DNA of 64,000 nucleotides from a virus. Positions 1 through 64,000 of the stretch are shown here, in pieces. The notes under the pieces were generated by a model that was not told the DNA's origin, made no database searches, and saw nothing but the letters and a program-made list of their open reading frames with translations. The stretch lies in the IMG/VR virus record IMGVR_UViG_3300032309_001546, positions 81,920 through 145,919 of that record. The stretch is one strand, 5' to 3'. A program made the position numbers and the translations under genes. Position 1 is the first letter of the stretch. Every line of letters starts with the position of its first letter.

Positions 1-182
1 ATAAGCATCGCAGTCATCTAGATTGTAACCTTTAGCTACAAATCTAGCATTAAGCATTTGCGCAATTGAACTAATTGCTTGAATATCTGGATAGAAGCCA
101 GCGCCTCTGCTCATAAGCAAAGCGAATTGACCTTCTGTCGTGTTAATATCAAATCCAGTATTAAGATTATCCATTAGATCTC

Positions 183-524
183 CTAGATAGATTCATGGCT
201 CTTAAGTTTAAACTTAAGGTCTTTGCTTTCTGGTTGAGGAACATCACTAGCAATACTATGAAATTTTTCCAATGCAAGAGCAAACGAAGTTACAGGATGT
301 AAACTATAAGCTGTGCCAAGTAAAGTGCCACGGTCATCTGCATGCATAAAGCATGTAGCCCATCTACCTTCACTATTTAACCACATCTCAAATCTAAATC
401 TGCCAAATCTACAATACCAAACACCATCTTTAGCTTTATCAAAAAGTATTTTATATGTAGCTTCTAGATGTTGTCGATAAGTAAGAAATTCTTGATCTGC
501 TTTATTTATATTTAATATTGTCAT
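183..524 (-). CDS. hypothetical phage protein
   Basis: 113-aa ORF in a tightly packed minus-strand run. Confidence 0.7.
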   Translation of the reverse strand: MTILNINKADQEFLTYRQHLEATYKILFDKAKDGVWYCRFGRFRFEMWLNSEGRWATCFMHADDRGTLLGTAYSLHPVTSFALALEKFHSIASDVPQPESKDLKFKLKSHESI

Positions 525-545
525 AGTATCACTTGTTATAAAATA

Positions 546-785
546 TTATGTATTATGGCTTTCAACTAGTAAGTCTTGTTCTTCAACAATTAGAACAGTC
601 TTAAAGACTTTAGTTTCTCCATAAATGGGAATCAAAGATTTACGCATTGCAAAAACAAGAGGCTTAGACTCAGAAGCATTCATGTAATAGACTGGCTGAA
701 AATTTTTATCTAAAAAAACATATATTTCATAGGTCTTAAGCCAACCAGCAGGAGTCTCTCCATGCTCATAAATTGCCTTCGTCAT
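546..785 (-). CDS. hypothetical phage protein
   Basis: 79-aa ORF, start overlaps the upstream stop. Confidence 0.65.
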   Translation of the reverse strand: MTKAIYEHGETPAGWLKTYEIYVFLDKNFQPVYYMNASESKPLVFAMRKSLIPIYGETKVFKTVLIVEEQDLLVESHNT

Positions 786-916
786 TAGTTATCCTCTCTC
801 TGCATACTTAGCAGATGTTGAATATCTTCACGGATATCTTCAACTTTTGTAATTAGCTCCTCAACTTGTCTTTCAAGCTGAGTAATCTTAAATTCTAGAT
901 CGTATTCATCAGGCAT
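785..916 (-). CDS. small coiled-coil protein (MPDEYDLEFKITQLERQVEEL...)
   Basis: ATG at 916 preceded by GGAGGAGG-rich sequence; heptad pattern; the longer track start overlaps the next gene. Confidence 0.6.
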   Translation of the reverse strand: MPDEYDLEFKITQLERQVEELITKVEDIREDIQHLLSMQREDN

Positions 917-1193
917 TGTCGTCTTCCTCCTCCTCCTCAAGGTCTGCAAAGTCTTCCAGGACAAGAACAGGCTTGCTAAGAGCATCTCGCATCTGATTAA
1001 GCGTTTTCTGTAGTTCATCAAAAGACTCTGCACTTACAAAAGGCTCACAGTAAGTAGAAACAAGTCCATTTCTATACTGAACTTCTACGATGCGAAAATC
1101 CTCATAAACAGATCCCTCAATCTCACTAGTAGTCTTAAGGACTCTATGATTCCATGTAAAGCTATAGTCAAGGTCGTATTGATAATCACTCAT
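909..1193 (-). CDS. hypothetical phage protein (WNHRV...IVEVQY type)
   Basis: 94-aa ORF with acidic tail. Confidence 0.7.
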   Translation of the reverse strand: MSDYQYDLDYSFTWNHRVLKTTSEIEGSVYEDFRIVEVQYRNGLVSTYCEPFVSAESFDELQKTLNQMRDALSKPVLVLEDFADLEEEEEDDNA

Positions 1194-1261
1194 CCCAATT
1201 CCTGTAAAGTAGTATTGCTGTATACGTAAATAAAGTAATCATAAATAGACAGAGTAAAACA

Positions 1262-1732
1262 TTACTCAGCATCTGGCTTATCTTCCTCTTCTTCGTCCTC
1301 ATAATCAAGCTCTACAAGCTTATTACCAGTTTCTGCAATATACTCATCACTATGAGTCTTGCATAGGGTCGTCCACCATCCTCTGTAGGAACCACAGTGT
1401 CCGGGCTCACCACAGACCTCACAAGTCTTAGCACTAAGAGCTCTGGCTTCTGAGATAAACTTGTCAATAGTAGGACAACTATAGTCTAGATAAAAGGACA
1501 AAGTTCCAAACTTTTCTTTAACCTGAACAGCCTCAATAGTGTACCTAGGGTACGTAAGCTTAGTCTCATCAACATAAGCCTTAATCTTAGCACAAAGATC
1601 GTCAAGTAGCTGATACCATCCATCACCAGTATCAATGCCCCAACACATACATGTCTGAGTCATTGGAAGATGCCGCTGACAAAAGATATCAGGATATTTC
1701 TCAAAAAGCTGGTCTTGTAGTTCTTGTTTCAT
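1262..1732 (-). CDS. conserved phage hypothetical protein (GDGW...QVKEKFG...CEVCG)
   Basis: Motif pattern common in phage/environmental proteins, with a C-terminal CxxC. Confidence 0.75.
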   Translation of the reverse strand: MKQELQDQLFEKYPDIFCQRHLPMTQTCMCWGIDTGDGWYQLLDDLCAKIKAYVDETKLTYPRYTIEAVQVKEKFGTLSFYLDYSCPTIDKFISEARALSAKTCEVCGEPGHCGSYRGWWTTLCKTHSDEYIAETGNKLVELDYEDEEEEDKPDAE

Positions 1733-1863
1733 TATTCATCCTCTTCTGTGAAAAGATAGTCGTCTTCAACAAACCAAGATTCTTCATCTTCTAGGTATTG
1801 ACCTGAAGACTCGTCAGCAAGCTTATTAAGCTCATCAATAGCAAGGTCTTTCATTCTTCCCAT
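1732..1863 (-). CDS. small acidic protein (MGRMKDLAIDE...)
   Basis: 43 codons, AGGAG RBS, stop overlaps the next start; below the track cutoff. Confidence 0.6.
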   Translation of the reverse strand: MGRMKDLAIDELNKLADESSGQYLEDEESWFVEDDYLFTEEDE

Positions 1864-1872
1864 GTTAATCTC

Positions 1873-2271
1873 CTACCACCAACAGATATAGTAAACTTTC
1901 TTTCCAAGAGCAACTTCTATATAGGCTCTGCAAAAAATTTCAATATCTTCTCTAAGCCTATCTTCATTACAAAAGTCACCAGTATGAAATGGTCCATTTG
2001 CAGGCGGAAGATTACTAGCAAGAAGATCCTCAAAAAGTGCTTTAAGATCTTCTAAGTCTAGATAGACTTTCTCAACATTAAATGCGCTAATATCAAAGTA
2101 ATCATCACCAAATCTAACCGTACGCATAGTAACTTCTGGCTTATACTTTTTAAGCCAAAGTTTTTCAAACCAGGCATTAAGATCGCCATGTTTACGCCAA
2201 GATCCAATTTCTTCGTCATTTTCATCAGAATTCTCAGGATCTTCAATCCTAAGATACATATCAAGTCCCAT
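1873..2271 (-). CDS. MGLDMY-family phage protein, paralog 1
   Basis: MGLDMY...WRKH...GKKVYY.CWW; GGAG RBS. Confidence 0.8.
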   Translation of the reverse strand: MGLDMYLRIEDPENSDENDEEIGSWRKHGDLNAWFEKLWLKKYKPEVTMRTVRFGDDYFDISAFNVEKVYLDLEDLKALFEDLLASNLPPANGPFHTGDFCNEDRLREDIEIFCRAYIEVALGKKVYYICWW

Positions 2272-2280
2272 ATTATTCTC

Positions 2281-2673
2281 CTACCAGGAACTGGTATAAA
2301 AGACTTTCTTACCAATAGCAAGTTCAATAGCAGCTTTTCCAAGCAATTCTAGATCTATTTCTAGTTGTTCTTCAGTCTTCTCACTTCCTGCACTAAAAGG
2401 CACGTCTGTGTTAGGAAGCCTATCATTGATAATTGCATCTTGCAATTGAGTAAGAAGGGCCATATCCACGTAGACTGATACTCCATTAAAGCAACTAAGA
2501 ATAAAAGTGTCTTCTCCAAAGGACACATTTACACTGACTTTGTCTGGCTTATGATTTTCAATCCAAAAGTTTTCCATCCAACCATGAAGGTTAGAATGAT
2601 TACGCCAGTATGCAATCTTCTCAACGTCTCCTGTATTAGGATCCTCAGAAACAAAGTACATATCAAGACCCAT
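2281..2673 (-). CDS. MGLDMY-family phage protein, paralog 2
   Basis: MGLDMY...WRNH...GKKVFY.SSW; collinear with its neighbour. Confidence 0.8.
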   Translation of the reverse strand: MGLDMYFVSEDPNTGDVEKIAYWRNHSNLHGWMENFWIENHKPDKVSVNVSFGEDTFILSCFNGVSVYVDMALLTQLQDAIINDRLPNTDVPFSAGSEKTEEQLEIDLELLGKAAIELAIGKKVFYTSSW

Positions 2674-2715
2674 TTTATCACCTGTTATTAAGTGTTGCTT
2701 AATAGGTAAAAAATA

Positions 2716-3284
2716 CTATTTAAACTGTAAATTTAAATTATTAGTTGTTGCATAATCTGCAAGCTCTTGTCCATCACTAAAGCTTTTAAACTTTGAAAGA
2801 TCAGGACCAAAAAGTAAATATTGTTTTGTTCCATCCTTTATAAAAGTATAAACAATACAATGATTTAGCTTTGTTGTTTCATACCACTGTGACATTAACT
2901 CTCAGGTTCTTGTGGAGTTACTGGCTTGTCTTTGTCGATTGGAGCCTGATTAGCTAGCTTTGCAGCAAGTACAATCTCTTTTAGACGATTAGATAACATT
3001 GCAAATCTATCCATTTTAAATCCTTAGTCAACATAATTTTTAAAATTTGAATAATTAATTAGACTATTACCAAGTTTAGTAAGAACTCCGTCTTTCCAAG
3101 CAATTGAGCTATCCATAAGATCTCTTACTTCTTGCTCTGAAAGATTAGAAGTATCTTCACCTTCTTCGCTGTCATCAGTCAAGTAGATAATCCCATTACC
3201 TTTTGAGATTGCAATAGCGTCAAGAATATCTTCAGACTCAACAACTTCACAAGTTTTATTCTTGGGATTAGCATAAACGTACAT
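2716..3284 (-). CDS. three small hypothetical proteins (2716-2895, 2895-3014, 3024-3284)
   Basis: Consecutive ORFs with overlapping stop/start; AAGGA or AAGGAG upstream of the 3014 and 3284 starts. Confidence 0.55.
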
Positions 3285-3346
3285 ATATTATCTCCTTATT
3301 ATTAATTACCAATAATAACTAATAATAAGAAATAATCAAAAAGTAC

Positions 3347-3925
3347 TTAGATTATATGGAAAGCTGTCTTATAAAGCTCAGAGTCTTCTATATACTCTTG
3401 TTCTTTATAATAAAATCCAGTATCTTTATCTTGTATTTGTTGTTGTTGCACCGCTTTTATTACTTCATTCTTAAATAAGCTTGCAAAACCAAGTGTCAAA
3501 CCACCAAAAAGTAAACCAATTATTGTTCTAACTATAGTTCTAGTTAGCCATTCACGGTTTTCTGACTCTTTTTTCTCTTTTTCTGTCCGAATATCAACTT
3601 TTACACGCTCAATTTCTTTAGCTATACGGTCATTTTGATCAATCGTAAATCGCGTAAGTAATTTCTCATTTTCACTTCTATTTAACTCTATAGTCTTATT
3701 AATCGCTTCTATCTGCTGACGCTGAAGCTCAGCAAGCGAATCAAGATCTTTCTCTACGTCTCTGAGACGCATATTTATTCCGGGATTTCCGTCATAAGAT
3801 CCAAGGACTATTGTCTTTAGATCATCAATTGCTTTATCATGTTTTTCATGACTTTTCTTTAAATCATCAAGCTTAGTGTTGATGGAGTCAAGTAAAGAAT
3901 TAGGGCAATCGGTTGAGTTTGACAT
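3347..3925 (-). CDS. coiled-coil membrane protein (holin/XhlA-like architecture)
   Basis: Long coiled coil followed by one hydrophobic helix (IIGLLFGGLTLGFASLF); GAGG RBS. Confidence 0.55.
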   Translation of the reverse strand: MSNSTDCPNSLLDSINTKLDDLKKSHEKHDKAIDDLKTIVLGSYDGNPGINMRLRDVEKDLDSLAELQRQQIEAINKTIELNRSENEKLLTRFTIDQNDRIAKEIERVKVDIRTEKEKKESENREWLTRTIVRTIIGLLFGGLTLGFASLFKNEVIKAVQQQQIQDKDTGFYYKEQEYIEDSELYKTAFHII

Positions 3926-4252
3926 TGGGAAATCCTCTATAAATAAATAGTATTGTTAAAACATTTTCACCACCTGTATAGAGGAAACTAGACAATTCTA
4001 TCTAGCCCTAAATCATAGTGTAATTATACTAGAGTTTACAGTATCTTATACTTTTGATGTATTTTTGATAAAGAAAAAACCCTAGGTTTTACGCCACTTT
4101 TTCAACCATCTATTTTACTTATAAGTAGCAAAATAAAAATAGTTAAAATTAGCATAAAACCTAAGGTTTTCTTTCTTTTTAGCCTAAAGCGGCAAGCAAA
4201 TTAAAATAAAAGCAATGACTAGAAATATGATAGCAGCTGCTTGAATTTCCAT

Positions 4253-4474
4253 TTAATATCCAGAACGAGTTATGTTTGCAATCTCGTAGTGATCTTTATC
4301 ATAAAGACGCCAAGAATTCCAATCATCTCCAGGATCACTAAAAGAACTATGAACTAGATGAAATGTTTCAGCTTGCTGAAGTACAACTTCATTAAAGTTC
4401 AACTTAATACGCTCACTTTTAAGATACTCGCGAATATTCTTATTACCATTAATGGTAGCTCCAATGTAAGGCAT
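4253..4474 (-). CDS. hypothetical protein
   Basis: 73 aa, GAGGAG RBS. Confidence 0.65.
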   Translation of the reverse strand: MPYIGATINGNKNIREYLKSERIKLNFNEVVLQQAETFHLVHSSFSDPGDDWNSWRLYDKDHYEIANITRSGY

Positions 4475-4487
4475 TTAGTTCTCCTCT

Positions 4488-5954
4488 TTAGTAAGGTGCA
4501 TCAATCATTTCATAACCATATGCAGGAATTCCGTAAGGATATCCAGGAATAGCAAATTTAACTTTCTTTGGGGCAGGAGCAGGATACTCTAACTTAGCCT
4601 TCTTAATCTCAGCCTCGAGATAAGAAGAAAAGCTCTTACTAGCTGGTGTACTCTTATTGTTCCGGTCAAAACACTGAATAATATGACCATTAGTCATGCT
4701 GACCATAGCACATACGTTTCCTTTACGGAAAAACATATGGCTATTATCATTGTAGTAACTACCAATACAGTGTGCACAGTCACTGCCCGCGACTCTCATC
4801 TCATTAGAAGTCTTAATACGGATCTTTTCAAGATGCTCCGGCAAAGCAAGAGTAGGCATATCACGATCAGGAACATTAACATCATACTTAAGCAGTGCAA
4901 GACGATTCTGTTCCGCCGCGATTCTATGATTATTAACACTAGCATTAATCATTTCAAGAACACTCATAGTCTCGTAATCAATAGCACTAAGACGCTCATC
5001 TCTGGCTCGAAGACCAGGAAGGCCCATACGGTAACCATCCTTAATGAACTTTTCCACAGCCTCTGCAAGACCAGTACCAACATTAACAGGATGAAGATCC
5101 TTCATAGCCTTTACCCAGCCATCAAGAATCTTAACATCATTAACTTTGCTCATCTTCGTATAAAGAGTAGCCTGGTTCTTATCAATATCAGCCAGTAGCT
5201 TAGGGATACCATTGCCACTCATCTCTTCATTATGATTAATAGGAATCAACTGAACATACTCACAAGCAAGACCAGAATGGAACCAACTAAGCCGCCGATT
5301 ACTAAAGGTACGGTACTTGTAGCTCTGAATGAATTCCGCATTAATAGGATGATTTTGCATTAGAGACTTTGTCTCTGGAGCTTCATCTCTAGTCATAGAA
5401 ATTTTTCTAGGAGTCCAATTGCCACGAGGAGCATTGCCATTAGGCCAGATCTTAACAGAATCCCAAGCTTTCATAGTACGAATAGACTGAGGAATCTTAT
5501 TAAGCAGTACCCGTCTATCAGTATACTTCAAAGACGAGTAACCATGGTTAAAAGCGCGCTTTACAGTGAACTTTTCCCAAGGGGTACGGGCATTATGAAG
5601 ATCCTTAAGAGCCCAAGTAAGATCAACAAGATCATTAGACTCTCTAGGGAAGGAACTAGGATCCTTACTTCTCTCAGTAGTCTGATGACAAGCAGAGATA
5701 AGAGTTATCGCAGCATCAAGCTTATCATGCATATCCTTATGCCAGTAAGCAAGGCCGGCAACCAAGTTAATAATAGTCTTGTGCCGAGACATCATAGGCT
5801 TAATATAGTGCCATCTAGCACTTACTTTATAAGCACCATTCTTACTCTTATTACTGTAGTGCCGCGGCATATTCTTCATCTTAATATCAAGACGATCATT
5901 CATATTCTTCCACAAGTAATTCTTATCCTCAACAAACGCATTAAAGTCATACAT
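4488..5954 (-). CDS. PcfJ-like domain protein
   Basis: C-terminal EMRVAGSDCAHCIGSY resembles the PcfJ 'EG..M.HCV..Y' motif; start reassigned to ATG 5954 (AGGAG RBS). Confidence 0.55.
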   Translation of the reverse strand: MYDFNAFVEDKNYLWKNMNDRLDIKMKNMPRHYSNKSKNGAYKVSARWHYIKPMMSRHKTIINLVAGLAYWHKDMHDKLDAAITLISACHQTTERSKDPSSFPRESNDLVDLTWALKDLHNARTPWEKFTVKRAFNHGYSSLKYTDRRVLLNKIPQSIRTMKAWDSVKIWPNGNAPRGNWTPRKISMTRDEAPETKSLMQNHPINAEFIQSYKYRTFSNRRLSWFHSGLACEYVQLIPINHNEEMSGNGIPKLLADIDKNQATLYTKMSKVNDVKILDGWVKAMKDLHPVNVGTGLAEAVEKFIKDGYRMGLPGLRARDERLSAIDYETMSVLEMINASVNNHRIAAEQNRLALLKYDVNVPDRDMPTLALPEHLEKIRIKTSNEMRVAGSDCAHCIGSYYNDNSHMFFRKGNVCAMVSMTNGHIIQCFDRNNKSTPASKSFSSYLEAEIKKAKLEYPAPAPKKVKFAIPGYPYGIPAYGYEMIDAPY

Positions 5955-6159
5955 TAGTAAGTCTCCTAAGTAGATTAGATCATTGTTTAGCCAAGAGATA
6001 AAAAAGAGCACTGTAAGAGGCCGGCGCAGCCGGCCCATAAATAAAGTACATTGAAGACTATATACTAGTAAAGAGAGATAGACAGAGTAATAGGATATAC
6101 AGAAGAGATTAAGGTCTAGACAGTAAGGAGTATACATGTAGCATGACAAGTCATGTCCT

Positions 6160-6510
6160 GCTATACCCTGCGTTATACCTTGCTATACCCTGCAAATACC
6201 CTGCAGATCCCCTTAAAATACCTTGCTATACCTACCCCGCTCCTACAAACTATACCAATATACCTTGTCCTCGCGTAAGCCCGTCTTATACCTCTATATA
6301 CCCCTATATGCCAAAAGCATACAAGGCTATTCTCTGGACTCTTTTTGAACAAGTTCTTATACCCCTATATAGTAAACTTATATACTTGTATGTATACTTG
6401 TATACCCCTATGGGGCAAAAGCTGCCTTCATGAAACTCTGGATATCCATCGTAAAACTCTGGACTCTTTTTGGATCTTAAAAATGACTCTTATCTCTGGA
6501 CTCTTTATGG
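6160..6510. repeat. low-complexity tract: ~12 ATACC/TATACY repeats and 4 CTCTGGA(CTCTTT) repeats
   Basis: Seen directly; strand-skewed and non-coding. Confidence 0.75.
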
Positions 6511-6569
6511 TCTCAGAATCCTGGCCCGGTTGCTTGCATGTATAGCCCTTTATAGCTATATCCTCCTTG

Positions 6570-6599
6570 AAAAGAAAAACCCTGCTGTTAGGCAGGGTT
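6570..6599 (-). terminator. intrinsic terminator
   Basis: AACCCTGC-CTAACA-GCAGGGTT followed by TTTCTTTT on the minus strand. Confidence 0.8.
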
Positions 6600-6612
6600 C
6601 TCTTCCTTGAGA

Positions 6613-7002
6613 TTAGATCTCTTGGGCATGAGAGTGACGAGTCTCTCGATTAGGACTGTTAGCAGCACGGCGGCGCTTGATAGCCTCCAACTTTGCAGCT
6701 AGTTCATTTTCCTCACGTTCAGCATTCAAAGCATCCAACTTACGCTGGTACTCACGCTGAGCACGGGTCGTCTTTACTTCCTCAACAGGCTTACTAGTAG
6801 ATTGAGATGCTGCGGGTCTAATACCCTCAACCTTCTCAGTTACCATATTACTACCCTTCTTGAGGATAGGACCAAACAACCCCATGAAGATAGCAGGGAT
6901 TACTAGAAGAACAGTACCGAAGATACCCCAAAGGGCACCTGCTGCACCTGCTGCTCCTGCTTTGGCAAGAAATGTTCCGCCTTCTGCGCCTACATCAGCC
7001 AT
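6613..7002 (-). CDS. membrane-anchored coiled-coil protein
   Basis: Hydrophobic N-terminal segment then a charged helix; GGAGG RBS. Confidence 0.7.
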   Translation of the reverse strand: MADVGAEGGTFLAKAGAAGAAGALWGIFGTVLLVIPAIFMGLFGPILKKGSNMVTEKVEGIRPAASQSTSKPVEEVKTTRAQREYQRKLDALNAEREENELAAKLEAIKRRRAANSPNRETRHSHAQEI

Positions 7003-7004
7003 GA

Positions 7005-7319
7005 TTAGCCCTCCACTCGATAGAATGCACCTGCATTAGGTGCGTGAATCTGAATAGCGCGATAACCTGGATGAAGCGGCTTACCCGTTGCATCCTTCTT
7101 GTGTCGCTTTAGAAATAGAGGAAGGTTCTTGAAGCCCAAGGTGAATCCCTCGGCACCAATCTCCCCATTGCTCCATACCTCGATATCATCACCACCCATC
7201 TTGCAACGAGTAACGACGAAGCTACCAGCCTCTGTACGAACTCGTGCTACAGTAGGAACTGCAGGGTTAGATGAACCAACTCGAATCACACCACTCGCGG
7301 TCAAAACATCACTCATCAT
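7005..7319 (-). CDS. hypothetical protein
   Basis: Start moved to ATG 7319 (GAGG RBS); the longer track ORF runs through the tRNA. Confidence 0.65.
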   Translation of the reverse strand: MMSDVLTASGVIRVGSSNPAVPTVARVRTEAGSFVVTRCKMGGDDIEVWSNGEIGAEGFTLGFKNLPLFLKRHKKDATGKPLHPGYRAIQIHAPNAGAFYRVEG

Positions 7320-7364
7320 ATACCTCTCATGTTGTACTCTAGAATATAGAGCGTTTGGGGAAAG

Positions 7365-7439
7365 TGTGCCCGACTGGACTTGAACCAGTGACCTACGGCT
7401 TAGAAGGCCGTTGCAACTATCCAACTGTGCTACGGGCAC
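7365..7439 (-). tRNA. tRNA-Arg (anticodon UCU), no encoded CCA
   Basis: GTGCCCG/CGGGCAC acceptor, D arm, ACGGC-CTTCTAA-GCCGT anticodon arm, ACTGG-TTCAAGT-CCAGT T arm. Confidence 0.93.
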
Positions 7440-7467
7440 GCAGCCTAGGTTTTACCCTAGTAGTTGT

Positions 7468-7962
7468 TTAGAAGCCGTCTCCATCCTCGAAGACAAAGTT
7501 GTCAGCAGGATTTCCGGCAGTCTGACGACGACGCACAGTAGTACGAGCCACAGCACGGACTGCAGGAGTTGCCACAGGACCAGCCGCCTTCATCTGCTGA
7601 GGAGCTGGAGTAGAAGCAGGTGCTGCTTCCTTGGTTGGCCGGCGACCATAGTTGATCTCATTCGCGACAACTTCAGTGATGTAGCGGGTCTCACCCTTGC
7701 TCTCATACTGACGAGTCTTGATTCGACCCTCGATCTCGGCCTCACTACCCTTTGACAGGTACTTGGCAGCATTCTCTGCAGCCTTACCCCACACAACAAC
7801 ACGATGCCACTCCGGCTCACTGACCGTCTCTCCCGCCTTATTTACGTACTCGTAATTAGTGCAGATAGACAAAGTAGCCCGGCTACGGCCAGTTTCAGTC
7901 GTAGACAACTTGGGATCATCACCAAGGAAACCACGAAGCTCAACACGATTCTTATTACGCAT
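7468..7962 (-). CDS. ssb: single-stranded DNA-binding protein
   Basis: NRVELRGFLGDDP...EWHRVVVWGKAAENAAKYLSKGS..EIEGRIKTRQY; acidic-aromatic tail (EDGDGF). Confidence 0.95.
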   Translation of the reverse strand: MRNKNRVELRGFLGDDPKLSTTETGRSRATLSICTNYEYVNKAGETVSEPEWHRVVVWGKAAENAAKYLSKGSEAEIEGRIKTRQYESKGETRYITEVVANEINYGRRPTKEAAPASTPAPQQMKAAGPVATPAVRAVARTTVRRRQTAGNPADNFVFEDGDGF

Positions 7963-8049
7963 CTCTCATCTCAACTTACCCATCCACTGATGGTAATGTT
8001 TATTTCAATAAAGCATAATACTCACGATAAAAAGCGAGCGCAGCGAAGC

Positions 8050-10149
8050 TAATGTATGCCAAGTACAAAGATCTGAAACATTGTACTAACAATGCTCAAA
8101 AATGTAATGGCAAAGTATAAAACGAAGATCCCACTGATAATGTCCCACAGTGTAGATTTCTTCATGCTAGGAAAAACACTATCTCTGAAAGCACATTTGT
8201 GAAGAGTACCTTCAGTATCCAAGCTATTCCAATCAACGTAATGATTCTTTGCATTATTACCTCGTAGCTAGAGCCAAGATAGCAATAGCAGGCCAGATCA
8301 GACTAGCCGCAGTATAAGCAAACACAAACCAGACAGGAACCACAACGCTTGCAGTTCCATTGATGTGGCTCATAGTGAAGGATACAGTACTCATAAGAAT
8401 TGACTTCATTAGATCCCCTTTCTGGTTTCGGCGTCTCCGATGTTGACGAACTTTGCTCCCTTGAATTTGCGGTACGAGGCGATGAGAAGGCCTGGGACTC
8501 TCTGTACCCAGATGCCACCTTGTGCTTTGATTCGCTTTGCGATCCGCCTTGCAGCGTATCGATTAGGCGTTTCATGCACGGAAAGACATCCACTAGCAAC
8601 AAGTACACTGTACATTAGATCTCCTGGTTGCGGATGATTTCAATTTCTTGACTGATCCGGATATCCCGGACAGCAAGCATCAAAGTACTGATACGGTCAA
8701 CTCCCCAGACTGCTTCCAGCATTGCAATCAAGTATGCAATGTTCTCTGCATTTCGGTAGTTGATGTCAAAAAGACGGTTATCGACTTTATCCATAGGATC
8801 TACGTTTTCCATGTTCTTCTCCTACTTGATGTCTTCAGCGCGGGCGATTGCCTCTGCTGCGAGAATGATGCATTCAAGGTTCTCGAAGTTCTTTTCAAGA
8901 TACTCGATGCGGTTACGGGCCTTACGAGATCCTTCCTTGATTGCGAAGTCTTCATTCCACAGAGGAGCGGTGTCCTGAAGTAGATTGAATGCACAACGGT
9001 ACTCTTGGAGCTGGGCCTTTCGACTTTCACGGGTATTAGCCGTAAGGTTGATGTAAGTCAGGTGATGAAAAGTATCGGTAATCAGACTCTTTGTCTCGTA
9101 CATTTATTCCTCCGAGGAATTGTTGTTGAACTTGAACTTGCGGCATCCATTCTTAGATTCCTCCTTCCGGGGGTCTCCATGGTTGCCGTTCTTGAAACCA
9201 CCGTAAGCAAGCGTCATTGCGGCGCTATCACGACGAGGGACAAACTTATCTTTCTTTACAGTCTTTGACATTGTAACCTACAGGTATAAGTAGCTAGAAT
9301 CAAAGAACATCACTGCTGCGATGATCCAGAAAGCAACGCCGCCATAAAAACTGGCGACGAGAAGGGTTGTTTCAGCAAGGTTGAAGGTGTGCTCTTCAAA
9401 CCGCTCCTTGTCAATGTTGAATGTAATCTTCATGACCAGTAACTCCAGCGAAGGATGTCAATGAGGACCATGAATGCGCAAGCAGCGAATCCAAGTCCAC
9501 TAAGACAGAAAAAGAACAACGTGCAGAATTGCCAATTGTTCACAGTAACAGCATACTTACCAACTTGAATCTTGTGCATTCTTATTCTCCTTCAGGAAAC
9601 AAACGAAAGAACTTATCCTCTGCCCAGTCTTCAAATGAGAAGTCCAGTTCTCGGTCAAGACCAAGTTCCGCAGCTTCAATCAACAAGTTATCCTCATTCT
9701 TGTCAAACCACTCTTCAAAGTCAATCATGGTGTCCTCCTTAGGACATAAGGGTTTAGAATTGTTCGAATGCCTTCTCAGCGTGAGCAAGCGCAAGGACAA
9801 GGCTATCTCTGTAGCCCTCAAGCTCTGGATGGGTTGGTAGTACACCATTTGCCCGCGTAACCAAACTCTTGAGAGTAGATACCATGCCTTTCAGCGCATC
9901 GTAATCTATTCCACTATGACCAGCATACATCTTCATCATGACTTACTCCTCCAAACCAGAGTGATTGAGGAAGTCCCCGATAACGGCATGGATAGCGCTG
10001 ACCTTGTCACCAGCATATCCGTTCCAGTCATGGACTTCCATGCTATTGTCAGCGCGGACATCAAGGCCAAGGATCATGACATCTCCCTGGTAGATCTTGA
10101 TAAACGCAGATCCAGTCTCTATGTTCTTCAAAAAGTCTACAGTCAGCAT
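8050..10149 (-). CDS. cluster of ~12 short hypothetical genes (incl. 8409-8615, 8615-8812, 8822-9103, 9582-9728, 9754-9939, 9943-10149), several membrane peptides
   Basis: Abutting minus-strand ORFs with GGAG/GAGG RBSs; plus-strand track ORFs here are shadows. Confidence 0.6.
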
Positions 10150-10179
10150 GTTGTCCTCCAAGGACATAAGGGGGAAAGT

Positions 10180-10246
10180 CTTCCTGATAGGATTCGAACC
10201 TATCTGCTAGACCCGCAGAAGGCGGGTTTGCAATACCATAAGGAAG
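10180..10246 (-). ncRNA. tRNA-like mini-element 1
   Basis: CTTCCT/AGGAAG acceptor, TATGGTA D-like loop, long stem, GATAGG-TTCGAAT-CCTATC T arm. Confidence 0.6.
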
Positions 10247-10333
10247 TGATTCAGCCTTTGTGGCTACTGGACATGACACCCAATAGGTTATCCTACCAAC
10301 GGGCAGGTTACAGGCTGTTGACCTATTGGACTA

Positions 10334-10897
10334 CTAGTTCTCTGGGAAGATGTTTCCCAGCAGAAACTCTTGACATTCCAGTCGGGAGCTGGGCTCGTAG
10401 TAAGGAGCGAGTTCAGGATCACGGGCGTTGACCTTGGCTCTCTTGGCCTTGATCTGTTCCCTGAAATCCTGAAGTTCCTTGCTGCCCTTCTCCATGCGCA
10501 TGATAGAGTCTGTCTCGTTAGTGAGGACTTCTCCCCACAACTTCAGACCCTTCTTCAACGTCTCAAGGAACACGGGAGTCATGGATACCAGGTGAGCAAT
10601 CTGGTAGAAGCAATTCTCGTGGACACTGTTCTCCAAAGAGATGCCGACATCTCTCCAGCCAGTGCCATGGTCCCAGTACAGACCCTGGAACTCCAAGTCA
10701 ACTACCTGGATGGTGTTCGGAAAACTGACCTTGAAGGTCGTATCTTCCCACCTCTTGCTCCAGGGGTCCTGTTCCTTAGCGGAGTAGAAGTTCTTCGTGC
10801 TCTTCTGGACAACCTCGATGTTCCAATCATGCTCTTCACAGATACTCTCCAGAGTCTTCTGGATGATAAAGTCAAGGACAATGTCTTTCATGTTCAT
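10334..10897 (-). CDS. hypothetical protein
   Basis: ~185-aa ORF, start approximate. Confidence 0.7.
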   Translation of the reverse strand: MNMKDIVLDFIIQKTLESICEEHDWNIEVVQKSTKNFYSAKEQDPWSKRWEDTTFKVSFPNTIQVVDLEFQGLYWDHGTGWRDVGISLENSVHENCFYQIAHLVSMTPVFLETLKKGLKLWGEVLTNETDSIMRMEKGSKELQDFREQIKAKRAKVNARDPELAPYYEPSSRLECQEFLLGNIFPEN

Positions 10898-11023
10898 TCT
10901 CCAGTAAAGAGGTAACATTACCTCTGAGGTTATAAAAAGTGCTCCAGTTTACAGACATGGAGCAAGGTCACGGGACACCATTATTTGTGCTCCCCTATAC
11001 TAGGCTGTTTCTCACCTAGTAAT

Positions 11024-11094
11024 TCAATCATATGGGAATCGAACCCATAACTAGATATCCATAATGGTATATCTAGCGTCACCAGACTAATCAA
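11024..11094 (-). ncRNA. tRNA-like mini-element 2
   Basis: TATGGG-TTCGATT-CCCATA T arm, CTAGATAT/ATATCTAG long stem, TCTGGTGA D-like loop, G-U-rich acceptor. Confidence 0.5.
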
Positions 11095-11140
11095 AAGGGT
11101 ACGGGTCGTCTTATTTGCTAGCGTGCGAACCCCTTCCCAG

Positions 11141-11350
11141 TCGTTACTAGCGAACTAGTAACCACCCCATGTCTATATAACTACTAGGGCAGGGGTCCCT
11201 AATAATTAGCCCATGTTTACTCTCATTACTCGCGGCAGGGCTCCGCCAGTAATAAACCCTATGTTTATCTCGTTACTAGAAGCAAGGGACTAACTAGTAA
11301 CCACCCCGTGTTCATCTTGTCCATTAGTGGCTGAGGCCCACTAACAGCCA
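11141..11350 (-). repeat. five degenerate hairpin units joined by RTRRACAYRGG linkers
   Basis: GTTACTAG/CTAGTAAC stem occurs twice; linkers TAAACATGGG, TAAACATAGG, TAGACATGGG, TGAACACGGG. Confidence 0.65.
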
Positions 11351-11551
11351 GCCTATCTTTATAGCCAGGTTTGCAACCCTGACACCCCTAGGTTTCCATG
11401 AACGGTAGGCGCGTTCATGTGTTTCTAGAAGGATTAGAAGGTGACGTCTTGCAGTACGAACAATAGGGTTTACATCCCCTACTATTCGCAATGTAACCTG
11501 CGTGACGCCGTAAACTTGTGAGCATTTTATAGACCTACTCAGGTCTGAGGA

Positions 11552-11758
11552 TTACACGAAGAAGCGACGAGCCACGTGAACGGCCTCAATGAGAGACTCA
11601 GAACCAGTGCTGGCATCTTCCTCGTATTCCTCGAAATCGACAAACTCTTCAGGACTGTCCGGGCGATGGCTCCAGTCGATGCGGTCAATGACCTCATCTT
11701 CGCTACCGACAGGAATGTTGAAGCAATCCTCAAAAGACACGAACTCAACAGGGACCAT
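11552..11758 (-). CDS. small acidic protein
   Basis: 68 aa, GGAG RBS, very D/E-rich. Confidence 0.65.
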   Translation of the reverse strand: MVPVEFVSFEDCFNIPVGSEDEVIDRIDWSHRPDSPEEFVDFEEYEEDASTGSESLIEAVHVARRFFV

Positions 11759-11844
11759 GACAGACTCCGTTTGTTACGAAGACACACATAATGTCTTCAC
11801 CATGAAAGGCGAGCGCAGCGAGCCTAATACTGTGTAGCGGAGTA

Positions 11845-11881
11845 AAAATAAAACCCCAACACATCCTACTGTGCTGGGGTT
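11845..11881 (-). terminator. intrinsic terminator closing the ~400-nt non-coding unit
   Basis: AACCCCAGCACA...TGTGTTGGGGTT followed by TTATTTTT. Confidence 0.75.
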
Positions 11882-12272
11882 CTATCTCTCTATCTCGCAT
11901 TAGGACACTAGCAGGGTCACTACTAGTTACGAGTCTATCAGCCCAAGAGGAGGCTTATCCAAATCGTAATGCGGAATTGGCAACCGCACCTGTCTACTTA
12001 CACTAGAACCCGACAGGCCCTTTCTAGTGCTTTGATACCCGACAACTACTGGTGTGGTATCTACTGGAGTCTTGAGCCCAGTCTACTCTCCTCCTGGGTA
12101 CGCCTAACTAGGCTCACCATGCTCCCCCGAGGTTGGGAACATGGGTACGGGGCGCGTAACTGCCCCTTCCCAGTTTTTATGTTAAGCGGACTGGGAACCG
12201 CCCCTGTCTGATACATACCAGAAGCCGACAGGCCTCATCTGGTACGAGTAGCGGTAGCTACTATCCGCCATG
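11882..12272 (-). ncRNA. candidate structured ncRNA with two related H-type pseudoknots
   Basis: No minus-strand ORF; consecutive hairpins; repeated loop GGCCTGTCGG with downstream AGACAGG. Confidence 0.55.
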
Positions 12273-12401
12273 TGAGGCGAGCGCAGCGAGCCTAATAGAA
12301 TCCTATTACCTGGACTCTGTCTGGCCATACTAGTAATGCAACTATTTTTGGCCGACCCTAGTAAAGGGGTTTCCCCCCGAGTAGGGGGGTTTCGTGGGGG
12401 T

Positions 12402-12445
12402 AAAAAAGTTCCCCTCCCACACTGTAAGTGTGAGAGGGGGGTTCT
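12402..12445 (-). terminator. intrinsic terminator of the SSB-like gene
   Basis: CCCCTCTCACAC-TTACA-GTGTGGGAGGGG then AACTTTTTT. Confidence 0.75.
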
Positions 12446-12925
12446 CTAGTCCCAGTCGCCAGCAACAGGGGCGGACTTGCGGGCGGCAGGCTTGGCGGCG
12501 GGCTTGGCAGGCCTCGCGGGAGCCTTGGCAGCGGGCTTGGCGGGTGCCTTGGCGGGCTCCTCGACAACACCGTGACGACGCATAAGCGCCTTCTCGGTGG
12601 CCAAGAGACGAATCTGGGCCTTGCTGTACACGATGAGCCTGGTGGCGTTGTGCCAGGCCTTGTCATCGCTCTGCCAGGACTCCGTCTCGAGGCCTGCCCC
12701 GTCGATGTGCACGAAATTGTACCCGCTCTCGTCCGCCTTTGCGACGAACCAGTTCACGAGCTCCTGGCCGACCAGACGCACCCGCGTCCAGTTGGTGTCC
12801 TCCGTCCCGTAGGACGAACTGACCGAGAAGTCCGCGTACTTTCCGCTGGCCCCGATCACGGGCTGCTTGCCCATGTAGCCGAAGCCCGAGACCTTGAGGG
12901 TGAGAAACTTGCGATTCTGTTCCAT
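12446..12925 (-). CDS. divergent SSB-like OB-fold protein
   Basis: TNWTRVRLVG and LETESWQ match the SSB pattern; AKPA linker; acidic-aromatic tail GDWD; GGAG RBS. Confidence 0.65.
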   Translation of the reverse strand: MEQNRKFLTLKVSGFGYMGKQPVIGASGKYADFSVSSSYGTEDTNWTRVRLVGQELVNWFVAKADESGYNFVHIDGAGLETESWQSDDKAWHNATRLIVYSKAQIRLLATEKALMRRHGVVEEPAKAPAKPAAKAPARPAKPAAKPAARKSAPVAGDWD

Positions 12926-12969
12926 TGACGTTCTCCGTGGTAAGTGAGCCAAAGGCGGCTCATCATGAA

Positions 12970-13140
12970 AGGCGAGCGCAGCGATGCCTGTGCTGCGGCG
13001 TTGTTGCTGTTGCCTGCGTAGCGCAGCGGAGCAGGCTGTGTTGCTACCTGCGGAGCGCAGCGAAGCAGGGTAACCACGTAGCGCAGCGGAGTGGTGTGTC
13101 CTGTGGTTCTGATGAGCGTAGCGCAGCGGAGTGAATCAGA
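12970..13140 (+). repeat. cluster of five GC-GCA-GC triloop hairpins with GA/GNA internal mismatches
   Basis: 12970-12989, 13013-13035, 13047-13069, 13073-13095, 13108-13140; single copies at 6019, 8033, 11807, 12275. Confidence 0.85.
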
Positions 13141-13211
13141 GGCGAGGACTCGGCGCAGCCCAGCGGAGTATCTGGACTTTTTTACGACTATTTGTACTAT
13201 TTTTGTATTAT

Positions 13212-13238
13212 AGAAAGAATAGCCCATTGCTGGGCTAC
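13212..13238 (-). terminator. intrinsic terminator of the giant ORF
   Basis: TAGCCCA-GCAA-TGGGCTA then TTCTTTC. Confidence 0.8.
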
Positions 13239-13250
13239 TCAATCTAATGG

Positions 13251-16200
13251 CTACTTCTTACCCGTGATACGGTTAAGACGTGCCGCGACACCGGCCTTCT
13301 TCTCCGAGGGAGCAGGGGCGGGCTTCTCTTCAGCCTCAACCTCGGCGTCGAAGTCATTGGGATCGATGAAGATAATCTTCAGGCCCGACTCTTCAGCGTA
13401 ATCAACCGCATTCTTTGTACCGCCAGTGCTGCCATCCCAGACAGCAATGACGATATCGGCGCAGTCAATCATCTGCATGTTACGGCGCTGCATGCAGAAC
13501 TTGTCTTCGCCATAGGTCTTCTCGCTGACCTGGACGACTTCGCTGGCAACTTCCAGCATGTTCCAGTAGCGCTGCTTGGCTTCGCGGGGCCACATAGCCT
13601 CCTGCTCTACACAGGGGATCATGACCGTGAACGGGATACCCATCTCGTGCGCAATCTCTGCCGCATCCTGGTCAACGCCAAGGGCACCGCCAGTGATTAG
13701 CCAGAGCTTCTCACCGTGCTTGGCAAGACCACGCTCAAGCTGAGCCGCAATCTGTTCACGTACCCAGATGCGCTTCTCCGCATTGGGATTGTATCCGCCG
13801 ATCTTGTCGGGACGGTGACCAGTGAAGGCCACAAAGAAGTACTCCGTCTCTTCGGCTTCAACTTCCTCAGTTGCAGCCGCGATCTTAACCTTGAAGGGAT
13901 CGACATACAGCATACCGGGCTTGTAGTCTGCATACCCTTCGGGGCGGTTGTTGTGGGTAGACTTCGCGCCCGCAGGAGGATTCGGCAGAGTGCTGACATC
14001 CCGCTTCTGGATGTAAAGCATTACTCCATCAAGTCGGGCTTCGTCATACCAGGCTTGAGGGCCCTTCTGGCGGATCTGCCACTCGCTAAGGTCAACGCTA
14101 TCAGCATCAAACTCGATGTAGGGGCCATGGTCCCCGTACACAATGCGTGCGTACTCGGTTGCAATAATGCTTCCATTCGGGGTTTGGATTTCCCCATCAA
14201 AGCCCTGACCATCCTCACGGAGTCCGAGTTTGGCTTCGACTTCACGCTTGTCGGCTTCGCGATTAGGCAAACCAAGCGTTGTGGACTTGAAGTCTTCGGA
14301 CTCTTCGTCTTCGGCAACAGGGCACACAGCGGCCATCGAGGGGCCATTGTCTTCGTATCTGGCTTCGCAGGTCGGGCAGAGACCGGCCACGAAATCCCCC
14401 TCGACTTTGCAGTCCTCACAGGCATTTGTGCAAATGCGGCAGCCAGCGCCCTCGCACACTTCGCACACAGATGTGGGGATGGACTCTTCTGCTTCTTCCT
14501 CAGTCTTGTTGGCAAGGCGCAGCAGGACGTCAGCGTGGCAGGCTTCGGGTGCACAATGGCAAATCAACGACTTGCCAGTAAGTTCTCCGAGGCTATCCAT
14601 GAGATTAACCTGTGCCTTCACCCAAGCCTCGTACTTGGCAATGACTTCCTCACGGTTGCCATCGCGGCCAAGGACGAAGGGATTACCCCACTTGCTGGGA
14701 CGGCCAACGTATACCGCACCGGAAGGAATATCCTTATCTGCCCGGTTGTAGACGGCAGGTGCAGCGTTAGCAACGACCGGAGCGCTAGCCTCAGTGGCTT
14801 CAGACTCTTCGTCTTCGCTGTCCACCCAGCAATCGGTGTAATCGAAGCGGTCGCTGCTCTTGGCCTTCTCGTCTTCCTCAAAGACCTCGGACTCTTCCTC
14901 TTCGTCACCGTACTGGCTAGGGTCGAAGTCCGGGTTCTCTTCACCGAAGTCCGGCTCTTCTGCATCTTCCGGCTCGGGCATCTCGTCAGCGTCCTCCGAG
15001 ATGTCATACTCGTGCGAGGGCTCATCCTCGTAACCCTCCTCGTACGTATCCTCTTCAGGCTCATCACCAGAGAAGACATCGTTGAGATCCTCTTCGCCTC
15101 CACCCTGAGGACCGTTGTCGTCGCCAAGGAAGGTGAGGATCAGGAAGCTGTTCAAGCCCTGAGGCGCGAACCTGGTGCCAACAGCCACGGTGCGACCCAT
15201 GACAGTTTTACCATTCTCGTCCTTGGTCTTGATGTCGGGGTTCCACTCGGTAACCCACTCACGCTCCACAAGCTCTGCCTTCACCGCAGTACCCGGGAAG
15301 ATCTCGATCAAGCGACGCAGGAAACCGAATGAGTCAGCAGCTTCAAGCGTGCTCATAGCGTTGAAGCTGTCGAGCTCAGCCTGCGCTTCTGCGATCTTTG
15401 TCTCGCTGGGCTTCTTGGCCTTCTTCAAGTCAGCCAGTGCGTGACGAAGCTCCTCACCCTTGTTCTTCCGACGAAGCTCGATCTGACGACCGATTTCGCT
15501 GACAGTCGCAAGCTGACCCTCAAAGCCATTGGCCTCTCGACCATCGCTGATGCGCACGCCGGGCAGGCTGAGAAGACCATCGATCCCCCAGCCAAGCTTC
15601 TCGCCGTCACCGCCGAAGCCACCGCAGTTCTTCTCACCACGGATGTAGGCGAGGAGAGCTTCTGCGTCCTGGCGTACCGTCGGGGTACCACCCTTGCCCA
15701 AGTAGAGAGCAAGCTGACGGGCTTCACCGAGGCTGTTATCGTCGAGGCCGTTGATTGCGGCAATGCCATTGCTGGACATCCAGTCCGTGAGGTATTCCCA
15801 GGGACCGCCGACGAAGAACGCAGTGGTAGCGATACCGCCATTCGCCTTAAGGTTGCCATTGGCATCCTCGGTGATGGTGATCTCAAGAGCCTGTGGCTTC
15901 GCATCCTTGCCGACCTTCTTGGCCTTCTCAGCAGGCTGCAGGTAACGATTGGCAAAGGCAAGCCAGGCCATCTTCACAGCAGCGTCGCGGTCTTCAGCCT
16001 CAAAGTTCTTGAGGATGTACGACTCGATCTGGGAGTCTACGAGTTCAATCGCCGCTCTGATGGGCATCGCCGAGTAGGCCAGCCAGAGTGCCTTCTTGGC
16101 ACGCGAGATGTTGCCGCCAGCCAGCATTGCACTGACGACCCTGTAACGACGGTTGCTCTCGTGGCCTGCAGGAGCCATGATCTTGTGGATCAGTTCCTGG

Positions 16201-19200
16201 TTGGTCCAAGCCTGGAGGTTCTTGAAGCTACCGGGGCTCCAGTTCCAGTAGAGCCAGGCCTCGGTCTCTTCGCCAGGGGCCTCGTCTTCCGTGCGACCAA
16301 GCCAAGCAGTGAGCGTCTGGTGCAGGACGTTCTGGCGACCAGCTTCCCACTGAGCATTGGCGAGGGATTCGACCTCATCGATGCACCACTGGCGGTAGTC
16401 AGCCCAGAGGGTGTAGACCTTCGAGCTAAGCTCACCAGCGACGAGGTGGGTAACGATCTCGCCTTCTTCGTTGCGGACGGGAGCGGTCACCTTCGTGCCA
16501 TTCTCGAACAGGGGCTGCATGTCTTCACCGAGGACAGCAACACGCTTGGCCGGGTCGACGAACAAGCTCTTCGCACCAAGGCTGAGCTTCCGCAGAACGG
16601 CAGGCACGAATGCCCAACCTTCACGGCCCTTGCCTTCGGTGACAAGGTCAAGCCAGACCTGGTAGACCTGCACCATCCGGTAGGATGCCCAGGCTTCAGC
16701 GTAACCCGTCATCTTGACCGCTGCGTCAACGATGTCGGACAACGTCACGCCGAAGAGGAGCGTCTCGGAGATCTCCTCACGAAGCTCCTCGAGGAAGGTA
16801 GGCAGCTTCACCCAGCCAACAGCCAGGGACATGCCGTAGATCTTCGCGTTAGCGACGATACCAATCGCCTTCTGGAAGACGTTCTCCTCCATGTTCATCA
16901 CCGACTCGTACAAGCTCTCGTGGCTCATACCAGCAGTGGTGGCTTCGACCGGCGCTTCGGGCTCCGTAACGGCGGTAATGACGAAGTTCTCCGTCTTCAC
17001 CTTGAAAGCCTGACCGAGGATCGTGGCCGCGTTGAGGCGGGTCCACAGGCTCTTGTTCTCCGGGATACCGGCGACCATCTTAGCACGGAGCGCGTTCTTC
17101 TGTGCACGCTTCTCGGCGTTGAGCTTCGCCTTATCAGCAAGAGCGGTACGCCAGGCCAGACCCTTCACGATGAGCATGGCAAGCTTACCACGCGCAGTGG
17201 GGCAGCGGTCATCATAGTCCATGCCTTCGTTTGCCTGGAGCAGGAGGACTACCGTGTCTCCGCTCGCCGTGGTGAACATGATCACCATACGGCCGCTTAC
17301 GCCGATGATGAAGATATTCAGGCTTTCCGGCAGCTCACGGATCTCCGCAACCGTGCCCGACGTTTCGCCGGTGGGGTTACGGAAGAAGATTGCCAGGTTG
17401 GGCGCGCAGTTGTTCTTCGCCCAGCGAGCAAAGTTGGTGCAGTAGACAATAAGACGACCATCAGCCGTCTTCGTCTCCAGCTCCATGGTCTGCTTCGCCT
17501 TCGTAGCAACCTCCTCAGAGTGCTGCCCTTCAGCAATCCAAGCCGCATGCAGCATCGGCCAGAGGACCGGGATGGGGTAGGTTGCCCACAAGTCGCTTCC
17601 CTCCTCGGTAACAGGAGCGATCTTCATCGAGCCAGGCTCAATGTTCTTGCTCAAGGTGCCAACCAGCTGCTGTGCCAGCATGCGGAAGGGGAGAACAGGG
17701 ATTCGCATCGCGCCGAGGAGCTTCGCAAGAACGCTGTTGCGGTTGTCCTCGACCTTGGCCTCTTCGTCGCCAGCAACGAAGTCGTCAGCATCCTCGTCCA
17801 GACCCTTCAGGAAGTCGGGGAGACGCTTCTTGGCGTAGGCGATGTAGCCAGCAATGAGCTGGTAGAACTCCTTCGAGTTGACCTCAGCTCCGAGAAGCAT
17901 AAGGATCGACTGAAGCGACATAACCGCCTTCTCCTTCGTGAGCGCCGCAGTGCCGGGGATCCAGCAAAGGGCATAGTCGTTCTGGGTAGCGGACCACTCG
18001 GTCTTCACCTCACTGGCAATGATGCAGACGCCTTCAGGGAAGTACCGAGCCGGAAGCGGGATGCACATACCCTTGATCAGACCTTCGCTGGTCAAGATAC
18101 GAGCCACCATCGGAGCGGTCAGACCCATGGCCTTCGCCACGTCGGCACGGACAAGCACAAGGCCGTCGAAGAACTTGACCAGTGCAGCGGCAATCTTGCC
18201 CAGGTCCAGGACCTTACCCGGCAGGACAACGCGGGCAGTAACCCGCGAGATCCAGTACGAGTCAGCATACTTAGCAATGCGGCCCAGGGTCTTACCCTTG
18301 AACCGCAGAGCCGCCATGCTGACCTTCTTGGCTTCGGGCGTGCAGTAGAGGGTCATACCCTTCTGCAGAACCCGAATGGTGACAAGGCCAAGCTTCTTAG
18401 CGTTGGCCACGGCATCGGTATCGTCGTCAGCGACAACGAGACCTTCGAGGAGTCCAGGGCTATCGTCAGCCGCAGGACTAGTAGCACACGCCTCCTCAAG
18501 GAAGGCTGCGAACGTGCCGGGAGTGCATACCCGGACTTTCTTGTTACCCATCTTGTTCTCCTTAGGGGTGGGTGCCCCGGTGTGCTTCGTCGAGGCCAGG
18601 ATGATTCCCGGCTTAACGGAAGCTTTGGTGTCGTTGTTGGTGCTGGTGGCTTCACCGTTTAGGTCATTGTTGACCTCGGCAAAGATATCCTCGCAAGCCG
18701 CCATAAGACGAGCTGCGATGGCTGAGATGGCGTCGCTGGGGATGCCGGCATAGAGGCGGTCATAGCCACCTCTCATGGTCAACTCGGTACCGTCCGCCTG
18801 GCAGACATTGCAGAATTGGCCCTTTGAGCCAAATCCTGCAACACCGCAACCGACGCAGGTCTCGGGCCCGCAGTCGGCTTCGCTGGGCTTAGCCTTAACC
18901 ATGGCCTCGAGCTTCGTCGCAAGGGCATTGCCCACTACAACGAACAGGATACCGACGATGCCGACGACAAACAGAAAGCCGGGTCCTGCAAGGAACTCGG
19001 CCGGGCTCTTAGCCCAAGCGGCTTCGACCGCCTGGCTGAACGTGGGTGCTGCAGCGGCGAGTACGGCGATAAGCGGGGAGCTGGCCTTCACCGCATTGCG
19101 GCGTTGGCGGCTCAGTTCCCGCTTTCTGGTGCGCTTCTGGGCATCCTCAGTCGCCGTCATGGCGAAGAAGACGCTTGCGGTATCCTGTGCGGACTTGCCC

Positions 19201-20048
19201 GTGTTACCACAGACAGCGGCTTCGATGCGCTTGGCAAGGGTGGTCTTGATGACCACAATCTTAGCGCCGATAGCTACGGGCTTCACAGGAGTAACCTGCT
19301 TGGCCTTTGCCGCCGCGATGTGCGCCGAGAAGGTCATGGCCTTCGTGACGCGGGGGAATTTCGCGACGGGCTTCGCAGCAGCCTTAGCGACGGGCTTCGC
19401 AACGGGCTTGGAGGCAGCCTTGGGAGCAGGCTTTACAGCGGGCTCAGCGACGGCTTCCACTGCCACTTCCGTGACAGCAGCAACCTCGATGGCAGGGGCA
19501 GGGGCAGGCTTCACAGGAGCCTTAGCGACAGGCTTGGCAATTGCCTTCGGAGCGGGCTTGGCGACAGCCTTGGGGATATGGACCCCCTTCGACCGCAGCC
19601 AGCGGTCAAGGCGGATAGTGGTCCAGCAGTTACGCCGGGCCAAACGGGCTGCATGGCGGGTAAGCGCCTGCAGCCTGAGCGACGCCGCCGACTGGGCAGC
19701 AACAGTCCGCCGAAGCGGAAGGACGATGGCGTATACGTTCGCCAGAAAACGGGCCACGAAGGCCAAGATGACACGGACCATGGGATGGTCCTTACCCTCC
19801 GCGAGGAGGATTGGGGTGGTCGGCTTCACCGAATTGGCAAAGCGGACCACGAGGGAAGCGGGGATGCGGGGAGCGATGCGGGTTGCAGCCTCCGTGACCA
19901 GCACGAAGCTGGTGACGAAGAAGCTGACTAGGGCAGCGGCCTGCTGCGAAAGGGTGGGGGCCAGCTGGGCCTCCACGGTCAGCGCCGTTGCGAAAACGGC
20001 GAACACCACAGCCACGATGGCGGTGATGGCGAGTTGGATCCGAGACAT
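13251..20048 (-). CDS. 2265-aa multidomain protein: membrane N-terminus, putative two-barrel (YonO/QDE-1-like) RNA polymerase core, acidic linker, DUF4326, Zn ribbons, unknown YADYK domain, YspA/SLOG (DUF1273)
   Basis: Ordered motifs FDG..., R...G.IKG, FFRNP, GMDYDD, IGIVAN, IVDAAVKMTG; YVGRPSKWGNPF...CHCAPEACHADVL; FTGHRP...GGALGVD...RN..MID...AVWDGS.GGT; AGGAGG RBS. Confidence 0.75.
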   Translation of the reverse strand: MSRIQLAITAIVAVVFAVFATALTVEAQLAPTLSQQAAALVSFFVTSFVLVTEAATRIAPRIPASLVVRFANSVKPTTPILLAEGKDHPMVRVILAFVARFLANVYAIVLPLRRTVAAQSAASLRLQALTRHAARLARRNCWTTIRLDRWLRSKGVHIPKAVAKPAPKAIAKPVAKAPVKPAPAPAIEVAAVTEVAVEAVAEPAVKPAPKAASKPVAKPVAKAAAKPVAKFPRVTKAMTFSAHIAAAKAKQVTPVKPVAIGAKIVVIKTTLAKRIEAAVCGNTGKSAQDTASVFFAMTATEDAQKRTRKRELSRQRRNAVKASSPLIAVLAAAAPTFSQAVEAAWAKSPAEFLAGPGFLFVVGIVGILFVVVGNALATKLEAMVKAKPSEADCGPETCVGCGVAGFGSKGQFCNVCQADGTELTMRGGYDRLYAGIPSDAISAIAARLMAACEDIFAEVNNDLNGEATSTNNDTKASVKPGIILASTKHTGAPTPKENKMGNKKVRVCTPGTFAAFLEEACATSPAADDSPGLLEGLVVADDDTDAVANAKKLGLVTIRVLQKGMTLYCTPEAKKVSMAALRFKGKTLGRIAKYADSYWISRVTARVVLPGKVLDLGKIAAALVKFFDGLVLVRADVAKAMGLTAPMVARILTSEGLIKGMCIPLPARYFPEGVCIIASEVKTEWSATQNDYALCWIPGTAALTKEKAVMSLQSILMLLGAEVNSKEFYQLIAGYIAYAKKRLPDFLKGLDEDADDFVAGDEEAKVEDNRNSVLAKLLGAMRIPVLPFRMLAQQLVGTLSKNIEPGSMKIAPVTEEGSDLWATYPIPVLWPMLHAAWIAEGQHSEEVATKAKQTMELETKTADGRLIVYCTNFARWAKNNCAPNLAIFFRNPTGETSGTVAEIRELPESLNIFIIGVSGRMVIMFTTASGDTVVLLLQANEGMDYDDRCPTARGKLAMLIVKGLAWRTALADKAKLNAEKRAQKNALRAKMVAGIPENKSLWTRLNAATILGQAFKVKTENFVITAVTEPEAPVEATTAGMSHESLYESVMNMEENVFQKAIGIVANAKIYGMSLAVGWVKLPTFLEELREEISETLLFGVTLSDIVDAAVKMTGYAEAWASYRMVQVYQVWLDLVTEGKGREGWAFVPAVLRKLSLGAKSLFVDPAKRVAVLGEDMQPLFENGTKVTAPVRNEEGEIVTHLVAGELSSKVYTLWADYRQWCIDEVESLANAQWEAGRQNVLHQTLTAWLGRTEDEAPGEETEAWLYWNWSPGSFKNLQAWTNQELIHKIMAPAGHESNRRYRVVSAMLAGGNISRAKKALWLAYSAMPIRAAIELVDSQIESYILKNFEAEDRDAAVKMAWLAFANRYLQPAEKAKKVGKDAKPQALEITITEDANGNLKANGGIATTAFFVGGPWEYLTDWMSSNGIAAINGLDDNSLGEARQLALYLGKGGTPTVRQDAEALLAYIRGEKNCGGFGGDGEKLGWGIDGLLSLPGVRISDGREANGFEGQLATVSEIGRQIELRRKNKGEELRHALADLKKAKKPSETKIAEAQAELDSFNAMSTLEAADSFGFLRRLIEIFPGTAVKAELVEREWVTEWNPDIKTKDENGKTVMGRTVAVGTRFAPQGLNSFLILTFLGDDNGPQGGGEEDLNDVFSGDEPEEDTYEEGYEDEPSHEYDISEDADEMPEPEDAEEPDFGEENPDFDPSQYGDEEEESEVFEEDEKAKSSDRFDYTDCWVDSEDEESEATEASAPVVANAAPAVYNRADKDIPSGAVYVGRPSKWGNPFVLGRDGNREEVIAKYEAWVKAQVNLMDSLGELTGKSLICHCAPEACHADVLLRLANKTEEEAEESIPTSVCEVCEGAGCRICTNACEDCKVEGDFVAGLCPTCEARYEDNGPSMAAVCPVAEDEESEDFKSTTLGLPNREADKREVEAKLGLREDGQGFDGEIQTPNGSIIATEYARIVYGDHGPYIEFDADSVDLSEWQIRQKGPQAWYDEARLDGVMLYIQKRDVSTLPNPPAGAKSTHNNRPEGYADYKPGMLYVDPFKVKIAAATEEVEAEETEYFFVAFTGHRPDKIGGYNPNAEKRIWVREQIAAQLERGLAKHGEKLWLITGGALGVDQDAAEIAHEMGIPFTVMIPCVEQEAMWPREAKQRYWNMLEVASEVVQVSEKTYGEDKFCMQRRNMQMIDCADIVIAVWDGSTGGTKNAVDYAEESGLKIIFIDPNDFDAEVEAEEKPAPAPSEKKAGVAARLNRITGKK

Positions 20049-20292
20049 GAGTTACCTCCTAGTCAACGGGGTCCAGCGCGATCTATAGGGAAGCATTCCC
20101 TATGACCGACATACCAGTGTCTTGTAACACACTGGAAGATTTCTGGTCCTTTATGGGAAGGACCCTGTTTAAAACCCTGGCTTTCTGTTCGCTCCGGCAT
20201 TGACCCATACTACCTTCTTGGAAGATACTGGGGTGCCATTCGAACTATCCGGCCCATTGCGACCACCCCTTAGCAGAGAGCTGGTCCACATT

Positions 20293-20323
20293 TTAGCCCA
20301 TAGTAGTGCAACTATTTAAGTAT
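20293..20323 (-). promoter_or_regulatory. class-A repeated motif (TACTTAAATAGT-N0-11-ATGRGYTAA) upstream of the polymerase gene
   Basis: Same motif precedes every unit from 20.3 to 27.1 kb. Confidence 0.7.
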
Positions 20324-20339
20324 CGTACAAAAAATACCC

Positions 20340-21893
20340 TTCCTGGGAAGTTCATTAAAACACTTACACACCCAGTGTGCAGTTTGCTCAACGCATAAAT
20401 TACTAGTCTGATACTTGTTAACAGACCAGCGATCTATACGCCGTGAACCCATCCAGGGACGCCAGGAGCCTTGCCTCCGTCCTGGGATTAGCTTCGCACA
20501 TTAGCATGACATAAAGCGTTTTATCCCTTAAAGGATTCTTGCGCTGCAGTCTTCTTCTCCCACTACATTACTAGACTAGAGGTTCAATGGGCCTCTATGC
20601 TAGGGATCTTGCCGCCGAATTGCGCGAGAAGATATAACCATCCTACTCCTTTTGAGAGCAAGAGCATCTAGTAATTACCTGACCTATGTGTAGTTATCTA
20701 TGGGCAAACAGATCCTAACAAGAACTGAACCTCTGGCAGCGGTTTCTTGTTAGTTTAGGCGTACAAGCGCCTATCCCCTCTTATACGTGCATGCCTGGCA
20801 GTCATCACATACTAATTGGGGGCTGATCTTTTGCTTGCATAGTGATTTGGGTTCTTCTTACCAGTAAGAGCGGCGCTACTCGCTAAAACCAGTATATAGG
20901 GTGTTTATAACCCAATCCAAATGCAAACGGCTCCTCGGTATTTCAACCGAATCACAGCCTTCTACAAGTGTCAAGTGTGGGAGTCAAAGACACAGCATCC
21001 TTCTTGGGACGCTTTGTGTCATACTTCTGTTACGAAGCTAAAGCAACGAATCTCACCATCTCACAGACCAGGTCCTGTCTACACAGTAATCAACTGTATA
21101 GCGGTTATCTGATCTGTCCTCGTTGATTCCTCGTTATCTCTGCAGAAGGGCTACCGCTTAAAGTAGAAATCCTCCTGGATAACTTGGTCCACCGGCCACA
21201 CCTGCTAGAGTGCGCCTACTCTGTCTCACGACAGTTGGGGAATTATGCAGCATTTACTCTGTAAAAACAGGGAAAGGGTTCAGCACTTGCCGCCTTGCTT
21301 AAGGGCGGGAGTTTGCCTATCACGAGATCTGCTTGTGTCGGTTTTGCGGGGTGTTTTTGTTGAGGTTCCCCTTTTGCCTCCTTTTTTAAAGTCCGTACTC
21401 TCTTTCGAGGACAACAGACTTAGTGCGCGTAATCAACGCTTGGGAAAGTTAAAACCCATATAGTCATCTTTGGTGAGGGATGACGCCCTACTGCCGACAG
21501 GCAGACCCCTAAAATCTCTATTAGCCATACTTGACATCCACACCACCGACATATTAGGAGCTTTCGCCCCCGGAAGAACTGTTCCTCCTTGGTGTTTCAG
21601 TCTGTGTTGCAGGCCGTACGAGATCTTAGGTTGACAGTTTTTCTGCTACCGACTTTTAGGGATTGCTCCCTCCGCCGGATTTATGCAGGAACACAGTTTT
21701 GGCTGTTAGCCTAGCTGCTTATACTGTCCTCGTGTCCTCTCCGACCATCCACCTTTGGGCATGGCCAGATACTGCACAAGTCAACGAACCGGTAAGATTC
21801 GTTGCTTATTTTTTATGGGGCGTTAACTACGTGCAAAACCTTGCCAACGCTGATCCCCACATATGGTCACTCCATATGTTTAAGACTCCACTG
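20340..21893 (-). ncRNA. candidate giant (~1.55 kb) structured ncRNA
   Basis: No minus-strand ORF of 60 aa or more; two class-A motifs upstream; dense hairpins with GNRA loops on the minus strand. Confidence 0.6.
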
Positions 21894-22080
21894 TTTAGCC
21901 CATAGTATTCTTTTGACGACTATTTTTGGACTATTTGAGTAAAGTAAAACAATTTAACCCATAACTATACAACTCTTTGAGTATTAGAGAAAAAATAGCC
22001 CTTAACGCGGGCTAGACGTGCTTTTCTGTTCCCAAGAAGCAACTCTCGGATGGGCACCACCCCATCAGGCACCTCCCGTT

Positions 22081-22368
22081 TCAGGGAGACGGGCACTCCC
22101 CATCTTTGAGGTGACGCTTGCTGCGCACACAGCCGTATTCGGCCATGCGAGCCTCCACCTTGCGAAGGTGAAGAGTGTCACCCCAAACCGAGATGTAGGG
22201 TTTATTAGCCAAAGCTCCGAGAAGCCGGCCAATTCCCCACATCACGTCGGAAGCCTCGTCCTTGAGTTCTTCAAGGTTTTTAACCTCGAAAAGCTCTACT
22301 GCCTCTTCGGCAATATGGACGATAGCAACCCGGATGGGAAGCACCTCAAGACATTTACAGAAATGCAT
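22081..22368 (-). CDS. possible MazG-like all-alpha NTP pyrophosphohydrolase
   Basis: EEAVEL...EELKDEASDV resembles EExxE...ExxD; AGGAG RBS. Confidence 0.5.
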   Translation of the reverse strand: MHFCKCLEVLPIRVAIVHIAEEAVELFEVKNLEELKDEASDVMWGIGRLLGALANKPYISVWGDTLHLRKVEARMAEYGCVRSKRHLKDGECPSP

Positions 22369-22526
22369 CTGTAGACTCCTTGTGGTAATGCTGTATGCAG
22401 TACAGCGCTGTGAGTAAAAGGATCTTTACTTCACTGTTTAGCCCAGACTAGTGTACTATTTAAGTATGTTTCAAAGAATGACCCATCTTGCGATGGGTCA
22501 CTCAGTGATGTCTCTCTTCCCTTTCT

Positions 22527-22889
22527 CTACTTCCGCCAGGCCCCAGTACGAGCCTCGACCACAGTCTTGAGGTTGCAGTAGAGGTTGCCCACCGCATAGC
22601 GGCAGGGGGTAGCGGTGGTCAGCCAGTCCTCGTTGGACTGAAGGTCGGGACCCTTGGCCATGGCCAGAGAGTAGCGAGCTTCCTCTGACAACTGGCATTT
22701 GGCCAGAGTCTTGCGGTGCACCGAGACCTTGACGGTGTCGATCTCGCCGCTGAAAGAAGCCGCCACGTGGTTCCAGCCGATGGCCTTGAGGGCCTCGACG
22801 ATCTCCGTCTTGTAGACCGAGACGGGAAGGGTGGGGGGGAAGGAGATAAGGAGCGCGCTATCCGTCACATCATTGATCTTCTTGCACAT
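22527..22889 (-). CDS. cassette hypothetical protein
   Basis: GGAGG RBS before ATG 22889. Confidence 0.75.
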   Translation of the reverse strand: MCKKINDVTDSALLISFPPTLPVSVYKTEIVEALKAIGWNHVAASFSGEIDTVKVSVHRKTLAKCQLSEEARYSLAMAKGPDLQSNEDWLTTATPCRYAVGNLYCNLKTVVEARTGAWRK

Positions 22890-23034
22890 GGTTTCCTCCA
22901 TTGGAAAGGCGGTGTGGCGCACCGTGGCAGGGGGTAGAATCTGCCATCTTCTAGTTCATAGTAGGACTATTTAAGTACTATAGATTACTTACCCCACCTT
23001 GCAGTGGGGCTTTCATCTACCTCAACCTCAGCTC

Positions 23035-23181
23035 TTAGTCCTGCATGCAGCTCCACGAGATGCCGATCCAGGACAGGATCAGAAGACCCGCGCAGACCGG
23101 CTCCATCACGCCAGAGCCAAAGCTCCAGCCGAGGGTGCAGGTTGCGAGGAGGAAGCTGGCGGTAGCGATTGCATTCTTCAT
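23035..23181 (-). CDS. cassette small two-TM peptide
   Basis: 48 aa, hydrophobic, GGAG RBS, fills a cassette slot. Confidence 0.65.
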   Translation of the reverse strand: MKNAIATASFLLATCTLGWSFGSGVMEPVCAGLLILSWIGISWSCMQD

Positions 23182-23325
23182 GACATTCTCCAGTTTGGCA
23201 TCATTCTTTACGAAGTGTAAAGCTATGTATGCCCACAGCCTAGCCCATACTACTATTTGTGTATCCTAGAAAAGATAGCCCACCTCCTCAGGGTGAGCCA
23301 TCCTATCTATCCTCAATCGCTCTAG

Positions 23326-23505
23326 TTACTCGCTGCGGTCAGCAAGCCAACCACCACGACGCACCGACTGGCGGCACGCGAGGCAGTCACAGCCCCAAAG
23401 GGCGTCGGCGATGTCGCTTTCCCAGGCAAACTCCTCTTCCTCCGTGAGGAGGACGATGAGCTCGATCTGAAACAGGGCGAGGATCTTGACAAGAATCTTG
23501 TCCAT
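23326..23505 (-). CDS. cassette small protein (CxCxxC)
   Basis: AAGGAG RBS before ATG 23505. Confidence 0.7.
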   Translation of the reverse strand: MDKILVKILALFQIELIVLLTEEEEFAWESDIADALWGCDCLACRQSVRRGGWLADRSE

Positions 23506-23630
23506 GGCTAACTCCTTTACGAGTGGGGACGACATTATCCCAAAGCTGGCCAAAGATTAACTCATAGCAGTACAACTATTTATGTATTGTCGATTACTTA
23601 CCCCTTACGGGGCTTTCGTCGGGTTGCTCT

Positions 23631-23891
23631 CTACTTGTCGCCGCATACCGGGAGTGGCGTGCCGTTAGGCACGTCACTCATCGGGTGTGGGTGAGTCGCA
23701 GAGAAGTCTACAATCCACCACCGCCAACGGGTTTCCCCGCTAAGGCTGCAGTCGATCTCAACAAGCTCGTCCTCAACGCAGTACCCAGCAACCTTCGGCT
23801 CGATCGTACCGGTGGTCGGCACGGGGAGCGTGTTGTTGCTGGAGCAAGCGGTGAGGAGCGAGGCAAGCAACGCGATCTTCAACTTATCCAT
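23631..23891 (-). CDS. cassette lipoprotein
   Basis: MDKLKIALLASLLTA-C lipobox; AAGGAG RBS. Confidence 0.75.
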   Translation of the reverse strand: MDKLKIALLASLLTACSSNNTLPVPTTGTIEPKVAGYCVEDELVEIDCSLSGETRWRWWIVDFSATHPHPMSDVPNGTPLPVCGDK

Positions 23892-24015
23892 GAGATCTCC
23901 TTTCGGTTTGGGTGACATTACCCATCTCACCGTTTAGCCCATAGGACTGTTTAAGTATTGTTCAAAGAATAGCCCGCCTAAGCGAGCCACTCGATGATGC
24001 AGTCTACCTCATCCT

Positions 24016-24216
24016 CTAGTCATCGAATCCATACTGCCAAAACAGCGAGGACACGATGGCCATGCCGATCAGCACGATCGTTGCGAACGTGCCGAGAGCG
24101 TTGAACAGGTTCTCGGGGCCGGCGACCCGAAGCCAGTTGTCCATGAGGCAACCAGCGAAGAACATATTCAAGAGGTGAACGAAGACGCGGACAATGTTCC
24201 AGAGAACCTTAACCAT
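24016..24216 (-). CDS. cassette two-TM membrane protein
   Basis: AAGGAG RBS; two hydrophobic helices. Confidence 0.7.
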   Translation of the reverse strand: MVKVLWNIVRVFVHLLNMFFAGCLMDNWLRVAGPENLFNALGTFATIVLIGMAIVSSLFWQYGFDD

Positions 24217-24357
24217 GACAGACTCCTTTCTAGTAATATTCCCCAACGAAATGCGGGGCTATATCACCACACTTTAACCCACACTACTTGAACTATTTAA
24301 GTACAGTAGAAAAGATAGCCCACCTTGCGGTGAGCCAGAGCTTCCCTGATTGTGGAC

Positions 24358-24648
24358 CTAAGGCTTGTTAGCCAAGTGGTCCGTGATGGCCTTGCTGTTG
24401 CCCTGCGAAGGGCAGCACCCAAACTCGCGGAACCAGTAGTCCCGCTTGTTATGCCACTTCTTCTTGGCGGCCTTCTTCCGAGCCTCGCTTGCCTTTTTAC
24501 GGGCAGCACGGACAGAGGCGCGAATCTTGCGAGCCTGCTGACGAGTTTCCTCGTCAACAAGCCCGCAGAACAGGATCATGAAACCCGTTCCTGCACCCCC
24601 GAGAAGAATGACGGCGAAAATCAATCGCAACCACATCATCGAGTCCAT
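24358..24648 (-). CDS. cassette membrane-anchored basic protein
   Basis: AGGAGG RBS; TM helix then K/R/A-rich helix. Confidence 0.75.
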   Translation of the reverse strand: MDSMMWLRLIFAVILLGGAGTGFMILFCGLVDEETRQQARKIRASVRAARKKASEARKKAAKKKWHNKRDYWFREFGCCPSQGNSKAITDHLANKP

Positions 24649-24806
24649 AACAAACCTCCTTTACGTTAGGTTAGCGCTCTGCGAATCTGCAGTTTACGCC
24701 ATGTCATGTCACCTTCTAAGTCATACTATTTAAGTATCTTAGAAAAAATGACCCGTCCAAAGACGGGCCATGTTCCCTTGCCCACCCTAAGGTGAGCCGT
24801 TGCTCT

Positions 24807-25049
24807 TTACCTGAACGGAACGTACAGGTAGAGAGCGCGACGATTGAACCCAGTCGCCTTGTGGATGCTCGCGAAGAGCCGGTATTCCGGGGGCGAGCTG
24901 GTCATGGCGCTGTAAACGCCACGTGCGACCTGGTAGCCGCATCTGCTCCCGCGGTTCTCGAAGGCAGTCCAGGCCGCAGCCTGAGACAGCCAGTCGAGAA
25001 GACGATCCTCCTCTGTCTTGGGGGTCGTCTCGTTGGTGTTGTTGCTCAT
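24807..25049 (-). CDS. cassette hypothetical protein
   Basis: AGGAGG RBS before ATG 25049. Confidence 0.7.
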   Translation of the reverse strand: MSNNTNETTPKTEEDRLLDWLSQAAAWTAFENRGSRCGYQVARGVYSAMTSSPPEYRLFASIHKATGFNRRALYLYVPFR

Positions 25050-25204
25050 TTTATCCTCCTTGAAGGTTGCAGTGTGGCGCACTGGGCAGGGGGTAGAATC
25101 TGCCATATATTAACTCATAGCAGAACTCTGTAAGTATTAGAGAAGAAATACCCCACCCTAGCATAAGCCAAAGTGGGGCAATCCTCTAGTCCATCAACCA
25201 GTTA

Positions 25205-25432
25205 TTACCAGTTGAAATCCTGCTCAACATGATGGAGCACCTCAGTGCCAAACACGCTGAACCGAATCAACAGTCGAAGGCGCACAGGGGTGCCACCCTC
25301 GATGCCGTGGTGCTGCAGCCCAAAGGCCACAAGATTCTTCCACCCACGGCCGGGGTGGGGAGTGGTGTCAATGACAACACCGTTCACCATGGTCTCAACC
25401 TCAAGCAACTGCATCTCGGTCGTGATCATCAT
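25205..25432 (-). CDS. cassette hypothetical protein
   Basis: GGAGG RBS before ATG 25432. Confidence 0.7.
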   Translation of the reverse strand: MMITTEMQLLEVETMVNGVVIDTTPHPGRGWKNLVAFGLQHHGIEGGTPVRLRLLIRFSVFGTEVLHHVEQDFNW

Positions 25433-25632
25433 CTTATCCTCCATTGAAAAGGAAGGGAATTTCACCCCACCCGAGAACACTCTCAGGATTTGAAGTTCAT
25501 AGAAAATTTGAACCTCCACACTTTAGCTCATACTATTTAAGTATATAAGAAAAGATGGCCCATCCTCTCGGACAGGCCACCTAAGCTAATACAAGCTGAC
25601 TCAAGGGCTCAAAGGATCAAGCTCTCAATCAA

Positions 25633-25833
25633 TCAATGCCAGGGATTACGCCCAGCAGGATTGAAGAAGCCGCGACGGGCGCACTCACGCTTGATCTCCT
25701 CGCGCCTCTCTTCCATATCCCGGCAGTAGCTGTTGCCCCAGCCGTACTGGCTGTGGAAACGGACATCATCCGCGAGAAGGTTGACGGAAATGAGGGAATT
25801 GCAGTTCCGAATCTCAATCTTCAACTTATCCAT
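25633..25833 (-). CDS. cassette hypothetical protein
   Basis: GGAGG RBS before ATG 25833. Confidence 0.7.
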   Translation of the reverse strand: MDKLKIEIRNCNSLISVNLLADDVRFHSQYGWGNSYCRDMEERREEIKRECARRGFFNPAGRNPWH

Positions 25834-25973
25834 GGCAAACCTCCAGGTTGAAATCACTCCTATGAAATATAGGTAGTGTGCCAAATGTTAACTCATAGTA
25901 GTACTCTGTTAGTATGTTAGAAAAGATAGCCCCCGAAGGGGCCAGAGCTTGACCAGAGCGTGAGCTCTAGTTA

Positions 25974-26237
25974 CTACTTGTACATCGCCTTAATGAAGGC
26001 GTTCTCGATGGCGCGAACCAGCTGCCAGCTCGCGTTCATCTCCTTGTCCAGGTCCCAGGAGGAACCGTCCTTGGCCTCGATGTCCTTGAGGCGGGAGATC
26101 TCGACCTTGATCGTGCTAAGCGTGTTCCGAAGCTCCTCATGGGAACCCTCTTTGATACCGTTGTTGTCAACAGAATCATTGAAGGTTGCCCAGCAGGTCT
26201 CCGCAATCTCGCTCATCTGGATCATGCTCTTGTTCAT
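25974..26237 (-). CDS. cassette hypothetical helical protein
   Basis: GGAGG RBS before ATG 26237. Confidence 0.7.
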   Translation of the reverse strand: MNKSMIQMSEIAETCWATFNDSVDNNGIKEGSHEELRNTLSTIKVEISRLKDIEAKDGSSWDLDKEMNASWQLVRAIENAFIKAMYK

Positions 26238-26394
26238 CTTATCCTCCGTTGGTTGGAAGGGAATTTCACCCTGCCCGAGACAATTCCCAGGACTTGAAGC
26301 TAGTAAGATTACCAACTCCCACATGTTAACCCATAATACTATTTGAGTATCTTAGAAAAGATAGCTCGCCATTACAGCGAGCCAGAGCTAATCT

Positions 26395-26751
26395 CTAACG
26401 CCAGTTGTGAACAATGCTGAACCAGGGTTGAACCAGGTCAGCCGGAAGCTCCTTGTGGAGCTTATCCGTGATTTCCCTCCACTCCAGCATGTGCTGGTAG
26501 CGGATAGAGGACGGGATCTCACGGTTGTAGCCGTGGAACCCCTCAAACCAAGCGACGAACACCTGGATATCCTCTGCAGTAGCCTTGCGAGCCTGATCCC
26601 TAATCTCCTCAAGGGAGACCTGGGCAGCAGACTTGACGGCAGGAGCAACGTTGACAGTCTTGACGCTCTCCTTCCCGAAGGGGAAGAAAAGAGTAACAAG
26701 GCCGACGACGAAGCAAAGAGCCATCAAAGCGACAAGAATAACGTTCAACAT
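26395..26751 (-). CDS. cassette membrane-anchored protein
   Basis: AGGAGG RBS; N-terminal TM helix. Confidence 0.75.
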   Translation of the reverse strand: MLNVILVALMALCFVVGLVTLFFPFGKESVKTVNVAPAVKSAAQVSLEEIRDQARKATAEDIQVFVAWFEGFHGYNREIPSSIRYQHMLEWREITDKLHKELPADLVQPWFSIVHNWR

Positions 26752-26870
26752 GGCAAACCTCCTGGTTGAAATCGTTCCTATGAATTATAGGTAACGTGCC
26801 ACAAGTTAAGTCATACTATTTGTGTATGTAAGAAAGAATGACCCACCTTGCGATGGGTCACTCAATCAGG

Positions 26871-27062
26871 CTACAGAGAGAAGTATCTCTGTGACCACAC
26901 GACGGACAGGCTGTTCCACGTACCCCAGGTCAGGGTGCTATGGCGGGTGTGCTTGTCCATGCTGCGGTCGATGACATCAAGCTCCTTGCGGGAGACTGCC
27001 GAAGCAATCTCTTGAAGGAACTTCTTTGCCAGGTACTCATTAGACGCGACATTGATTCTCAT
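26871..27062 (-). CDS. cassette hypothetical protein
   Basis: GGAG RBS. Confidence 0.7.
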   Translation of the reverse strand: MRINVASNEYLAKKFLQEIASAVSRKELDVIDRSMDKHTRHSTLTWGTWNSLSVVWSQRYFSL

Positions 27063-27165
27063 TGTCTATCTCCATGAAGGGTGAAATTACCCACATACTA
27101 TCCCATACTATTTAAGTATAGGAGAAAAAATGACCCATCTCTCGATAGGTCATTGATCCTAGTAC

Positions 27166-27654
27166 CTACTTGATGTAGGTATTGATTGACATCAGGCTGC
27201 GCATAGCCTGGTGTTGATACTCCGTTTTGGCAACCCACTCAAAGGTCGCCTCAATGGAGCGTTCGAGCCGATTAAGCGGCCCGCTGAGGAACTGAATCTC
27301 ACCCTGCGACATAGGCGGGGTAAGGTCCGACTCAACAAACTTAGCAAAGACATCCCACTGGTTGTTAAGCCAGAGAGTGAAAGATGCGTGAGCCTGTTGA
27401 GCCCGGACCAAGCGTTCCATTGCTTGATCCGTCGTGATGTTCTGAGCACAGGCGTTGATGCCAGTCCTCCAGACGCAAGTCTTGAGGCCCACCGCCTGGA
27501 TCTCAAGAACATCACGCTCCACTGCAGCGACCTGCTCGTGGAAGTACCGAGAGATCATCCCGGCGGTGGGTGCCTCATTGGTTGAATAGGTATAAATACC
27601 CTCAACCGATGAAGCGTTGACGAGGAGAGCGGACACGATAACGTTGTTCGACAT
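27166..27654 (-). CDS. cassette hypothetical protein (first gene of the minus-strand block)
   Basis: GGAG RBS before ATG 27654. Confidence 0.7.
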   Translation of the reverse strand: MSNNVIVSALLVNASSVEGIYTYSTNEAPTAGMISRYFHEQVAAVERDVLEIQAVGLKTCVWRTGINACAQNITTDQAMERLVRAQQAHASFTLWLNNQWDVFAKFVESDLTPPMSQGEIQFLSGPLNRLERSIEATFEWVAKTEYQHQAMRSLMSINTYIK

Positions 27655-27779
27655 GATTGACTCCAAGACAAAGGGCGGAATTGCCCACACACTAGCCCAT
27701 AACGGTACAGGCGGTCGATCCAAAGGGGGTGGGCTAAAACGAATAGGGGGTACACATCTTTACCAGGCGGGCTATATAG

Positions 27780-28110
27780 AGTACCCACTCTTTTCCGAAA
27801 AAAAATATATTAATTATATATATCCAGATATATAGCCTGTCTTTAGATTGCTCTTTTCCAAAAAAAATATATATAAATATATAAGCCTATATAGAGTTCT
27901 TTAGGCAAGTCTACGTCCCCTTTTCAGACCTATACCCCCTTTTCCCCTAGCTTTCCCACTAAGTGTTTTCTCAAAATATATATAGAGGTTTTCCCCTATA
28001 CTATATATAGGACTTTTCCTTATACATATAAGGTCTTTCCTTAAATAATATTTAAGGTTTTTTCCTTTTCCCTATATAGCGTCCCTTATGGTATCAAGTT
28101 AATAAAGTTT
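27780..28110. repeat. AT-rich low-complexity strand-switch region with CTTTTCCRAAAAAAAATATAT direct repeats and many TTTCC/TATATAG units
   Basis: Seen directly; lies between divergent gene blocks. Confidence 0.75.
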
Positions 28111-28119
28111 AAACTTAGT

Positions 28120-29442
28120 TTGATTACTAGTAAGAAGTACTCTGTTTTGGCACACTATAACGACATTAATAAGGCTAATAATAAGAAGCCTAGGTCTTCA
28201 CACGATAATAGTGCTGGGCGGGGAGTTGATAACCCATATAAGAATGCAGAGAGACTAGCTCAACCTACTTATACTGGAACTATCTCTGGACAAGTTATAG
28301 ATCCTTATACTCTTAAGAATAGCTTAGAGTTTTCAAGTAGGGAAGAGGAGATGCCTTTTGACTTGCAAGCTCTTTCTGAAGAAGAAAATGTTAATGTTAT
28401 AGAGAGCGCAAAGGGCCTTCCTACTAGGGGTCTTGCTATCAGTGAGGATAAGTCCTTTACTAAGACTGCTAGTCTCTTAAAGGACTCTAGTCTCGTCTCT
28501 GGCAATCATAATACTAATGGTCTTGGCGGCGTGGAGGCCAGTACACAAATACTACTTGATAGAGTTGGGGAGCTTTTAGATAACGATGAAACATTACTGG
28601 AAAGAGCTGAGCCCCTTGATCATACTTCTTCTACTTCTATCTCTCTTAAAGATGCTTTTCAAAGTGCTTTAGACGCCAGTGATCCTAATACTATAGATGT
28701 TAATGCTTTCTTCTCTAGCAGTAGTCTTGGGACTTTTCTTGGTAGTGATCCTGATCTATATAAGGACTTGCATATAACACCTCAGAGTGCCGCTAGAATG
28801 AGGTCGCATCTTGCCGCCGTTAAACATGGTACTTATGCTAGTGTGCCTCTTATCTGTAAAGGATATGAGAGTTGCCCCATTCGCAGCTCATGTTGGTTTG
28901 CTGTTAAGAAGGACAATGGAAGTATTGATCTTGCCTCTAGTAAATTCCCAGTACTGCAACCTTGCCCGGTAGAAGCTAGTATTCTTCAGGTTAAGGTTAA
29001 GCAATACTGCAGTGAGAACTTTAGAGATATGAATAACATTACCCCTAGTGTTATTAGCTTGGCTACCAAGCTTGCTGAACTAGATATCTATGAGATCCGG
29101 GTTAATATGCTGTTATCTCAAGGTGACAGCCTTGGCGAGGGTAGAGACTTAATGCAGGAGGCCGTGCTAAGTAGCGACTTACATGGTAATCCTGTTAAGA
29201 CTGCGATGAAAGAACATCCTGCTTTTGCGTTGAAGGAACGCTTTCAGAAGATGCGTAGTCAATTGATGAAGGAACTTTTAAGTACTCCAGAAGCTAAGTT
29301 AAATGCGAGGGCTAAGATGGAGTCTACTAAGGTTGAGAGTGTTAGTTCAACAATGACAAAAATGTCTGCTGCATTAAGTAAGATTAATAGTTTAATAAGA
29401 GATAATAAAGATAGTGATCCTTTTGATTACGAAGATGATTAG
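28120..29442 (+). CDS. putative terminase small subunit-like protein (start uncertain)
   Basis: C-terminal EHPAF...MRSQLMKELLSTPEAK resembles P27-type TerS; Cys cluster; heads the packaging operon. Confidence 0.5.
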   Translation: MITSKKYSVLAHYNDINKANNKKPRSSHDNSAGRGVDNPYKNAERLAQPTYTGTISGQVIDPYTLKNSLEFSSREEEMPFDLQALSEEENVNVIESAKGLPTRGLAISEDKSFTKTASLLKDSSLVSGNHNTNGLGGVEASTQILLDRVGELLDNDETLLERAEPLDHTSSTSISLKDAFQSALDASDPNTIDVNAFFSSSSLGTFLGSDPDLYKDLHITPQSAARMRSHLAAVKHGTYASVPLICKGYESCPIRSSCWFAVKKDNGSIDLASSKFPVLQPCPVEASILQVKVKQYCSENFRDMNNITPSVISLATKLAELDIYEIRVNMLLSQGDSLGEGRDLMQEAVLSSDLHGNPVKTAMKEHPAFALKERFQKMRSQLMKELLSTPEAKLNARAKMESTKVESVSSTMTKMSAALSKINSLIRDNKDSDPFDYEDD

Positions 29443-29473
29443 CTTTTAACTATTTGTACTTTAAGGGATTTAA

Positions 29474-32400
29474 ATGGCACAATTTAGTCCGCGAGTAAGA
29501 GCCGCAAGAGACTACATTTTGAATCCCGACATGGATCCTATCAAAGCAGCAAGTGCTTTGTATGGAAAGCATGCTAATGCTAATACCTACTTAAGTACTG
29601 TAGATGCTAGTGTTCGCGGTATTTTCACTGCTAGTACTGCTATTATGAAGGGTACTGCTAGGTTTACTGGCGACGTAGCTAAGTCGCTGAATAAGGTTGT
29701 TAAACCTCGTAAGATTATAGAAAGTACATTAAGTAGGTTGATTGGTCAGAAAGATACAAATGATATTTTAAACTTTACTGATAATATCCTTAAAGAATCT
29801 ACGGATGCTTTAAAGGAGATGGGTAAACAAATATCTATCTTTACAACTGAGTATGCTGCTAATGCAACTAATATGGAATATGGGGGAAGTGCAAGTAACG
29901 TACTTAGAAGTATGAAGACTGCAATGCTTTCTGCTAGTGGATATAGTTTCTCTGTTAATGAAATGATACAGAATACTGTAGTTATAGACATTGAGACCGG
30001 CGGCCTTGGCAAGAATGCCCCGATTGTTCAGATGGCTATGGCAGATATATCTCGTATTCCAAATATGAGTCAAATGACTCCTGATGAGATTAGAGCTTAC
30101 CAGGAAGAGATAGCCAGATTAACTCCTCGTGAGCAATTAGAGCGAGGAATGCTAAGCATGCAGATGCTGCCTGAAGCAGTTCTCAGAGATGATGCTAGAA
30201 CTGCTGCTAATGGAGCTGTACGCACACCTACTTACAATATGACTACACACTTACCAAGGAGTGCTCAGGCTTTCCAAGAGACTTTTGGTGGTTGGGGCTT
30301 GCATACTGAAGGCTATACTATCGGAGACTTTTATCGAGAGTATGCAGATGAAGTAGATCCGTCAGCCGCAGATCCTAATGATCCTATGGCTCGTAGAATC
30401 TCTGATGCTAATATGGCTTCTATTAGAGCAAATCTTGAACAGCATGGTTTTATTTCATTGCAAGATGGCAGAAGACTATATAGTCAGAGAGAAGCGACTA
30501 AGTGGTCAACTATTTTTATGAAGAGGGCCGCAGATGAGAATAAGAATTTAACTGCAGCTAATATTTCATTCGAATCTTTTCGAGTAGGTAAGCTGCAGAA
30601 TTTCTTTGTTGAGGATGCAGAGGTAGGAGTAGATGACAGAGCTGTCAACTTTGTTATTGGCAGAGATCAAATGACACAGGCTGAGAAGGATAAGTTCTTC
30701 CTGAATAATGATCCAGATATTGTTGCTGCTTTTGGCGGAGAACTAAAAGGGCACAAAGATATAAGAGATATGTATCAAGCGACTTGGAAAAGTAAGTATA
30801 AGCTTAATATCTTAGATGAGAATAATTATTACTTTGTAGACCAGTTTAAGACTTTGCAGAACAAAGGAAGAAGCAATGAGATGATAAATCTTTTTCCTGA
30901 GTTTATGCGTCGCCTTGGCGGCGGATTAAAAACTTATGACCAGCAGAACTTGACTAAGATGTTATTCTCTGGGCTAATGCAACTTGACTATATTCCTCAT
31001 AGCCAAGATATCTTCTCAGGTACAGCTATTGACTGGGCGACTAGAACTGCTTTGGGCGAATCAGAAAGTCACTTAGCTTTCTCTGACGTTTTACAGCAGG
31101 CTAGAATCATGACAGAAGGTAAGTTAGGTGACGCGACTTCTGATGTCTATAACATGACTAAAGCAACTGGATCTGCTGCCGTTGGTGACCAGGTAAAGGG
31201 AATGTTTTCTGCGATAAGAGTCTTGCTTGATCCTAAGAGAAAGACCTGGTTTGATTTAGGAAAAATTATTAGAGAGACTGAAGTAAGTGTTAACCATCCT
31301 ATTCAAAGAACAACTGAAGCAGGTCAAGTATTTAATGCTCCTGCTGCGTTAGGTAATCTCCAATTTACTGGAAGTATTGCTGAGGTAAACAAGCAATATA
31401 ACATTACCAAAGAACTATTAAGAATAAATGAGACTGTAGACCATGCACTAGGAGTAGGCAATACTCTATATGACCAGAGAGGAGCGGGATTAACAGAGAC
31501 AATGCCCGCGAGACAACTAGAAGCAAACAGCCCTCAGTTAAGAGAAGGTACAACTATCGAATACAATGGTACTACTTACCAAACACGTGCTAGTATACAA
31601 ACTCCATCTGGCCGAATGTATCAGGTTCAAGGTTCGAATGCTCTTATTCCAGCTCAAGATATAACAATTCCAGCACAGGATGTCACCTGGTTTGAAACTG
31701 GACATGAGCCTTTCTCTCTAGGAAGACAGACAGGACAAAAGCGCCATGAGCTTACAACTCCTGACAGTAGAAGTTTATACATGAGCTATACTACTCATGA
31801 CTATGAGTTGACAGATAGAATTAGAGAGCAACATCAAAGCCATCTTGCAGCAGGAGCAACGGCAGATGAGGCAAATGCAGCAACGAAAGAATGGCTAGTT
31901 GGTCAGTATGCGGAGACAAGAGGTATACAGTCAACTGGTAGAACTGCTCCTGGAATGATTGACCAATTCCGTACTTTAATGGGAATGTTTAATAATCGAC
32001 AAGAAATGACAGATACTTTGCGCTTCCAGATGGAACATGGTAAGAAAGCAATGGATGCATCTATTCATGAACAAGTAAGAGGTAGAGTTGCAGAAGTTGC
32101 AAGACTAGGCAAGGAAGACATTATAACTCCGACACGAGACTTTGTAACCGAAGGCGCAAGAACTGTTAGTGATGTCTTCTCGGGCCGTCGCTCTTTAAAC
32201 GATATAAGCTTAAGTTCTATATCTAATTTGCCAAATGCAATAGTCCAGCAGACTTTTAATGTAGATGCAGACTTTGCAAGAATGTTTACCCGTGTTGCTG
32301 GTAGGCCATTGGCTGTTGCTGGAGCAGTAGGAGCAGTTGCTGGAGCTGTAGGTGCTGGCTATATGGTAGATGGTCCAAGTTGGAAAGCAACTACAGGTGA

Positions 32401-33295
32401 CATTCTTAAAATGACAGGCGAGGAAAAAACAATCCTTGAACAGGGACATCACAAATCTGGTGGCAATCTTCTTGATGTTTCTACTCCTTATCTTGGAGAT
32501 ATACAACATATCAATCCAAATGGCGCAGTACTAACTGCACTAGACTCTAGTAAAGTTGATTATGCGATTGGTGACGGTGACACTGTTGAAGTCTTGTCAA
32601 AAGGCTTTCTTGGTATGGGTAGAAAAAAGCTAGGAAGTATCCGTGTTGCAGGCATTGACACACCGGAAACTTCGCATGGTGGTGGTAATGGACCAGGTAA
32701 TATGCCTTACTCTGCTCAGGGTAAACAGTACTTAAGCAACGTGCTTAGCTCTAGAGAAGGAGCTTATGTTGCTATTGGACCAAAACAGACGTATGGTCGC
32801 GCCGTTGGTCTTGTTGTTGATGAGTCAGGAATTAACTATTCTCACCAGATGGTTGAGCAAGGACTTGGTTCAGTGCTTTATCGTGAAACTCCATTTGAAG
32901 ACTTAATTAGCCAGAAAGATTATAATCGAGCTGAGAATAGAGCAAGAGCTGGCAACAGAGGAATGTGGAGTGAACCATTCTACTATGGTGCACAAAGCGG
33001 GATTGAAGGTAGAGACAGAACTGGTTGGAATAAAATGACACCGACTAATGCTTATAAATTTAACTTTGATAGAAGTCCTGGCACAACTACTGAACAAGTT
33101 GAAAAGATGAGAGAACCAATGGAGATGGCTCATTCTTTAAATAGTATAATTGATACAACACAAGAAGATTTTTTAAATGCTGCAGGCAGTAGCATTGGAA
33201 GAGGTAATCATAAAGCATTGATGGCAGATATGCAACAGATGGCGCTAGCAAATAGCATGCAAAAAAACCGAGGAAGAGGCAGGGAGCGTAGATAA
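29474..33295 (+). CDS. large protein with DEDDh (DnaQ-like) exonuclease motifs and a C-terminal staphylococcal-nuclease domain
   Basis: VVIDIETGG, ANISFE, HLAFSDV; GDGDTV...IRVAGIDTPE...YGR...ARAGNRGMW. Confidence 0.75.
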   Translation: MAQFSPRVRAARDYILNPDMDPIKAASALYGKHANANTYLSTVDASVRGIFTASTAIMKGTARFTGDVAKSLNKVVKPRKIIESTLSRLIGQKDTNDILNFTDNILKESTDALKEMGKQISIFTTEYAANATNMEYGGSASNVLRSMKTAMLSASGYSFSVNEMIQNTVVIDIETGGLGKNAPIVQMAMADISRIPNMSQMTPDEIRAYQEEIARLTPREQLERGMLSMQMLPEAVLRDDARTAANGAVRTPTYNMTTHLPRSAQAFQETFGGWGLHTEGYTIGDFYREYADEVDPSAADPNDPMARRISDANMASIRANLEQHGFISLQDGRRLYSQREATKWSTIFMKRAADENKNLTAANISFESFRVGKLQNFFVEDAEVGVDDRAVNFVIGRDQMTQAEKDKFFLNNDPDIVAAFGGELKGHKDIRDMYQATWKSKYKLNILDENNYYFVDQFKTLQNKGRSNEMINLFPEFMRRLGGGLKTYDQQNLTKMLFSGLMQLDYIPHSQDIFSGTAIDWATRTALGESESHLAFSDVLQQARIMTEGKLGDATSDVYNMTKATGSAAVGDQVKGMFSAIRVLLDPKRKTWFDLGKIIRETEVSVNHPIQRTTEAGQVFNAPAALGNLQFTGSIAEVNKQYNITKELLRINETVDHALGVGNTLYDQRGAGLTETMPARQLEANSPQLREGTTIEYNGTTYQTRASIQTPSGRMYQVQGSNALIPAQDITIPAQDVTWFETGHEPFSLGRQTGQKRHELTTPDSRSLYMSYTTHDYELTDRIREQHQSHLAAGATADEANAATKEWLVGQYAETRGIQSTGRTAPGMIDQFRTLMGMFNNRQEMTDTLRFQMEHGKKAMDASIHEQVRGRVAEVARLGKEDIITPTRDFVTEGARTVSDVFSGRRSLNDISLSSISNLPNAIVQQTFNVDADFARMFTRVAGRPLAVAGAVGAVAGAVGAGYMVDGPSWKATTGDILKMTGEEKTILEQGHHKSGGNLLDVSTPYLGDIQHINPNGAVLTALDSSKVDYAIGDGDTVEVLSKGFLGMGRKKLGSIRVAGIDTPETSHGGGNGPGNMPYSAQGKQYLSNVLSSREGAYVAIGPKQTYGRAVGLVVDESGINYSHQMVEQGLGSVLYRETPFEDLISQKDYNRAENRARAGNRGMWSEPFYYGAQSGIEGRDRTGWNKMTPTNAYKFNFDRSPGTTTEQVEKMREPMEMAHSLNSIIDTTQEDFLNAAGSSIGRGNHKALMADMQQMALANSMQKNRGRGRERR

Positions 33296-36060
33296 TGTTA
33301 TCTCTTATAAGTAAAATCCTAGGGAAAGCTGGATCTGCCATTGGTAAAGCTGGTGGAGCTGCACGAGGAGCGGCAACCGGAGGCGCGGGTCGGGCTGCTG
33401 CAAGTGCTGGTCTCGGTGTCTTCAATGGAGCAGCAACTGGAGCTATGATTGGCTCTGCTATTCCTGGGGTTGGGAGTGTAGCAGGTGCGGTTGTAGGAGG
33501 TGTAACTAGCGCCCCTGTAAGGGCCGGCCTTGGTGGCTTAGCTCGACGTCTTGGATTGTCTAAAGCAGGAGGAGCAGCCGCTAGTTCTGCTGCTGGAGGT
33601 GCGGCTCAAGTAGTGCAAGGAGCTACTCCAGTCGGGGCAAGTGCAGCTTCTAATTTAGCTGGAGCTTTAATTGGAGATGCTGGAAGAGCTGCCCCTGCTG
33701 CTTCAAGGGCGGCCGCAACAACAGAAAAACAAGTAGCTTCTGTAAGTCGAAAAAAGAATAGAGGTGCTGGTAGAAGGGAAAAAATAGAAAGGGAAAAACA
33801 AGCCGCAGCTAGTGCGCCTGTAAGAACAGCCAAAGAAGCAACTTTAGGTCCCAATGCGAATGAGCAAGCACTATATGATTCTGCAGATGTTGATCTTCCT
33901 ATGCGTAAAGGAAAATCGCCAGCAGCAATGCAGTCTACAGATCATATTTTCCCTGGAAAAATGTCTGGTGCTGCGGATGAAGTTTCAGATTTTCCAGCGC
34001 GTAAAGGAAAATCAGCCGCAGGGGGAATGCAATCTGGAGACTCTCTTTTCTCAGGACAAGTGCCTGGTGTCACTAGACCAACTGAAGTTGGAGGAGCTGC
34101 TGCGGGAGAGGATATATTAGATCTTCCAGGCAGAAAAGGAGCAACAGGACCAGGAGCAGTTCAATCTGGAGACTCTCTTTTTTCTGGGCAAGTTCCTGGG
34201 GCTACTAGACCAACGTCTGCTGAATCTTTTGCTAGTGCAGAAGTAGATGCTGACTTACCAGTAAGCAAACCTAAAGATGTTCCGATGTTGCCTGGCACTC
34301 GACCCCAAGATGCTGCAATGTTGCCTGGCACTCGACAAGCTGCCCCTGCTCCAGGAGTGAACCCAGCTGCGCCAGATCCAAGTGTAGCAACACCTGGAGC
34401 CGCACCAAGTGCAGGCCCTACAACTGGAGCACAGGCAGCGAAGAAGATGCCAGGACCACCAGAAAGGATGGCTAATATAGTAACAGGTGGAGGAGATACA
34501 GTTGATGACATAAAGAAACTTAAAGATCCTAGTAGATTGATTGACTGGGCTGTTGGTCCTGCTATTGGAGCAGCAATTGGTGGTGCTGAAGGATTTTATA
34601 ATTACGACTCATCAAAAGAAAAAGATCCTCTATTAAAAGAGACACCTTTTATTGCACGTATGAAAGCTGCAGGTGAAGGAGCCGCTAAAGGAGCTGGCTA
34701 CGCAGCTGCAGGTATTGCAGGCGAGAGAGCTTTAGTTGGCATTGGCAAGATGAATATGTCGGAGTATCAGAAGTCTCTATTGCCTGGCCCAATAAGTTTA
34801 ACTGAAGCTTTTACAAAAGGATTTGGTTCAACAGCAGGAGCATCTGGCACTACTAGCATGGGAGGGATATCAAATAGAGTAACTGGTGCTTTTGACGAAA
34901 GTAGTGGTTATGTTGCGGCCCTTAGAACTGATAAAGGAATAAAAGCTGAAGAAGCTGTTTCGGGCAAGATAAGACAAGTAGAAAGAGAGGCGGCAGAGGC
35001 TACGAAGAAAAGGGCTGCTGCTGCAGCTTCTGCTCCAACCGCGACTGCACCTGCTGCGGCAACCGCAGCTCCAGCTGCAGCTGCAGGGGCAACTCCGACT
35101 CGCCGTACTGTTAGTGCTCCTCCTGCGAACTTTAGACCCGGTTCAATGACAACCCCAACACCTGCTCCTGCTGCTTCTGCAACAGCCGCTCCTTCATCTT
35201 TTCCAGCAGGTACCCCCGCAGCAGCGCGTAATCCAGCTTCGGCAGCGCCAGCGGCTGCGCCAGCAGCACCCGCTCCTCCTCCTCCAAGTGCTACAGTAAC
35301 TGCAGCAACAGCAGCTTCTAATGCAAATGCGCCAAGAGTTCAATCCAGAATTCAGATAGAGCAGCTTAATAAGCAGAGAGAAAAAATTAGGAATAATACT
35401 GCTGATAGTATGATGCACTTGCCAGATCATATGACTCCACAAAGAGTTAGCGATAGCGTGAACTCTGCTAGAGGTATAGTTGATGCTGGTGTTATTGCAG
35501 CAACTGCAGTAGGGGCACTCGCAGGTACCCCTATACTTATGGCAAAGCAAGCTGTTCATAATTATAAAGAACATATTTTACAGCCAAATGAAAAGACAAG
35601 TCAGGTCTCAGCAGGAATGAGTTTAAGAGGGCCTCAGATTCAAAATCCATTCTTGAGTGAAGGTCAAGCAACAGGTGAATATGGAATCCGCAGTACCTTA
35701 GATGCTCAGTTTGGAGATGGCGCTATTGCAAGGAATATTATAGCTGCAGGCGTAACAACCACTGTTGGTGGAGCCGCAATGTTTGGAGCAATGGGAGCTA
35801 CTAGTTATGGTGGTGGACCTGGTCACCCAATGAATGCTTTACAAATGAGAGATCCTGCAGTAAGTGCTAAGGCTCAGATGGACGCAGATGCAAGTAATAA
35901 GATTAGAATGAGTGATCCATCTCAGCTTGGACTAGCTGACGCCGAAGAAATGTACTATTCAAATCCGAGTATGAGACCAGTTCAAAGCAGATCAAGACCC
36001 GGTCAGTATAATGACACTGGTAATCTAACACTTGCTCTTAGTGCATTAAGAAGAGGTTAA
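33295..36060 (+). CDS. Ala/Gly/Pro-rich putative virion (internal/ejection) protein
   Basis: 921 aa, glycine-zipper segments, internal repeats. Confidence 0.65.
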   Translation: MLSLISKILGKAGSAIGKAGGAARGAATGGAGRAAASAGLGVFNGAATGAMIGSAIPGVGSVAGAVVGGVTSAPVRAGLGGLARRLGLSKAGGAAASSAAGGAAQVVQGATPVGASAASNLAGALIGDAGRAAPAASRAAATTEKQVASVSRKKNRGAGRREKIEREKQAAASAPVRTAKEATLGPNANEQALYDSADVDLPMRKGKSPAAMQSTDHIFPGKMSGAADEVSDFPARKGKSAAGGMQSGDSLFSGQVPGVTRPTEVGGAAAGEDILDLPGRKGATGPGAVQSGDSLFSGQVPGATRPTSAESFASAEVDADLPVSKPKDVPMLPGTRPQDAAMLPGTRQAAPAPGVNPAAPDPSVATPGAAPSAGPTTGAQAAKKMPGPPERMANIVTGGGDTVDDIKKLKDPSRLIDWAVGPAIGAAIGGAEGFYNYDSSKEKDPLLKETPFIARMKAAGEGAAKGAGYAAAGIAGERALVGIGKMNMSEYQKSLLPGPISLTEAFTKGFGSTAGASGTTSMGGISNRVTGAFDESSGYVAALRTDKGIKAEEAVSGKIRQVEREAAEATKKRAAAAASAPTATAPAAATAAPAAAAGATPTRRTVSAPPANFRPGSMTTPTPAPAASATAAPSSFPAGTPAAARNPASAAPAAAPAAPAPPPPSATVTAATAASNANAPRVQSRIQIEQLNKQREKIRNNTADSMMHLPDHMTPQRVSDSVNSARGIVDAGVIAATAVGALAGTPILMAKQAVHNYKEHILQPNEKTSQVSAGMSLRGPQIQNPFLSEGQATGEYGIRSTLDAQFGDGAIARNIIAAGVTTTVGGAAMFGAMGATSYGGGPGHPMNALQMRDPAVSAKAQMDADASNKIRMSDPSQLGLADAEEMYYSNPSMRPVQSRSRPGQYNDTGNLTLALSALRRG

Positions 36061-36062
36061 TT

Positions 36063-39000
36063 ATGGCGTTAAGAAGAAAGAGTTTACAGTCTCCGTCGCT
36101 CTTTAATATTCCTCCTGAAGCGGAAGAAACTTTTAATGTTTATGATAAGCAGGCATTAGAAATAGGTCAGTCAGTAGGAGGTGACAATAGAAGTTATTTT
36201 GATCAAATGCATGAAATTATGACCAAATCTGGTCACAATTTGGTTGGATTTGAATCAAGTGAAGCGGATATGGTAAATCAAACTTTAGGAGGAATGTCTC
36301 CTAGCCGAAGACTAGGATACGGACAAGGGACTCGAGCACATTATCAAAACCCAGAAACAGGATCGGTTAGAAGTGTTATTAATGATGATTTAGATACAGA
36401 TCATGCGGTAAACTGGATGGACAAAGAGGGATGGGAGCAACACCAAGCCAGGCACGCAAAGGCTGCACGTGACATGGGATATGATCTTCCTAGTCTGCCT
36501 GCGTTAAATCCGGATGGAACTGTTGCGCGACCTCATCATGCTGAAGCTGCTGTAGGTAATAGTCCAGGAGTTTCTTCTGCCTCCTCTTCTGCTTCCTCTG
36601 TAGTTGATTCTCCACCGCCAGCCCCTGATCCAGTCCCTGCCCCTATTGAGACTAAAACTCTAGAAGAAAAGAAAGCCGAAGTTTTAGGACAAAGAGCAAA
36701 ACAGCCACAGCGTGTTCCTCAACAGCATAATACTTGGCAAAGAACAGTTAGAGACTATTTAGCAGACGTAGCAAAGCCGCCGGAGCCATCTGCCGACCCT
36801 ACAAAACTTCGAGCAAAAGGCGGAAAGGGTTTTATTCCCACTCCTGTTAGGCAGGCTTTAACAGGAATGGGATATGAAATACCTGAGCCTGAGATGCCAG
36901 GCACACCAGCTCAGGGTGATAACCCGGCGAGTCCAGCGTATCATTCTAGAAAACAGGTTGAAGAGATGTATGGAATGGCAGAACATCTTGCTGGGCGTGA
37001 CCTTGAGAATGAAGCTCGTCTCCGATATTTCAATGATCAGAGGAGCGCGGGTAATGCCCCTGCGGCTCCTGCTAAGCTTGCTCAGGGTGCTGAGAAAGTT
37101 GCACAGGCTGCATCGAGTGGCGCTCCTATTCCACAGCCTGTTAGCGTAGAGGAATATCTTAGTGCTCATAATAAAATGATTAATGATCCGTCTCCGGAGA
37201 ATAAAGCAACAATGGAGCGTCCTGAGTATATGCAGACTCGGGCCAATGAAGGGGCAGCGATAGACAAATCACTGATGGAGCAGGCTAAGGCAGCAACACC
37301 TGCCGGAGCTAAGATTCCACAAGCAGCTGATGCTCCTGCTCAAGCCGCGCAAAAACTTGCTAGTACTGAGTCTGTACCTACGACATCCGCCCCTGCTAGT
37401 TCTGCTGCTCAAGCTGCAGATGATGGTCCAGGTAAATTTGATATGGGCGCTGTTCCTGAAGACAGAATACCAAAGCGCCCTAAGCCTGGGGAGCTAGGAT
37501 CACAAGAATATGTAGATAAACAACAAGCCGAGATAGAAGAAAGACAGCGTGCGCAGGCAAAAAAGAAATATGAGCAGTTGGCTAATTCTGATAACCCTAG
37601 ACATCGAGCTATGGCCGAGAAATTAAAAGCCAGAGCTGAAGGTGGAAATGTTATTAAGGATGGTAAAGCGGCTGGAACTCTTGCAGAGCAACCTGGCTCT
37701 ACTGTACCTAAAATATCAGACTCTCCTGCTGAAGCCGCACAAAAAGTTGCGAATACTGCAAGTGTACCTATTGAGACCGGCGCAGCAGCAGCAAGAAAAA
37801 GTAGTCTCCCTGAAGGCGCAAACAACTTAGGTACTACTAGCACTCCTGGTAGCAACCAAGCTGGTCCAACTACTGGAGCCCAAGCCGCAAGATCTGCCGC
37901 AAATATGTCACCTCCTGCCTTCGGACATCAAGGCGGAGAGGATGGCCCTGGAACCACAAGAGGTCAAGCAGCAAGAGGTGCTAGAGGCGTTGATCCAAAT
38001 CTTGATAGAAGTGTTGACAGAGTATTTGGCGAAGCAACAAATGGAGTTGCTAATAATGGAGCTAAGGTGGCTCCAGGTGCAGCAGTGCGTAAGCGTAGAG
38101 GAGCTGGAAAAACAGGAGGTGCAACTGGTGCAGCTGCGTTTCCTTCTTCTCCTGCGGCAGGAGCTGGTCCAGTTGGCGGGGCTAATGCTCCAGCAGGTTC
38201 ACCAGGCGCAGCACCATTATCTCCTAGTGCGGCCTATCAGGCCCAAGTAGAAGAAGCTAAACAGGCACGAGCTGCAAAAGCTGCTAGGGCAGGTGGTGGC
38301 TCTGGAGCTGCTGCAGCAGGGAAAGCTACCAAAGGATCAAGAACTAATGGAATGCTAAGAGGTATGGCATACAATAGCTCTCTGGTTGATAGAGAATTGG
38401 ACTTAACCACTAGGGGCTTTGTAGCCGGTATTGGATCTATTGCGAATGACCTTGGTCTTAATAGGCGTGTTACGGCATACGGAGCAGACGGAAAGCCGAG
38501 TTCTTACATGGATACTTTTTTTGGAACTACTATTAGAGGTGGAACTGGATATGCACATCCTTTGATGGATGATGCAGGTCGAGTTACTTGGACAACCGCA
38601 AAGACAGTTCAGGCAGCTACTGCTGGTTGGGGAAAACACATTGAAGACTCATTCCAAAGTTCTACTGGAATTATGAAAACAATGACGGGTATTAGGCGGA
38701 GTCTTTACAATGGTCTTGGTGGTGGATCAGATGGATTTATAAATAAAATGCTAACTAAACTTGGAGGTGCTGGTACATTGGTAGCTCCAGTTCTTATGGG
38801 TGCAACAGCGATTGCCGACTTCAGGCAAGGTTACAAGAAGGGTGGAGTGTTTGGAGGCATTGCTGGTGCTGGCAAAGGCATAGTTGCTGGCTGGATAATG
38901 AATAAGGTAGTTGCTGCCGCTCTACTTAATCCTGTTACTACTCTTATTGCTGGCGGCGCTATTGCCGCTGCTGCCTATGCAACATATAAAATCTTTGACG

Positions 39001-39251
39001 TACGAAATCAAGGAAATAACTATCTAAGACAAAGACAGATGCAAGGACCCTCATGGAAGAGTGGGCCAAGCGCAGGAATGAGTAGCTCTATGGGTAATAC
39101 AATTAGACAGCGAAGCATTCATGCTATGGAGAATTCACGATTCAATGCAATGAGATCTATGGGCAATGAATCCTATATGATTACAGCTCCGAAAAGCAGA
39201 TATGCTAACTCAACATCAATACACAGTACGGCTCCAATGCTATCTTATTAA
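36063..39251 (+). CDS. Ala/Gly/Pro-rich putative virion protein with C-terminal hydrophobic segments
   Basis: 1062 aa, just upstream of TerL. Confidence 0.65.
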   Translation: MALRRKSLQSPSLFNIPPEAEETFNVYDKQALEIGQSVGGDNRSYFDQMHEIMTKSGHNLVGFESSEADMVNQTLGGMSPSRRLGYGQGTRAHYQNPETGSVRSVINDDLDTDHAVNWMDKEGWEQHQARHAKAARDMGYDLPSLPALNPDGTVARPHHAEAAVGNSPGVSSASSSASSVVDSPPPAPDPVPAPIETKTLEEKKAEVLGQRAKQPQRVPQQHNTWQRTVRDYLADVAKPPEPSADPTKLRAKGGKGFIPTPVRQALTGMGYEIPEPEMPGTPAQGDNPASPAYHSRKQVEEMYGMAEHLAGRDLENEARLRYFNDQRSAGNAPAAPAKLAQGAEKVAQAASSGAPIPQPVSVEEYLSAHNKMINDPSPENKATMERPEYMQTRANEGAAIDKSLMEQAKAATPAGAKIPQAADAPAQAAQKLASTESVPTTSAPASSAAQAADDGPGKFDMGAVPEDRIPKRPKPGELGSQEYVDKQQAEIEERQRAQAKKKYEQLANSDNPRHRAMAEKLKARAEGGNVIKDGKAAGTLAEQPGSTVPKISDSPAEAAQKVANTASVPIETGAAAARKSSLPEGANNLGTTSTPGSNQAGPTTGAQAARSAANMSPPAFGHQGGEDGPGTTRGQAARGARGVDPNLDRSVDRVFGEATNGVANNGAKVAPGAAVRKRRGAGKTGGATGAAAFPSSPAAGAGPVGGANAPAGSPGAAPLSPSAAYQAQVEEAKQARAAKAARAGGGSGAAAAGKATKGSRTNGMLRGMAYNSSLVDRELDLTTRGFVAGIGSIANDLGLNRRVTAYGADGKPSSYMDTFFGTTIRGGTGYAHPLMDDAGRVTWTTAKTVQAATAGWGKHIEDSFQSSTGIMKTMTGIRRSLYNGLGGGSDGFINKMLTKLGGAGTLVAPVLMGATAIADFRQGYKKGGVFGGIAGAGKGIVAGWIMNKVVAAALLNPVTTLIAGGAIAAAAYATYKIFDVRNQGNNYLRQRQMQGPSWKSGPSAGMSSSMGNTIRQRSIHAMENSRFNAMRSMGNESYMITAPKSRYANSTSIHSTAPMLSY

Positions 39252-39279
39252 TAATAGAAATTTAAAAAATAAGAATAGC

Positions 39280-41421
39280 ATGAAAGAAAAAATCTTAAAT
39301 TTATCTGATCTTTACAAGAAGGTCGACACCGAGAGCATAGATGTTTCCTATGTTGACTATTGGAGTAAGATCCAAAACAGCATAATTCAAGAGTACATAG
39401 ATACCTATGGACTTAGAACTAAAACAAAAACAGGAGCAGCATGTTCAGTAGGATGTGAGAACTGCCAAGTCTCACATATAGAGAAGTATAAGAAAGACTA
39501 TCCTACGCATCCTATTGAAAGTAAAAGAAAAATAAAAGCAGATCCTAAAGCTTTTCCAACTCATGCTTTCCAAATTAGTTGTCCTCTTATTCCTAAAGAT
39601 TATCTTGAACAGTATTCTGACTTTGCCAGTGAGCTTTCTGCTGAAGAGAAAGATGCTTTAGTTATTAACACTGATCCGGTCACATTTGCTAGTAAAATGT
39701 TCAACTGGAAACCAAGAGCACATCAAGAGATTGCACTTAGATGTCAAAGCAAAAAGAAAGTTTATCGATTTGGGCGGCGTTCTGGTAAGTCGGATGCTCT
39801 TGCTATTGAAATACTATTTCATGCATTTACTAGAATTAGAGAATATTTTGATGAAGACATTAAAGAGAAAGTTAATGGGATTAAGATTCTTGTTTGTTGT
39901 CCTTTTGATTCTCAGGTAACTGCAATATTTAATAGAATACTTGAATTGCTTAATAGTAATGCTAGTTTAAGAAAAGAATTTAGATATAAGCAATCACCTT
40001 ATCATCAGTTAAGATTGGATAATGGTGCAATTATTTCTGGGTTTACTACTGGCAGCAATGGCGCTAGCGCAGTAAGAGGCCAGGACGCTCATGTTATCAT
40101 CCTTGATGAGGTTGATTACATGACTGAGAAGGACTTTACTACAATCCTTCCAATCGCCCAGTCCCATGGTGATTGTCTAATTAGAGCTGCCTCTACCCCT
40201 AGTGGTCTTCGTAGTAAGTTTTATGAATGGTGCCAAGAAGCAGCCGACTGGAAAGAGTTTTATTTCCCAACAGCTGTTATTGATGAGACTCCTTTCGCAC
40301 AGGCTAAGATCTCTTGGAAAAGTCTTCGCAATGAAATGAGACGAGAGTATACAAGTGATGGCTGGTTACAAGAAGTCATGGCTATGTTTATTAGCAACGC
40401 AGATGGCGTGTTTGCTGCTCCACTGGTTGCGAGTGCAATGGATGGCTATACTTATAGTCAAATGAGAGAAGCTAAAATGAAAGGAGACCTTGCGGGTTTT
40501 AGATACAGCCTTGGAGTTGACTGGAATACTAGCTTTGGTACTTGGATATGTATTACTGGATTTCATCCACAAGTTGGATTACAAGTAATGGAAGTTGTTA
40601 ATGTTCCTAAACAAAACTTTACTCAGCTACAAGGTCTTCAAAAAATAACTGAATTGCTTAGCTTTTGGCAACCTCATCATATCTACGTTGACAAAGGTCA
40701 TGGTGCAACACAATGGGAGACATTGAAAATGTGGTCTTCCCAGCAGAAAGCTGGGACTTACGAGTTTAATGTACAAAGAAGAATCAAAGCTTATGACTTT
40801 GGTAGTAAGGTTGCAATACGAGAGCCATCAAGTGGGCGAATTATTGAACATCCTGCTAAACCATTCCTTGTAGAAAATGCAGTTAGAAGATTCGAAGATA
40901 AGATGATTAGGTTTTCTTTTGAAGATGATTTGCTTAGAAAACAACTACTTAACTATATTATTAAGTCTCGTCAGCCTAATGGGACTCCTGTATTTGGACA
41001 AGATAATACAAGTATTGGAGATCACGCACTTGATGCATTTATGCTAAGTCTTGTAGCATTTACAATAGAAGAAGGACCTTTAGCTATGTCTAGAGGAATA
41101 GTTTCTAATTTTGGAATAACTGAAACTCTCGGACATTCTATTCTAAGCGAACAGAATCAAGATCCACATAATAAGAAATTAACAGGTGGAGAGTTGCTAA
41201 GGCAATTGCAAAATGAAAGGAACTCTGCTATAGATAGCAGGAAAAATGGCTCTGGTCCTTATGAGAAAAAGACAGAGCACTACAGTGACCTTGATAGAAG
41301 AGCATGGGAAAGAGATATGATTGTTACTAGAGATGGCAAAGGAAACATGGGACAAGCAATAGCTCCAGTGTTTAACTCCCGACACAATTACCAACGACCA
41401 AGTGGTCGAACTATTAAATAG
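39280..41421 (+). CDS. terL: terminase large subunit
   Basis: GRRSGKS Walker A, IILDEVD Walker B, ASTP coupling motif, RNase H-like GVDWN...DHALDA. Confidence 0.93.
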   Translation: MKEKILNLSDLYKKVDTESIDVSYVDYWSKIQNSIIQEYIDTYGLRTKTKTGAACSVGCENCQVSHIEKYKKDYPTHPIESKRKIKADPKAFPTHAFQISCPLIPKDYLEQYSDFASELSAEEKDALVINTDPVTFASKMFNWKPRAHQEIALRCQSKKKVYRFGRRSGKSDALAIEILFHAFTRIREYFDEDIKEKVNGIKILVCCPFDSQVTAIFNRILELLNSNASLRKEFRYKQSPYHQLRLDNGAIISGFTTGSNGASAVRGQDAHVIILDEVDYMTEKDFTTILPIAQSHGDCLIRAASTPSGLRSKFYEWCQEAADWKEFYFPTAVIDETPFAQAKISWKSLRNEMRREYTSDGWLQEVMAMFISNADGVFAAPLVASAMDGYTYSQMREAKMKGDLAGFRYSLGVDWNTSFGTWICITGFHPQVGLQVMEVVNVPKQNFTQLQGLQKITELLSFWQPHHIYVDKGHGATQWETLKMWSSQQKAGTYEFNVQRRIKAYDFGSKVAIREPSSGRIIEHPAKPFLVENAVRRFEDKMIRFSFEDDLLRKQLLNYIIKSRQPNGTPVFGQDNTSIGDHALDAFMLSLVAFTIEEGPLAMSRGIVSNFGITETLGHSILSEQNQDPHNKKLTGGELLRQLQNERNSAIDSRKNGSGPYEKKTEHYSDLDRRAWERDMIVTRDGKGNMGQAIAPVFNSRHNYQRPSGRTIK

Positions 41422-41428
41422 AGGACTT

Positions 41429-41866
41429 ATGGCTTTAAAATTATTTACTCTAGAAGACGATAATCAATTCCATGAAGTTGATAACGTTACTAAGAGAATA
41501 ACTTCATTTCATGACACCACTGATGGCTCATATAGCATATCTAGGTTCTACCTAGTAAATGATCCATTAGAATTAGGTTATGAAAACATTACTATTACTC
41601 TTGTAATCAATGGACTAGAAAATGGTCCAATTTCACAAAATGGTATTGTTTATCAACTGCTAGCAATGCGCAATGAAACTGCTCTCCCAGAGAATAATGT
41701 CTGGGAAAATATTCCTTTTAATAATGAAATTGCAATATCTAACATTGAAGCTGGTGTTGAATCTTATCGCTACTTCGCACTAAGAACTTACGTTCCTCGT
41801 GGCCATGGAGCTAACTATATTAACGAAGCAAATCTAAAGGTTCTAGCTACTGAAATAACAGGTTAA
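41429..41866 (+). CDS. hypothetical virion-module protein
   Basis: GAGG RBS before ATG 41429. Confidence 0.7.
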   Translation: MALKLFTLEDDNQFHEVDNVTKRITSFHDTTDGSYSISRFYLVNDPLELGYENITITLVINGLENGPISQNGIVYQLLAMRNETALPENNVWENIPFNNEIAISNIEAGVESYRYFALRTYVPRGHGANYINEANLKVLATEITG

Positions 41867-41867
41867 A

Positions 41868-44213
41868 ATGAAAATTGGAAAAATTAAAAAAGATGGAGAT
41901 CCTGCTCCGATTATAGGACTTGACGTAGAGCTAGCTCCTGACGGAGCAAAAGGTGTAATTAACCAAAACATTACGCTAGAAGAGGTCTTGGAAGAGACTA
42001 TAAGAAATAATCCTTCGGCTATAACTGATGACTCTGGTAATGTTGATCCTGAAAAGCTTCAACAGCTTGTGAGGGATATATCAATAAAGATTAATGCACA
42101 GTCTAACTATAATCAAACATTAGACACTCCTGTCTACAAGGCAGGTAGTAACAAGACAAACTGGGATCCAGAAGAAGTTGCAGCCTTAAAGCAATCAAAT
42201 AGAGAAAGAGCTGCAGACTTAATGAGAAAGATAGAATCTTCTCTAGATAAAGTAGATAAAGAGCTTGAAGATCTTGATTACTATATCGAGTACGACACAT
42301 CTAATCCTAGATTCGTTATGCTGGCAAAGTCTCTGTTCCCAGACCACACTCTTGGAGTTTTGCAATTCAAAGAAATTAATGAACTTAAGAAACTAAGAAG
42401 TCGAATAGGGGCAATAAAGGCAGCTGAGAAGACTAATAAATATAATAAAAAAACCAATAATCCTCTTATAAATCTGAATAAAGAATTTGAGCCAGAGCTT
42501 CAGGCTGCTTTGAAGTATGCTACTTTAAAGGCAGAAGCAGCTACAATTGAATCTATGAAGTTATCCATAATGGGCAATCAAGTAGAAGCTGAACGGACTT
42601 TAGCTACAGGCACAAGAGATCTTGCTATCCAATTGGGATGGGACAGTTTTGTTAGCGATATTACATCGGCAAGAGAAAAACCAATTAGGCTAGTAGATGA
42701 AGATGTAAGTTTTCCAAGAGATCTTCTTGAATTTGCAGGTGCCATTGAAGAAGACGAGGTTTTAATTACTGAGAATAATATAGGCTCAAAAGTTAGTCTT
42801 ATTCCTTTACAGAAGCAACTAGTAAAGGGAAAACAATCTACTGGCTATATTAGAGACTTACTTGGTAAGCTTGATGAGCAAAGTAGTTATGTTGATAATG
42901 TTCTGAATGGCAAGAAGCCTGTTCAGATAAAAAGAGGAAAGAATGGAAAGGTTGAGTATGATCCTATTACAATAGAAGATTGCTGGAAGTGTTTTAAGCT
43001 TTCCTGGGATGGACTAAAAGATTTCTCTGCCGGTATAGATATAGAATATGATGCTAAACTTGCGTTAGACAATATTGAGTATATGTATAAGAAGATAAAT
43101 TATGCGTTTGACTTACCTTACTTGATACAGCAAAATCTCTGTAGTCTTGTTAGGCTAGGCAGTTTGTGTCCAATCGAATTAGCTTTTCTTCTTTCATCTT
43201 TTCTTGGTCTATTCATGTTTACATGGAAAGAAATGTTCAGTCTTAGTGCGGCTGGATCTTTCCTAAAGGACCTACTTTTTCAAGGATTGCTTAAGCCTAT
43301 CCTTGGAGGATTACAGATTGGTCTCCAGCTTTCTGTCGGGCCTCTGCCTACTTATAAAAGTTGTGTATTAAACTCAATAACTAATCTTCAGTCTTTTGAT
43401 AATACTCTTGGTAGTTATGGCTTTAAAGTAAGCGAACTATCTGATTGGCTTGATGGCAAAGCAGAAAGTGTAGAGAGTGAGAATGGACAACTTATATTGC
43501 AAAAACTTATAACTGAAGGTAAAGCTGTTGCAGGCTTTGGAGAGACTGGAAATGAAGTTAGATTAGGAGAAGATGTACTTGCTCCAATGAGAGACACAGT
43601 TGTAAGCTGGGCAGGCGGAGATACTAAGGATAAGTTCTGGACTACAGTCACTAATCCCTTACTTGGTATAGGCGCACTTGATGCTCTTGAGATGTTTAAG
43701 GGCGCACTTGAAGATTTCACTGTATTTGCTGGAGAGCAGTCTGATATAGTTAAGTCTATCCTCAAGGCAATTGAATTTACTATGAAGGATGAAGGAGATT
43801 CGATTGTTGAATTGGCCGCTAAGCTTGCAGGTCTTGGTACATGTATTAGCCTACTGTATGGAATCTTCAGCGGCTTTAAGGATGCAAATATTGATGCTTG
43901 TATAAAGATGGAGATGCCAAATGGCGCAGGCAGTCCTTCAATTCTTGAAACACCTTTCACTATACCAGAGCTTGCTGAACGATTGAATATCACTGATATT
44001 AAATATGACGAAGCGGTAATCTCAAGGAATCCTAGCGCTGAAGGTTCAGCAGAGAAAGCTCTTGGCCAACAAGCTTATCTTTATAATCCTTTAACTGATA
44101 AAAGATTTAACTTAACTAATTGCGATAGAGCAAAATCATCTATAATAAGCAAAGGCGAAAGCTTGGAGTTCTGGAAGCGCATTGCACTAGGAGCAAATGT
44201 AGACAATGTTTAA
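41868..44213 (+). CDS. hypothetical protein between TerL and portal
   Basis: 781-aa ORF with hydrophobic segments. Confidence 0.7.
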   Translation: MKIGKIKKDGDPAPIIGLDVELAPDGAKGVINQNITLEEVLEETIRNNPSAITDDSGNVDPEKLQQLVRDISIKINAQSNYNQTLDTPVYKAGSNKTNWDPEEVAALKQSNRERAADLMRKIESSLDKVDKELEDLDYYIEYDTSNPRFVMLAKSLFPDHTLGVLQFKEINELKKLRSRIGAIKAAEKTNKYNKKTNNPLINLNKEFEPELQAALKYATLKAEAATIESMKLSIMGNQVEAERTLATGTRDLAIQLGWDSFVSDITSAREKPIRLVDEDVSFPRDLLEFAGAIEEDEVLITENNIGSKVSLIPLQKQLVKGKQSTGYIRDLLGKLDEQSSYVDNVLNGKKPVQIKRGKNGKVEYDPITIEDCWKCFKLSWDGLKDFSAGIDIEYDAKLALDNIEYMYKKINYAFDLPYLIQQNLCSLVRLGSLCPIELAFLLSSFLGLFMFTWKEMFSLSAAGSFLKDLLFQGLLKPILGGLQIGLQLSVGPLPTYKSCVLNSITNLQSFDNTLGSYGFKVSELSDWLDGKAESVESENGQLILQKLITEGKAVAGFGETGNEVRLGEDVLAPMRDTVVSWAGGDTKDKFWTTVTNPLLGIGALDALEMFKGALEDFTVFAGEQSDIVKSILKAIEFTMKDEGDSIVELAAKLAGLGTCISLLYGIFSGFKDANIDACIKMEMPNGAGSPSILETPFTIPELAERLNITDIKYDEAVISRNPSAEGSAEKALGQQAYLYNPLTDKRFNLTNCDRAKSSIISKGESLEFWKRIALGANVDNV

Positions 44214-45750
44214 ACTAAAAGCACAAGTTATCAATCTTAAGAATCTTGCATCATCTGTTAAGGTAATAGACGATGCTGAGAGTAAGATGCCTGCTCCTAA
44301 TTTAGAGAAGACAAAAGATCCTGTCTTTAACTATAGAACCACTCGTCCATACTTTATGAACGACTGGCAGAAGCTAGAGCATGACTTCAAAGAGATTGAT
44401 AAGGTTGCTACGATTGAAGCTTACTTACAAATTAGCTTTGATAAGAAGCTTTCTTTATTTATGAAAGAGGGCTATGAGGTTATGGGCAAGGATCCGGATC
44501 TTGTAGAGTATATAGAGCGTCGGCTAAAAGAAGTATGCTACGTTAGCCGGACTACGCCTAGGCAGTTTATAACTGATATAGCTAAGAACATTATTAGATA
44601 TAGTAATTGTTTCGTCCTTGTTAAACGCAATGACAAGACATCTGGTGGCTACACTAGAACAGACTCTAAAGGGCGCAAAATACCCCCAATTAGCTCACTT
44701 CATATACTTCCTACCAGTATGGTACAGGTAAAGGTCAACGACCTTAAACAGCCCGTAAAGTATCGACAATACAGCGAAGAGGACTGGACAGAGAATACCC
44801 GTCCTACGACAATCTATGAGCCTAGCGAGATTATACATTTCCATGTTAATAAGCTTGAAGGCTTTATTGTTGGTACTCCAAGATGTAGTGCTGCTATTGA
44901 AGATATTAAAGCTTTACGTCGAATCGAAACTGACGTAGAAGTTTTACTTCACCAGAGTATCTTCCCAATTGTCCAATACAAGATTGGGACAGATGCAATG
45001 CCAGCTACAATTCTTCCAGATGGTAGAGATGAGATTAGTATGGTTACTGAGGTTATTAATAATCAGCCACCAGAAGGTTTCTTTGTTACTCCTGAGCGTC
45101 ATGAAATTAAGATGATTGGCGCTGAGGGTCGTTCGCTCAGAGCAGAAGGTTATCTTGATTATTTCAAGAAGCGTGTTCTTGCAGCTCTTGGTCTATCAAC
45201 AGTCGATATTGGTGAAGGCGATACGGCTAACAGGTCAACTGCAGCCACTATGTCTAGTAGTCTTATTAATGCTGTTAAGAGTGACCAGCTTGTTCTTGAG
45301 GAACAAATTTACGCTAATCTTATTGTTCCTCTTTTACAAGAGAGTACAGAGGATAATTCATTTGACTGGCTTGAGCCAAAGAATAAAATTATTCTAAGAT
45401 TCAAAGAAATAGATGTTGAAAATCAAATAAAGAAAGAAAATGCTGCAATTCAGCTATGGTTGAATAGCGCAATCACGCATGATGAACTAAGAGATCGTAT
45501 TGGTATGTCAAGCTCCACAGATGATGACTGGGATCACTCATACTATAAGATGGTTACGGAGGCTCAAGAACTTCTTAGACTTGGAGCTAATCCAATGTCT
45601 CCGCTTGCTGAGACTTCTGCGAAGAGCGATAAGACTCCAATGTCTTCCGGTGATTTACAGAAGGCAAGAGATCTAAGAGCTGGTGCTGAGGCAAAGAAAG
45701 CAGCTGCCCCTGGACAAGATCCAGCAGATATTAAAAAAAAAATTCAATAG
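44206..45750 (+). CDS. portal protein
   Basis: Position after TerL; EIIHFH...GFIVGTPR...EDIKALRRIE and AITHDELRDRIG portal-like motifs. Confidence 0.85.
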   Translation: MFKLKAQVINLKNLASSVKVIDDAESKMPAPNLEKTKDPVFNYRTTRPYFMNDWQKLEHDFKEIDKVATIEAYLQISFDKKLSLFMKEGYEVMGKDPDLVEYIERRLKEVCYVSRTTPRQFITDIAKNIIRYSNCFVLVKRNDKTSGGYTRTDSKGRKIPPISSLHILPTSMVQVKVNDLKQPVKYRQYSEEDWTENTRPTTIYEPSEIIHFHVNKLEGFIVGTPRCSAAIEDIKALRRIETDVEVLLHQSIFPIVQYKIGTDAMPATILPDGRDEISMVTEVINNQPPEGFFVTPERHEIKMIGAEGRSLRAEGYLDYFKKRVLAALGLSTVDIGEGDTANRSTAATMSSSLINAVKSDQLVLEEQIYANLIVPLLQESTEDNSFDWLEPKNKIILRFKEIDVENQIKKENAAIQLWLNSAITHDELRDRIGMSSSTDDDWDHSYYKMVTEAQELLRLGANPMSPLAETSAKSDKTPMSSGDLQKARDLRAGAEAKKAAAPGQDPADIKKKIQ

Positions 45751-46385
45751 CGCCGCCTAGTGGCAAAGCTAATGCTAATGCTGTTAGACCTACAAATCAG
45801 CACGGTACTAAAAGTGGTCCGGGAAGTTTAGTTACTAATAGTATCTTGGACTTCGATGAATATAGAGAAGATGTAAATGGACTAGTTAGCCATCTAAAAG
45901 AGAAGGCTGACTATGACATTCATCCTGAGTTTACTGTTGACGCTGCCTTTGAGCGTTTCTCTATTATGCTTAAAGACAACAGTATTAAGGCTTACATAAA
46001 AGGCTACTCTGAATACGCCGACTCTTCTAACTTAACGAATGAGACGCATACTGGTAATATAGAATTCCAGCTAAAGGTTCAGAAATTCTTTATAGATAAG
46101 TTACACATTGAAATGCGCAATCGCCAAGGTAGTACTATAACTGATACTGCTAAGACGATTGGTCACAGGATGATGACTATCTACGAGACAGAAAGAATGA
46201 GAAGTTATAACTGGGGTGTATTCAATGCTTTAAAGGATAGTGGCGAAGAATCATACCAGGTATATAATCAAAGTAGTCAGTCTATAATAGATAATAGAAA
46301 AATCTCAGATAGTAAGTATTATGACTTACCACCTGATCATCCTAATAGCAAAGTCATTATAAGGAAGGCTAATGAAGATAAGTAA
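45741..46385 (+). CDS. MuF/minor-head-like domain, probably the -1-frame continuation of the portal
   Basis: Frame open from the A10 run; ETERMRSYNWG and LPPDHPNS resemble MuF motifs; no convincing start of its own. Confidence 0.6.
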   Translation, partial: NSIAPPSGKANANAVRPTNQHGTKSGPGSLVTNSILDFDEYREDVNGLVSHLKEKADYDIHPEFTVDAAFERFSIMLKDNSIKAYIKGYSEYADSSNLTNETHTGNIEFQLKVQKFFIDKLHIEMRNRQGSTITDTAKTIGHRMMTIYETERMRSYNWGVFNALKDSGEESYQVYNQSSQSIIDNRKISDSKYYDLPPDHPNSKVIIRKANEDK

Positions 46386-49377
46386 AAGACTATTACAAGA
46401 AGGTATTGTTCAAGACTATTTTGTTAATAGTGTTAAGGGCGATTTTACCCATGAAGTCTGGGATAAGAAGAGCCCTCACTTTCTTGATTTCAAATACTTT
46501 ATTAGTGATGGCGTTGCAGAGAATAAAGTTGGCCTAGTAACTCTTACAAAGGTTACTCACGGCATGAGACCGACTCAGAACAATCTTATCTATATGCCAT
46601 CTGATTTGAAAGACGCGATTCCTACACTTACCAGTCCTTACAATATTCCTATTAAGCCTATGCATAAGGAAGTTGCTATTGTTGATGGTAAGAAGATTGA
46701 GAATAGAGAGGTAGGTGCAGTTGGTCGTGCCATTGGTGGAACTTGGGTAGACAACCCTAAAGCTGGCTATAATGTTAGCTCTATAATGATCAAGGATGGC
46801 CTTATGCTTAAGGCTCCTGACGTTGCTATGGCTCCCTATATGAAGAAGCTTGCCAAGTCTGGAATGATGACTGATGAGGATTTTGAGGGCCTTGGATGGG
46901 TACTCGTCAAGGGACTTGTTACGGATCCAGAGGCTGTAGAGAAAACTCTTGATGGCCGCTATCTTACAGTTAGTGTTGAGATGACTCCTAATGATCTTTA
47001 CGATTCTATTAGTGGTAGATCATACAAGACTGACGAGATGGAGTGGGACATTGGCGACGACATTGATGGTGTCAAGGCTTATGGTGTACCAAGTGGTCTT
47101 CGCTATCGTGGCTATGCTTATGTTACACATCCTGCTGATGTCCATGCAAGAGTAATGAATTATAAAGAAGTTGGCGGTGACGCACTTCAGCAGTATCTAG
47201 AAAACTTTAAGACTACTATGGTTGTAACCGATTGCTTTAAGAATGCTGTCACTGACATTAGCGATTCAGAAATTATGGCTAGCTTTGACAATGGTCCAGT
47301 AGCTACAGCTCCAGTTGAAATTGTAGAAGATGATGTTGATCTTTACAGTCAACTATCAGAGGAAGAGAAAGCTCTAGCTGACTCCCTTATGGCTCTTGCT
47401 GCTAAGGTTGGACCTCTTGATAAAGCTTCTGGTATTTGGGTTGGTTATGAAAGTGGCCCAGAGAATGAGAATCTTAGCATTGGTGTTAAGTGCAGTAATT
47501 GTGCCCTTCATGCTAGCGAGAATCGTTGCAAAATTATTTCCGAGACTATAGAGCCAAATGGCTACTGCAGATTTGCTGTTATTCCTGATGGGCTAGTTTC
47601 AGCAAACAAAGAAGAAGAGCCTATGGAAGACCAAACTAAATCAACTAACCAAGAGGAGCAACAAATGCCCACTGCACTATCAGAAGACAGTAAGAAAGAG
47701 ATTCTTTCAATTGTTGACGAATACATCAAGTCAAAGTCAATTGCTCCTGTGGAAGTAATGTCAGAGCTTGAAGAGTTACGATCTGGCAAAGCTATTACAG
47801 ACGAAAAGCTTGCTAAGGTTGAGCTTGATACTAAGTCACTGCTGGACTCTGTTAAGGAATTCCTTGCTAATAACTTTAATGTAGAACTAGCTGATGACAT
47901 GTCAGCTGAGATGTTCTCGGAGATGGTAAAGACAATCACTATTGATGATGCTGTTTGGTCAACCGCTTACGTTAACAATCTTCCAGACAGTGCGTTTTTC
48001 TATATTGAGTCAGGTGGTGAGAAAGATGAAGAGGGTAAGACTAAGCCTCGCTCACTTCGCCATCTTCCATATAAGGGAGACGATGGTAAGATTGATCTTC
48101 CTCATCTTCGCAATGCAATTGCTAGAGCTGGCCAGGTCAAGGGTCTTGCTGAAGATAAGGTTAAATCAATCCAGGCTCGCGCCCAGAAGATGCTTGCACG
48201 TATGCAAGATGCCGGCAAGTCCAAGATGGACGAGTCTGAGTTTGGTGAAGAAATTCAAGATTTATTTGCTGCAGAAATCGATGACGCTGCCGAGGGATTT
48301 GTTCCAACACCAGGTATGGCATCAGCTGCTAAGCGTGCTCTTGAGTGGCGTACAGAGTTTAAAAGAGGTGGTACGCCCGTGGGCGTCGCCCGCGCAAGAG
48401 ACCTTATGAATCGTAAGGAACTCTCTGCTTCTACTGTTATGCGTATGAAGAGCTTCTTTGCACGTCATGAAGTTGATAAGAAGGCTTCCGGGTTTAGCCA
48501 AGGCGAAGAAGGCTTTCCCTCTGCTGGCCGTATTGCTTGGGATCTCTGGGGTGGCGATGGTGGCAAGAGCTGGGCTGATGCCAGAGCTGCCAGAATCCAG
48601 AGAATGAGAACCGAAGACAATGCTAATGATTGGGTGCTAGATATCTTTGATGACTACTATTCAGTAGAAGATGACTACAATGAGGATATTGAAGATGCCA
48701 AGACGATTAAGGTAGGCGACTTTGTTTCGTATGCAGTCAATAAGGATCCAGATCCTCTTAGATATGCAAAAGGTAAGGTTACTAAAGTTGACAGAGATGG
48801 CAAAGTTTCTCTTGATGGAACTAGCGAATCAAAAGAAGCAACTGGTGATGATCCTGTTGCTACTCTAGAAGTCTATATGGAAGTTGAAGATTCCGAAGAC
48901 CAGACAGAAGTTGAGACCCTTGATGACGCTTCTAAGGTAAAAAAGACCGATAGAAAAGTTATAAAGAACTTCTCTGAGCTTAAGAAGATTATGGCTCCTA
49001 TCATATGGAGCAAGAAAGAAACTCCCCCTATCGGTCCTATGGGAGACCAGCAAGATAGCTCCGAGGAAACGGTTATTGAGGATGCTAGTGGTGTAAGTGG
49101 TACTCTTGCAGCTAAGGCCAAAGAGCACAATGACAAGTACGGTGACAAAGAAGGCAAGAAGGTTACTACAGGTATGCTAAGGTCTGTCTACAATCGTGGC
49201 ATTGGCGCATACAAAACAAATCCTAGTAGTGTTCGCCCTAATGTCGCAAGTGCTGAACAATGGGCATTCGCAAGAGTCAATGGCTTTCTATATGCAGTAA
49301 GAGGTGGCAGTTTCAAGAGAAAGGCTTTCGACACTGATCTATTACCAAAGGGTCACCCAAAGTCTTCTAAGAAGTAA
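46372..49377 (+). CDS. prohead protease/scaffold with appended small domains
   Basis: H...VGR...DPEAVEKTLDGRYLTVSV...YVTHPAD protease-like N-terminus; lies between portal and capsid. Confidence 0.75.
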   Translation: MKISKRLLQEGIVQDYFVNSVKGDFTHEVWDKKSPHFLDFKYFISDGVAENKVGLVTLTKVTHGMRPTQNNLIYMPSDLKDAIPTLTSPYNIPIKPMHKEVAIVDGKKIENREVGAVGRAIGGTWVDNPKAGYNVSSIMIKDGLMLKAPDVAMAPYMKKLAKSGMMTDEDFEGLGWVLVKGLVTDPEAVEKTLDGRYLTVSVEMTPNDLYDSISGRSYKTDEMEWDIGDDIDGVKAYGVPSGLRYRGYAYVTHPADVHARVMNYKEVGGDALQQYLENFKTTMVVTDCFKNAVTDISDSEIMASFDNGPVATAPVEIVEDDVDLYSQLSEEEKALADSLMALAAKVGPLDKASGIWVGYESGPENENLSIGVKCSNCALHASENRCKIISETIEPNGYCRFAVIPDGLVSANKEEEPMEDQTKSTNQEEQQMPTALSEDSKKEILSIVDEYIKSKSIAPVEVMSELEELRSGKAITDEKLAKVELDTKSLLDSVKEFLANNFNVELADDMSAEMFSEMVKTITIDDAVWSTAYVNNLPDSAFFYIESGGEKDEEGKTKPRSLRHLPYKGDDGKIDLPHLRNAIARAGQVKGLAEDKVKSIQARAQKMLARMQDAGKSKMDESEFGEEIQDLFAAEIDDAAEGFVPTPGMASAAKRALEWRTEFKRGGTPVGVARARDLMNRKELSASTVMRMKSFFARHEVDKKASGFSQGEEGFPSAGRIAWDLWGGDGGKSWADARAARIQRMRTEDNANDWVLDIFDDYYSVEDDYNEDIEDAKTIKVGDFVSYAVNKDPDPLRYAKGKVTKVDRDGKVSLDGTSESKEATGDDPVATLEVYMEVEDSEDQTEVETLDDASKVKKTDRKVIKNFSELKKIMAPIIWSKKETPPIGPMGDQQDSSEETVIEDASGVSGTLAAKAKEHNDKYGDKEGKKVTTGMLRSVYNRGIGAYKTNPSSVRPNVASAEQWAFARVNGFLYAVRGGSFKRKAFDTDLLPKGHPKSSKK

Positions 49378-49419
49378 TATATATTTAACACGTAACACTA
49401 ATCCTTTTGGAGGAATAAT

Positions 49420-50235
49420 ATGGAAACTGAAATGACAACTAGCCCAGCTCAAGTAGCTGACGCTCTCAAGGGCTTACTTAGCAATGTAATTGCTCTCTAC
49501 TCAAGTGCACATCGTGCGCATTGGAATGTGGCTGGCCCTGACTTTGCTCAGTATCATGAGCTATTTGGAAATATCTATGATGACATCTACTCTAATTCAG
49601 TAGATCCACTTGCTGAGAATATTCGTAAGCTTGGCTCATTTCCTCACTCTCTTACTTATATGGTCGAGACAGCATCAATCAAAGATGACTCTATGACTAC
49701 TGAAGCAAGTGAACTTGCTCTTGATATTTACAAGAAGAATGTGACGATGCTTGGTATGCTTAAAGATCTCTTTGACATGGCCAACGCTGCTAATGAACAG
49801 GGTGTTGCTAACTTCCTTGCTGAGCGTATTGATATGCATCAGAAGTGGCAGTGGCAACTTAGCTCTTCCCTTCAGACTGCTGGTATGGAAATTCCAAGTG
49901 AATCTTCTACTGAGGAAGTTAGCGAAGAAATGAGTGGCCCAATGGACTCTGTGGAAGAGACAGTGACTGAGATTGCTGATAGCTCAGAGCCAGAAGAGAT
50001 TGTTATTGAAGATTCTGTTGAGCCAAAAGAGCTTGGTAAGAAGCTTGATATGAATACCATTGAAGATGCAATGGATACCACACCTGAATACTGGACATCT
50101 GTAGAGCGCAGAGTCGCTAGTAAATATAAGGAATTACGAAATCATGATATAAATAAAGCTGAGAACTATCTTGTTCAACAGGTGCGTTCTGGCTTTATTT
50201 CAGGAAAGTTTAACCCACTAGATGTGAAAGTCTAA
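49420..50235 (+). CDS. dps: Dps/ferritin-like protein with acidic C-terminal extension
   Basis: HWNVAGPDFAQYHELF...DPLAENIRKLG...HQKWQWQL Dps signature. Confidence 0.88.
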   Translation: METEMTTSPAQVADALKGLLSNVIALYSSAHRAHWNVAGPDFAQYHELFGNIYDDIYSNSVDPLAENIRKLGSFPHSLTYMVETASIKDDSMTTEASELALDIYKKNVTMLGMLKDLFDMANAANEQGVANFLAERIDMHQKWQWQLSSSLQTAGMEIPSESSTEEVSEEMSGPMDSVEETVTEIADSSEPEEIVIEDSVEPKELGKKLDMNTIEDAMDTTPEYWTSVERRVASKYKELRNHDINKAENYLVQQVRSGFISGKFNPLDVKV

Positions 50236-50256
50236 CCCAAATTATAGGAGAAAACT

Positions 50257-51816
50257 ATGGCAACATACAGAAAGTTTAGAGATATCGATTACGGTAAGCC
50301 GATTATCGCCCCTACGCATGGCGACACGGTTGCTCCTCAGAATGACCTTGCCGCTGCGGCTTGGCTACCCGTTGACCCAACCGATGCTAATATTGCAATG
50401 GGTTTCCACTCTTATGACTACCAACGCCATGTCTTCACCGACAAGGTTGTTATCATGCCTGGTAAGCTTGTCGCTCTTACGCGTGAAAGCCTTACTGGTG
50501 ACAATACCATTTCTTCAATCAATCAAGGTACCGTAGGTCGTCTTGTCCCGGCTGGTGTTCGTCTTGCTTGGAAGGCTGCTGCTGGTACAGGTGTTACTGT
50601 TCTCCAGTATACTGCCGTTGACGTCGCTGAGAGAATTGAAGACCTTGGTACAGGTCGCCCTGTCACAGGTCCTAAGACCTACACTAAGAATGCCCTTACA
50701 ACTAAGCTTCAAGAGCGTGGCCTTCTTGGCGACGGTGAGACTCTTGACCAACTAATTTCTCGTCCAATTGGTGTAGCTGCTAACGTGGTTTATGCTTGGG
50801 CCGGTGGCGATGGTACGCAGCCCAATAAGCTTCGTTTCATGAACTATCGTCGTGAGAATAAGTCAACGTTCTGGACTGGCCAGGACCATACCCTTCGTCT
50901 TCCTGTTGCTCCTGCTAAGTCCTATAACATCTCTGCTCTCAATCTTACGGTTGATGCAAATGCTAGCGCTTCATGGGATGGAACTAAGAAGCTTGTGCTA
51001 CTTGGTGATGGTACTACTGTTGCTGCAGCTAGCGCGGGCACCACACTTTCAAACTACTATCATGGTGCTGACTTCGCTAAGCAAGCTACCTATGCTAACG
51101 TGAAGGCTATGTTTGATGAGCGTTACGCTGATCTTGCTACTAATGCAAGTGCCAAGGTGCTTGTCCTTGGTCATCAGGGTATTGAAAGCAACATCTACAA
51201 TACCATTGAACTTTGGTCAGTAACTGGTGCTGGTACATCTACTCTTACACAAGGTACTAATCTTACATCAACCTGGCTAGCTACAGAAAAGGCAGCTCCT
51301 GCTGGCGTTAAGGCTGCTGGCGATTACTTTGTGGACCGTGATCTTGGTCTTCTTTTTGTGCACACTGACTGCCCTGCTACTGGTGACTATCTTGTTGCCT
51401 TCCGTCTTGCTGCTGAAGTTGAGTCATACAGTGGTAATGTCTTTGCTGCTGTTGGCAAGGCTGTCAAGCCTGGCGATTATCTCACCTACGATAAGTATTC
51501 CAACTTTGTTCCTTACATTGCTCGCCCTGACGAGACAGAGCTTATTGCAGAGCAAGGCACAGCCGGAGCTGCTGATCTTAGTGTAGTGGCTTATGTCAAT
51601 CCTACTACCTACCATCGTCCAGAGGACATTGTTGGTAAGTGCTATACGCTTGACCGTTCACCTAAGGCTGATCTTGCTACCGTCAAGACTTTCCACGATT
51701 ATGAAGGCGTGTCACTCGCTGATCGTACTCCTGGTTCGGCTAACGATGGTCATCCTGCAGAAATTCATCAGTCATTCGGTGGTCAGTTCGCTGCCATCGT
51801 GCGCGTCCTACTCTAA
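50257..51816 (+). CDS. putative capsid decoration/minor head protein
   Basis: Directly before the MCP with similar high-expression codon bias. Confidence 0.6.
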   Translation: MATYRKFRDIDYGKPIIAPTHGDTVAPQNDLAAAAWLPVDPTDANIAMGFHSYDYQRHVFTDKVVIMPGKLVALTRESLTGDNTISSINQGTVGRLVPAGVRLAWKAAAGTGVTVLQYTAVDVAERIEDLGTGRPVTGPKTYTKNALTTKLQERGLLGDGETLDQLISRPIGVAANVVYAWAGGDGTQPNKLRFMNYRRENKSTFWTGQDHTLRLPVAPAKSYNISALNLTVDANASASWDGTKKLVLLGDGTTVAAASAGTTLSNYYHGADFAKQATYANVKAMFDERYADLATNASAKVLVLGHQGIESNIYNTIELWSVTGAGTSTLTQGTNLTSTWLATEKAAPAGVKAAGDYFVDRDLGLLFVHTDCPATGDYLVAFRLAAEVESYSGNVFAAVGKAVKPGDYLTYDKYSNFVPYIARPDETELIAEQGTAGAADLSVVAYVNPTTYHRPEDIVGKCYTLDRSPKADLATVKTFHDYEGVSLADRTPGSANDGHPAEIHQSFGGQFAAIVRVLL

Positions 51817-51850
51817 TTAAAATCATAATCTCAATAAGGAGAACCGAAAC

Positions 51851-53137
51851 ATGTCAAGACTAAAGCACAAGAACCTAGAAATTGCTGATCAGAGTGAGCT
51901 TACAGCGCTCATCAAGAACAACGGTTGGCTTCCTGGCTCAGACCACTCCAGCGACTCACGTCTTTCAATCGAAGACGCGATTACGTCAGCTGAGCTTGGG
52001 CCCTGGGTCAAGCACTCAATTGTTGAGATTATGATGGAGCCGATGGAGCCTATGCTCAATCTTACCCCACTCCTTGATACCATTCCTGCACCGGATGGTA
52101 TTACTGAGTTCCGCCTTCCCGCCCTTTCAGCTTTTACTGTCCATAAGGTCACTGAGCTTGAAGGTTATCGTGAAGAGCGTGTGACAACTGGCGGTGGTAT
52201 GGCTACGGCCGCCATTGACAAGTGGGGTGTTATGATCTCCCTTACGCAAGAGGCAATCAAGGCTTCCAACTGGAATCTCCTTGGTTACTTGGCCCGTGAG
52301 GCTGGTCGTGCTTTCGCTCGCCGCAAGGAGACCGAAATCGCCAAGCACATCACGAACATCAGCGTTCCTGCGTTTGACAATCTTAATCCTACTCAGTCAG
52401 CTCTTGGTATCACGACTGGTCGTGACATCACGATGAAGACCAATGGTACTCTTACCATGGATGACCTTTTCAACGCTTATCATCTTCTCATTCAGAGAGG
52501 CTTTACGCCTGATACGCTTATCTGCCATCCCCTTACGTACCTTATGTTTGTACGCGACCCCGTCCTTCGTGCATTTGCCATGCAGAGCGGTAGCGGCAAT
52601 CTCTTTGGTAACTACTCGGGTTCAGCTGCCAACGTTAGCGGTGTTCCTGACGCCGTTAAGGGTGTTCTTTCAAAGGGTTATTCACGCGGTCAGCTTGGTA
52701 CTGGTGCCGATGGCTCCAAGGCCTCGCTTAAGGACTTCAACGTTAACGCCATCACAGCTGCTCCTCAGCTTCCTCTTGGCCTTCCGTTCGGTCTCCGCAT
52801 TGTGACCTCACGTTTCATGCCTTACGATCCTGCTACTAAGCTTACCGATATCGTTCTTTGCGATAGCAAGTCACTTGGTGCTCTAATCGTTGGTTCAGGC
52901 ATTGTTGCTGACGAGTGGGAAGACAAGTACTTCGAGACCTTCAAGATGAAGTGGTCAGAGAAGTGGGGTATCTTCATGTATAACGAAGGCCAGGGTCTAG
53001 TTACGCTTAAGAATATCTTCTGCGAGCAGAACTTCTACTCACCTGAGATTGCACGTCCTTACTACAATGTTACGGATGGCGATTTCCTTGCAGCGGTTCC
53101 TGGTGTTGCTCCGATTAGCACTCAGTTCCCTGACTAA
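51851..53137 (+). CDS. major capsid protein (HK97-like)
   Basis: 428 aa; KWGVMISLTQEAI...AGRAFARRKE, PDTLICHP; strong RBS; followed by a terminator. Confidence 0.88.
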   Translation: MSRLKHKNLEIADQSELTALIKNNGWLPGSDHSSDSRLSIEDAITSAELGPWVKHSIVEIMMEPMEPMLNLTPLLDTIPAPDGITEFRLPALSAFTVHKVTELEGYREERVTTGGGMATAAIDKWGVMISLTQEAIKASNWNLLGYLAREAGRAFARRKETEIAKHITNISVPAFDNLNPTQSALGITTGRDITMKTNGTLTMDDLFNAYHLLIQRGFTPDTLICHPLTYLMFVRDPVLRAFAMQSGSGNLFGNYSGSAANVSGVPDAVKGVLSKGYSRGQLGTGADGSKASLKDFNVNAITAAPQLPLGLPFGLRIVTSRFMPYDPATKLTDIVLCDSKSLGALIVGSGIVADEWEDKYFETFKMKWSEKWGIFMYNEGQGLVTLKNIFCEQNFYSPEIARPYYNVTDGDFLAAVPGVAPISTQFPD

Positions 53138-53164
53138 TAGTTAGGAAACAAGTAATAGATAAAT

Positions 53165-53200
53165 AGCCCTCAGGTCGAAAGGCCTGGGGGCTTTCTTTTT
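53165..53200 (+). terminator. intrinsic terminator after the MCP
   Basis: AGCCCTCAGGTC-GAAA-GGCCTGGGGGCT then TTCTTTTT. Confidence 0.9.
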
Positions 53201-53242
53201 GTTATAATGTCCCTAGCTAGATATTAATCACTAGGAGTAGAT

Positions 53243-53461
53243 ATGAGTTTAGAAGATAAGATCGCCCGCGCCCTTTCAACTGTCACGTCTAATAAGGACA
53301 TGGAAGCTCTATTCAGAAGGTTAGCCTTTGAAGAGCATCAGGCAATTATGGAAGATGAAGATTGCGTTATAGAGGCTGAGAGTCTTGAGACTCAAGAAAT
53401 TACTTTAGTTACTGGCTGCGAAGTTGATTGTACTCTTGAATCTTACATTGAGGAGTTCTAA
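53243..53461 (+). CDS. small acidic protein
   Basis: AGGAG RBS. Confidence 0.65.
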   Translation: MSLEDKIARALSTVTSNKDMEALFRRLAFEEHQAIMEDEDCVIEAESLETQEITLVTGCEVDCTLESYIEEF

Positions 53462-53463
53462 CA

Positions 53464-54570
53464 ATGGCTTTTACTATTGTTTCAGTTTGGCCAGATGATG
53501 GCTTTAATGTTTTTCCTACAGGGGAAAAGATTGAAATTCTTTTTAATCAAGAAGTCTCTGAGTTTCTTGCTGAGAATAGTATTAGTTTAGTTGGTCCAGA
53601 TAACCATATTGTTACTGGTATTGAATTTGAAGAAAAGCTTTATAAGTTCTCAAGTGAGACTAACTATGCTAAGGTCCTTGAAACCTTACATCTGAAAGGT
53701 GAAGTTCCGCTTGAGTTAGAGGTTATCAGATGTGATGCGTCTGGTAATGCTCTTGAAGAGCAAATGAGTTATGCTTACAGTGCTACTGTCAAAAGTAAAT
53801 TAATTATTAGACCTAAGTCTTTCTTGCAGGAGAAAACAGATTATCGCTTGCTAATTAGCGGGTCGTCTACTCCTGACAATGAATGGAGTTATATCGGATC
53901 CCGAACTGTATTTGATGCAGAGAAAGATGCCCTTACCTCTACCGGAGAAGGAATCCTAAAGGCTAGTGGATATTACACTGGAGCAACAAGTGATGTTCTT
54001 GTGGTTGAAGTTGCTAGGGCAGGCAGCTCATCTACTTGTAAATTAAACTGGTATTTTGAAAGCGCCGCACTTGTAACTCATGATCTTTTACCTTTAACCG
54101 GACGCAATAAGATTGCCAAAGATAAAGATATCTATCTAGAGTTAATTGGTGGCGCAGCTGATGCATTTAAGGTTGGAGATGCATGGACTATTAATCTACG
54201 TCCAATAGAATATCTTGCAGATACTTATAAGCTTGATTTCTCAACCGCTGCTAATCAAGTTAAAGAGCTACCTACTACAGTATCACAGAGTCCAATTGGA
54301 TTAGACGCTCCTACTCAGGCAGAGCTAGAGGCTGCCGCTGCTGAGTTTCAATTAGTAAAGATCGAACCAGAGTACGGTTCTAGTAATATAACTTTAAAGA
54401 CCAAGCAAATTATTCTTACCTTTAATAAGAATGTTGATCCTACTAGCGTAACAGCAGATACAGTTAAGTTGTTCAGGAATATTATGGATGGCAACCAGGA
54501 TGCAGTTGATGTCGGCTACTCTTGGATTGTTAATGGCAAAAAAATTATCATTAACATAATAAGGGAATAA
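53464..54570 (+). CDS. Ig-like (Big_5-type) domain virion protein
   Basis: IVSVWP...IEILFNQEV and IEP...IILTFNKNVDPTSV. Confidence 0.7.
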   Translation: MAFTIVSVWPDDGFNVFPTGEKIEILFNQEVSEFLAENSISLVGPDNHIVTGIEFEEKLYKFSSETNYAKVLETLHLKGEVPLELEVIRCDASGNALEEQMSYAYSATVKSKLIIRPKSFLQEKTDYRLLISGSSTPDNEWSYIGSRTVFDAEKDALTSTGEGILKASGYYTGATSDVLVVEVARAGSSSTCKLNWYFESAALVTHDLLPLTGRNKIAKDKDIYLELIGGAADAFKVGDAWTINLRPIEYLADTYKLDFSTAANQVKELPTTVSQSPIGLDAPTQAELEAAAAEFQLVKIEPEYGSSNITLKTKQIILTFNKNVDPTSVTADTVKLFRNIMDGNQDAVDVGYSWIVNGKKIIINIIRE

Positions 54571-54571
54571 T

Positions 54572-55660
54572 ATGTTAACCGTAATACAAGGAGAAACAGT
54601 TGATATTGTTTGTCAAGTCAGAGATGGCAATGGCTACTTAACTAATGGGCTTAATCCTATTGTCTCTATTTATCCCTATGGTAGAAAGCCTGGATTGCCA
54701 GGTGTGAATCTCGAAGATGATGCAATTGTCTATCAAGACGATCCTGGTGCAGCAACCAAGTATGGTCAGTACACTTACAGCTACTTAACTGCTGCTGATG
54801 CGCAGGTTGGTGAATGGTGGGCTTACTTCGAAGTGAATGTTGGAACAGCACTTGTTCCTGTCATGTTTACAAGCCTTATTCCGTTTAGTGTGCTTCCAAG
54901 TAGCAACTCTGCTAATGCTTATTCCCAAGATGACGGCTTTGATACTTTACTTAATAATAATCAATATGTTATAGAGATTAGAGGTATCAAGGAAGTTGGT
55001 GCTGCTGTTGGTTCTGTTGGTATAGAAGATGAGTCTTGGTTCACCAGCAGATACACTCCTATGTATGCAACTTATGATCAAGTCTTATCTAGCGTTGGTA
55101 GCATTGTAGGTGATGTTGACGCAGATACAGTTAACTATCTTATTTATAGATATTCAAAGATTGTTGAAGCAATGGTCTTTAATATGCCTCGTGAAAATGG
55201 AACACAGAAGTGGCTTGACTATGTGAAGATGGAATATGTAATTATTAACAGCTCCATTGATCTTATAGAAAACATTTCGCTTGCATTAGGTGCGCCTAAG
55301 TCTAAGCAACTTGGTGATCTTAAAGTTGAATGGGCTGACAACGCTGCGGCGTTAAAAGTTAAGATTGAGCAGATGAGAAAGCGTGACGAAGACTTGCATA
55401 GAATTCTTCACAGCAATGGTAATCTTTCCTATGGTGCTAGTCTTAATGCTGGTATGGCAATCAAAGGATACATGGGAGCAGACTATCCTGCCTTTGGTAG
55501 ATCAATTGATAACATGCCTAGATTCGCACCTAGTGTTAACGTTAAGACTAGACTGCCTGGATCTTACAGATACTACCCAGATTATGCTTATCAGAACCGC
55601 TATCGTTACCGGTACATTTATAGAAATATAAATGGGAACTGGCCAGATACTGGTAGCTAA
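54572..55660 (+). CDS. putative head-tail adaptor/neck protein
   Basis: Synteny; SKQLGDLKVEW motif. Confidence 0.55.
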   Translation: MLTVIQGETVDIVCQVRDGNGYLTNGLNPIVSIYPYGRKPGLPGVNLEDDAIVYQDDPGAATKYGQYTYSYLTAADAQVGEWWAYFEVNVGTALVPVMFTSLIPFSVLPSSNSANAYSQDDGFDTLLNNNQYVIEIRGIKEVGAAVGSVGIEDESWFTSRYTPMYATYDQVLSSVGSIVGDVDADTVNYLIYRYSKIVEAMVFNMPRENGTQKWLDYVKMEYVIINSSIDLIENISLALGAPKSKQLGDLKVEWADNAAALKVKIEQMRKRDEDLHRILHSNGNLSYGASLNAGMAIKGYMGADYPAFGRSIDNMPRFAPSVNVKTRLPGSYRYYPDYAYQNRYRYRYIYRNINGNWPDTGS

Positions 55661-55669
55661 GGAGGACTA

Positions 55670-56218
55670 ATGCCAATCGGAAAAAGTCGTTTTTATCGCT
55701 CAAGCTCGATTCCAAAGACTACACAAAAAGAAGTAGACTTACGCAAAGAGACTAAGGATACTTTTACAGGCTCAGTCTATGAAATTCCAAAGTCTTTTAA
55801 AGTTATGCTTAGAAAGTTTAGACGTAACGATAATAAGTATAGAATTCCATGTTCTTGTAATGTAGCTAAAGAGGGACAAGGTCATCAAAAATGTAGTGTT
55901 TGCCTTGGCGAAGGTTATCTATGGGATGAGCATTATGTTGATACTTTTAAGGTTGACATTGGCAGTGATCAAGAAAAAGCGGGCGCATCTCTTTTGACTG
56001 AAATAGGTAGGAGTAAGAAACAATTCTGTAAGTTCTATGTCCAAGATACAGTTACTATAGACTATGAAGACAAGATCATTGAGCTGGCACTAGAACCTGA
56101 CGGTACTCTTGTTAAGCCAGAACGTCGCCATATTGTTTGGACTATCAATACATTGAATGAGAAGAGATCAGATACTGGTCGAATAGAATACATAATCTTA
56201 TACTGCAGGAAATACTAA
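55670..56218 (+). CDS. putative head-closure/neck protein
   Basis: CSC...CSVCLGEGY Zn motif; synteny. Confidence 0.6.
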   Translation: MPIGKSRFYRSSSIPKTTQKEVDLRKETKDTFTGSVYEIPKSFKVMLRKFRRNDNKYRIPCSCNVAKEGQGHQKCSVCLGEGYLWDEHYVDTFKVDIGSDQEKAGASLLTEIGRSKKQFCKFYVQDTVTIDYEDKIIELALEPDGTLVKPERRHIVWTINTLNEKRSDTGRIEYIILYCRKY

Positions 56219-56219
56219 T

Positions 56220-56963
56220 ATGTTGAATCCCCTTAGCCCTCAATTATTCAAAGATTTAACTGAAGCTCAACAGAATGTGCTTGTTAATATTATGGAATCG
56301 GAAAACATTACGAATGTAAAAACAGAAGTAATGCCAACTAATATTATTCTTGAGCCTGGCGGCAGAGCTACTGTCCAGATGCAGAATGAGAGATTTAAGG
56401 TTAATAGTATATATGAAGTATCAACTGTCTTACAGCAAATAGTAGATATGGCAACTGCAACAATGAAGCCATCTTGGTTGAAAAATGATAGATTGATTAT
56501 TCAACGCCCTATCATTAATGTAGAGAGTGAAACTCCTGCTGTTGTTTTTTATGTTACAGATGGTAAACCTGGTGCAGCCGGGACTGGGCCTGTTAACTCT
56601 CCATCACGAAGAATGGTTACAAGTATTCTTCTTGGCAGGTACTTAGATCCGACAGATGATAGTTCAGAAGTATACTTGTATGGACAAAGACTAGACTACA
56701 ATATTAACTTAAGTGTTTACGCGAAAACCGCGCATGAAGCTGACATTATCAAGGAGTGGGTTGCGGATATTATCAAGACTTATCTATGGTATGTTAAATA
56801 CAGTGGAGTCTTAGACTTTACGTTTGTTGAAGATACCGGTGATGACACAGAGGCCCTTAGACACAAGAGAACTTTAAAATATGCTGTTTCAATTGAAAAA
56901 CTTACTTGGACCAGTATTCTTACCCTCAAACAAATCATTCTACAAATAACACCCTCAAGTTAA
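56220..56963 (+). CDS. putative tail completion/terminator protein
   Basis: Immediately before the sheath gene. Confidence 0.55.
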   Translation: MLNPLSPQLFKDLTEAQQNVLVNIMESENITNVKTEVMPTNIILEPGGRATVQMQNERFKVNSIYEVSTVLQQIVDMATATMKPSWLKNDRLIIQRPIINVESETPAVVFYVTDGKPGAAGTGPVNSPSRRMVTSILLGRYLDPTDDSSEVYLYGQRLDYNINLSVYAKTAHEADIIKEWVADIIKTYLWYVKYSGVLDFTFVEDTGDDTEALRHKRTLKYAVSIEKLTWTSILTLKQIILQITPSS

Positions 56964-56983
56964 TTTAATTTAAAGGAGAAAAG

Positions 56984-59419
56984 ATGCCATATACAAATTT
57001 ACCTGGTAGTTATGTACAGCTTCAGGACGGCAATCTGAGCTTTGTAACCAGAGATAACCGACAGTCTGTTCTAGTGATGGCCACCGCTGCAAAGGGTTTA
57101 ACCTCTGAGCCGTTCCTTATGGGTGACCTTGCTTCTGTTGTCCGTGAATTTGGTGCTACCTCAGAACTTGCCCGTGCTGCTTCAGAAGTTAAGAAAGGCG
57201 GCGCTAACAATATTTTCCTATATAGACTCCCAGGAGTTGCTCCTGAAGTGACTCGTATTGGTGCGGATGTTGATCGTGGAACGCCAAATGAATTGGGTAT
57301 TTCAATCGCTACAACTCAAGCTTCACCTGAGGCTGCTGCTAAGTACGGTGTCGCTTATCGTCAGGCCAAGAACATTGGTCCTGCAGGCGATGCGCCTGAT
57401 GGTCGTGCCACAACTGCAGAGCTTATGGTTGTCAACCTTGAGACTAATACGCTTGTCTGGCAGGGTACAGCTCTTGAAGGCGCTACGCTAGATACAGGTG
57501 ACGTTGACGTTCAGTTCGAACTTGGTGACGTAGATCCTGGCCGTGCTTCATGGGAGGATCCTGATTACACCACGAAAGAAGAACTTAAGTTCACCATTGA
57601 AGGACCCGCGATAACTGGTGGTACATTAACACTTGAGATCTCTGGATATCCTCTTGTTCAGACTGAAATTCCAGCAGCTGCAAGTGCAAGTGGCATTGTG
57701 GATAACTTCAAAACCTTGTTTGACGATTCTCCTCTTGCCGACATCTTTACCTGGGCTGATACCGCTGGCCTAGTCACAATAACCTGCACTGGAGACACAA
57801 ACGCCGATGGCGAACTTGTTTATCCCGATGGCCACCCTTGGGCTGGTTATACGGCTCGTCCATTCGTTTCTGGTTTTACCGCGAGTGAAGGCCTTACAGG
57901 CGTGACAATGTTTGGTACTTATAGCAGCTCACATGGTCGGGCTTCAGATATTGGTTTATATCCTCAGGATGCCAATAAGCCTTTTGCCGGAGCTGGTGGT
58001 GGCGTATTCGTTCCTCTTAATAAGATTGTTTCAGGTGGTACTTTCACGTCTTATGGTCTAAGTGGTGCTTCTTTTACTTTTGACTCTCGCTATAACTATG
58101 CTCAAAGAAACTTCAACTGGGGAACACCTAAGACACTTGCAACCTTCTCAACTGGTTCAACTGGCGAAAGCATTTCTCTTATGAAAAGATTCGAGAAGCT
58201 TCATAGCGCATTTGAAGATCTTGACCTCGCGCCATTTGACTTTGTCGTACCTTACGGCATTGCTCTTAATGCTAAGAACGCGGCAACTGATACTGTTACG
58301 TTTACAGAAGATACTTATCCAACTCCTAAGACGGCTCTTGATGCTCTTGGGTATTGCGCTATTGTCAACAATGGCGACTACACGTATACATACTACTGGT
58401 CAGATGATGGTCTTGTTCCTAAGATTGTTTCAGACGGCACCGAAGCAGATGATGTAACTGCTACTCTTCAGTACTCTGAAGTTAACTTTGCACATCTTCT
58501 TGCTAAGTATTGCTATGAGAACTCAAGCGACTATAAGTCAGTTCATGGCGTTATTGGCACTACTCTTCCTGATAGCATCACTGCCCGTGGTATTCGTGCT
58601 TACTTTGGCTATGGTCCTACATACGCTTATGACCGTGAGACTAACTCATACTTTATTGTTGGTAGCGGAAACGATGGCATTGGTCTACTAGGTAATAAGT
58701 TTGTTGGCGGTAAATCTGACTTCAATGGCGGCCTTAAGCATGGTGGTTTCTTTGCTACCCTAGACGGCACACTTGATTACACCAGCGGCAATGTTCTTCT
58801 TGACGCAAATAACAAGAAGATTGATCTAGGTAAGTATCTTTCAGTTATTGCTATCTTTGGCCGTGCCACTGATGACATCAATCCCAGAGGTCCTTCATAC
58901 TTGCTAAATGCTGCTACGGTTTACGCTGGCATGCTTCCTCAGGTTTCTCCTGTTGATTCTCTCATTAACATGACTGTTCCTGGTCTTGTTATTGACTACC
59001 GTCTTGAGACAAAGACTGTTGACGCGGCTTGTGGTCTAGGTCTTGTTGTTGCTAAGAATGAAGTGGGTATTCCTGTTATCGCTGACTCACCGACTTTTGC
59101 TTCTCCAACTTCTGACTACACTCGTCTAACAACGGTTCGTATTGTCAATAAGATCGCTGAAGAGCTACGCGGTGCTGCTAGACCTTACATCGGTAAAGGT
59201 CTCTCTGCTCCTAAGCGTGCTGCCCTTGAGTCTGCCCTTGGTGAGGTTATTAAGGCTAATATTGCCGGTGAGCCAATTCAGACAATTACTGGTGGTTCTT
59301 TCAAGATTGAGCAAACTGCCCAGGATCGTGTCCTTGGTAAGATGAAAGTGTATGTTGTTTTAACCCCAGTATTTGAACTTAGACAGATTACATTCTCTGT
59401 AAATCTAAGTGCACAATAA
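56984..59419 (+). CDS. tail sheath protein
   Basis: N-terminal LPGSYV; C-terminal SDYTRLTTVRIV...YIGK...LTPVFELRQI. Confidence 0.9.
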   Translation: MPYTNLPGSYVQLQDGNLSFVTRDNRQSVLVMATAAKGLTSEPFLMGDLASVVREFGATSELARAASEVKKGGANNIFLYRLPGVAPEVTRIGADVDRGTPNELGISIATTQASPEAAAKYGVAYRQAKNIGPAGDAPDGRATTAELMVVNLETNTLVWQGTALEGATLDTGDVDVQFELGDVDPGRASWEDPDYTTKEELKFTIEGPAITGGTLTLEISGYPLVQTEIPAAASASGIVDNFKTLFDDSPLADIFTWADTAGLVTITCTGDTNADGELVYPDGHPWAGYTARPFVSGFTASEGLTGVTMFGTYSSSHGRASDIGLYPQDANKPFAGAGGGVFVPLNKIVSGGTFTSYGLSGASFTFDSRYNYAQRNFNWGTPKTLATFSTGSTGESISLMKRFEKLHSAFEDLDLAPFDFVVPYGIALNAKNAATDTVTFTEDTYPTPKTALDALGYCAIVNNGDYTYTYYWSDDGLVPKIVSDGTEADDVTATLQYSEVNFAHLLAKYCYENSSDYKSVHGVIGTTLPDSITARGIRAYFGYGPTYAYDRETNSYFIVGSGNDGIGLLGNKFVGGKSDFNGGLKHGGFFATLDGTLDYTSGNVLLDANNKKIDLGKYLSVIAIFGRATDDINPRGPSYLLNAATVYAGMLPQVSPVDSLINMTVPGLVIDYRLETKTVDAACGLGLVVAKNEVGIPVIADSPTFASPTSDYTRLTTVRIVNKIAEELRGAARPYIGKGLSAPKRAALESALGEVIKANIAGEPIQTITGGSFKIEQTAQDRVLGKMKVYVVLTPVFELRQITFSVNLSAQ

Positions 59420-59441
59420 TTAATTCCTAAGGAGCAATCAA

Positions 59442-60083
59442 ATGGCAGAATTTACAGCAAGATCGTTCAACAGTTTCTCGGGAGCTGATATTAAGGCTGT
59501 CTTCGCAAATCAAGAAGTCGGCAACCTTATGGCAGTTTCATATGCTATTCAGCGTGAGAAAGCCCCTATCTATGTGCTTGGTGAAGCTAATCCTAGAGCA
59601 TTCTCACGCGGCAAGCGTGGTATTGCTGGATCCCTTATCTTTATCCAGTTCGACACTCATGCAATTCTTGAGCAATTCAATGTCGACGGTACCGATGACC
59701 TTGGTAAGTTTGCTAAGAAGAAGTATGAAATTTCTCCTCAGCAATTGAGTGCAGACGGTGTTCTTAACATTCCTCTTGTTGGCGAGGGAGCAGCAGACGC
59801 ACCTGGTTCAATGGCAGAAGTTGTGAAGGCATTCTATGCTGACCAGATTCCTGCTTTTGATATTACTGTTGCTGCAGCGAACGAATACGGTGCTGTTGCC
59901 CGATGCGTTATTCATGGCGTTGAGCTAATGAATGAAGGCTGGGGTATGGGTATTGAAGATCGCCAGGCTGATATGCAAACTACATATCTTGCACGTGCGG
60001 TTAGTCGTTGGACCGTGCAGGGCATTGGCGGTCGTGTTGGTACTCTTGAGCGTCAGGGCGGTGGAGTTATTCTTCGTCCCTAG
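59442..60083 (+). CDS. tail tube protein
   Basis: Follows the sheath; SFSGADI...REKAPIY.LG...FSRGKRGIAGSLIF. Confidence 0.8.
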   Translation: MAEFTARSFNSFSGADIKAVFANQEVGNLMAVSYAIQREKAPIYVLGEANPRAFSRGKRGIAGSLIFIQFDTHAILEQFNVDGTDDLGKFAKKKYEISPQQLSADGVLNIPLVGEGAADAPGSMAEVVKAFYADQIPAFDITVAAANEYGAVARCVIHGVELMNEGWGMGIEDRQADMQTTYLARAVSRWTVQGIGGRVGTLERQGGGVILRP

Positions 60084-60123
60084 ACAATAACTTAATCCCG
60101 GGCTACATTAAGTAGCCATAAGA

Positions 60124-60158
60124 AGCCCACGTATAATACATACGTGGGTTTTCTTTTT
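60124..60158 (+). terminator. intrinsic terminator after the tube gene
   Basis: AAGCCCACGTAT...ATACGTGGGTTT then TCTTTTT. Confidence 0.85.
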
Positions 60159-60168
60159 AAGGAGGGTC

Positions 60169-60309
60169 ATGTTAAAAATAAAACAATCAGTACAAGAACT
60201 AAAAGATAAGGCTGCGATTATACTAGCTATAATTACAGTAGTTGTTTTATTTGTATCCTATATAATATGGGTAGATATACAATCTGCTATAAAAGATTAC
60301 AAGAAGTAG
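60169..60309 (+). CDS. small single-TM protein
   Basis: AAGGAGG RBS, 46 aa. Confidence 0.6.
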   Translation: MLKIKQSVQELKDKAAIILAIITVVVLFVSYIIWVDIQSAIKDYKK

Positions 60310-60316
60310 AGTAACC

Positions 60317-61330
60317 ATGGCATATGACGAACAAGTCTTTAAGAACTCTATTCTACAACAAGGTAGAATGGGATTCTCTGGTTGCGATATAAATGCACTT
60401 ATCCGCTTGCCTGCTTATGCCAGAGGTGGTATTGAGCTTAACAAAGAAAAAGTATTTAACATTGGTACTCTTCAAACTATATCTATCTCAACCTACAATG
60501 CAAAAACCCCCATTAAAGCAATAGGCTCAAAGAATCCAATTGCGATTGCCAGAGGCGGCAGGACTATTGCTGGTAGCATGATATTTAACCAAATGCATAC
60601 TCATGTGCTTAATGAGAATACTTGGCCAAGTCTAACAACTAGAATGATTAAAGACGATGGCTTTTTAACATACAGTAGTGGTAATGTTGATTATATTATT
60701 GCTAATAGTGAGATTAAAGCAGATGCTCATCAGAAGGTTGACGATTACATCAAGAAAGAAAGCCTAAAGAAGCAATGGGATTTCTCATGGGACAATACCC
60801 TAATAGGTGAGACATCAAAGCCTTCCGACATTCCTCCATTTGATATTGTTATTGTTATGGTTAATGAGTTAGGAAATGTTGGCAAGATTGTTATTTATGG
60901 TGTTGACATAATCCATGACTCCCAGACTCTTTCTGTAGAGGACATCTATACTGAAGTTCAATATCAATATATTGCTAGAGATATTGAGTACTTCCATGCT
61001 GATAATTTTGAAGAATCAAAAGCTTGGAAGAGTCCAAATATGAAGTATGAAAAATCAGAAACTATCTGGGATCCAGAGGATCCAAAACGACCAGCTACTC
61101 AAGATGAGAGAAATGAGCTAACTACTAAATTTAGCGAGTTGGGCATAGATGATGGGTCGATTGGTGAAGTGAGAACTCAACAAGACATTCAAGATGCAAT
61201 GCAGAGAATTTTTGCATTGAAAGCAAAGAAAGACCAGGAGAATCTAAAACTCCTTCAAGAGACACAAAATCTGGTTGACAAAAAACTAGCAGAGCAAGCG
61301 GAGCGTCGCTGGAAGTATAGAGGAAAATAA
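60317..61330 (+). CDS. tube-like paralog (tube initiator/hub candidate)
   Basis: FSGCDI...RGGRTIAGSMIF...DIPPFDI. Confidence 0.7.
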   Translation: MAYDEQVFKNSILQQGRMGFSGCDINALIRLPAYARGGIELNKEKVFNIGTLQTISISTYNAKTPIKAIGSKNPIAIARGGRTIAGSMIFNQMHTHVLNENTWPSLTTRMIKDDGFLTYSSGNVDYIIANSEIKADAHQKVDDYIKKESLKKQWDFSWDNTLIGETSKPSDIPPFDIVIVMVNELGNVGKIVIYGVDIIHDSQTLSVEDIYTEVQYQYIARDIEYFHADNFEESKAWKSPNMKYEKSETIWDPEDPKRPATQDERNELTTKFSELGIDDGSIGEVRTQQDIQDAMQRIFALKAKKDQENLKLLQETQNLVDKKLAEQAERRWKYRGK

Positions 61331-62403
61331 TGAGTAGACAAGTTGCGACAGCATATACCGGAGCTAATATCTCAATAACAATTGGTGGCAAATTTATTGC
61401 CAATGCGTTTGGGATAAGCTGGGAATTGTCACAAAATAAGCGACCGATTTACGGATACAATAGTATGTATTACGATTCGGTTGCAAGTGGCCAAGTTATT
61501 GTTATGGGACAGATTTACATAAACTATCAGCATCCTAATTATCTGTCATCTCTTCTTTCGTCTTATTTTAAGAATGAACCTCTTGCAGCTTTAAATGTTG
61601 CTGGATTTGGAGAAACATCTTCACGAAATGGCGTTAATGGAGTTTTAAATACATATACAAATAGAGGCGGATCTGCAAGGCAAAATAGAAATTTTAATGA
61701 AGATCTAAACGCTATCTTTGATGATCCCGCATTCATGGCAAATCTAGGATCTGTTTTTACATCTGGACAAAGTATATCAGGATTTAAAAATTTTAAAAAT
61801 GTAATAAACCGTAGTGGAAAAGACGACCAAGGTAACCGCGTAATTGAAAGGTTTAACCAAGGCGACTACGACCTAATTGACAACGATAGTTCTGCTTTGG
61901 CATTTGTTGGAAATTTGGATTCATCTAGTCGTCGACAAGAAAATGTCAAACATCTTAGACCTGATCAGTTTACAAATAATGGGTCAGCTAATGTTGACTC
62001 TATTGACATTGTAGTTACTCATGGAGATCCGGGGTTGAACGATAAAAGTTCTGGTATCTTATCCTATACACCAGCCTCTAGTATTATTCTACGAGGTATT
62101 CATTTTATTGGCGAGGCTCAGCAAGTTATGGCTGATGATCAACCTATAATGGAAACATATAAGTTTATTGCAAGATCAAAAGAGGCCTTGATATCGGCTA
62201 CAATTCCTCCTCCGGAGCCAGTTGCTCCTGGGCAAAATACAGCAAATACTGGTGAAGCCGGAACAAATAGTGTTGCTGATATGATTGCCACTGTAGACGC
62301 AGCTAGGTTAGAAGAAATTAACAATGTAAGAAGGGAACAAGGGTTAACTCCTTTGACTGAATTACCAAAAATGACAACGGGAAACCAATCACCCGGCCAG
62401 TAA
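61330..62403 (+). CDS. tube-like paralog (tube initiator/hub candidate)
   Basis: YTGANI...KRPIYGY...YKFIAR. Confidence 0.65.
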   Translation: MSRQVATAYTGANISITIGGKFIANAFGISWELSQNKRPIYGYNSMYYDSVASGQVIVMGQIYINYQHPNYLSSLLSSYFKNEPLAALNVAGFGETSSRNGVNGVLNTYTNRGGSARQNRNFNEDLNAIFDDPAFMANLGSVFTSGQSISGFKNFKNVINRSGKDDQGNRVIERFNQGDYDLIDNDSSALAFVGNLDSSSRRQENVKHLRPDQFTNNGSANVDSIDIVVTHGDPGLNDKSSGILSYTPASSIILRGIHFIGEAQQVMADDQPIMETYKFIARSKEALISATIPPPEPVAPGQNTANTGEAGTNSVADMIATVDAARLEEINNVRREQGLTPLTELPKMTTGNQSPGQ

Positions 62404-62448
62404 ACGAATAAAAGTATAGAATTTCAATAACAACCCAGGAGATATCTT

Positions 62449-62997
62449 ATGAAGAAGAATGAAAAGACTACTACAGTAGATTTTGATACCGAGATTGAAA
62501 CAGCCCTTGAGGAGAAGCTTCGTATTGCAAGACAAGAAAAAGAGCTACTCCTAAAGGCTACTGAAGAGAAGCAAGCAGAGATACAGGCAGCAGAGGAAGA
62601 GAGAGAGCCCATTGAGCTTCCTCTTGCAAATGAAGCTGCTGACCAGAAAGAAGCACTCTACAGTGAACTTGAGAAGATGGGATGTTCAAAGAACTATCTT
62701 GTAAAGATGAAAGAGCGTCATGGCACTATCATTGTCTATCCTCACGAAGACAACAACTGGTTTGTTGTTAGGCCTTTAAAGGTCAAGGAAATGAGAATGA
62801 TAAGAGAAATCTCTGGTAGCGACGCAGAGAAGCTTAACAAGGAAATTCTTGAAGCTGCCTGTGTGTTCCCTAAGCTAGTTGACGAATCGATTGGCGAACT
62901 ACCTGCTGGTCTTCCTGATCTGCTTGTAAATATGATTAGCCGACTAAGTGCATTTATTCCTGTTGAGCTCGCTTTCTCTCTAAGCAAAGAGCTATAA
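62449..62997 (+). CDS. putative tail assembly chaperone
   Basis: VRPL...CVFP...LPAGLPDLL; synteny. Confidence 0.6.
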   Translation: MKKNEKTTTVDFDTEIETALEEKLRIARQEKELLLKATEEKQAEIQAAEEEREPIELPLANEAADQKEALYSELEKMGCSKNYLVKMKERHGTIIVYPHEDNNWFVVRPLKVKEMRMIREISGSDAEKLNKEILEAACVFPKLVDESIGELPAGLPDLLVNMISRLSAFIPVELAFSLSKEL

Positions 62998-63010
62998 GTA
63001 AAAATACAAT

Positions 63011-64000
63011 ATGTCATTAGATATCTTTAAGCACAAAGATATCCCTTTATATGTAATAGATATTCCGTACGGATGGAATAACATTCATACGGAATACTTT
63101 ACTCGTATACCTTGGGGTGAATATAAGCGTATTCGTTTTGCGGAGCGTGTACAAAGTATTCCACCATACGAGTTAAAGGTAAAGATATTCAGAGATTACA
63201 CTGTTAGAACTCCTGGCTGGACAGAGAAATCAATTAATGCTTTACCGGCAGGAGTTGTTGATACTGTTGCTGATTTGATAATGTATGTTAGTGATTCGGG
63301 AATCATTCCTGATAGTCAAGGCAAAATAAATATTCCTGCTTTTACTACAAGACTTAATATGTACAGAGCGATAGCTTCAACAAATGTTGAGTATCAGATG
63401 TATACTGTTATCTGTCTTGTGTTTAGGGCATACACCTATGAGATGCTAGACAAATTACCATTTGATAGAATTGCGAGTCTTTTTGCAAGTGCAGAAAGAT
63501 ACTTGCTTGAGAATCAGATATTAAAGGCTCCTCTTCAGATCTATGATCCTAATGAGATAAAGAAAGAAGTCCAAGATGCTCCTAAGCCAAAGACTCCTAA
63601 GAAGCAGACAGAAGAAGGTTCAATGCTAGAAGAGTTCCTCTTGCTTAAGGAGAAGCAAAAGAAAGAAGAGCAGAGTCAGGCCAAGCCAGACCTTAGTCCT
63701 GATGCAGATCTTAGCCATATGGAGAAGAAAGCAGCACGCGCAAAGAATCAAGCTAGAGATACTTCCTATATTGCTCCAAAGGATAACGTTGTTGTTTCCA
63801 ATGGTATTCAGGTAAAAGTGCCTGGTATCAAGATGGATAACAATAATGGGACTGGAGGATTTGACGAGAAAGACTTCGAAGGTCCTTTCATGACTGATGA
63901 AGAAGCTCTTAATTTGATGGTCGAATCTGGTAATGTTCCTGCAGGATATGAATTGTATCTGAGAAAGCAAGAACTCTTAAAGGAGAAGGAAGAGCAAGAA
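63011..64000 (+). CDS. putative second tail assembly chaperone (runs off the window)
   Basis: Open from ATG 63011 to the end; shares LPAG..D with the previous gene. Confidence 0.6.
   Translation, partial: MSLDIFKHKDIPLYVIDIPYGWNNIHTEYFTRIPWGEYKRIRFAERVQSIPPYELKVKIFRDYTVRTPGWTEKSINALPAGVVDTVADLIMYVSDSGIIPDSQGKINIPAFTTRLNMYRAIASTNVEYQMYTVICLVFRAYTYEMLDKLPFDRIASLFASAERYLLENQILKAPLQIYDPNEIKKEVQDAPKPKTPKKQTEEGSMLEEFLLLKEKQKKEEQSQAKPDLSPDADLSHMEKKAARAKNQARDTSYIAPKDNVVVSNGIQVKVPGIKMDNNNGTGGFDEKDFEGPFMTDEEALNLMVESGNVPAGYELYLRKQELLKEKEEQE

Follow-up and report, generated by a model that had tools for sequence, protein, structure and literature searches.

Candidate hairpin promoters beside a two-barrel RNA polymerase gene in an uncultured lake phage

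To our knowledge, phage N4 with its T7-like virion polymerase is the only system in which hairpin promoters are known. We also know of no explanation for the preference of single-chain two-barrel RNA polymerases (gp66, QDE-1, YonO relatives) for single-stranded DNA in vitro. At the N4 early promoters, a GC-rich heptamer with flanking inverted repeats lies on the template strand, where supercoiling extrudes the hairpin and SSB stabilizes it (PMC4496689). Among the two-barrel enzymes, gp66 of the crAss phage phi14:2 accepts DNA as a template only when it is single-stranded or denatured, and QDE-1 depends on RPA and a helicase; intergenic RNAs with high expression were observed for phi14:2, and no promoter motif was found for the early transcripts of gp66 (bioRxiv 10.1101/2020.03.07.982082). 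The two-barrel vRNAP and nvRNAP of P23-45 read an AT-rich and a GC-rich class of promoter (PMC10770324). At the G4-type complementary-strand origin and at ssiA and ssiB of RSF1010, mini-hairpins on SSB-coated single strands start an RNA-synthesizing enzyme (PMC13037366).

Here we analyzed a window of 64,000 nt (positions 81,920 to 145,919) from the 146-kb record of an uncultured lake phage, which is ~84% complete. The window was compared with seven related metagenomic loci, each encoding a polymerase homologue, and assembled metatranscriptome contigs of relatives provided the RNA evidence. The coordinates of the features are collected in Table 1.

Table 1. Hairpins, terminators and protein-coding genes of the locus.
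Feature	Position	Strand	Remark
Type A hairpin, GGCCGGC-GCA-GCCGGCC	6019..6035	+	62 nt ahead of PcfJ-like gene start (5957)
SSB1, canonical SSB (ssb)	7468..7962	-	PF00436, E 1.8e-27
Type B hairpin, AGC-GA-GC-GCA-GC-GAA-GCT	8033..8050	+	71 nt ahead of ssb start (7962)
Type B hairpin, AGGC-GA-GC-GCA-GC-GA-GCCT	11807..11825	+	49 nt ahead of 68-aa gene (start 11758)
Type B hairpin, AGGC-GA-GC-GCA-GC-GA-GCCT	12275..12293	+	directly ahead of ~400-nt ncRNA
Canonical terminator after SSB2	12411..12439	-	upstream of 12275 hairpin
SSB2, divergent single-strand-binding protein	12446..12925	-	OB fold, AKP-rich tail, GDWD tip
Type B hairpin, as 12275 but GAT on 3' side	12970..12989	+	45 nt ahead of SSB2 start (12925)
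Array of four, stem-GNA-GC-GNA-GC-GNA-stem	13012-13036, 13047-13069, 13073-13095, 13109-13139	+	
Degenerate fifth array unit	13145..13172	+	gene strand reads ACTCCGCTGGGCT
Canonical intrinsic terminator of polymerase gene	13217..13240	-	upstream of array
Giant 2265-aa protein	13251..20048	-	core residues ~575-1260, predicted single-chain two-barrel RNA polymerase

By its modeled fold and conserved motifs, the giant ORF is a QDE-1/crAss-type two-barrel RNAP. The structure model (pLDDT 86) contains two double-psi beta-barrels together with the conserved lysine motif KG and the Asp loop that binds metal, and three motifs do not vary (G.D.DD, KG and RxP). The top Foldseek matches of the core are QDE-1, 6vr4, P23-45 gp96 and P74 gp62 (probability 1.00); the core matches QDE-1 with an E value of 3e-6, and also the crAss phi14:2 vRNAP and P23-45-type RNAPs. 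The core fold is thus shared with phi14:2 gp66 and Neurospora QDE-1, both of which prefer single-stranded DNA templates, whereas here the active-site loop reads G-x-D-x-D-D instead of DxDxD, the gene belongs to the early/replication arm and the C-terminal part of its product contains DUF4326 and YpsA/SLOG domains. In relatives, the polymerase has a PIF1 helicase or HIRAN domain fused to it, and SSB genes invariably come next. In this phage, hairpins adjoin two SSB genes. SSB2, previously described as ssb-like, indeed has an SSB OB fold, and its positional equivalents in L176 and L177 match Pfam SSB above the cut-off.

The hairpin core GCGCAGC is enriched in the window, with 18 copies against 7.06 +/- 2.5 in shuffled sequences (0/100 shuffles reach 18), and the triple motif GNAGCGNAGCGNAG occurs four times against 0.03 expected. 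Genome-wide, 17 cores lie on the + strand and 6 on the - strand. The copies with flanking stems all lie on the + strand (12/12 in the 146-kb genome), two of them being type A hairpins outside the window (genome 55414 and 79171). The + strand is the template of the leftward gene block, and the G.T wobbles and G.A mismatches of this phage are confined to it. In every GNA the G and the A are invariant while the outer stems covary. A preliminary description of this DNA had listed the hairpins of the window as specific to one strand and placed single copies on the template strand, just upstream of minus-strand units. Each listed hairpin is present at the position given there, and the genome-wide scan bears out the strand specificity, with an orientation that is not random.

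Seven single hairpins lie 40-70 nt ahead of a gene or an ncRNA, and most of them closely follow a canonical terminator (~25 nt past it at 11807). The order of elements is terminator, hairpin, 4-5 nt, A, 5' stem-loop, RBS and gene, and the leader between hairpin and gene spans 40-70 nt with the RBS. All four GA-mismatch hairpins carry the A 4-5 nt past the stem, in TTTCATG or a similar sequence: 4 nt for the hairpins at 11807, 12275 and 12970 (A at 11803, 12271 and 12966) and 5 nt for that at 8033 (A at 8028). The CATG that had been noticed beside three hairpins adjoins those at 11807, 12275 and 12970. One RNA contig covers ssb up to 8013, giving only a weak hint for the 8033 hairpin, and another of depth 117 spans 11929-12167 in the ~400-nt ncRNA region. 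In neighboring cassettes, another conserved motif, class A (TACTTAAATAGT..ATGGGCTAA..GTGG), holds the place of the hairpin. P23-45 is likewise a phage with two promoter classes and two-barrel RNAPs, but its promoters are linear duplex motifs with no hairpin reported (PMC10770324), and only one two-barrel RNAP was found in our genome record.

Equivalent hairpins occupy the same slots in the seven related loci, and 37 of 37 have the same orientation relative to genes. In most of them, the template strand carries the GNA loop or G.A mismatches, the loop being GCA in this phage, GTA in L002 and GAA in L175-L177; G.A mismatches and G.T wobbles are found on the template strand of G000, L175, L176 and L177. 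The 11807 hairpin is kept in L002 and L003, and the 12970 hairpin in L001, L002 and L003. The 6019 slot, between an iteron-like region and the PcfJ-like gene, is also occupied by a hairpin in L165 and L175. The stems differ wholly among relatives while their complementarity is retained, and conserved AT..TG boxes follow downstream. In L176, two spacers (15013-15122 and 17161-17261) of only ~100 nt are filled by terminator, hairpin and 40-nt leader, leaving no room for another promoter. On the other hand, the strand asymmetry is not universal, since the single hairpins of L165 have a CTTGT loop with a template strand free of GNA, and the L176 array has purine loops on the gene strand; both count against a promoter function. 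So does the near identity of the copies inside one genome, which are therefore not independent.

Between the giant polymerase gene and the SSB2 gene, five units form an array (13012-13172) with CA-rich spacers on the gene strand. We measured covariation across the array units of this phage and two relatives (13 in all): 90.6% of the cells pair, against 21-60% in slid controls, and in five of six outer-stem pairs both sides have changed, which 0/500 shuffles reach. The covariation of outer stems claimed in the preliminary description is thereby confirmed. The array with covarying stems is kept in L001 and L002, and L165 has a comparable GGA-rich array in the same place. At the array head, the degenerate unit and a class-A-like promoter element overlap, so that leader RNA probably includes the array itself, a further point against a promoter function.

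The hairpins might instead act in RNA, with transcription starting further upstream, for example at TAAATAGT or ACTCCGCT boxes. Hairpins in leader RNA could be processing sites, protein-binding sites or stability elements, and possibly serve autoregulation of the SSB genes. A class-A-like element precedes both the array and the 12275 hairpin, the outer stems would also pair as RNA, and the L176 array combines CA-rich (ARN-like) spacers with perfect-stem hairpins whose purine loops lie on the gene strand. Against this, the gene strand turns the conserved positions into U.C/C.U mismatches and UNC loops, and the G.T wobbles of the template strand into A.C mismatches; as gene-strand RNA, type B folds at only -5.4 kcal/mol and is no more stable than shuffled sequence. 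The gap between terminator and hairpin is also short, only ~25 nt at 11807 and only 3-10 nt in some L176 spacers. We consider an action in RNA unlikely.

Type A differs from type B when folded as RNA. Its 7-bp G+C stems reach -15.8 kcal/mol and are followed by TTTCTTATT or TTGTTTTGT, as would suit extra terminators or insulators of leftward transcripts, maybe specific to the phage polymerase, behind the ordinary ones. At genome 79171 and 55414, a stop codon lies within 10-25 nt and T-rich tracts follow, so terminator-like that these two of the three perfect-stem copies may be ordinary terminators instead. For the hairpins as a whole, a terminator function is improbable: only TTT or CA-rich sequence follows type B and array units, which form only weak RNA hairpins with 3 U or fewer, unlike the stable hairpin and U-run of an intrinsic terminator. 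Most hairpins stand directly behind a canonical terminator, and the conserved A/AT..TG box with its downstream 5' stem-loop fits a start signal, not a stop signal.

The palindromic character of the hairpins and their co-occurrence with the conserved boxes ACTCCGCTG and AGAGTCCAG would also suit operators, that is, duplex or cruciform sites bound by a phage regulator and overlapping a promoter of another kind. We find this very doubtful, since the stems covary with no recognition sequence kept, and strand-asymmetric G.A and G.T features would be meaningless in duplex DNA.

The preliminary description offered priming signals as its alternative. Such single-strand initiation sites, of G4 or RSF1010 ssi type, would serve a DnaG-like primase-helicase on SSB-coated DNA or form part of an origin. 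Primase sites in G4 and ssiA are marked by mini-hairpins (PMC13037366), this phage encodes a DnaG-type primase-helicase (a DnaG-DnaB fusion) and two SSBs, and the array is a unique cluster. The primases of G4 and RSF1010, however, read hairpins at replication origins, whereas here the hairpins track gene starts and, in every relative, keep a constant distance to an initiator-like box. The minimum of the cumulative GC skew, at ~110 kb, would also make the hairpin strand the leading-strand template over the whole block, although the skew follows gene direction as well. On these grounds the alternative is weakened, and we judge it a remote one. As for mobile elements, REP/RAYT or IS200/IS605 hairpins are rejected: no Y1 (HUH) transposase was detected, PF01797 being without a match while the control search was positive in six genomes.

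We compared the hairpins with the early promoters P1-P3 of coliphage N4, which gp50 of this Schitoviridae phage reads. Both have a GCGNAGC-type GC-rich heptamer with inverted repeats on the template strand (PMC4496689), a 3-nt loop closed by a sheared G.A pair and a weak hairpin arm on the other strand (PMC4496689, PMC13037366). In both, the start is expected a few nucleotides past the stem; the candidate A lies 4-5 nt past it here, which would be compatible with the fixed distance of N4, where the loop centre is at -11. The N4 model depends on SSB, and this phage has two SSB genes. In contrast, N4 requires a purine at the loop centre, which is C or T in this phage; the stems here carry tandem G.A or GNA/GNA internal loops; and seven dispersed copies plus an array stand against three copies at the N4 genome end. 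The enzymes differ as well, two-barrel (QDE-1/crAss-like) here and a T7-like single-subunit virion RNAP in N4. PF00940, the N4/T7-type RNAP family, gave no match in the 146-kb record (~84% complete), in a search whose control genomes naturally lack the family too, and no phage RNAP other than the two-barrel one was found. Of the N4-like promoters first suggested, the template-strand GNA hairpins and the adjoining SSB genes therefore stand, while the N4-type polymerase and loop centre do not.

With evenly balanced confidence, we propose that the hairpins are core-promoter elements, a second, phage-specific class, for the phage's own two-barrel RNAP working with the phage SSBs. This proposal rests on several features: all structured copies and all equivalents in relatives face one way; the slot consists of terminator, hairpin and leader with RBS, the hairpin standing where neighboring cassettes have the class A motif; the A stands at a fixed 4-5 nt past the stem, with AT..TG boxes in relatives; and structure, not sequence, is conserved, with covarying stems and a type B that is weak as RNA. 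Moreover, the adjacent ORF is by its predicted fold a two-barrel RNAP whose solved relatives prefer single-stranded DNA, and the N4 early promoters set a precedent. Several points count against it besides those given above. The polymerase gene itself stands under a class A motif, so that enzyme and promoter class could be paired either way, and a sigma factor, which the phage also encodes, or the primase-helicase could be involved instead of the two-barrel RNAP.

From these features we infer that transcription would start at the hairpins, that the two-barrel RNAP would read them and that they would extrude in vivo. A hairpin would emerge from the duplex as an arm of the template strand, stabilized by its GNA triloop and sheared G.A pairs; the complementary pyrimidine arm would be weak, and SSB could hold it open. 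The hairpin would then position the single-chain two-barrel RNAP to begin at the A of TTTC-A-TG, which lies 4-5 nt past the stem, and a protective stem-loop would form at the 5' end of the RNA. Ahead of SSB2, the array would bring several of these structures together, either as an extrusion/loading region or as extra binding sites.

No published description of such a pairing of hairpins with a two-barrel RNAP was found in the literature. Tentatively, we envisage a family of uncultured freshwater myophages with self-contained transcription, in which a QDE-1-like RNAP and dedicated SSBs (in relatives with a fused PIF1 helicase or HIRAN domain) would start at extruded template-strand mini-hairpins. 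These might be the first promoters defined for this polymerase class and an N4-like strategy that arose a second time, independently; the array would be a single-strand entry region. If the hairpins are start signals, single-chain two-barrel RNAPs would gain a defined, testable promoter, and the SSBs and helicase domains that travel with the two-barrel RNAP would be explained. The d(GC-GNA-GC) mini-hairpin would then be used convergently by unrelated polymerases, and the system would offer a compact orthogonal pair of promoter and polymerase for engineering.

The hairpins listed in the preliminary description are all present in the sequence, each built on a GCGCAGC core with flanking stems. 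This core occurs 18 times in the window, where 7.06 ± 2.5 copies are expected, and the triple motif GNAGCGNAGCGNAG occurs four times against an expected 0.03. The proposed strand bias held when the whole genome was scanned: 12 of 12 copies with flanking stems lie on the plus strand, all within the leftward gene block. A permissive hairpin scan was discarded because its output was too noisy. A REP/RAYT identity was rejected, as no Y1 transposase was found, and so was a small plus-strand ORF running through the hairpin, which lacks conservation.

Hairpins of the phage and of related metagenomic loci, with the polymerase and SSB genes (window coordinates unless marked)
Feature	Sequence	Position	Strand
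Type A hairpin	GGCCGGC-GCA-GCCGGCC	6019; genome 55414, 79171	+
Type B hairpin	(A)GGC-GA-GC-GCA-GC-GA-GCC(T)	8033, 11807, 12275, 12970	+
Array units	stem-GNA-GC-GNA-GC-GNA-stem	13012-13139	+
Degenerate array unit		13145-13172	+
L175 hairpin	GGCC-GA-C-GAA-G-GA-GGCC		template
L175 hairpin	GCCC-GA-C-AAC-G-GA-GGGC		template
L176 hairpin	GTCCGCC-GAA-GGCGGAC		template
L177 hairpin, with A.G mismatch	GCACGCC-GAA-GGCGGGC		template
L165 hairpin, without GNA loop	GCGCGGG-CTTGT-CCCGCGC		template
SSB1		7468..7962	-
SSB2		12446..12925	-
Polymerase (P0001), 2265 aa		13251..20048	-

The virus record measures 145,919 bp with 41% G+C, and the same phage is also present on a 165,957-bp scaffold. It is myovirus-like, encoding a portal, a sheath and a head protein. 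Its genes run rightward over 0.2–24 kb of the genome, leftward over 24.7–109.6 kb and rightward again over 110–145 kb, and the cumulative GC skew has its minimum at ~110 kb. AT-rich GGAAAAG..TATATA repeats occupy window 27655-28119, where the leftward and rightward blocks diverge; since this segment coincides with the skew minimum, we regard it as a candidate replication origin. G+C reaches 50–58% over 90–110 kb of the genome (window ~8–28 kb, containing the polymerase, the cassettes and the hairpin module) versus 33–41% in most other parts. The gene-free stretch at window 6036-6570 carries repeated AAAGAGTCCAGAG and TATACCCTGC-like boxes, with a terminator on one side and the 6019 hairpin on the other, and may be an origin or have a regulatory role. 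L165 and L175 have a region built in the same way ahead of their PcfJ-like gene.

Thirteen array units were aligned, taken from this phage and from two relatives with polymerases of 90% and 81% identity. Each of the three GNA triplets keeps its G and its A and varies at N, and neither of the two inner G-C pairs changes. The outer stems had been described as covarying, and the alignment agrees: 90.6% of cells are paired and five of six pairs show changes on both sides, a level reached in 0 of 500 shuffles, while slid controls give 21–60% pairing. Four distinct units carry a G.T wobble on the plus strand and one has an additional GA/GA step, which become A.C and pyrimidine mismatches on the opposite strand. 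Standard nearest-neighbour energy models predict the expected fold on both strands with small differences only; these parameter sets miss GNA and G.A stability, so the strand is not decided by energies alone. Folded as gene-strand RNA, type B reaches -5.4 kcal/mol, the level of shuffled sequence (z about 0). Two points count against the promoter reading: the array is probably itself transcribed, as leader RNA, from an element at its head that resembles the class A motif of the neighbouring cassettes, and the array loops of L176 are purine-rich on the gene strand. The covariation, the plus-strand wobbles and the weak gene-strand RNA fold point to a structure selected on the plus strand, which is where the local genes have their template.

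In the direction of transcription, the spacers run from a canonical terminator through the hairpin, a small stem-loop and an RBS to the gene. Behind the hairpins lie the genes for SSB1, SSB2 and the PcfJ-like protein, a ~400-nt ncRNA, and a unit in which a 68-aa gene is joined by a long ncRNA and other genes. In all four type B hairpins, the stem is followed by pyrimidines up to an A, at a distance of 4 nt for the A at 11803, 12271 and 12966 and of 5 nt for that at 8028. A sigma-70 scan matched this sequence no more often than shuffled sequence and found no sigma-70-like pair beside any hairpin. The terminator-like look of two type A copies counts against reading the hairpins as promoters. In the neighbouring cassette array (20.2–27.7 kb), the hairpin slot is taken by the class A motif, which is distinct from the type A hairpin. 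This promoter-like motif, arranged as TACTTAAATAGT, 0–11 nt, ATGGGCTAA, ~4 nt and GTGG, follows each terminator of ~14 single-gene cassettes (window 20200-27700). It is also found at 13175-13215, precedes the polymerase gene, and is conserved in L165, a relative at 27% identity.

The RNA data comprise contigs of relatives from one freshwater metatranscriptome (run X1), in which the array and most hairpins are uncovered. Two noncoding stretches, at 10974-11607 (contig depth ~501) and 11929-12167 (~117), appear to be abundant phage ncRNAs, with neighbouring genes at depths of 4–20; homologues occur in L165, L175 and L176. An RNA contig over ssb stops 15 nt before reaching the proposed start. We also notice tRNA-like pieces, with GGTTCGAATCC and GGGTTCGATTCCC T-arm-like boxes, within noncoding stretches at 10168-10333 and 10990-11070; they are kept in L175 and L176 and are uncalled by ARAGORN and Rfam. 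An Rfam search of the 64-kb window returned one tRNA and nothing else, and a tRNA was the sole match of the region in an INPHARED DNA search.

The polymerase core was identified by fold search alone: it has no match in Pfam, PHROGs, PDB sequences or INPHARED proteins, and an IMG/VR peptide-pattern search gave none. G.D.DD, KG and RxP motifs are invariant in the profile of its 20 detectable relatives. The AlphaFold model of residues 575–1260 (pLDDT 86) best matches QDE-1, the crAss-like phi14:2 virion RNAP, and the P23-45, P74 and P32 phage RNAPs. The N-terminal residues 1–560 (window ~18370-20048) contain several hydrophobic helices, AKP-rich repeats and Cys clusters; this third of the protein matches no family. 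We found neither a T7-like RNAP nor a second two-barrel copy in the virus record. SSB2, previously described as ssb-like, does have an SSB OB fold, and the phage further encodes a DnaG-DnaB primase-helicase, a sigma factor, Pol III alpha and RecA.

Comparison of the loci around seven polymerase homologues revealed a common gene order, which starts with the polymerase and a noncoding stretch containing ACTCCGCTG boxes and continues with an SSB, small genes plus ncRNAs, another SSB, an iteron-like region and, last, a PcfJ-like gene. In each locus, the same slots are filled by a locus-specific hairpin, and the orientation relative to genes is identical for all 37 hairpins. A conserved AT..TG or GTGG box lies downstream of each relative's hairpin, and some spacers have just ~100 nt for a terminator, the hairpin and a leader of 40 nt. 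The absence of GNA from the L165 hairpins counts against the promoter reading. The relatives' polymerases carry fused PIF1 helicase or HIRAN domains (L175 10001-18316, L176 4244-10159, L177 6445-11976, L172 and L165), with the YpsA and DUF4326 part as a separate gene. One 161-kb phage has two tandem polymerase paralogues of 1146 and 1252 aa.

Scanning IMG/VR for GGCGAGCG-N-AGCGAGCC gave >110 viral contigs, mostly unrelated, in which the motif often immediately follows genes on its own strand. It is a stable hairpin of a generic kind that has other uses in those contigs, so it provides no evidence for this system. Many viral contigs of low GC content carry it, usually with a GAA loop (L007, L017, L066, L081 and many other IMG/VR loci); there it is mostly intergenic and often right after same-strand genes, and several copies occur in some giant-virus MAGs. 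In the same scan, the type A 17-mer matched chiefly high-GC contigs, by chance.

In N4 early promoters, inverted repeats on the template strand flank a GC-rich heptamer whose centre is at -11; gyrase extrudes these hairpins and EcoSSB stabilises them (PMC4496689). GCGNAGC mini-hairpins are known also at G4 and ssiA priming sites (PMC13037366). Among two-barrel enzymes, crAss phi14:2 gp66 accepts DNA as a template only when it is single-stranded or denatured, and no motif was common to the early transcripts of gp66 (bioRxiv 10.1101/2020.03.07.982082); P23-45 uses two promoter classes, both linear (PMC10770324). Our literature search found no paper on hairpin promoters of two-barrel RNAPs. The promoter reading, in which the hairpins would be start signals for the phage two-barrel RNAP, is inferred from their strand, slot and spacing, from structure being conserved rather than sequence, and from the neighbouring SSBs and ssDNA-preferring polymerase. 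The earlier comparison with N4 stands for the mechanism, which would be N4-like, but not for the element, which is no member of the N4 family.

Follow-up and report, generated by a model that had tools for sequence, protein, structure and literature searches.

The window, a 64,000-nt stretch of a 145,919-bp viral contig, contains a GC-rich block of ~21.5 kb (Table 1) within the genome of an AT-rich myophage (38% GC, ~146 kb). The GC content of this module was 44 to 64%, with the maximum at 12 to 20 kb, compared to 32 to 40% in the flanks, and no other island like it was present in the whole contig. GC3 was 0.65 to 0.82 in module genes (0.70 in the giant ORF) versus 0.23 to 0.36 in genes outside the module, so the GC difference is synonymous; module genes prefer GC-ending codons, whereas the rest of the phage prefers AT-ending codons. 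From 6.6 to 27.7 kb, the minus strand carried all credible ORFs, the tRNA, and every motif copy, and cumulative GC skew reversed at the right spacer, which separates the module from plus-strand virion genes. Ten of the 31 TATACC copies in the genome were within 6162 to 6401, in a single orientation, beside 10- to 12-nt tandem arrays and three copies of AGAGTCCAGAG. The right end held 23- to 24-nt repeats (27977 to 28040) and three of the nine genome copies of CTATATAG. In a relative, L012, the module was bracketed by the same repeat-tract types at both ends. Thus, the single strand, the elevated GC (said to be highest at ~12.4 to 20 kb), and the repeat tracts at both ends that a first-pass annotation had described were all recovered.

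Table 1. Features of the GC-rich module (window coordinates; strand as +, - or none [.])
Feature	Position	Strand	Details
GC-rich block, putative early module	6.15-28.1 kb	-	~21.5 kb
Left spacer	6150..6510	.	Ten minus-strand GGTATA(G) iterons; CGCAGGGTAT-type repeats; AAAGAGTCCAGAG x3
Last module gene	6570..7002	-	129 aa, N-terminal part hydrophobic; terminator hairpin ~6600-6570
tRNA-Arg(TCT)	7364..7439	-	ARAGORN; Rfam 62.6 bits
SSB	7468..7962	-	Pfam SSB 1.8e-27; TIGR00621 1.5e-27; phrog_44 8.4e-37
Single hairpin	8025..8054	+	76 nt upstream of SSB gene
tRNA-like element, conserved	10985..11105	-	Hairpin, T-arm-like ATGGGTTCGATTCCCAT, second hairpin
Pseudoknot-like repeats	11143..11347	-	3-4 x 44-49 nt; TRF period 47; direct sequence reading
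Two single hairpins (11800-11829, 12268-12297)	11800..12297	+	Template strand GGC-GA-GCGCAGC-GA-GCC
Probable second, divergent SSB	12446..12952	-	Ala/Lys/Pro-rich tail; hairpin 12963-12992 just upstream
Tandem array of five template-strand hairpins	13008..13175	+	
Terminator hairpin with box ATACAAAAATAGT	13196..13245	-	3' of giant ORF; no promoter half after it
Giant ORF	13251..20048	-	2265-aa multidomain protein
YpsA/YoqJ-type SLOG domain	13353..13832	-	Residues 2073-2232; Pfam 8.6e-17; NCBIfam PRK13660 3.9e-12
DUF4326	14520..14735	-	Residues 1772-1843; Pfam 5.9e-24
Two-barrel (double-psi beta-barrel) RNA polymerase core	16299..18371	-	Residues 560-1250; assigned by predicted fold
Giant-ORF 5' leader, conserved	20049..20285	-	~240 nt; downstream of putative class-A promoter 20302
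Structured non-coding RNA unit	20330..21887	-	~1.56 kb
Class-A cassette array	20286..27701	-	n = 16; each with putative promoter TATGRGYTAAnnnGTGG and terminator end
Putative class-A promoter starts 1-8	27701, 27107, 26815, 26335, 25897, 25532, 25119, 24725	-	
Putative class-A promoter starts 9-16	24283, 23943, 23566, 23249, 22960, 22447, 21904, 20302	-	
Class-A ORFan genes (subset, a)	27166-27654, 26395-26751, 25974-26324, 25205-25519	-	
Class-A ORFan genes (subset, b)	24807-25106, 24358-24648, 23631-23930, 22081-22368	-	
Right spacer	27760..28120	.	AT-rich divergent control region; TATATA/GGAAAAG-type repeats

Between 27.7 and 13.2 kb, 16 cassettes carry 13 small ORFan proteins (63 to 162 aa), a 1.56-kb RNA, and a giant polymerase protein. 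Each begins with a 17-nt putative promoter, designated class A, and is closed by an intrinsic-type GC hairpin with a T-rich tail, plus the box ATACTTAAATAGT. As had been claimed for the units at 20 to 27 kb, including the polymerase gene, class-A motifs precede them: 16 copies were found from 27701 to 20302, one of them immediately upstream of the giant ORF; no other site gave a convincing match, and the signal was missing from 13.2 to 6.6 kb. A search of the whole genome with ATACTYAAATAGT, allowing at most one mismatch, returned 14 matches, all on the minus strand at 20.3 to 27.1 kb, and 0 matches with a control pattern. The ATACTTAAATAGT box had been taken for half of the class-A motif, but its spacing is fixed to the terminator and variable (0 to 25 nt) to the promoter, and it therefore belongs to the terminator. 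Terminator-like sites were enriched (21 versus 7.3 ± 2.6), sigma-70-like sites were not (6 versus 8.8), and the class-A signal lacks -35/-10 geometry. Comparison of ~20 small module proteins with Pfam and PHROGs yielded no match.

The 1.56-kb unit lies behind two tandem putative class-A promoters (21990 to 21885) and has its own terminator (~20350 to 20325). It contains no minus-strand ORF of ≥60 aa, and its identity among six variants (91 to 97%) was above that of the neighboring polymerase gene. Indels were mostly of 1 nt (22 of 26), substitutions were spread over the three codon positions (60/63/60), and compensatory double changes were detected at 23 base pairs, compared to 1 to 5 in slid controls. 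An Rfam search identified no family. These patterns of variation indicate that the unit is non-coding and structured; together with the tRNA-Arg(TCT), it provides the module with RNAs of its own, as the first-pass annotation had stated.

The giant protein consists of TM-like parts (four segments, residues 1-30, 37-55, 90-112, and 350-380), a Cys cluster, a polymerase core, a helical region, DUF4326, zinc-ribbon-like Cys pairs, and a YpsA/SLOG domain, with Ala/Lys/Pro-rich (130-330) and acidic (1640-1760) linkers. Seven close homologues (P0001-P0007) were 73 to 96% identical, and 19 distant homologues were found. The family invariants read from alignment A3 are D628-G629, K659-G660, R890-x-P892, G942-x-D944-x-D946-D947, and S1104/D1108-A1109. 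YonO has the same motif order and spacing, its D250, K271, R492, and D535 corresponding to D628, K659, R890, and D944 here; two-barrel RNA polymerases share eight invariant residues (PMC2919709). The best Foldseek matches to an AF2 model of the core (pLDDT 86.7, pTM 0.85) were QDE-1, P32 gp64/P74 gp62, crAss phi14:2 gp66, and RDR2 (E values, 7e-6 to 8e-4), and VIA-align gave Z scores of 10.3 to 13.6 across 383 to 464 residues, with 10.3 to 10.6 for the non-virion gp64/gp62 versus 7.9 for the virion gp96. The predicted fold thus confirms the core as a single-chain two-barrel RNA polymerase of the QDE-1/YonO/P23-45-gp64 type, in agreement with the claim that the module carries its own polymerase. 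The metal loop, GxDxDD, has DxDD rather than DxDGD, and its catalytic competence is putative. The core is single copy; no other two-barrel paralogue, no T7-like RNA polymerase, and no further DxDGD-type motif in any large ORF were found in the contig, which is ~84% complete, so that a second polymerase could lie in the missing part. Members of the polymerase family also occur fused to PIF1 helicase and to HIRAN; in L027, where the polymerase is fused to PIF1, the next genes encode YpsA+DUF4326, as a protein of its own, and an SSB.

From 13.2 to 6.6 kb, units including the two SSB genes follow GCGNAGC mini-hairpins on the plus (template) strand, with the layout stem-GNA-GCGCAGC-GNA-stem. Single hairpins are located at 8038, 11813, 12281, and 12976, and five stand in tandem at 13021 to 13153; the hairpins reported ahead of units at 6 to 13 kb are therefore present, but they span 8 to 13.2 kb. 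In the array, which is kept in L009, L010, L012, and L014, a variable complementary outer stem surrounds overlapping GCGNAGC words (GCGTAGC, GCGCAGC, and GCGGAGC among them). The distance from a hairpin to the ORF start that it precedes is 50 to 76 nt, and a conserved TTTCATGG stands ~11 nt beyond the loop. After the two at 11800-11829 and 12268-12297, which precede an ORF-poor unit and an acidic ORF of 68 aa (11552-11758), the sense strand reads TTTCATGG or TCACATGG. The hairpin at 8025-8054 has a counterpart ahead of the SSB gene of L012 (L012:18726). Hairpin stability, calculated with nearest-neighbor DNA parameters, was unexceptional (z, -0.7 to +1.4). Three perfect-stem GGCCG-GCGCAGC-CGGCC hairpins precede genes to the left of the module.

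Of the SSBs attributed to the module, the one at 7468-7962 is certain, and the second is probable. The product of 12446-12952 aligned with SSB in OB-fold register (BLASTP E value, 0.011), and its nearest Atlas clusters were viral, one of them 60% PF00436; Pfam, PHROG, and NCBIfam searches gave no match. The tRNA-like element was present in three lineages (the window, L017, and L024) with compensatory changes, and ARAGORN made no tRNA call on it. Each neighboring repeat unit comprises a stem with a C-rich loop, and pairing of this loop with ACAU-GGG(G) farther downstream could give a pseudoknot-like fold; one stretch of these repeats was 96% identical in L009. The genome has seven tRNAs (ARAGORN), including Arg(TCT), all of which read A/T-ending codons, four of them A-ending.

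The same module architecture was found in independent metagenome assemblies (L009-L014, L017, L023/24, and L026), and the module is therefore not a chimera. At least five independent assemblies share its junctions and flanks, with a PcfJ-like gene at one end and the 440-aa and SNase genes at the other. The island and its codon bias persist at 77 to 91% nucleotide identity in relatives, and L017 keeps it (GC3, 0.59 to 0.63 versus 0.24 to 0.27 in the flanks) though its polymerase is only 32% identical. The class-A terminator/promoter composite and the polymerase family co-occur in six further lineages (L016, L017, L023/24, L025, L026, and L027) at 28 to 35% protein identity, as ascertained starting from the polymerase gene side only; a search of IMG/VR in the opposite direction, with the composite as the query, found no true arrays. 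The GCTGCGC hairpin class was sought ahead of genes in these six lineages and was not found. Thus, the polymerase travels with class A, and the expected co-occurrence of polymerase and motifs held in these six lineages for class A but not for the hairpins.

These results support the view that the module is self-contained, conserved, and of an early type, equipped with an RNA polymerase, SSBs, and RNAs of its own and with two classes of motif. We consider it somewhat more probable than otherwise that the block is an early transcription module whose own two-barrel polymerase reads the class-A promoters. The class-A signal would be the cognate promoter of the polymerase family because the signal and the gene co-occur in all seven lineages examined, at only 28 to 35% protein identity. 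Transcription of the module would start in the divergent control region at 27.7 to 28.1 kb and proceed leftward. Because the polymerase gene itself stands behind a class-A promoter, the first polymerase molecules would arrive in the virion, or slight host transcription would prime the circuit. GC-rich codons would let the first genes be translated on the host tRNA pool, the phage tRNA supply probably accumulating only later. The mini-hairpins may be a second, SSB-assisted type of single-strand promoter, or priming or origin signals. Early expression, promoter function, and virion delivery are all proposed properties. The first-pass annotation had also described a first-expressed host-takeover module; the takeover role is proposed by analogy, none of the ~20 small proteins having a Pfam or PHROGs match. 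Alternatively, the class-A signal could be read by an unusual host sigma factor, provided that these phages all infect a single host clade.

A sharp boundary between the two motif classes at 13.2 kb, where the polymerase gene ends, fits a previously proposed two-step cascade. In it, host RNA polymerase or an unrecognized virion polymerase would read class A, yielding the polymerase and the giant RNA, and the two-barrel polymerase would then read hairpin-class promoters from 13.2 to 6.6 kb, and perhaps in operons further left, where the perfect-stem hairpins precede genes. In P23-45, which has just such a cascade, the pre-early motif is AT-rich and the motif of the non-virion polymerase is GC-rich (PMC10770324), and the core of the giant protein is closer to the non-virion enzymes. 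The regular placement of the hairpins before ORF starts, with TTTCATGG beyond the loop, is promoter-like, and GCGGAGC is the promoter mini-hairpin of N4, which requires SSB (PMC13037366, PMC4496689). However, the six other polymerase lineages have class A and not the hairpin class, and in L017 and L023/24 the class-A composite continues downstream of the polymerase gene. The contig yielded no second polymerase, the class-A signal does not look like a sigma-70 site, and the perfect-stem hairpins, with T-rich runs after them, could be plain terminators. These lineages give the cascade in this form no support, and we regard it as unlikely. A still more doubtful reading is that the hairpins are replication signals (single-strand initiation or priming sites, or an origin) and the SSBs replication genes. 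GCGNAGC mini-hairpins are known both as N4 virion-polymerase promoters and as single-stranded DNA priming sites, at G4/ST-1/alpha3 origins and ssiA sites (PMC13037366, PMC4496689); five in tandem are more origin-like than promoter-like, SSB genes follow two of the sites, and the PIF1 and HIRAN fusions also agree. Yet every hairpin points the same way, along the template strand of the genes, the singles keep TTTCATGG and their distance to ORF starts, and no primase or replication initiator was found in the module.

Two further readings concern the block as a whole. The terminal repeats of SPO1 and T5 carry an early-type array of small genes with many promoters and terminators, and the block could be a long direct terminal repeat of this kind, collapsed in assembly, with the repeat-rich spacers as its edges. 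Such spacers are present at both ends of the block here and in L012, a contig of 22 kb that consists of the block and short flanks, and contigs of several relatives break within the block. The large terminase has its closest matches in Moorella phage MTATph1 and Bacillus phage 0305phi8-36 (28 to 30% identity); the packaged DNA of 0305phi8-36 carries a fixed terminal repeat several kilobases long. This is nevertheless very unlikely: unique flanks place the block in the interior of this contig, of two from relatives (54.8 kb and 50.5 kb), and of that of L017 (161.6 kb), although a collapsed repeat would also look internal here and in L017; no second copy or end repeat was found in the contig, and 21.5 kb, 15% of the genome, exceeds known examples. 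That the block is foreign, either a recent mobile island or an assembly chimera with a high-GC element, is hardly credible. The GC jump of 10 to 25 points, the GC3 contrast between the giant ORF and the virion genes, and PcfJ-like and polyvalent-protein domains, which are typical of mobile elements, would suit it, but the recurring junctions and flanks and the persistence of the island in relatives as distant as L017 do not, and neither an integrase nor direct-repeat borders were seen.

With its N-terminal TM segments and multidomain build, the giant protein resembles N4 gp50, crAss gp66, and P23-45 gp96, which are virion-delivered polymerases. The genes for virion polymerases are usually late, whereas the polymerase gene here is atypical in standing among early-looking cassettes. 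Both crAss gp66 and QDE-1 prefer single-stranded DNA, QDE-1 depends on RPA and a helicase, and phi14:2 produces long non-coding RNAs that are early and abundant (bioRxiv 2020.03.07.982082). The published precedent is Thermus phage P23-45, whose pre-early region combines an AT-rich promoter and a 26-nt terminator motif, both conserved, and encloses a polymerase gene (PMC10770324).

The minus-strand block at ~6.15 to 28.1 kb of the window had been proposed in the first-pass annotation to be a self-contained early module with its own polymerase. The module and the polymerase stand, whereas the proposed order of its expression cascade is probably reversed. GC content was 44 to 64% at 6 to 28 kb (highest at 12 to 20 kb) compared to 32 to 40% on either side, and this is the only GC island in the genome. 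The step lies at synonymous sites, with a GC3 of 0.65 to 0.82 in module genes versus 0.23 to 0.36 in the genes for the terminase, the portal, and the SNase protein and in those of the left flank. As had been noted, all credible genes, the gene for tRNA-Arg(TCT), and the motif copies were on the minus strand, and both ends were repeat-rich. The left spacer held 10 of the 31 TATACC words of the genome within 240 bp, in a single orientation, along with short tandem arrays, and the right spacer held 23- to 24-nt repeats and TATATA/GGAAAAG units. Alternative genetic codes were rejected, as readthrough of TAG, TGA, or TAA yielded no long ORFs at 20 to 28 kb.

The junctions, flanking genes, and GC step were common to contigs of close relatives from other samples (L009, L010/L011, L012/L013, and L014). 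In L017, a 161.6-kb contig of a distant lineage, synteny was kept and GC3 was 0.59 to 0.63 in the module versus 0.24 to 0.27 in the flanks. Comparison with these contigs, including L017, ruled out an assembly chimera or a recent foreign island.

Features of the phage contig discussed in the text (window positions)
Feature	Position	Strand	Remarks
tRNA-Arg(TCT)	7364-7439	-	
SSB	7468-7962	-	PF00436 OB-fold domain, 1.8e-27
Second SSB candidate	12446-12952	-	suggestive only
Single hairpins	8038, 11813, 12281, 12976	+	GGC-GA-GCGCAGC-GA-GCC or near variants
Tandem array of five hairpins	13021-13153	+	outer stems differ and stay complementary
Giant ORF	13251-20048	-	2265 aa
1.56-kb unit	21887 down to 20330	-	two tandem candidate class-A promoters, own terminator
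Large terminase	39202-41421	+	
Portal	44206-45750	+	
Major head protein	51851-53137	+	
Sheath	56984-59419	+	

Family matches in the giant ORF were limited to DUF4326 and a YpsA/SLOG domain near the C terminus. Pfam and PHROGs gave no match for its core (residues 560 to 1250) or for the N-terminal and helical parts, and neither tblastn of the core against 50,697 phage records nor a PDB sequence search with the polymerase yielded a match. However, an exhaustive HMMER search recovered 19 distant homologues of the core (21 to 35% identity; 760 to 3499 aa), some of which are fused to HIRAN or PIF1 helicase. Two-barrel RNA polymerases have eight invariant residues, namely, the barrel-B Asp, two Lys, Arg-x-Pro, and the three Asp of DxDGD (PMC2919709). 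The elements invariant in the alignment (D-G, K-G, R-x-P, G-x-D-x-D-D, and S...D-A) follow the same order. D628, K659, R890-x-P892, D944, and D946 were invariant in 20/20 sequences with correct order and spacing, the positions D628, K659, R890, and D944 being spaced nearly as D250, K271, R492, and D535 of YonO. The third Asp of the loop is at +3 (DxDD) versus +4 in DxDGD, and the second invariant Lys was not identified. A comparison of the family profile with YonO by hhalign was not significant (E, 0.37), although the DG...KG stretch was aligned nonetheless.

Only alignment-based AF2 modeling of the core was successful (pLDDT, 86.7; pTM, 0.85); the model from the single sequence was unusable (pLDDT, 36.6). 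The best Foldseek matches of the model were QDE-1, gp64 of Thermus phage P32 and gp62 of P74, gp66 of crAss phage phi14:2, and plant RDR2 (E, 7e-6 to 8e-4), all of the single-chain two-barrel class, and VIA-align gave Z scores of 10.3 to 13.6 over 383 to 464 residues versus ~6 for multisubunit polymerases. Because the model is confident and these matches agree, the predicted polymerase core fold, with two double-psi beta-barrels in one chain, is supported. The core likely belongs to the catalytic two-barrel family, as a putative enzyme with a DxDD rather than a DxDGD metal loop. The rest of the protein comprises four transmembrane-like segments, an Ala/Lys/Pro-rich linker, Cys clusters, and an acidic linker, a giant build that recalls, by analogy, the virion-delivered polymerases of N4, crAss-like phages, and P23-45.

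A profile search of the contig (~84% complete) for a second polymerase matched the giant ORF only, although enzymes of this kind may escape detection through divergence. Other ORFs of at least 200 aa had no DxDGD, DFDxD, or GxDxDD motif except for a primase-like zinc motif, and a genome search for a T7-like RNA polymerase with PF00940 was without a match, as was its control anywhere. In L027, a distant lineage with the same polymerase family, a polymerase-PIF1 helicase fusion is followed by a separate YpsA+DUF4326 protein and then SSB (12813-13637 and 13963-14400). Because L027 and the window share this domain set, which is fused or adjacent in the window too, polymerase, YpsA, DUF4326, and SSB are suggested to form a conserved functional unit.

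Repeat finding in the module yielded a 16-copy family, termed class A, whose copies were then aligned on the minus strand. Along that strand, a GC-rich hairpin comes first, then a T-rich tail and then the box ATACTTAAATAGT, the three at fixed spacing; a variable gap of 0 to 25 nt separates them from TATGRGYTAAnnnGTGG, after which come a leader of ~50 nt, GGAGG, and ATG. Because two copies carry one part each, the first cassette (27701) having the 17-mer only with no terminator before it and the copy behind the giant ORF (13208) having hairpin and box only, the box is read as part of a predicted terminator and the 17-mer as the promoter candidate. In agreement with the earlier observation that class-A motifs precede the units at 20 to 27 kb, the 17-mer was present in 16 copies from 27701 to 20302, all on the minus strand, and the remainder of the 146 kb held no convincing copy. 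The box pattern had 14 matches versus 0 for a control pattern, and terminator-like sites were enriched (21 versus 7.3 ± 2.6). Sigma-70-like sites were not enriched (6 versus 8.8 ± 3.0 expected), and none was on the minus strand inside the array; the lone minus-strand site (28232-28205) was outside it.

The cassettes carry 13 small proteins, none of which had a match in Pfam or PHROGs, one ORF-free unit, and the giant ORF. Promoter-plus-leader segments of 70 to 73 nt recur with 79 to 86% identity at 22926-22998/25085-25157 and 25831-25900/26749-26818, where the ORFs differ. As the small genes are also shuffled among relatives, cassettes appear to be exchanged as modules.

In order to determine which signal goes with the polymerase, the contigs of six more family members (L016, L017, L023/24, L025, L026, and L027; 28 to 35% identity to the window polymerase) were compared. 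All six had a composite signal of hairpin, T-rich tail, TACTTAAAnAG, and then TATGGGYTAAnnnnTGG. It formed arrays of short cassettes where the sequence sufficed and stood upstream of the polymerase gene; L017 and L023/24 had it downstream of the gene as well. In contrast, the GCTGCGC hairpin class was found as a gene-preceding motif in none of the six. Co-occurrence was ascertained from the gene side; a reverse search of IMG/VR with the composite class-A pattern returned two single chance matches in short fragments and no arrays. Because the signal accompanies the polymerase in six lineages and the hairpin class does not, and because only one two-barrel paralogue and no T7-like enzyme were detected, class A is read from these sequences as the polymerase's own promoter.

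The first-pass annotation had named co-occurrence of polymerase, noncoding RNA, and motifs in relatives as a check, and it had suggested a possible cascade in which class-A units make the polymerase and the giant RNA, which then serve the hairpin units. The polymerase and class A did stay together in the distant lineages, but the hairpins were not found there as gene-preceding motifs, and the direction of the cascade is probably the reverse. For the body of the giant RNA (the 1.56-kb unit), nhmmer found no homologue in seven distant loci. Because the polymerase gene itself sits behind a class-A promoter, the start would require virion delivery or host priming.

As previously described, hairpin motifs do precede units; singles and an array were present between 8038 and 13153, on the strand that serves as template for the module genes (plus). 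The single hairpins are 50 to 76 nt upstream of ORFs, among them both SSB genes (the second one a candidate), have a conserved TTTCATGG a short way downstream, and are kept in close relatives. The array core, GC-GNA-GC-GCA-GC-GNA-GC, consists of overlapping GCGNAGC words. This word is a documented ultra-stable DNA mini-hairpin that occurs at N4 virion-polymerase promoters (as GCGGAGC) and at single-strand priming sites (PMC13037366, PMC4496689), and the template-strand position upstream of units and the 3-nt GNA loop are those of N4-type hairpins. With standard DNA parameters, folding energies did not exceed the level of shuffled sequences, and the argument for the hairpins is drawn from covarying stems and the known GCGNAGC motif. 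The module mini-hairpins may have either a promoter role or a priming role. A preference for single-stranded DNA is known for QDE-1-type enzymes and crAss gp66, and QDE-1 additionally depends on RPA and a helicase (bioRxiv 2020.03.07.982082); by analogy, such properties would fit both roles alike.

Three identical perfect hairpins, GGCCG-GCGCAGC-CGGCC, were present in the AT-rich region left of the module (plus-strand words at 6024, -2741, and -26498, negative positions being left of the window start). They have the same orientation as the module mini-hairpins, and each is followed by a T-rich run, with the next gene ~70 to 100 nt on. These hairpins could be terminators, promoters, or both.

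The ORF-free 1.56-kb unit has no minus-strand ORF of at least 60 aa. It was 91 to 97% identical across six variants, compared to 77 to 90% for the adjoining polymerase gene, and the small genes were shuffled. It is argued to be noncoding because 22/26 indels were single-base, substitutions were even by codon position (60/63/60), and the longest ATG ORFs (33 to 64 aa) were not conserved. Of the 525 pairs in an RNAalifold structure, 23 had compensatory double changes, versus 1 to 5 when partners were slid by 1 to 3 columns, and whole helices were replaced with pairing retained. Expression of the unit and its function as an RNA are inferred. Rfam 15 (including GOLLD, ROOL, OLE, group I/II introns, and rRNA) gave nothing at gathering scores, the best permissive match being an unrelated lncRNA model (E, 0.66). 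Two anchor words of the RNA had no match in IMG/VR and matched one metagenome contig, L022. In the distant lineage L026, however, a class-A unit of 1.4 kb that lacks ORFs occupies a comparable position. Phage phi14:2 makes abundant early long noncoding RNAs of unknown function (bioRxiv 2020.03.07.982082), which may serve as a precedent.

Two other RNA-like elements were observed. A tRNA-like element of ~110 nt (window 10985-11105, minus strand; L017:22165-22285; L024:6828-6948) consists of a hairpin, the T-arm-like ATGGGTTCGATTCCCAT, and a second hairpin. Three lineages with polymerases of just 30 to 35% identity have kept it, with compensatory changes, and ARAGORN did not call it a tRNA; a tRNA-mimic RNA and an attachment-site-like sequence are possible identities. 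At 11143-11347 (minus strand), 3 to 4 tandem units of 44 to 49 nt each comprise a stem and a C-rich loop, with which an ACAU-GGG(G) further downstream could pair. Their appearance is that of pseudoknot repeats, similar to a type III antitoxin array, but a toxin gene was not present in the vicinity.

The phage is a myovirus, represented by one linear IMG/VR contig of 145,919 bp that has no end repeats and is ~84% complete according to CheckV; the window covers positions 81,920 to 145,919 of it. Its terminase has merely 28 to 30% identity to the counterparts in Moorella phage MTATph1 and Bacillus phage 0305phi8-36. The sole nucleotide match of the block to phage records by megablast was a tRNA stretch, and a related-locus search for the module in IMG/VR found no match. 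Directly upstream of the terminase, four large plus-strand ORFs at 28120-39251 (440, 1273 with an SNase domain, 921, and 1062 aa) had almost no family matches and are candidates for ejected or virion proteins. The pair of 440-aa and SNase genes adjoins the module even in L017. A match of the 440-aa ORF (28120-29442) to PF21769 'vRNAP_dom' was discarded, as it was under the cutoff (19.8 bits) and seven control genomes matched too. A sigma-70-family gene is located far from the module, at ~33.4 kb of the genome (L019; 33379-33588, minus strand; Sigma70_r2, 6.1e-21). Because the phage encodes this protein, later genes are probably read by host RNA polymerase with the phage sigma factor.

ARAGORN detected seven tRNAs in the genome, all reading A- or T-ending codons, and four of them (Thr-TGT, Pro-TGG, Lys-TTT, and Arg-TCT) pair with A-ending codons. 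Genes translated first, before phage tRNAs accumulate, would gain from codons matched to a more GC-rich host. Elsewhere in the genome (L021; 25746-26306, minus strand), a secreted Cys-rich protein has a GC-S...TM...RRR tail and best matches to MYXO-CTERM-anchored families (E, 0.0016, far below the cutoff). This tail is a weak lead that hints at a myxobacterial, high-GC host.

Two further readings of the module were considered. One, that the block is a long terminal repeat as in SPO1 and T5, seems quite unlikely. The block sits internally in every long contig, as a collapsed repeat also would, and the lack of enrichment of sigma-70-like sites indicates that its early promoters are not of the host sigma-70 type, unlike those of the SPO1 and T5 modules. 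The other is a self-starting system in which a membrane-anchored, virion-delivered two-barrel polymerase with a noncanonical GxDxDD site would read both the duplex 17-nt promoter and the SSB-stabilized GCGNAGC mini-hairpin, with the 1.56-kb RNA as a dedicated partner (scaffold, decoy, or even template). QDE-1-type enzymes are able to copy RNA, which is why a template is among the options. We attach little probability to this combination; if it were true, the mini-hairpins would be the first hairpin promoters known for the two-barrel superfamily.

To our knowledge, few two-barrel polymerases are encoded by phages, and their promoters are almost unknown. The results define a family, ~20 diverse members in size, that is covered by neither Pfam nor PHROG models and has an altered metal-binding loop. 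The sharply defined candidate promoter and terminator travel with this family across deep divergence, which allows the enzyme to be assayed in vitro along with its signal. The stable split between GC3-rich early and AT-rich later genes, in the clade and in L017, together with tRNAs for A/T-ending codons, amounts to a natural experiment in how translation is timed. Ultra-stable DNA mini-hairpins of a known type adjoin SSB genes and a QDE-1-like enzyme, from a class that prefers single-stranded templates, and a structured RNA more conserved than the surrounding proteins is a further testable oddity.

The closest known system is the pre-early/early arrangement of P23-45, which has a virion RNA polymerase, gp96, and a nonvirion RNA polymerase, gp64 (Chaban et al. 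2024, PMC10770324). Both systems have single-chain two-barrel polymerases (Z, 10.3 to 10.6 for gp64/gp62 versus the window core) and a compact block of short genes with its own AT-rich promoter, which is strongly conserved, and its own conserved terminator motif, both confined to the block, with a polymerase gene inside and a second, GC-rich motif class further along. However, no tape-measure-fused or other second polymerase was found here (contig, ~84% complete), detectable sequence similarity is absent, and the window polymerase lies within a 2265-aa protein with TM segments, DUF4326, SLOG, and a GxDxDD metal loop. In addition, the GC-rich motif of the window is a DNA mini-hairpin, and the block is a GC3 island that holds a 1.56-kb noncoding RNA.

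QDE-1, RDR2, and YonO are the best structural matches to the core (Z, 11 to 13.6 over 400 to 460 residues). They share the order and spacing of DG, KG, RxP, and the Asp loop, and helicases and single-strand-binding proteins are functionally linked to both sides; a YpsA-like protein, YoqJ, is encoded by SPbeta as well. There is no sequence-level match to them, the loop is DxDD here and DYDGD or DNDGD there, and the polymerase of the window belongs to a phage early module, not to RNA silencing or a prophage late operon. Early transcription in N4 depends on the virion RNA polymerase gp50, the hairpin promoters P1 to P3, and E. coli SSB (PMC4496689). In both N4 and the module, hairpins on the template strand carry a 3-nt GNA loop and even share the word GCGGAGC, SSB is involved, and the polymerase-bearing protein is giant. 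In contrast, the N4 enzyme is T7-like, a type not detected here (the PF00940 control was without a match as well). Its three hairpins are at the genome end, whereas four singles and an array of five lie downstream of the polymerase gene here, and the window hairpins were not found before genes in other lineages with the same polymerase.

The gp66 protein of crAss phage phi14:2 (PDB 6VR4) is also giant (2180 aa) and multidomain, with a QDE-1-like two-barrel core (Foldseek E, 3e-4), and acts early in a phage with abundant early long noncoding RNAs. A common promoter motif was not found for gp66, unlike the sharp 17-nt motif here, and its gene is in the virion block rather than in an early block. 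The SPO1 host-takeover and T5 pre-early regions resemble the module in their dense arrays of small ORFans with individual promoters and terminators in what is presumably the first-acting part of the genome, but they are read by host sigma-70-type RNA polymerase and have no polymerase gene. Like the large ornate bacterial and phage RNAs GOLLD, ROOL, and OLE (PMC12286853), the 1.56-kb unit is long, highly structured, phage associated, and more conserved than neighboring genes. It differs from them in having no Rfam match and in its restriction to one narrow clade of six variants. Its length is about twice that of GOLLD. Compared to these systems, the new elements are a polymerase clade with a GxDxDD loop, the incorporation of this polymerase into a giant DUF4326/SLOG protein that bears TM segments, a stable GC3 island, a mini-hairpin array, and the 1.56-kb RNA.

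Follow-up and report, generated by a model that had tools for sequence, protein, structure and literature searches.

P0001 is a giant multidomain protein encoded by an uncultured freshwater myovirus with a 146-kb genome. Its gene lies on the minus strand of the window, the 64,000-nucleotide stretch of DNA that was analysed (positions 81,920 to 145,919 of IMG/VR record IMGVR_UViG_3300032309_001546), whose numbering is used throughout. With a GC content of 59% and a GC3 of 0.70, the gene sits in a GC-rich, one-strand, 21-kb early module of small genes, and close relatives match the protein at 65-95% identity across most of its length. The phage has further genes for a split Pol III alpha of the DnaE type, for a fusion of a DnaG-type primase with a DnaB-like helicase, for a class II ribonucleotide reductase and for its own sigma factor. 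DnaE and the DnaG-DnaB fusion cover replication, for which the P0001 polymerase is not needed, and the sigma factor implies that the phage relies on host RNAP to transcribe one gene class or more. The gene and the parts of its protein are as follows:

13251..20048, minus strand: whole P0001 gene, a single ORF of 2,265 aa
19713..20048, minus strand: three hydrophobic segments at the N terminus (aa 1-30, 37-55, 90-112), predicted to be membrane helices or a signal anchor
19356..19559, minus strand: Ala/Lys/Pro-rich low-complexity repeats (aa ~164-231), from the translation
18909..19001, minus strand: fourth hydrophobic segment (aa 350-380), maximum Kyte-Doolittle value 2.69
18801..18872, minus strand: Cys-x4-Cys-x2-Cys ... 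Cys-x2-Cys cluster (aa 393-416), zinc-ribbon-like as read from sequence
16239..18386, minus strand: two-barrel polymerase core (aa 555-1270), from family-wide conservation, model and fold matches
14520..14735, minus strand: DUF4326 domain (aa 1772-1843; Pfam PF14216, E 5.9e-24)
14367..14465, minus strand: Cys-rich segment with several CxxC pairs (aa 1862-1894), read from sequence
13848..14288, minus strand: unnamed 147-aa module (aa 1921-2067), from its likeness to P0003
13353..13832, minus strand: YpsA-type SLOG domain (aa 2073-2232; Pfam PF06908, E 8.6e-17)

The hydrophobic segments were called with Kyte-Doolittle 19-residue windows above 1.8 and are predictions only; they suggest that P0001 is probably anchored in a membrane. 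The low-complexity repeats consist of 12-nt periodic DNA (families D2 and D5) common to the neighbouring ORF at 12446-12952. DUF4326 belongs to the rhodanese-phosphatase clade, is often fused to SLOG, and is predicted to process ADP-ribose-derived phosphates (PMC9503650). The 147-aa module, for which no Pfam match was found, is 71% identical to aa 2457-2603 of P0003, although P0001 and P0003 are just ~25% identical in the polymerase core. Other relatives bear different fusion partners, including HIRAN (P0003, P0015, P0016), a Pif1-type 5'-3' DNA helicase (P0011, P0012) and a metallophosphatase, and DUF4326 with YpsA/SLOG is fused to or near the core in distant relatives (P0018; L003). This recalls the polyvalent proteins of phages and conjugative elements (Iyer et al. 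2017, cited in PMC7824862), which string together unrelated enzymatic domains, as P0001 does with polymerase, DUF4326 and SLOG; the swapped partners and the shared module between proteins with divergent cores fit the same picture. However, polyvalent proteins are defined by delivery into the host with the DNA, which for P0001 would be a possibility only, and the P0001 gene lies outside the structural module.

The original prediction placed a divergent single-chain two-barrel RNA polymerase at 16000-18551, from six peptide motifs in a set order. All six occur in that order in one minus-strand reading frame of the P0001 ORF. The interval holds them but, as they lie inside a 2,265-aa ORF, covers just the central third of the gene. 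The core represents a rare family, missed by every annotation tool: when 1.8 billion proteins were searched exhaustively, only 20 relatives came back, no Pfam, PHROG or PDB sequence profile picks up the core, and the Pfam RdRP family PF05183 matches none of the 20 members at E<=5. The family alignment comprises 20 representatives at 19-35% identity, with one close relative at 93%. Stand-alone members of ~1,100 aa, with neither helicase nor HIRAN, are common. The columns D628, G629, K659, G660, P671, Q713, R890, P892, G942, D944, D946, D947, A1066, S1104, D1108, A1109 and A1119 are invariant. The motif cores coincide with invariant columns at this low identity, indicating that they are not chance matches.

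The AlphaFold model of aa 555-1270 (pLDDT 86.3, pTM 0.83) was compared with 48,161 PDB representative chains without a prefilter (VIA Z scores). Among these chains, matches at Z>=8 were solely maize RDR2 (Z 13.4, 402 residues, 4.0 A), QDE-1 (Z 11.4-12.5, 458 residues at Z 11.4) and Thermus phage P74 gp62 (Z 10.1-10.3), with alignments of 400-460 residues each; next, below Z 8, came P23-45 gp96, crAss phi14:2 gp66 and the beta-prime-type barrels of multisubunit RNAPs. Foldseek gave a probability of 1.0 to QDE-1, P32 gp64 and crAss gp66 (for gp66 also given as 0.98). An ESM Atlas shape search reached TM 0.58 with two clusters named 'putative RNA-dependent RNA polymerase', one from a phage and one from Bacillota with PF05183, and the BFVD and Atlas matches were phage 'RdRP'-like and crAss-like proteins. 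Model and fold matches support the predicted polymerase; the double-psi beta-barrels are present in the model, from which the core almost certainly has a single-chain two-barrel polymerase fold. Its elements and the six motifs are located as follows:

17952..18242, minus strand: DPBB1, first double-psi beta-barrel, beta-like (aa ~603-699; model strands 49-143)
18150..18173, minus strand: motif FFDGLVLV (aa 626-633)
18069..18101, minus strand: motif RILTSEGLIKG (aa 650-660)
17184..17624, minus strand: DPBB2, second double-psi beta-barrel, beta-prime-like (aa ~809-955), from the model
17373..17387, minus strand: motif FFRNP (aa 888-892)
17373..17381, minus strand: R-x-P 'Pro-Gate' loop, R890-N-P892, with R and P invariant
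17205..17231, minus strand: motif NEGMDYDDR (aa 940-948)
17208..17225, minus strand: metal-binding loop G942-M-D944-Y-D946-D947 (GxDxDD), with G, D, D and D invariant in 20/20
17070..17189, minus strand: long helix (aa 954-993; helices 400-422 and 424-439 of the model), immediately C-terminal to the metal loop
16848..16865, minus strand: motif IGIVAN (aa 1062-1067)
16704..16733, minus strand: motif IVDAAVKMTG (aa 1106-1115)
16704..16730, minus strand: trigger-loop-like motif V1107-D1108-A-A-V-K1112-M-T-G, from the alignment

DPBB1 carries the invariant D628-G629 and K659-G660, with E680 and K682 nearly invariant. The spacing of D628, K659 and K682 is 31 and 23 residues, compared with 34 and 24 for D709, K743 and K767 of QDE-1 (PMC9508822). 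DPBB2 (model residues 255-401) aligns to Pol II Rpb1 342-493 over 86 residues (2.7 A, Z 6.5) and also to isolated or designed DPBB domains; from the aligned ranges, the metal loop falls where Rpb1 D481/483/485 lie. The non-canonical DxDD loop that had been proposed is a family trait: G-x-D-x-D-D is found in all 20 sequences, so that D944, D946 and D947 are invariant, and the residue that follows is R, I, C, E, A, S, N, L or K and never Asp. The canonical loop is G-x-D-x-D-x-D, as in QDE-1 G1005, D1007, D1009 and D1011 (PMC9508822), and DXDXD defines the superfamily (PMC7824862; PMC10770324). As read from sequence, the P0001 loop has its third Asp one residue early and is one residue shorter than in every described member.

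By order and spacing, R890-N-P892 would be equivalent to the Pro-Gate of QDE-1, in which R962 binds two 2'-OH groups, that at the RNA 3' end and that of the NTP coming in; in Pol II and E. coli RNAP, too, the R-x-P loop Arg influences which NTP is selected (PMC9508822). The helix at aa 954-993 may occupy the bridge-helix position, to which it is assigned by position only. The trigger-loop-like motif has the family consensus SDxVDAAxKGxGY, with S1104, D1108 and A1109 invariant and V and G nearly so. In QDE-1, V1115, D1116 and K1119 bind the NTP base, 3'-OH and gamma-phosphate, and an Asp at this place is characteristic of the RdRP clade, Pol II having Asn instead (PMC9508822). For every catalytic element of QDE-1 the family has a counterpart that is invariant or nearly so, with the order retained and the spacing similar, and this retention at such low overall identity argues for a working enzyme. 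The motif parallels drawn to QDE-1 hold against its structure (PMC9508822) for the DPBB1 Asp, the DPBB1 Lys pair, the R-x-P loop, the G-x-D-x-D loop and the V-D...K trigger loop, whereas a link to YonO was not seen at the sequence level (family profile by hhalign, probability 0.07, no detectable relation). Sequence and model together make it likely that aa 555-1270 form an active polymerase of the QDE-1/RDR, Thermus-phage gp64 and crAss gp66 clade.

The best structural matches are the PF05183 enzymes QDE-1 of Neurospora (2J7N, 7Y7P-T) and RDR2 of maize and Arabidopsis (7W84, 7ROZ), at Z 11-13.4 over 400-465 residues. Like them, the P0001 core is a single chain with DPBB1 ahead of DPBB2, a DPBB1 Asp and Lys pair, an R-x-P Pro-Gate, G-x-D-x-D and a V-D...K trigger loop. 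However, identity is only 11-12%, DxDD replaces DxDGD, V-D-x-x-x-K replaces V-D-x-x-K, and the C-terminal tail and slab/head domains of QDE-1 are not identified in P0001; these enzymes are eukaryotic, whereas P0001 is a 2,265-aa phage protein with membrane segments and DUF4326-SLOG. Phage single-chain two-barrel RNAPs are also found in Thermus phages, namely the non-virion RNAP gp64 of P23-45 with its homologues P74 gp62 and P32 gp64 (8F5M, 8F72; Z 10.3, 9.9), and the tape-measure-fused virion RNAP gp96 of P23-45 (8H2M; Z 7.7), which also belongs to a giant protein bearing membrane segments. In P23-45, promoter motifs are specific to the phage, and host RNAP comes last in a cascade of polymerases (PMC10770324). 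Unlike P0001, these enzymes retain DxDxD (DFDGD in gp96), at 12-14% identity to it, and gp96 is a tape measure in the tail module, whereas the P0001 gene has small genes of early type as neighbours and shows no feature of a tape measure.

Another giant protein with an internal two-barrel core is the virion RNAP gp66 of crAss-like phage phi14:2 (~2,180 aa; 6VR4). Its match (Foldseek probability 0.98, VIA Z 6.5, 465 residues) is weaker than those to the RdRPs, and many crAss-like proteins are among the BFVD matches of the P0001 core. The gp66 loop, DFDID, is still DxDxD. In addition, the gp66 gene is found among virion genes and packaging of its product has been demonstrated, whereas P0001 may or may not be packaged. 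YonO of the Bacillus prophage SPbeta is a single-chain ~100-kDa DNA-dependent RNAP of the same clade (PMC5467207); it stands alone, while the P0001 core is fused to other domains. SPbeta also encodes the YpsA-family protein YoqJ, a name that JGI attaches to relatives of P0001.

The early module holds 16 cassettes, in each of which a hairpin resembling an intrinsic terminator precedes a conserved box, and within the 146 kb the cassettes are confined to this module. Two of the boxes flank the P0001 gene:

20286..20344, minus strand: promoter-like box, one of the 16 cassette copies (ATACTTAAATAGT ... TATGGGCTAAAATGTGG), ~260 nt upstream of the gene
13193..13240, minus strand: intrinsic-terminator-like hairpin and T-run, then a box copy, directly past the stop codon

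The upstream box keeps its position in the close relative L015. A promoter scan found no sigma-70-type promoter on the cassette strand. The cassettes are kept in a 77%-identical relative. In a more distant one that retains the gene order, another box takes the corresponding position; such variation among related phages suits the promoter of a phage enzyme better than a host consensus promoter. However, a similar box occurs in L003, whose core is 26% identical, and a different one in L004, at ~30%, so the box does not follow the divergence of the polymerase, and a different factor may recognise it. At its start, every box has a TAnnAT-like hexamer, which host RNAP could use as a -10-only promoter. 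Since the P0001 gene itself carries an early-type box, the enzyme, if it reads the boxes, would have to come pre-made in the virion. Four tandem GC-GCA-GC mini-hairpins, also kept in L015, start ~80 nt past the stop codon and form template-strand DNA hairpins directly downstream of the gene. SSB genes share the module in every context seen.

The account we favour, on balance and as a whole with moderate confidence, is of a giant, probably membrane-anchored protein in which an active two-barrel polymerase transcribes in the early module and DUF4326-SLOG acts separately. Two Mg2+ would be held by D944, D946 and D947 of the second barrel plus D628 of the first, the RNA 3' end and NTP phosphates by K659 and K682, and the ribose hydroxyls would be read by R890 and D1108, for which reason the expected product is RNA. 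The gene, its family, the invariant residues, the fold and the genomic setting are shown directly, whereas activity, RNA product, DNA template, promoter choice and membrane anchoring are features we infer. The displaced third Asp could mean lost or changed activity, an observation that counts against this account, as does the replication and repair flavour of the Pif1 and HIRAN fusions and neighbouring SSB genes.

A replication-initiation polymerase, laying down primer RNA at ssDNA hairpins such as the downstream cluster with the help of phage SSBs, is unlikely, although it is the strongest competitor. Host RNAP acts comparably in priming the M13 minus-strand origin. The Pif1-type fusions of P0011 and P0012, the fusions to HIRAN, a known DNA 3'-end binder, the SSB genes and the conserved mini-hairpins would suit such a role, and QDE-1-type enzymes accept ssDNA templates (PMC9508822). 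Yet the phage already owns a primase-helicase fusion and a DnaE replicase, family members without helicase or HIRAN are common, and the hairpins may be mere terminators or regulatory sites. Somewhat less probable still is a counter-defence polymerase, injected or made early, that copies RNA or makes untemplated or decoy RNA alongside DUF4326-SLOG. The top structural matches are indeed cellular RNA-dependent RNA polymerases (RDR2, QDE-1), the family shares the RdRP-clade trigger-loop Asp, and the DUF4326 and YpsA/SLOG domains that recur in P0018 and L003 are predicted to process nucleotide/ADP-ribose signals in virus-host conflicts (PMC9503650; PMC7824862). However, QDE-1 itself is also DNA-dependent, the characterised phage members YonO, gp66, gp64 and gp96 are all DNA-dependent transcriptases (PMC5467207; PMC10770324), RNA-silencing partners are absent, and the C-terminal module is not obligatory because fusion partners vary between relatives.

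That the shortened DxDD has lost the catalytic metal, leaving a nucleic-acid-binding or structural module of a virion or membrane protein, is improbable: the third Asp is off the otherwise universal DxDxD register and the core sits within a giant protein with hydrophobic N-terminal helices, but the acidic triad, Gly, DPBB1 Asp, both Lys, R-x-P and V-D...K are invariant or nearly so in 20 sequences at 19-35% identity, a pattern expected of an active site and not of a relic. A two-barrel DNA polymerase is most improbable, for although archaeal PolD shows that this scaffold can make DNA (PMC4996933) and the helicase and HIRAN fusions point to DNA metabolism, the R-x-P Arg (the 2'-OH reader in QDE-1) and trigger-loop Asp are invariant and the phage has its own DnaE.

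P0001 would most likely act as a DNA-templated RNA polymerase that transcribes a portion of the 21-kb early module of its phage. There is precedent in P23-45: its two-barrel RNAP gp96 is joined to a protein that has membrane segments, and two phage RNAPs act as a cascade before host RNAP (PMC10770324). The DUF4326-SLOG module of P0001 may have a separate function, directed at host signals of nucleotide or ADP-ribose-derived type.

The six polymerase-like motifs of the original prediction are all present on the minus strand, in the predicted order and in one frame, within a single unbroken ORF of 2,265 codons (window 13251-20048, minus) that encodes a giant protein, P0001. The virus record measures 145,919 bp, the final 64 kb being the window, and CheckV puts the completeness of the record at 84%. 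It belongs to a contractile-tailed phage, since from 28 kb on the plus strand encodes a tail sheath, as well as a terminase, a portal and a major head protein. Near-identical DNA is found mostly in freshwater and lake metagenomes, and no RNA run is among the public sequencing runs listed for it. With aa 520-1400 as the query, a HMMER search of all 1.84 billion representative proteins recovered no more than 20 relatives, and 12 lie below E 1e-30; the 20 range in length from 760 to 3,499 aa, and the part common to the family corresponds to aa ~560-1267 of P0001. In the 20-sequence alignment, identity to P0001 is 19-35%, plus one sequence at 93%, and the invariant columns are D628, G629, K659, G660, P671, Q713, R890, P892, G942, D944, D946, D947, A1066, S1104, D1108, A1109 and A1119. 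These columns form the centres of the predicted motifs, which are thus real conserved elements. The non-canonical metal loop of the original prediction is seen throughout the family, with its aspartates conserved: G-x-D-x-D-D occurs in 20 of 20 members, and the residue after it is never Asp.

Sequence searches give the core no named relative. Across the whole protein Pfam has just two matches, DUF4326 (aa 1772-1843) and YpsA/SLOG (aa 2073-2232), and neither Pfam nor PHROGs has a match for aa 1-1750. PF05183, the cellular RdRP model for QDE-1 and RDR that also covers bacterial and phage members, has no match in the whole protein at E<=1, and at E<=5 the 20 core sequences match no RNAP model, PF05183 included. 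The core has no tblastn match in 50,697 GenBank phages, and phmmer and profile searches of PDB sequences returned chance matches only, with no polymerase among them. When the family profile is aligned with a single YonO sequence by hhalign, the probability is 0.07 and the sole aligned stretch is the KG motif; a word-index homologue search with the family profile recovered close relatives only. Scanning IMG/VR with exact peptide patterns picked up one subgroup on three contigs and recovered neither P0001 itself nor another subgroup. No relative turned up when 185,579 prokaryotic species genomes were scanned twice with a few exact peptide patterns, which is weak evidence of absence from cellular genomes.

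Polymerases of the two-barrel superfamily build their active-site cleft from a pair of domains of the double-psi beta-barrel (DPBB) type. AlphaFold2 with the 20-sequence alignment models aa 555-1270 at pLDDT 86.3 and pTM 0.83; this model was used instead of a single-sequence AlphaFold prediction of aa 560-1340, which is unusable (pLDDT 34.8). The top Foldseek matches in the PDB are QDE-1, the Thermus phage proteins P32 gp64 and P74 gp62, crAss phi14:2 gp66, RDR2 and P23-45 gp96, and isolated double-psi barrels come next after those polymerases. VIA-align gives Z 13.4 over 402 residues at 4.0 A for maize RDR2, Z 12.5 over 461 residues for QDE-1, and Z 10.3, 7.7 and 6.5 for the phage RNAPs P74 gp62, gp96 and gp66, respectively; Pol I, II and III reach ~6 with their beta-prime-type barrel. 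An independent run against 48,161 chains reaches Z>=8 only for the same three families, RDR2, QDE-1 and P74 gp62. Whole-core alignments to QDE-1 and RDR2 extend over 400-465 residues at Z 11-13.4, and the predicted two-barrel fold is borne out by the model, which has both barrels in one chain. Among viral predicted structures and in the ESM Atlas the matches are phage proteins of 'RdRP'-like and crAss-like type, uncharacterised and 10-13% identical. Segment 255-401 of the model matches Rpb1 342-493 at 2.7 A, and the same segment also aligns to isolated DPBB domains. The aligned ranges, judged from their ends, place D944, D946 and D947 on the loop of Rpb1 D481, D483 and D485. DPBB1, the first, beta-like barrel, spans only ~97 residues in the model, which would leave no room for an SBHM insert; lack of that insert is one of the traits of the cellular RdRP family. 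PolD, the archaeal two-barrel DNA polymerase, does not appear in the top 50 rows of the two VIA lists, though it may still be related.

Complex structures of QDE-1 define four catalytic aspartates and further contacts (PMC9508822). Every catalytic element of QDE-1 has a putative counterpart in the family, invariant or nearly so, with the order preserved and the spacing similar. The equivalences are drawn from order, spacing and global superposition and, for the R-x-P and trigger loops, from sequence pattern and position.

Catalytic elements of QDE-1 (PMC9508822) and their putative counterparts in P0001
DPBB1 Asp, cation B: QDE-1 D709; here D628, invariant
DPBB1 Lys, contacting product and NTP: QDE-1 K743 and K767; here K659, invariant, and K682, conserved in at least 90%
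R-x-P Pro-Gate loop, its Arg the 2'-OH reader: QDE-1 R962-S-P964; here R890-N-P892, both R and P invariant
Metal loop: QDE-1 G1005-x-D1007-x-D1009-x-D1011; here G942-M-D944-Y-D946-D947
Trigger loop, contacting base, 3'-OH and gamma-phosphate: QDE-1 V1115, D1116 and K1119; here V1107-D1108-A-A-V-K1112

The spacing of the two lysines with D628 resembles that of D709, K743 and K767 in QDE-1. A long helix (aa 954-993) comes right after the metal loop in the model and is assigned as the bridge helix by position. The trigger-loop Asp marks the RdRP clade, being D1116 in QDE-1 and Asn in Pol II (PMC9508822), and D1108 is invariant within the V-D-x-x-x-K motif. The family departs from QDE-1 systematically at one point: the residue separating the second Asp from the third is deleted. 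The canonical DxDxD register is absent from 20 of 20 members, which keep three carboxylates with the third one position early. The DxDD loop is plausibly a functional equivalent of the DxDxD triad on the beta-prime-like barrel, and DXDXD is the motif by which two reviews define the superfamily (PMC7824862; PMC10770324). A full-text literature search found no paper connecting DxDD with an RNA polymerase.

The giant gene lies in an early-type module, not among the structural genes, within a one-strand block at ~6-28 kb of the window. Virion-packaged phage RNAPs, such as N4 vRNAP, crAss gp66 and P23-45 gp96, transcribe the first genes on injection. GC3 is 0.65-0.82 in early-module genes, with the giant gene at 0.70, and falls to 0.27-0.33 in the genes for terminase, portal, sheath and a 1,273-aa protein; this contrast in composition is weaker in relatives (0.54 against 0.47 overall GC in L004, a related phage contig). 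Metagenome mis-assembly as the source of the GC-rich block is rejected because independent contigs show the giant gene in the same arrangement, next to the SNase-domain protein and the structural genes. All related contigs have, beside the divergent junction where the structural module meets the early one, a conserved protein with a staphylococcal-nuclease-type domain.

Features of the early module and its junction
Window 7365-7439, minus: tRNA gene within the early module, 62.6 bits in Rfam
Window 7468-7962: SSB gene
Window 29474-33295, L004 673-4662 and, in the close relative L015, 423-3899: protein with a staphylococcal-nuclease-type domain, 1,150-1,330 aa

Because the tRNA overlaps it, the listed ORF 7005-7439 is probably shorter or not a real gene. 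Across 6-28 kb, Rfam finds just a tRNA and one sub-threshold match. The absence of PolA and PolB from the phage genome raised the idea that the giant protein is a replicase, which was dropped because a split DnaE and a DnaG-DnaB fusion are found in the same genome.

Replication/transcription cluster of the whole 146-kb phage contig, G000:C1 30323-40897, outside the window
DnaG-DnaB fusion, a primase-helicase of 849 aa
Split DnaE Pol III alpha: PHP and N-terminal part of 444 aa, remainder of 804 aa, with a 106-aa ORF between
Sigma-70 region-2 protein of 368 aa
Metallophosphatase

A class II RNR is also encoded in the phage genome. T7-like RNAP (PF00940) has no match there, but none in control genomes either, and two large early/middle-strand proteins (657 and 755 aa) have no Pfam match.

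Sixteen intergenic cassettes are found at window 13193-27138; within the 146 kb they are confined to this block and to its minus strand.

Cassette starts in the window, minus strand
13193, 20308, 21969, 22452, 22963, 23249, 23572, 23943
24289, 24722, 25122, 25529, 25900, 26335, 26812, 27104

Each cassette consists of a GC-rich hairpin and a T-run, resembling a terminator, followed immediately by a box, ATACTTAAATAGT, and (C)TATGGGCTAAAnnTGTGG. The box reads TAnnAT-ACTTAAATAGT, then 0-8 nt, then (C)TATGGGCTAAAnnTGTGG; as a candidate promoter it is also given as ATACTTAAATAGT...TATGGGCTAAA. Cassettes flank the giant gene, one lying 260 nt upstream and another directly after it. A consensus scan of the cassette strand found no sigma-70-type promoter, yet each box opens with a TAnnAT-like hexamer. 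L015 keeps cassettes and hairpins at the same places. In the related contig L003 (core identity 26%) the boxes are similar and the cassettes partly conserved. In L004, whose gene order is the same, another box, GGCCTCCTTCGTCGGCCGAAT, takes that position after the terminators. Box copies also bound a stretch upstream of the giant gene (window 20340-21990, ~1.6 kb), two of them in tandem at ~21890-21985; this stretch holds no minus-strand ORF of at least 50 aa in an otherwise densely coded block, and Rfam has no match within it.

Downstream of the giant gene, the template strand carries mini-hairpins of the sequence GGC-GA-GC-GCA-GC-GA-GCC. Their general form is stem-GNA-GC-GCA-GC-GNA-stem, and they are oriented, all lying on the template strand of minus-strand genes.

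Mini-hairpins in the window
12976, 13021, 13055, 13081 and 13121, plus: cluster of five right after the giant gene
13153: degenerate sixth site, GCGCAGC
8038, 11813 and 12281, plus: single copies

L015 has four of the mini-hairpins in conserved form (16154-16270). On the minus (RNA-sense) strand TTTCAT follows the single copies, which makes them possible terminators as well.

Two-barrel cores are known from a growing number of giant phage proteins. P0001 carries further segments on both sides of its core.

Segments of P0001 outside the core
aa 1-30, 37-55, 90-112 and 350-380: four hydrophobic segments
N-terminal to the core: Ala/Lys/Pro repeats and a Cys cluster
C-terminal to the core: acidic linkers; DUF4326; another Cys cluster; an unnamed module of 147 aa; the SLOG domain

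A 12-nt periodic GC-rich repeat, encoding Ala/Lys/Pro-rich peptide, is found at window 19345-19583, within the giant protein's N-terminal part, and again in a small ORF two genes downstream of the giant gene (12446-12952). The fusion partners vary among relatives: HIRAN is found in P0003, P0015 and P0016, Pif1 helicase in P0011 and P0012, DUF4326-SLOG in P0018 and metallophosphatase in P0020, while L003, without the fusion, has a separate YpsA-DUF4326 gene nearby. The 147-aa module (window 13848-14288, aa 1921-2067), which has no Pfam match, sits just before SLOG in P0001 and just before HIRAN in P0003. It is 71% identical to P0003 aa 2457-2603, whereas the cores are ~25% identical, which suggests a recent module exchange. 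Polyvalent proteins are delivered into the host cell together with DNA. P0001 resembles them in being giant, in combining several unrelated effector domains and in having partners that are swapped among relatives. DUF4326-SLOG is predicted to process ADP-ribose or nucleotide-derived signals (PMC9503650).

The modelled fold and the conservation pattern make it very likely that the core is an active two-barrel polymerase. An RNA polymerase is the favoured reading, ahead of DNA polymerase and of essential primase, because the 2'-OH-reading Arg is invariant and the phage has its own replicase and primase. The main rival is a priming role for the enzyme, with which the helicase, HIRAN and SSB associations of the family are consistent. 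We favour a role in phage transcription on two grounds, the architecture of the cassettes and P23-45 as precedent, a phage that uses two phage RNAPs and then the host RNAP, with one polymerase fused to a membrane-segment protein (PMC10770324).

A more elaborate scheme, which we consider improbable, is that a membrane-tethered two-barrel RNAP with a DxDD site starts transcription at the template-strand DNA mini-hairpins with the help of phage SSBs. Initiation sites would be the GC-GCA-GC elements with flanking sheared G-A pairs, and the proposed hairpin promoters would lie directly downstream of the giant gene and ahead of the 6-13 kb genes. If the scheme were true, the N4 virion-RNAP strategy would have been reinvented on an unrelated, cellular-type polymerase scaffold, and the giant protein would be the middle enzyme of a cascade running from box promoters through hairpin promoters to the sigma factor and host RNAP.

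Two-barrel RNA polymerases carry out all cellular transcription. What is new here is a sequence-orphan family, its shortened metal loop, its genomic position and its fusion partners. By apparently keeping every other catalytic element and losing one metal-loop residue, the family would show how far the two-metal site can vary; such enzymes are missed by DxDxD motif searches, Pfam, PHROGs and PDB sequence profiles. The DUF4326-SLOG fusion and the swapping of HIRAN and Pif1 modules bear on the annotation of giant multidomain phage proteins, and stand-alone relatives of ~1,080 aa, such as P0004, are of a size convenient for biochemistry. With its polymerase, 16 cassettes, template-strand hairpins and SSBs, the locus offers one system for promoter recognition by a single-chain two-barrel RNAP. 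The family is structurally closest to the eukaryotic RNAi polymerases and adds a data point for their proposed origin from phage enzymes.
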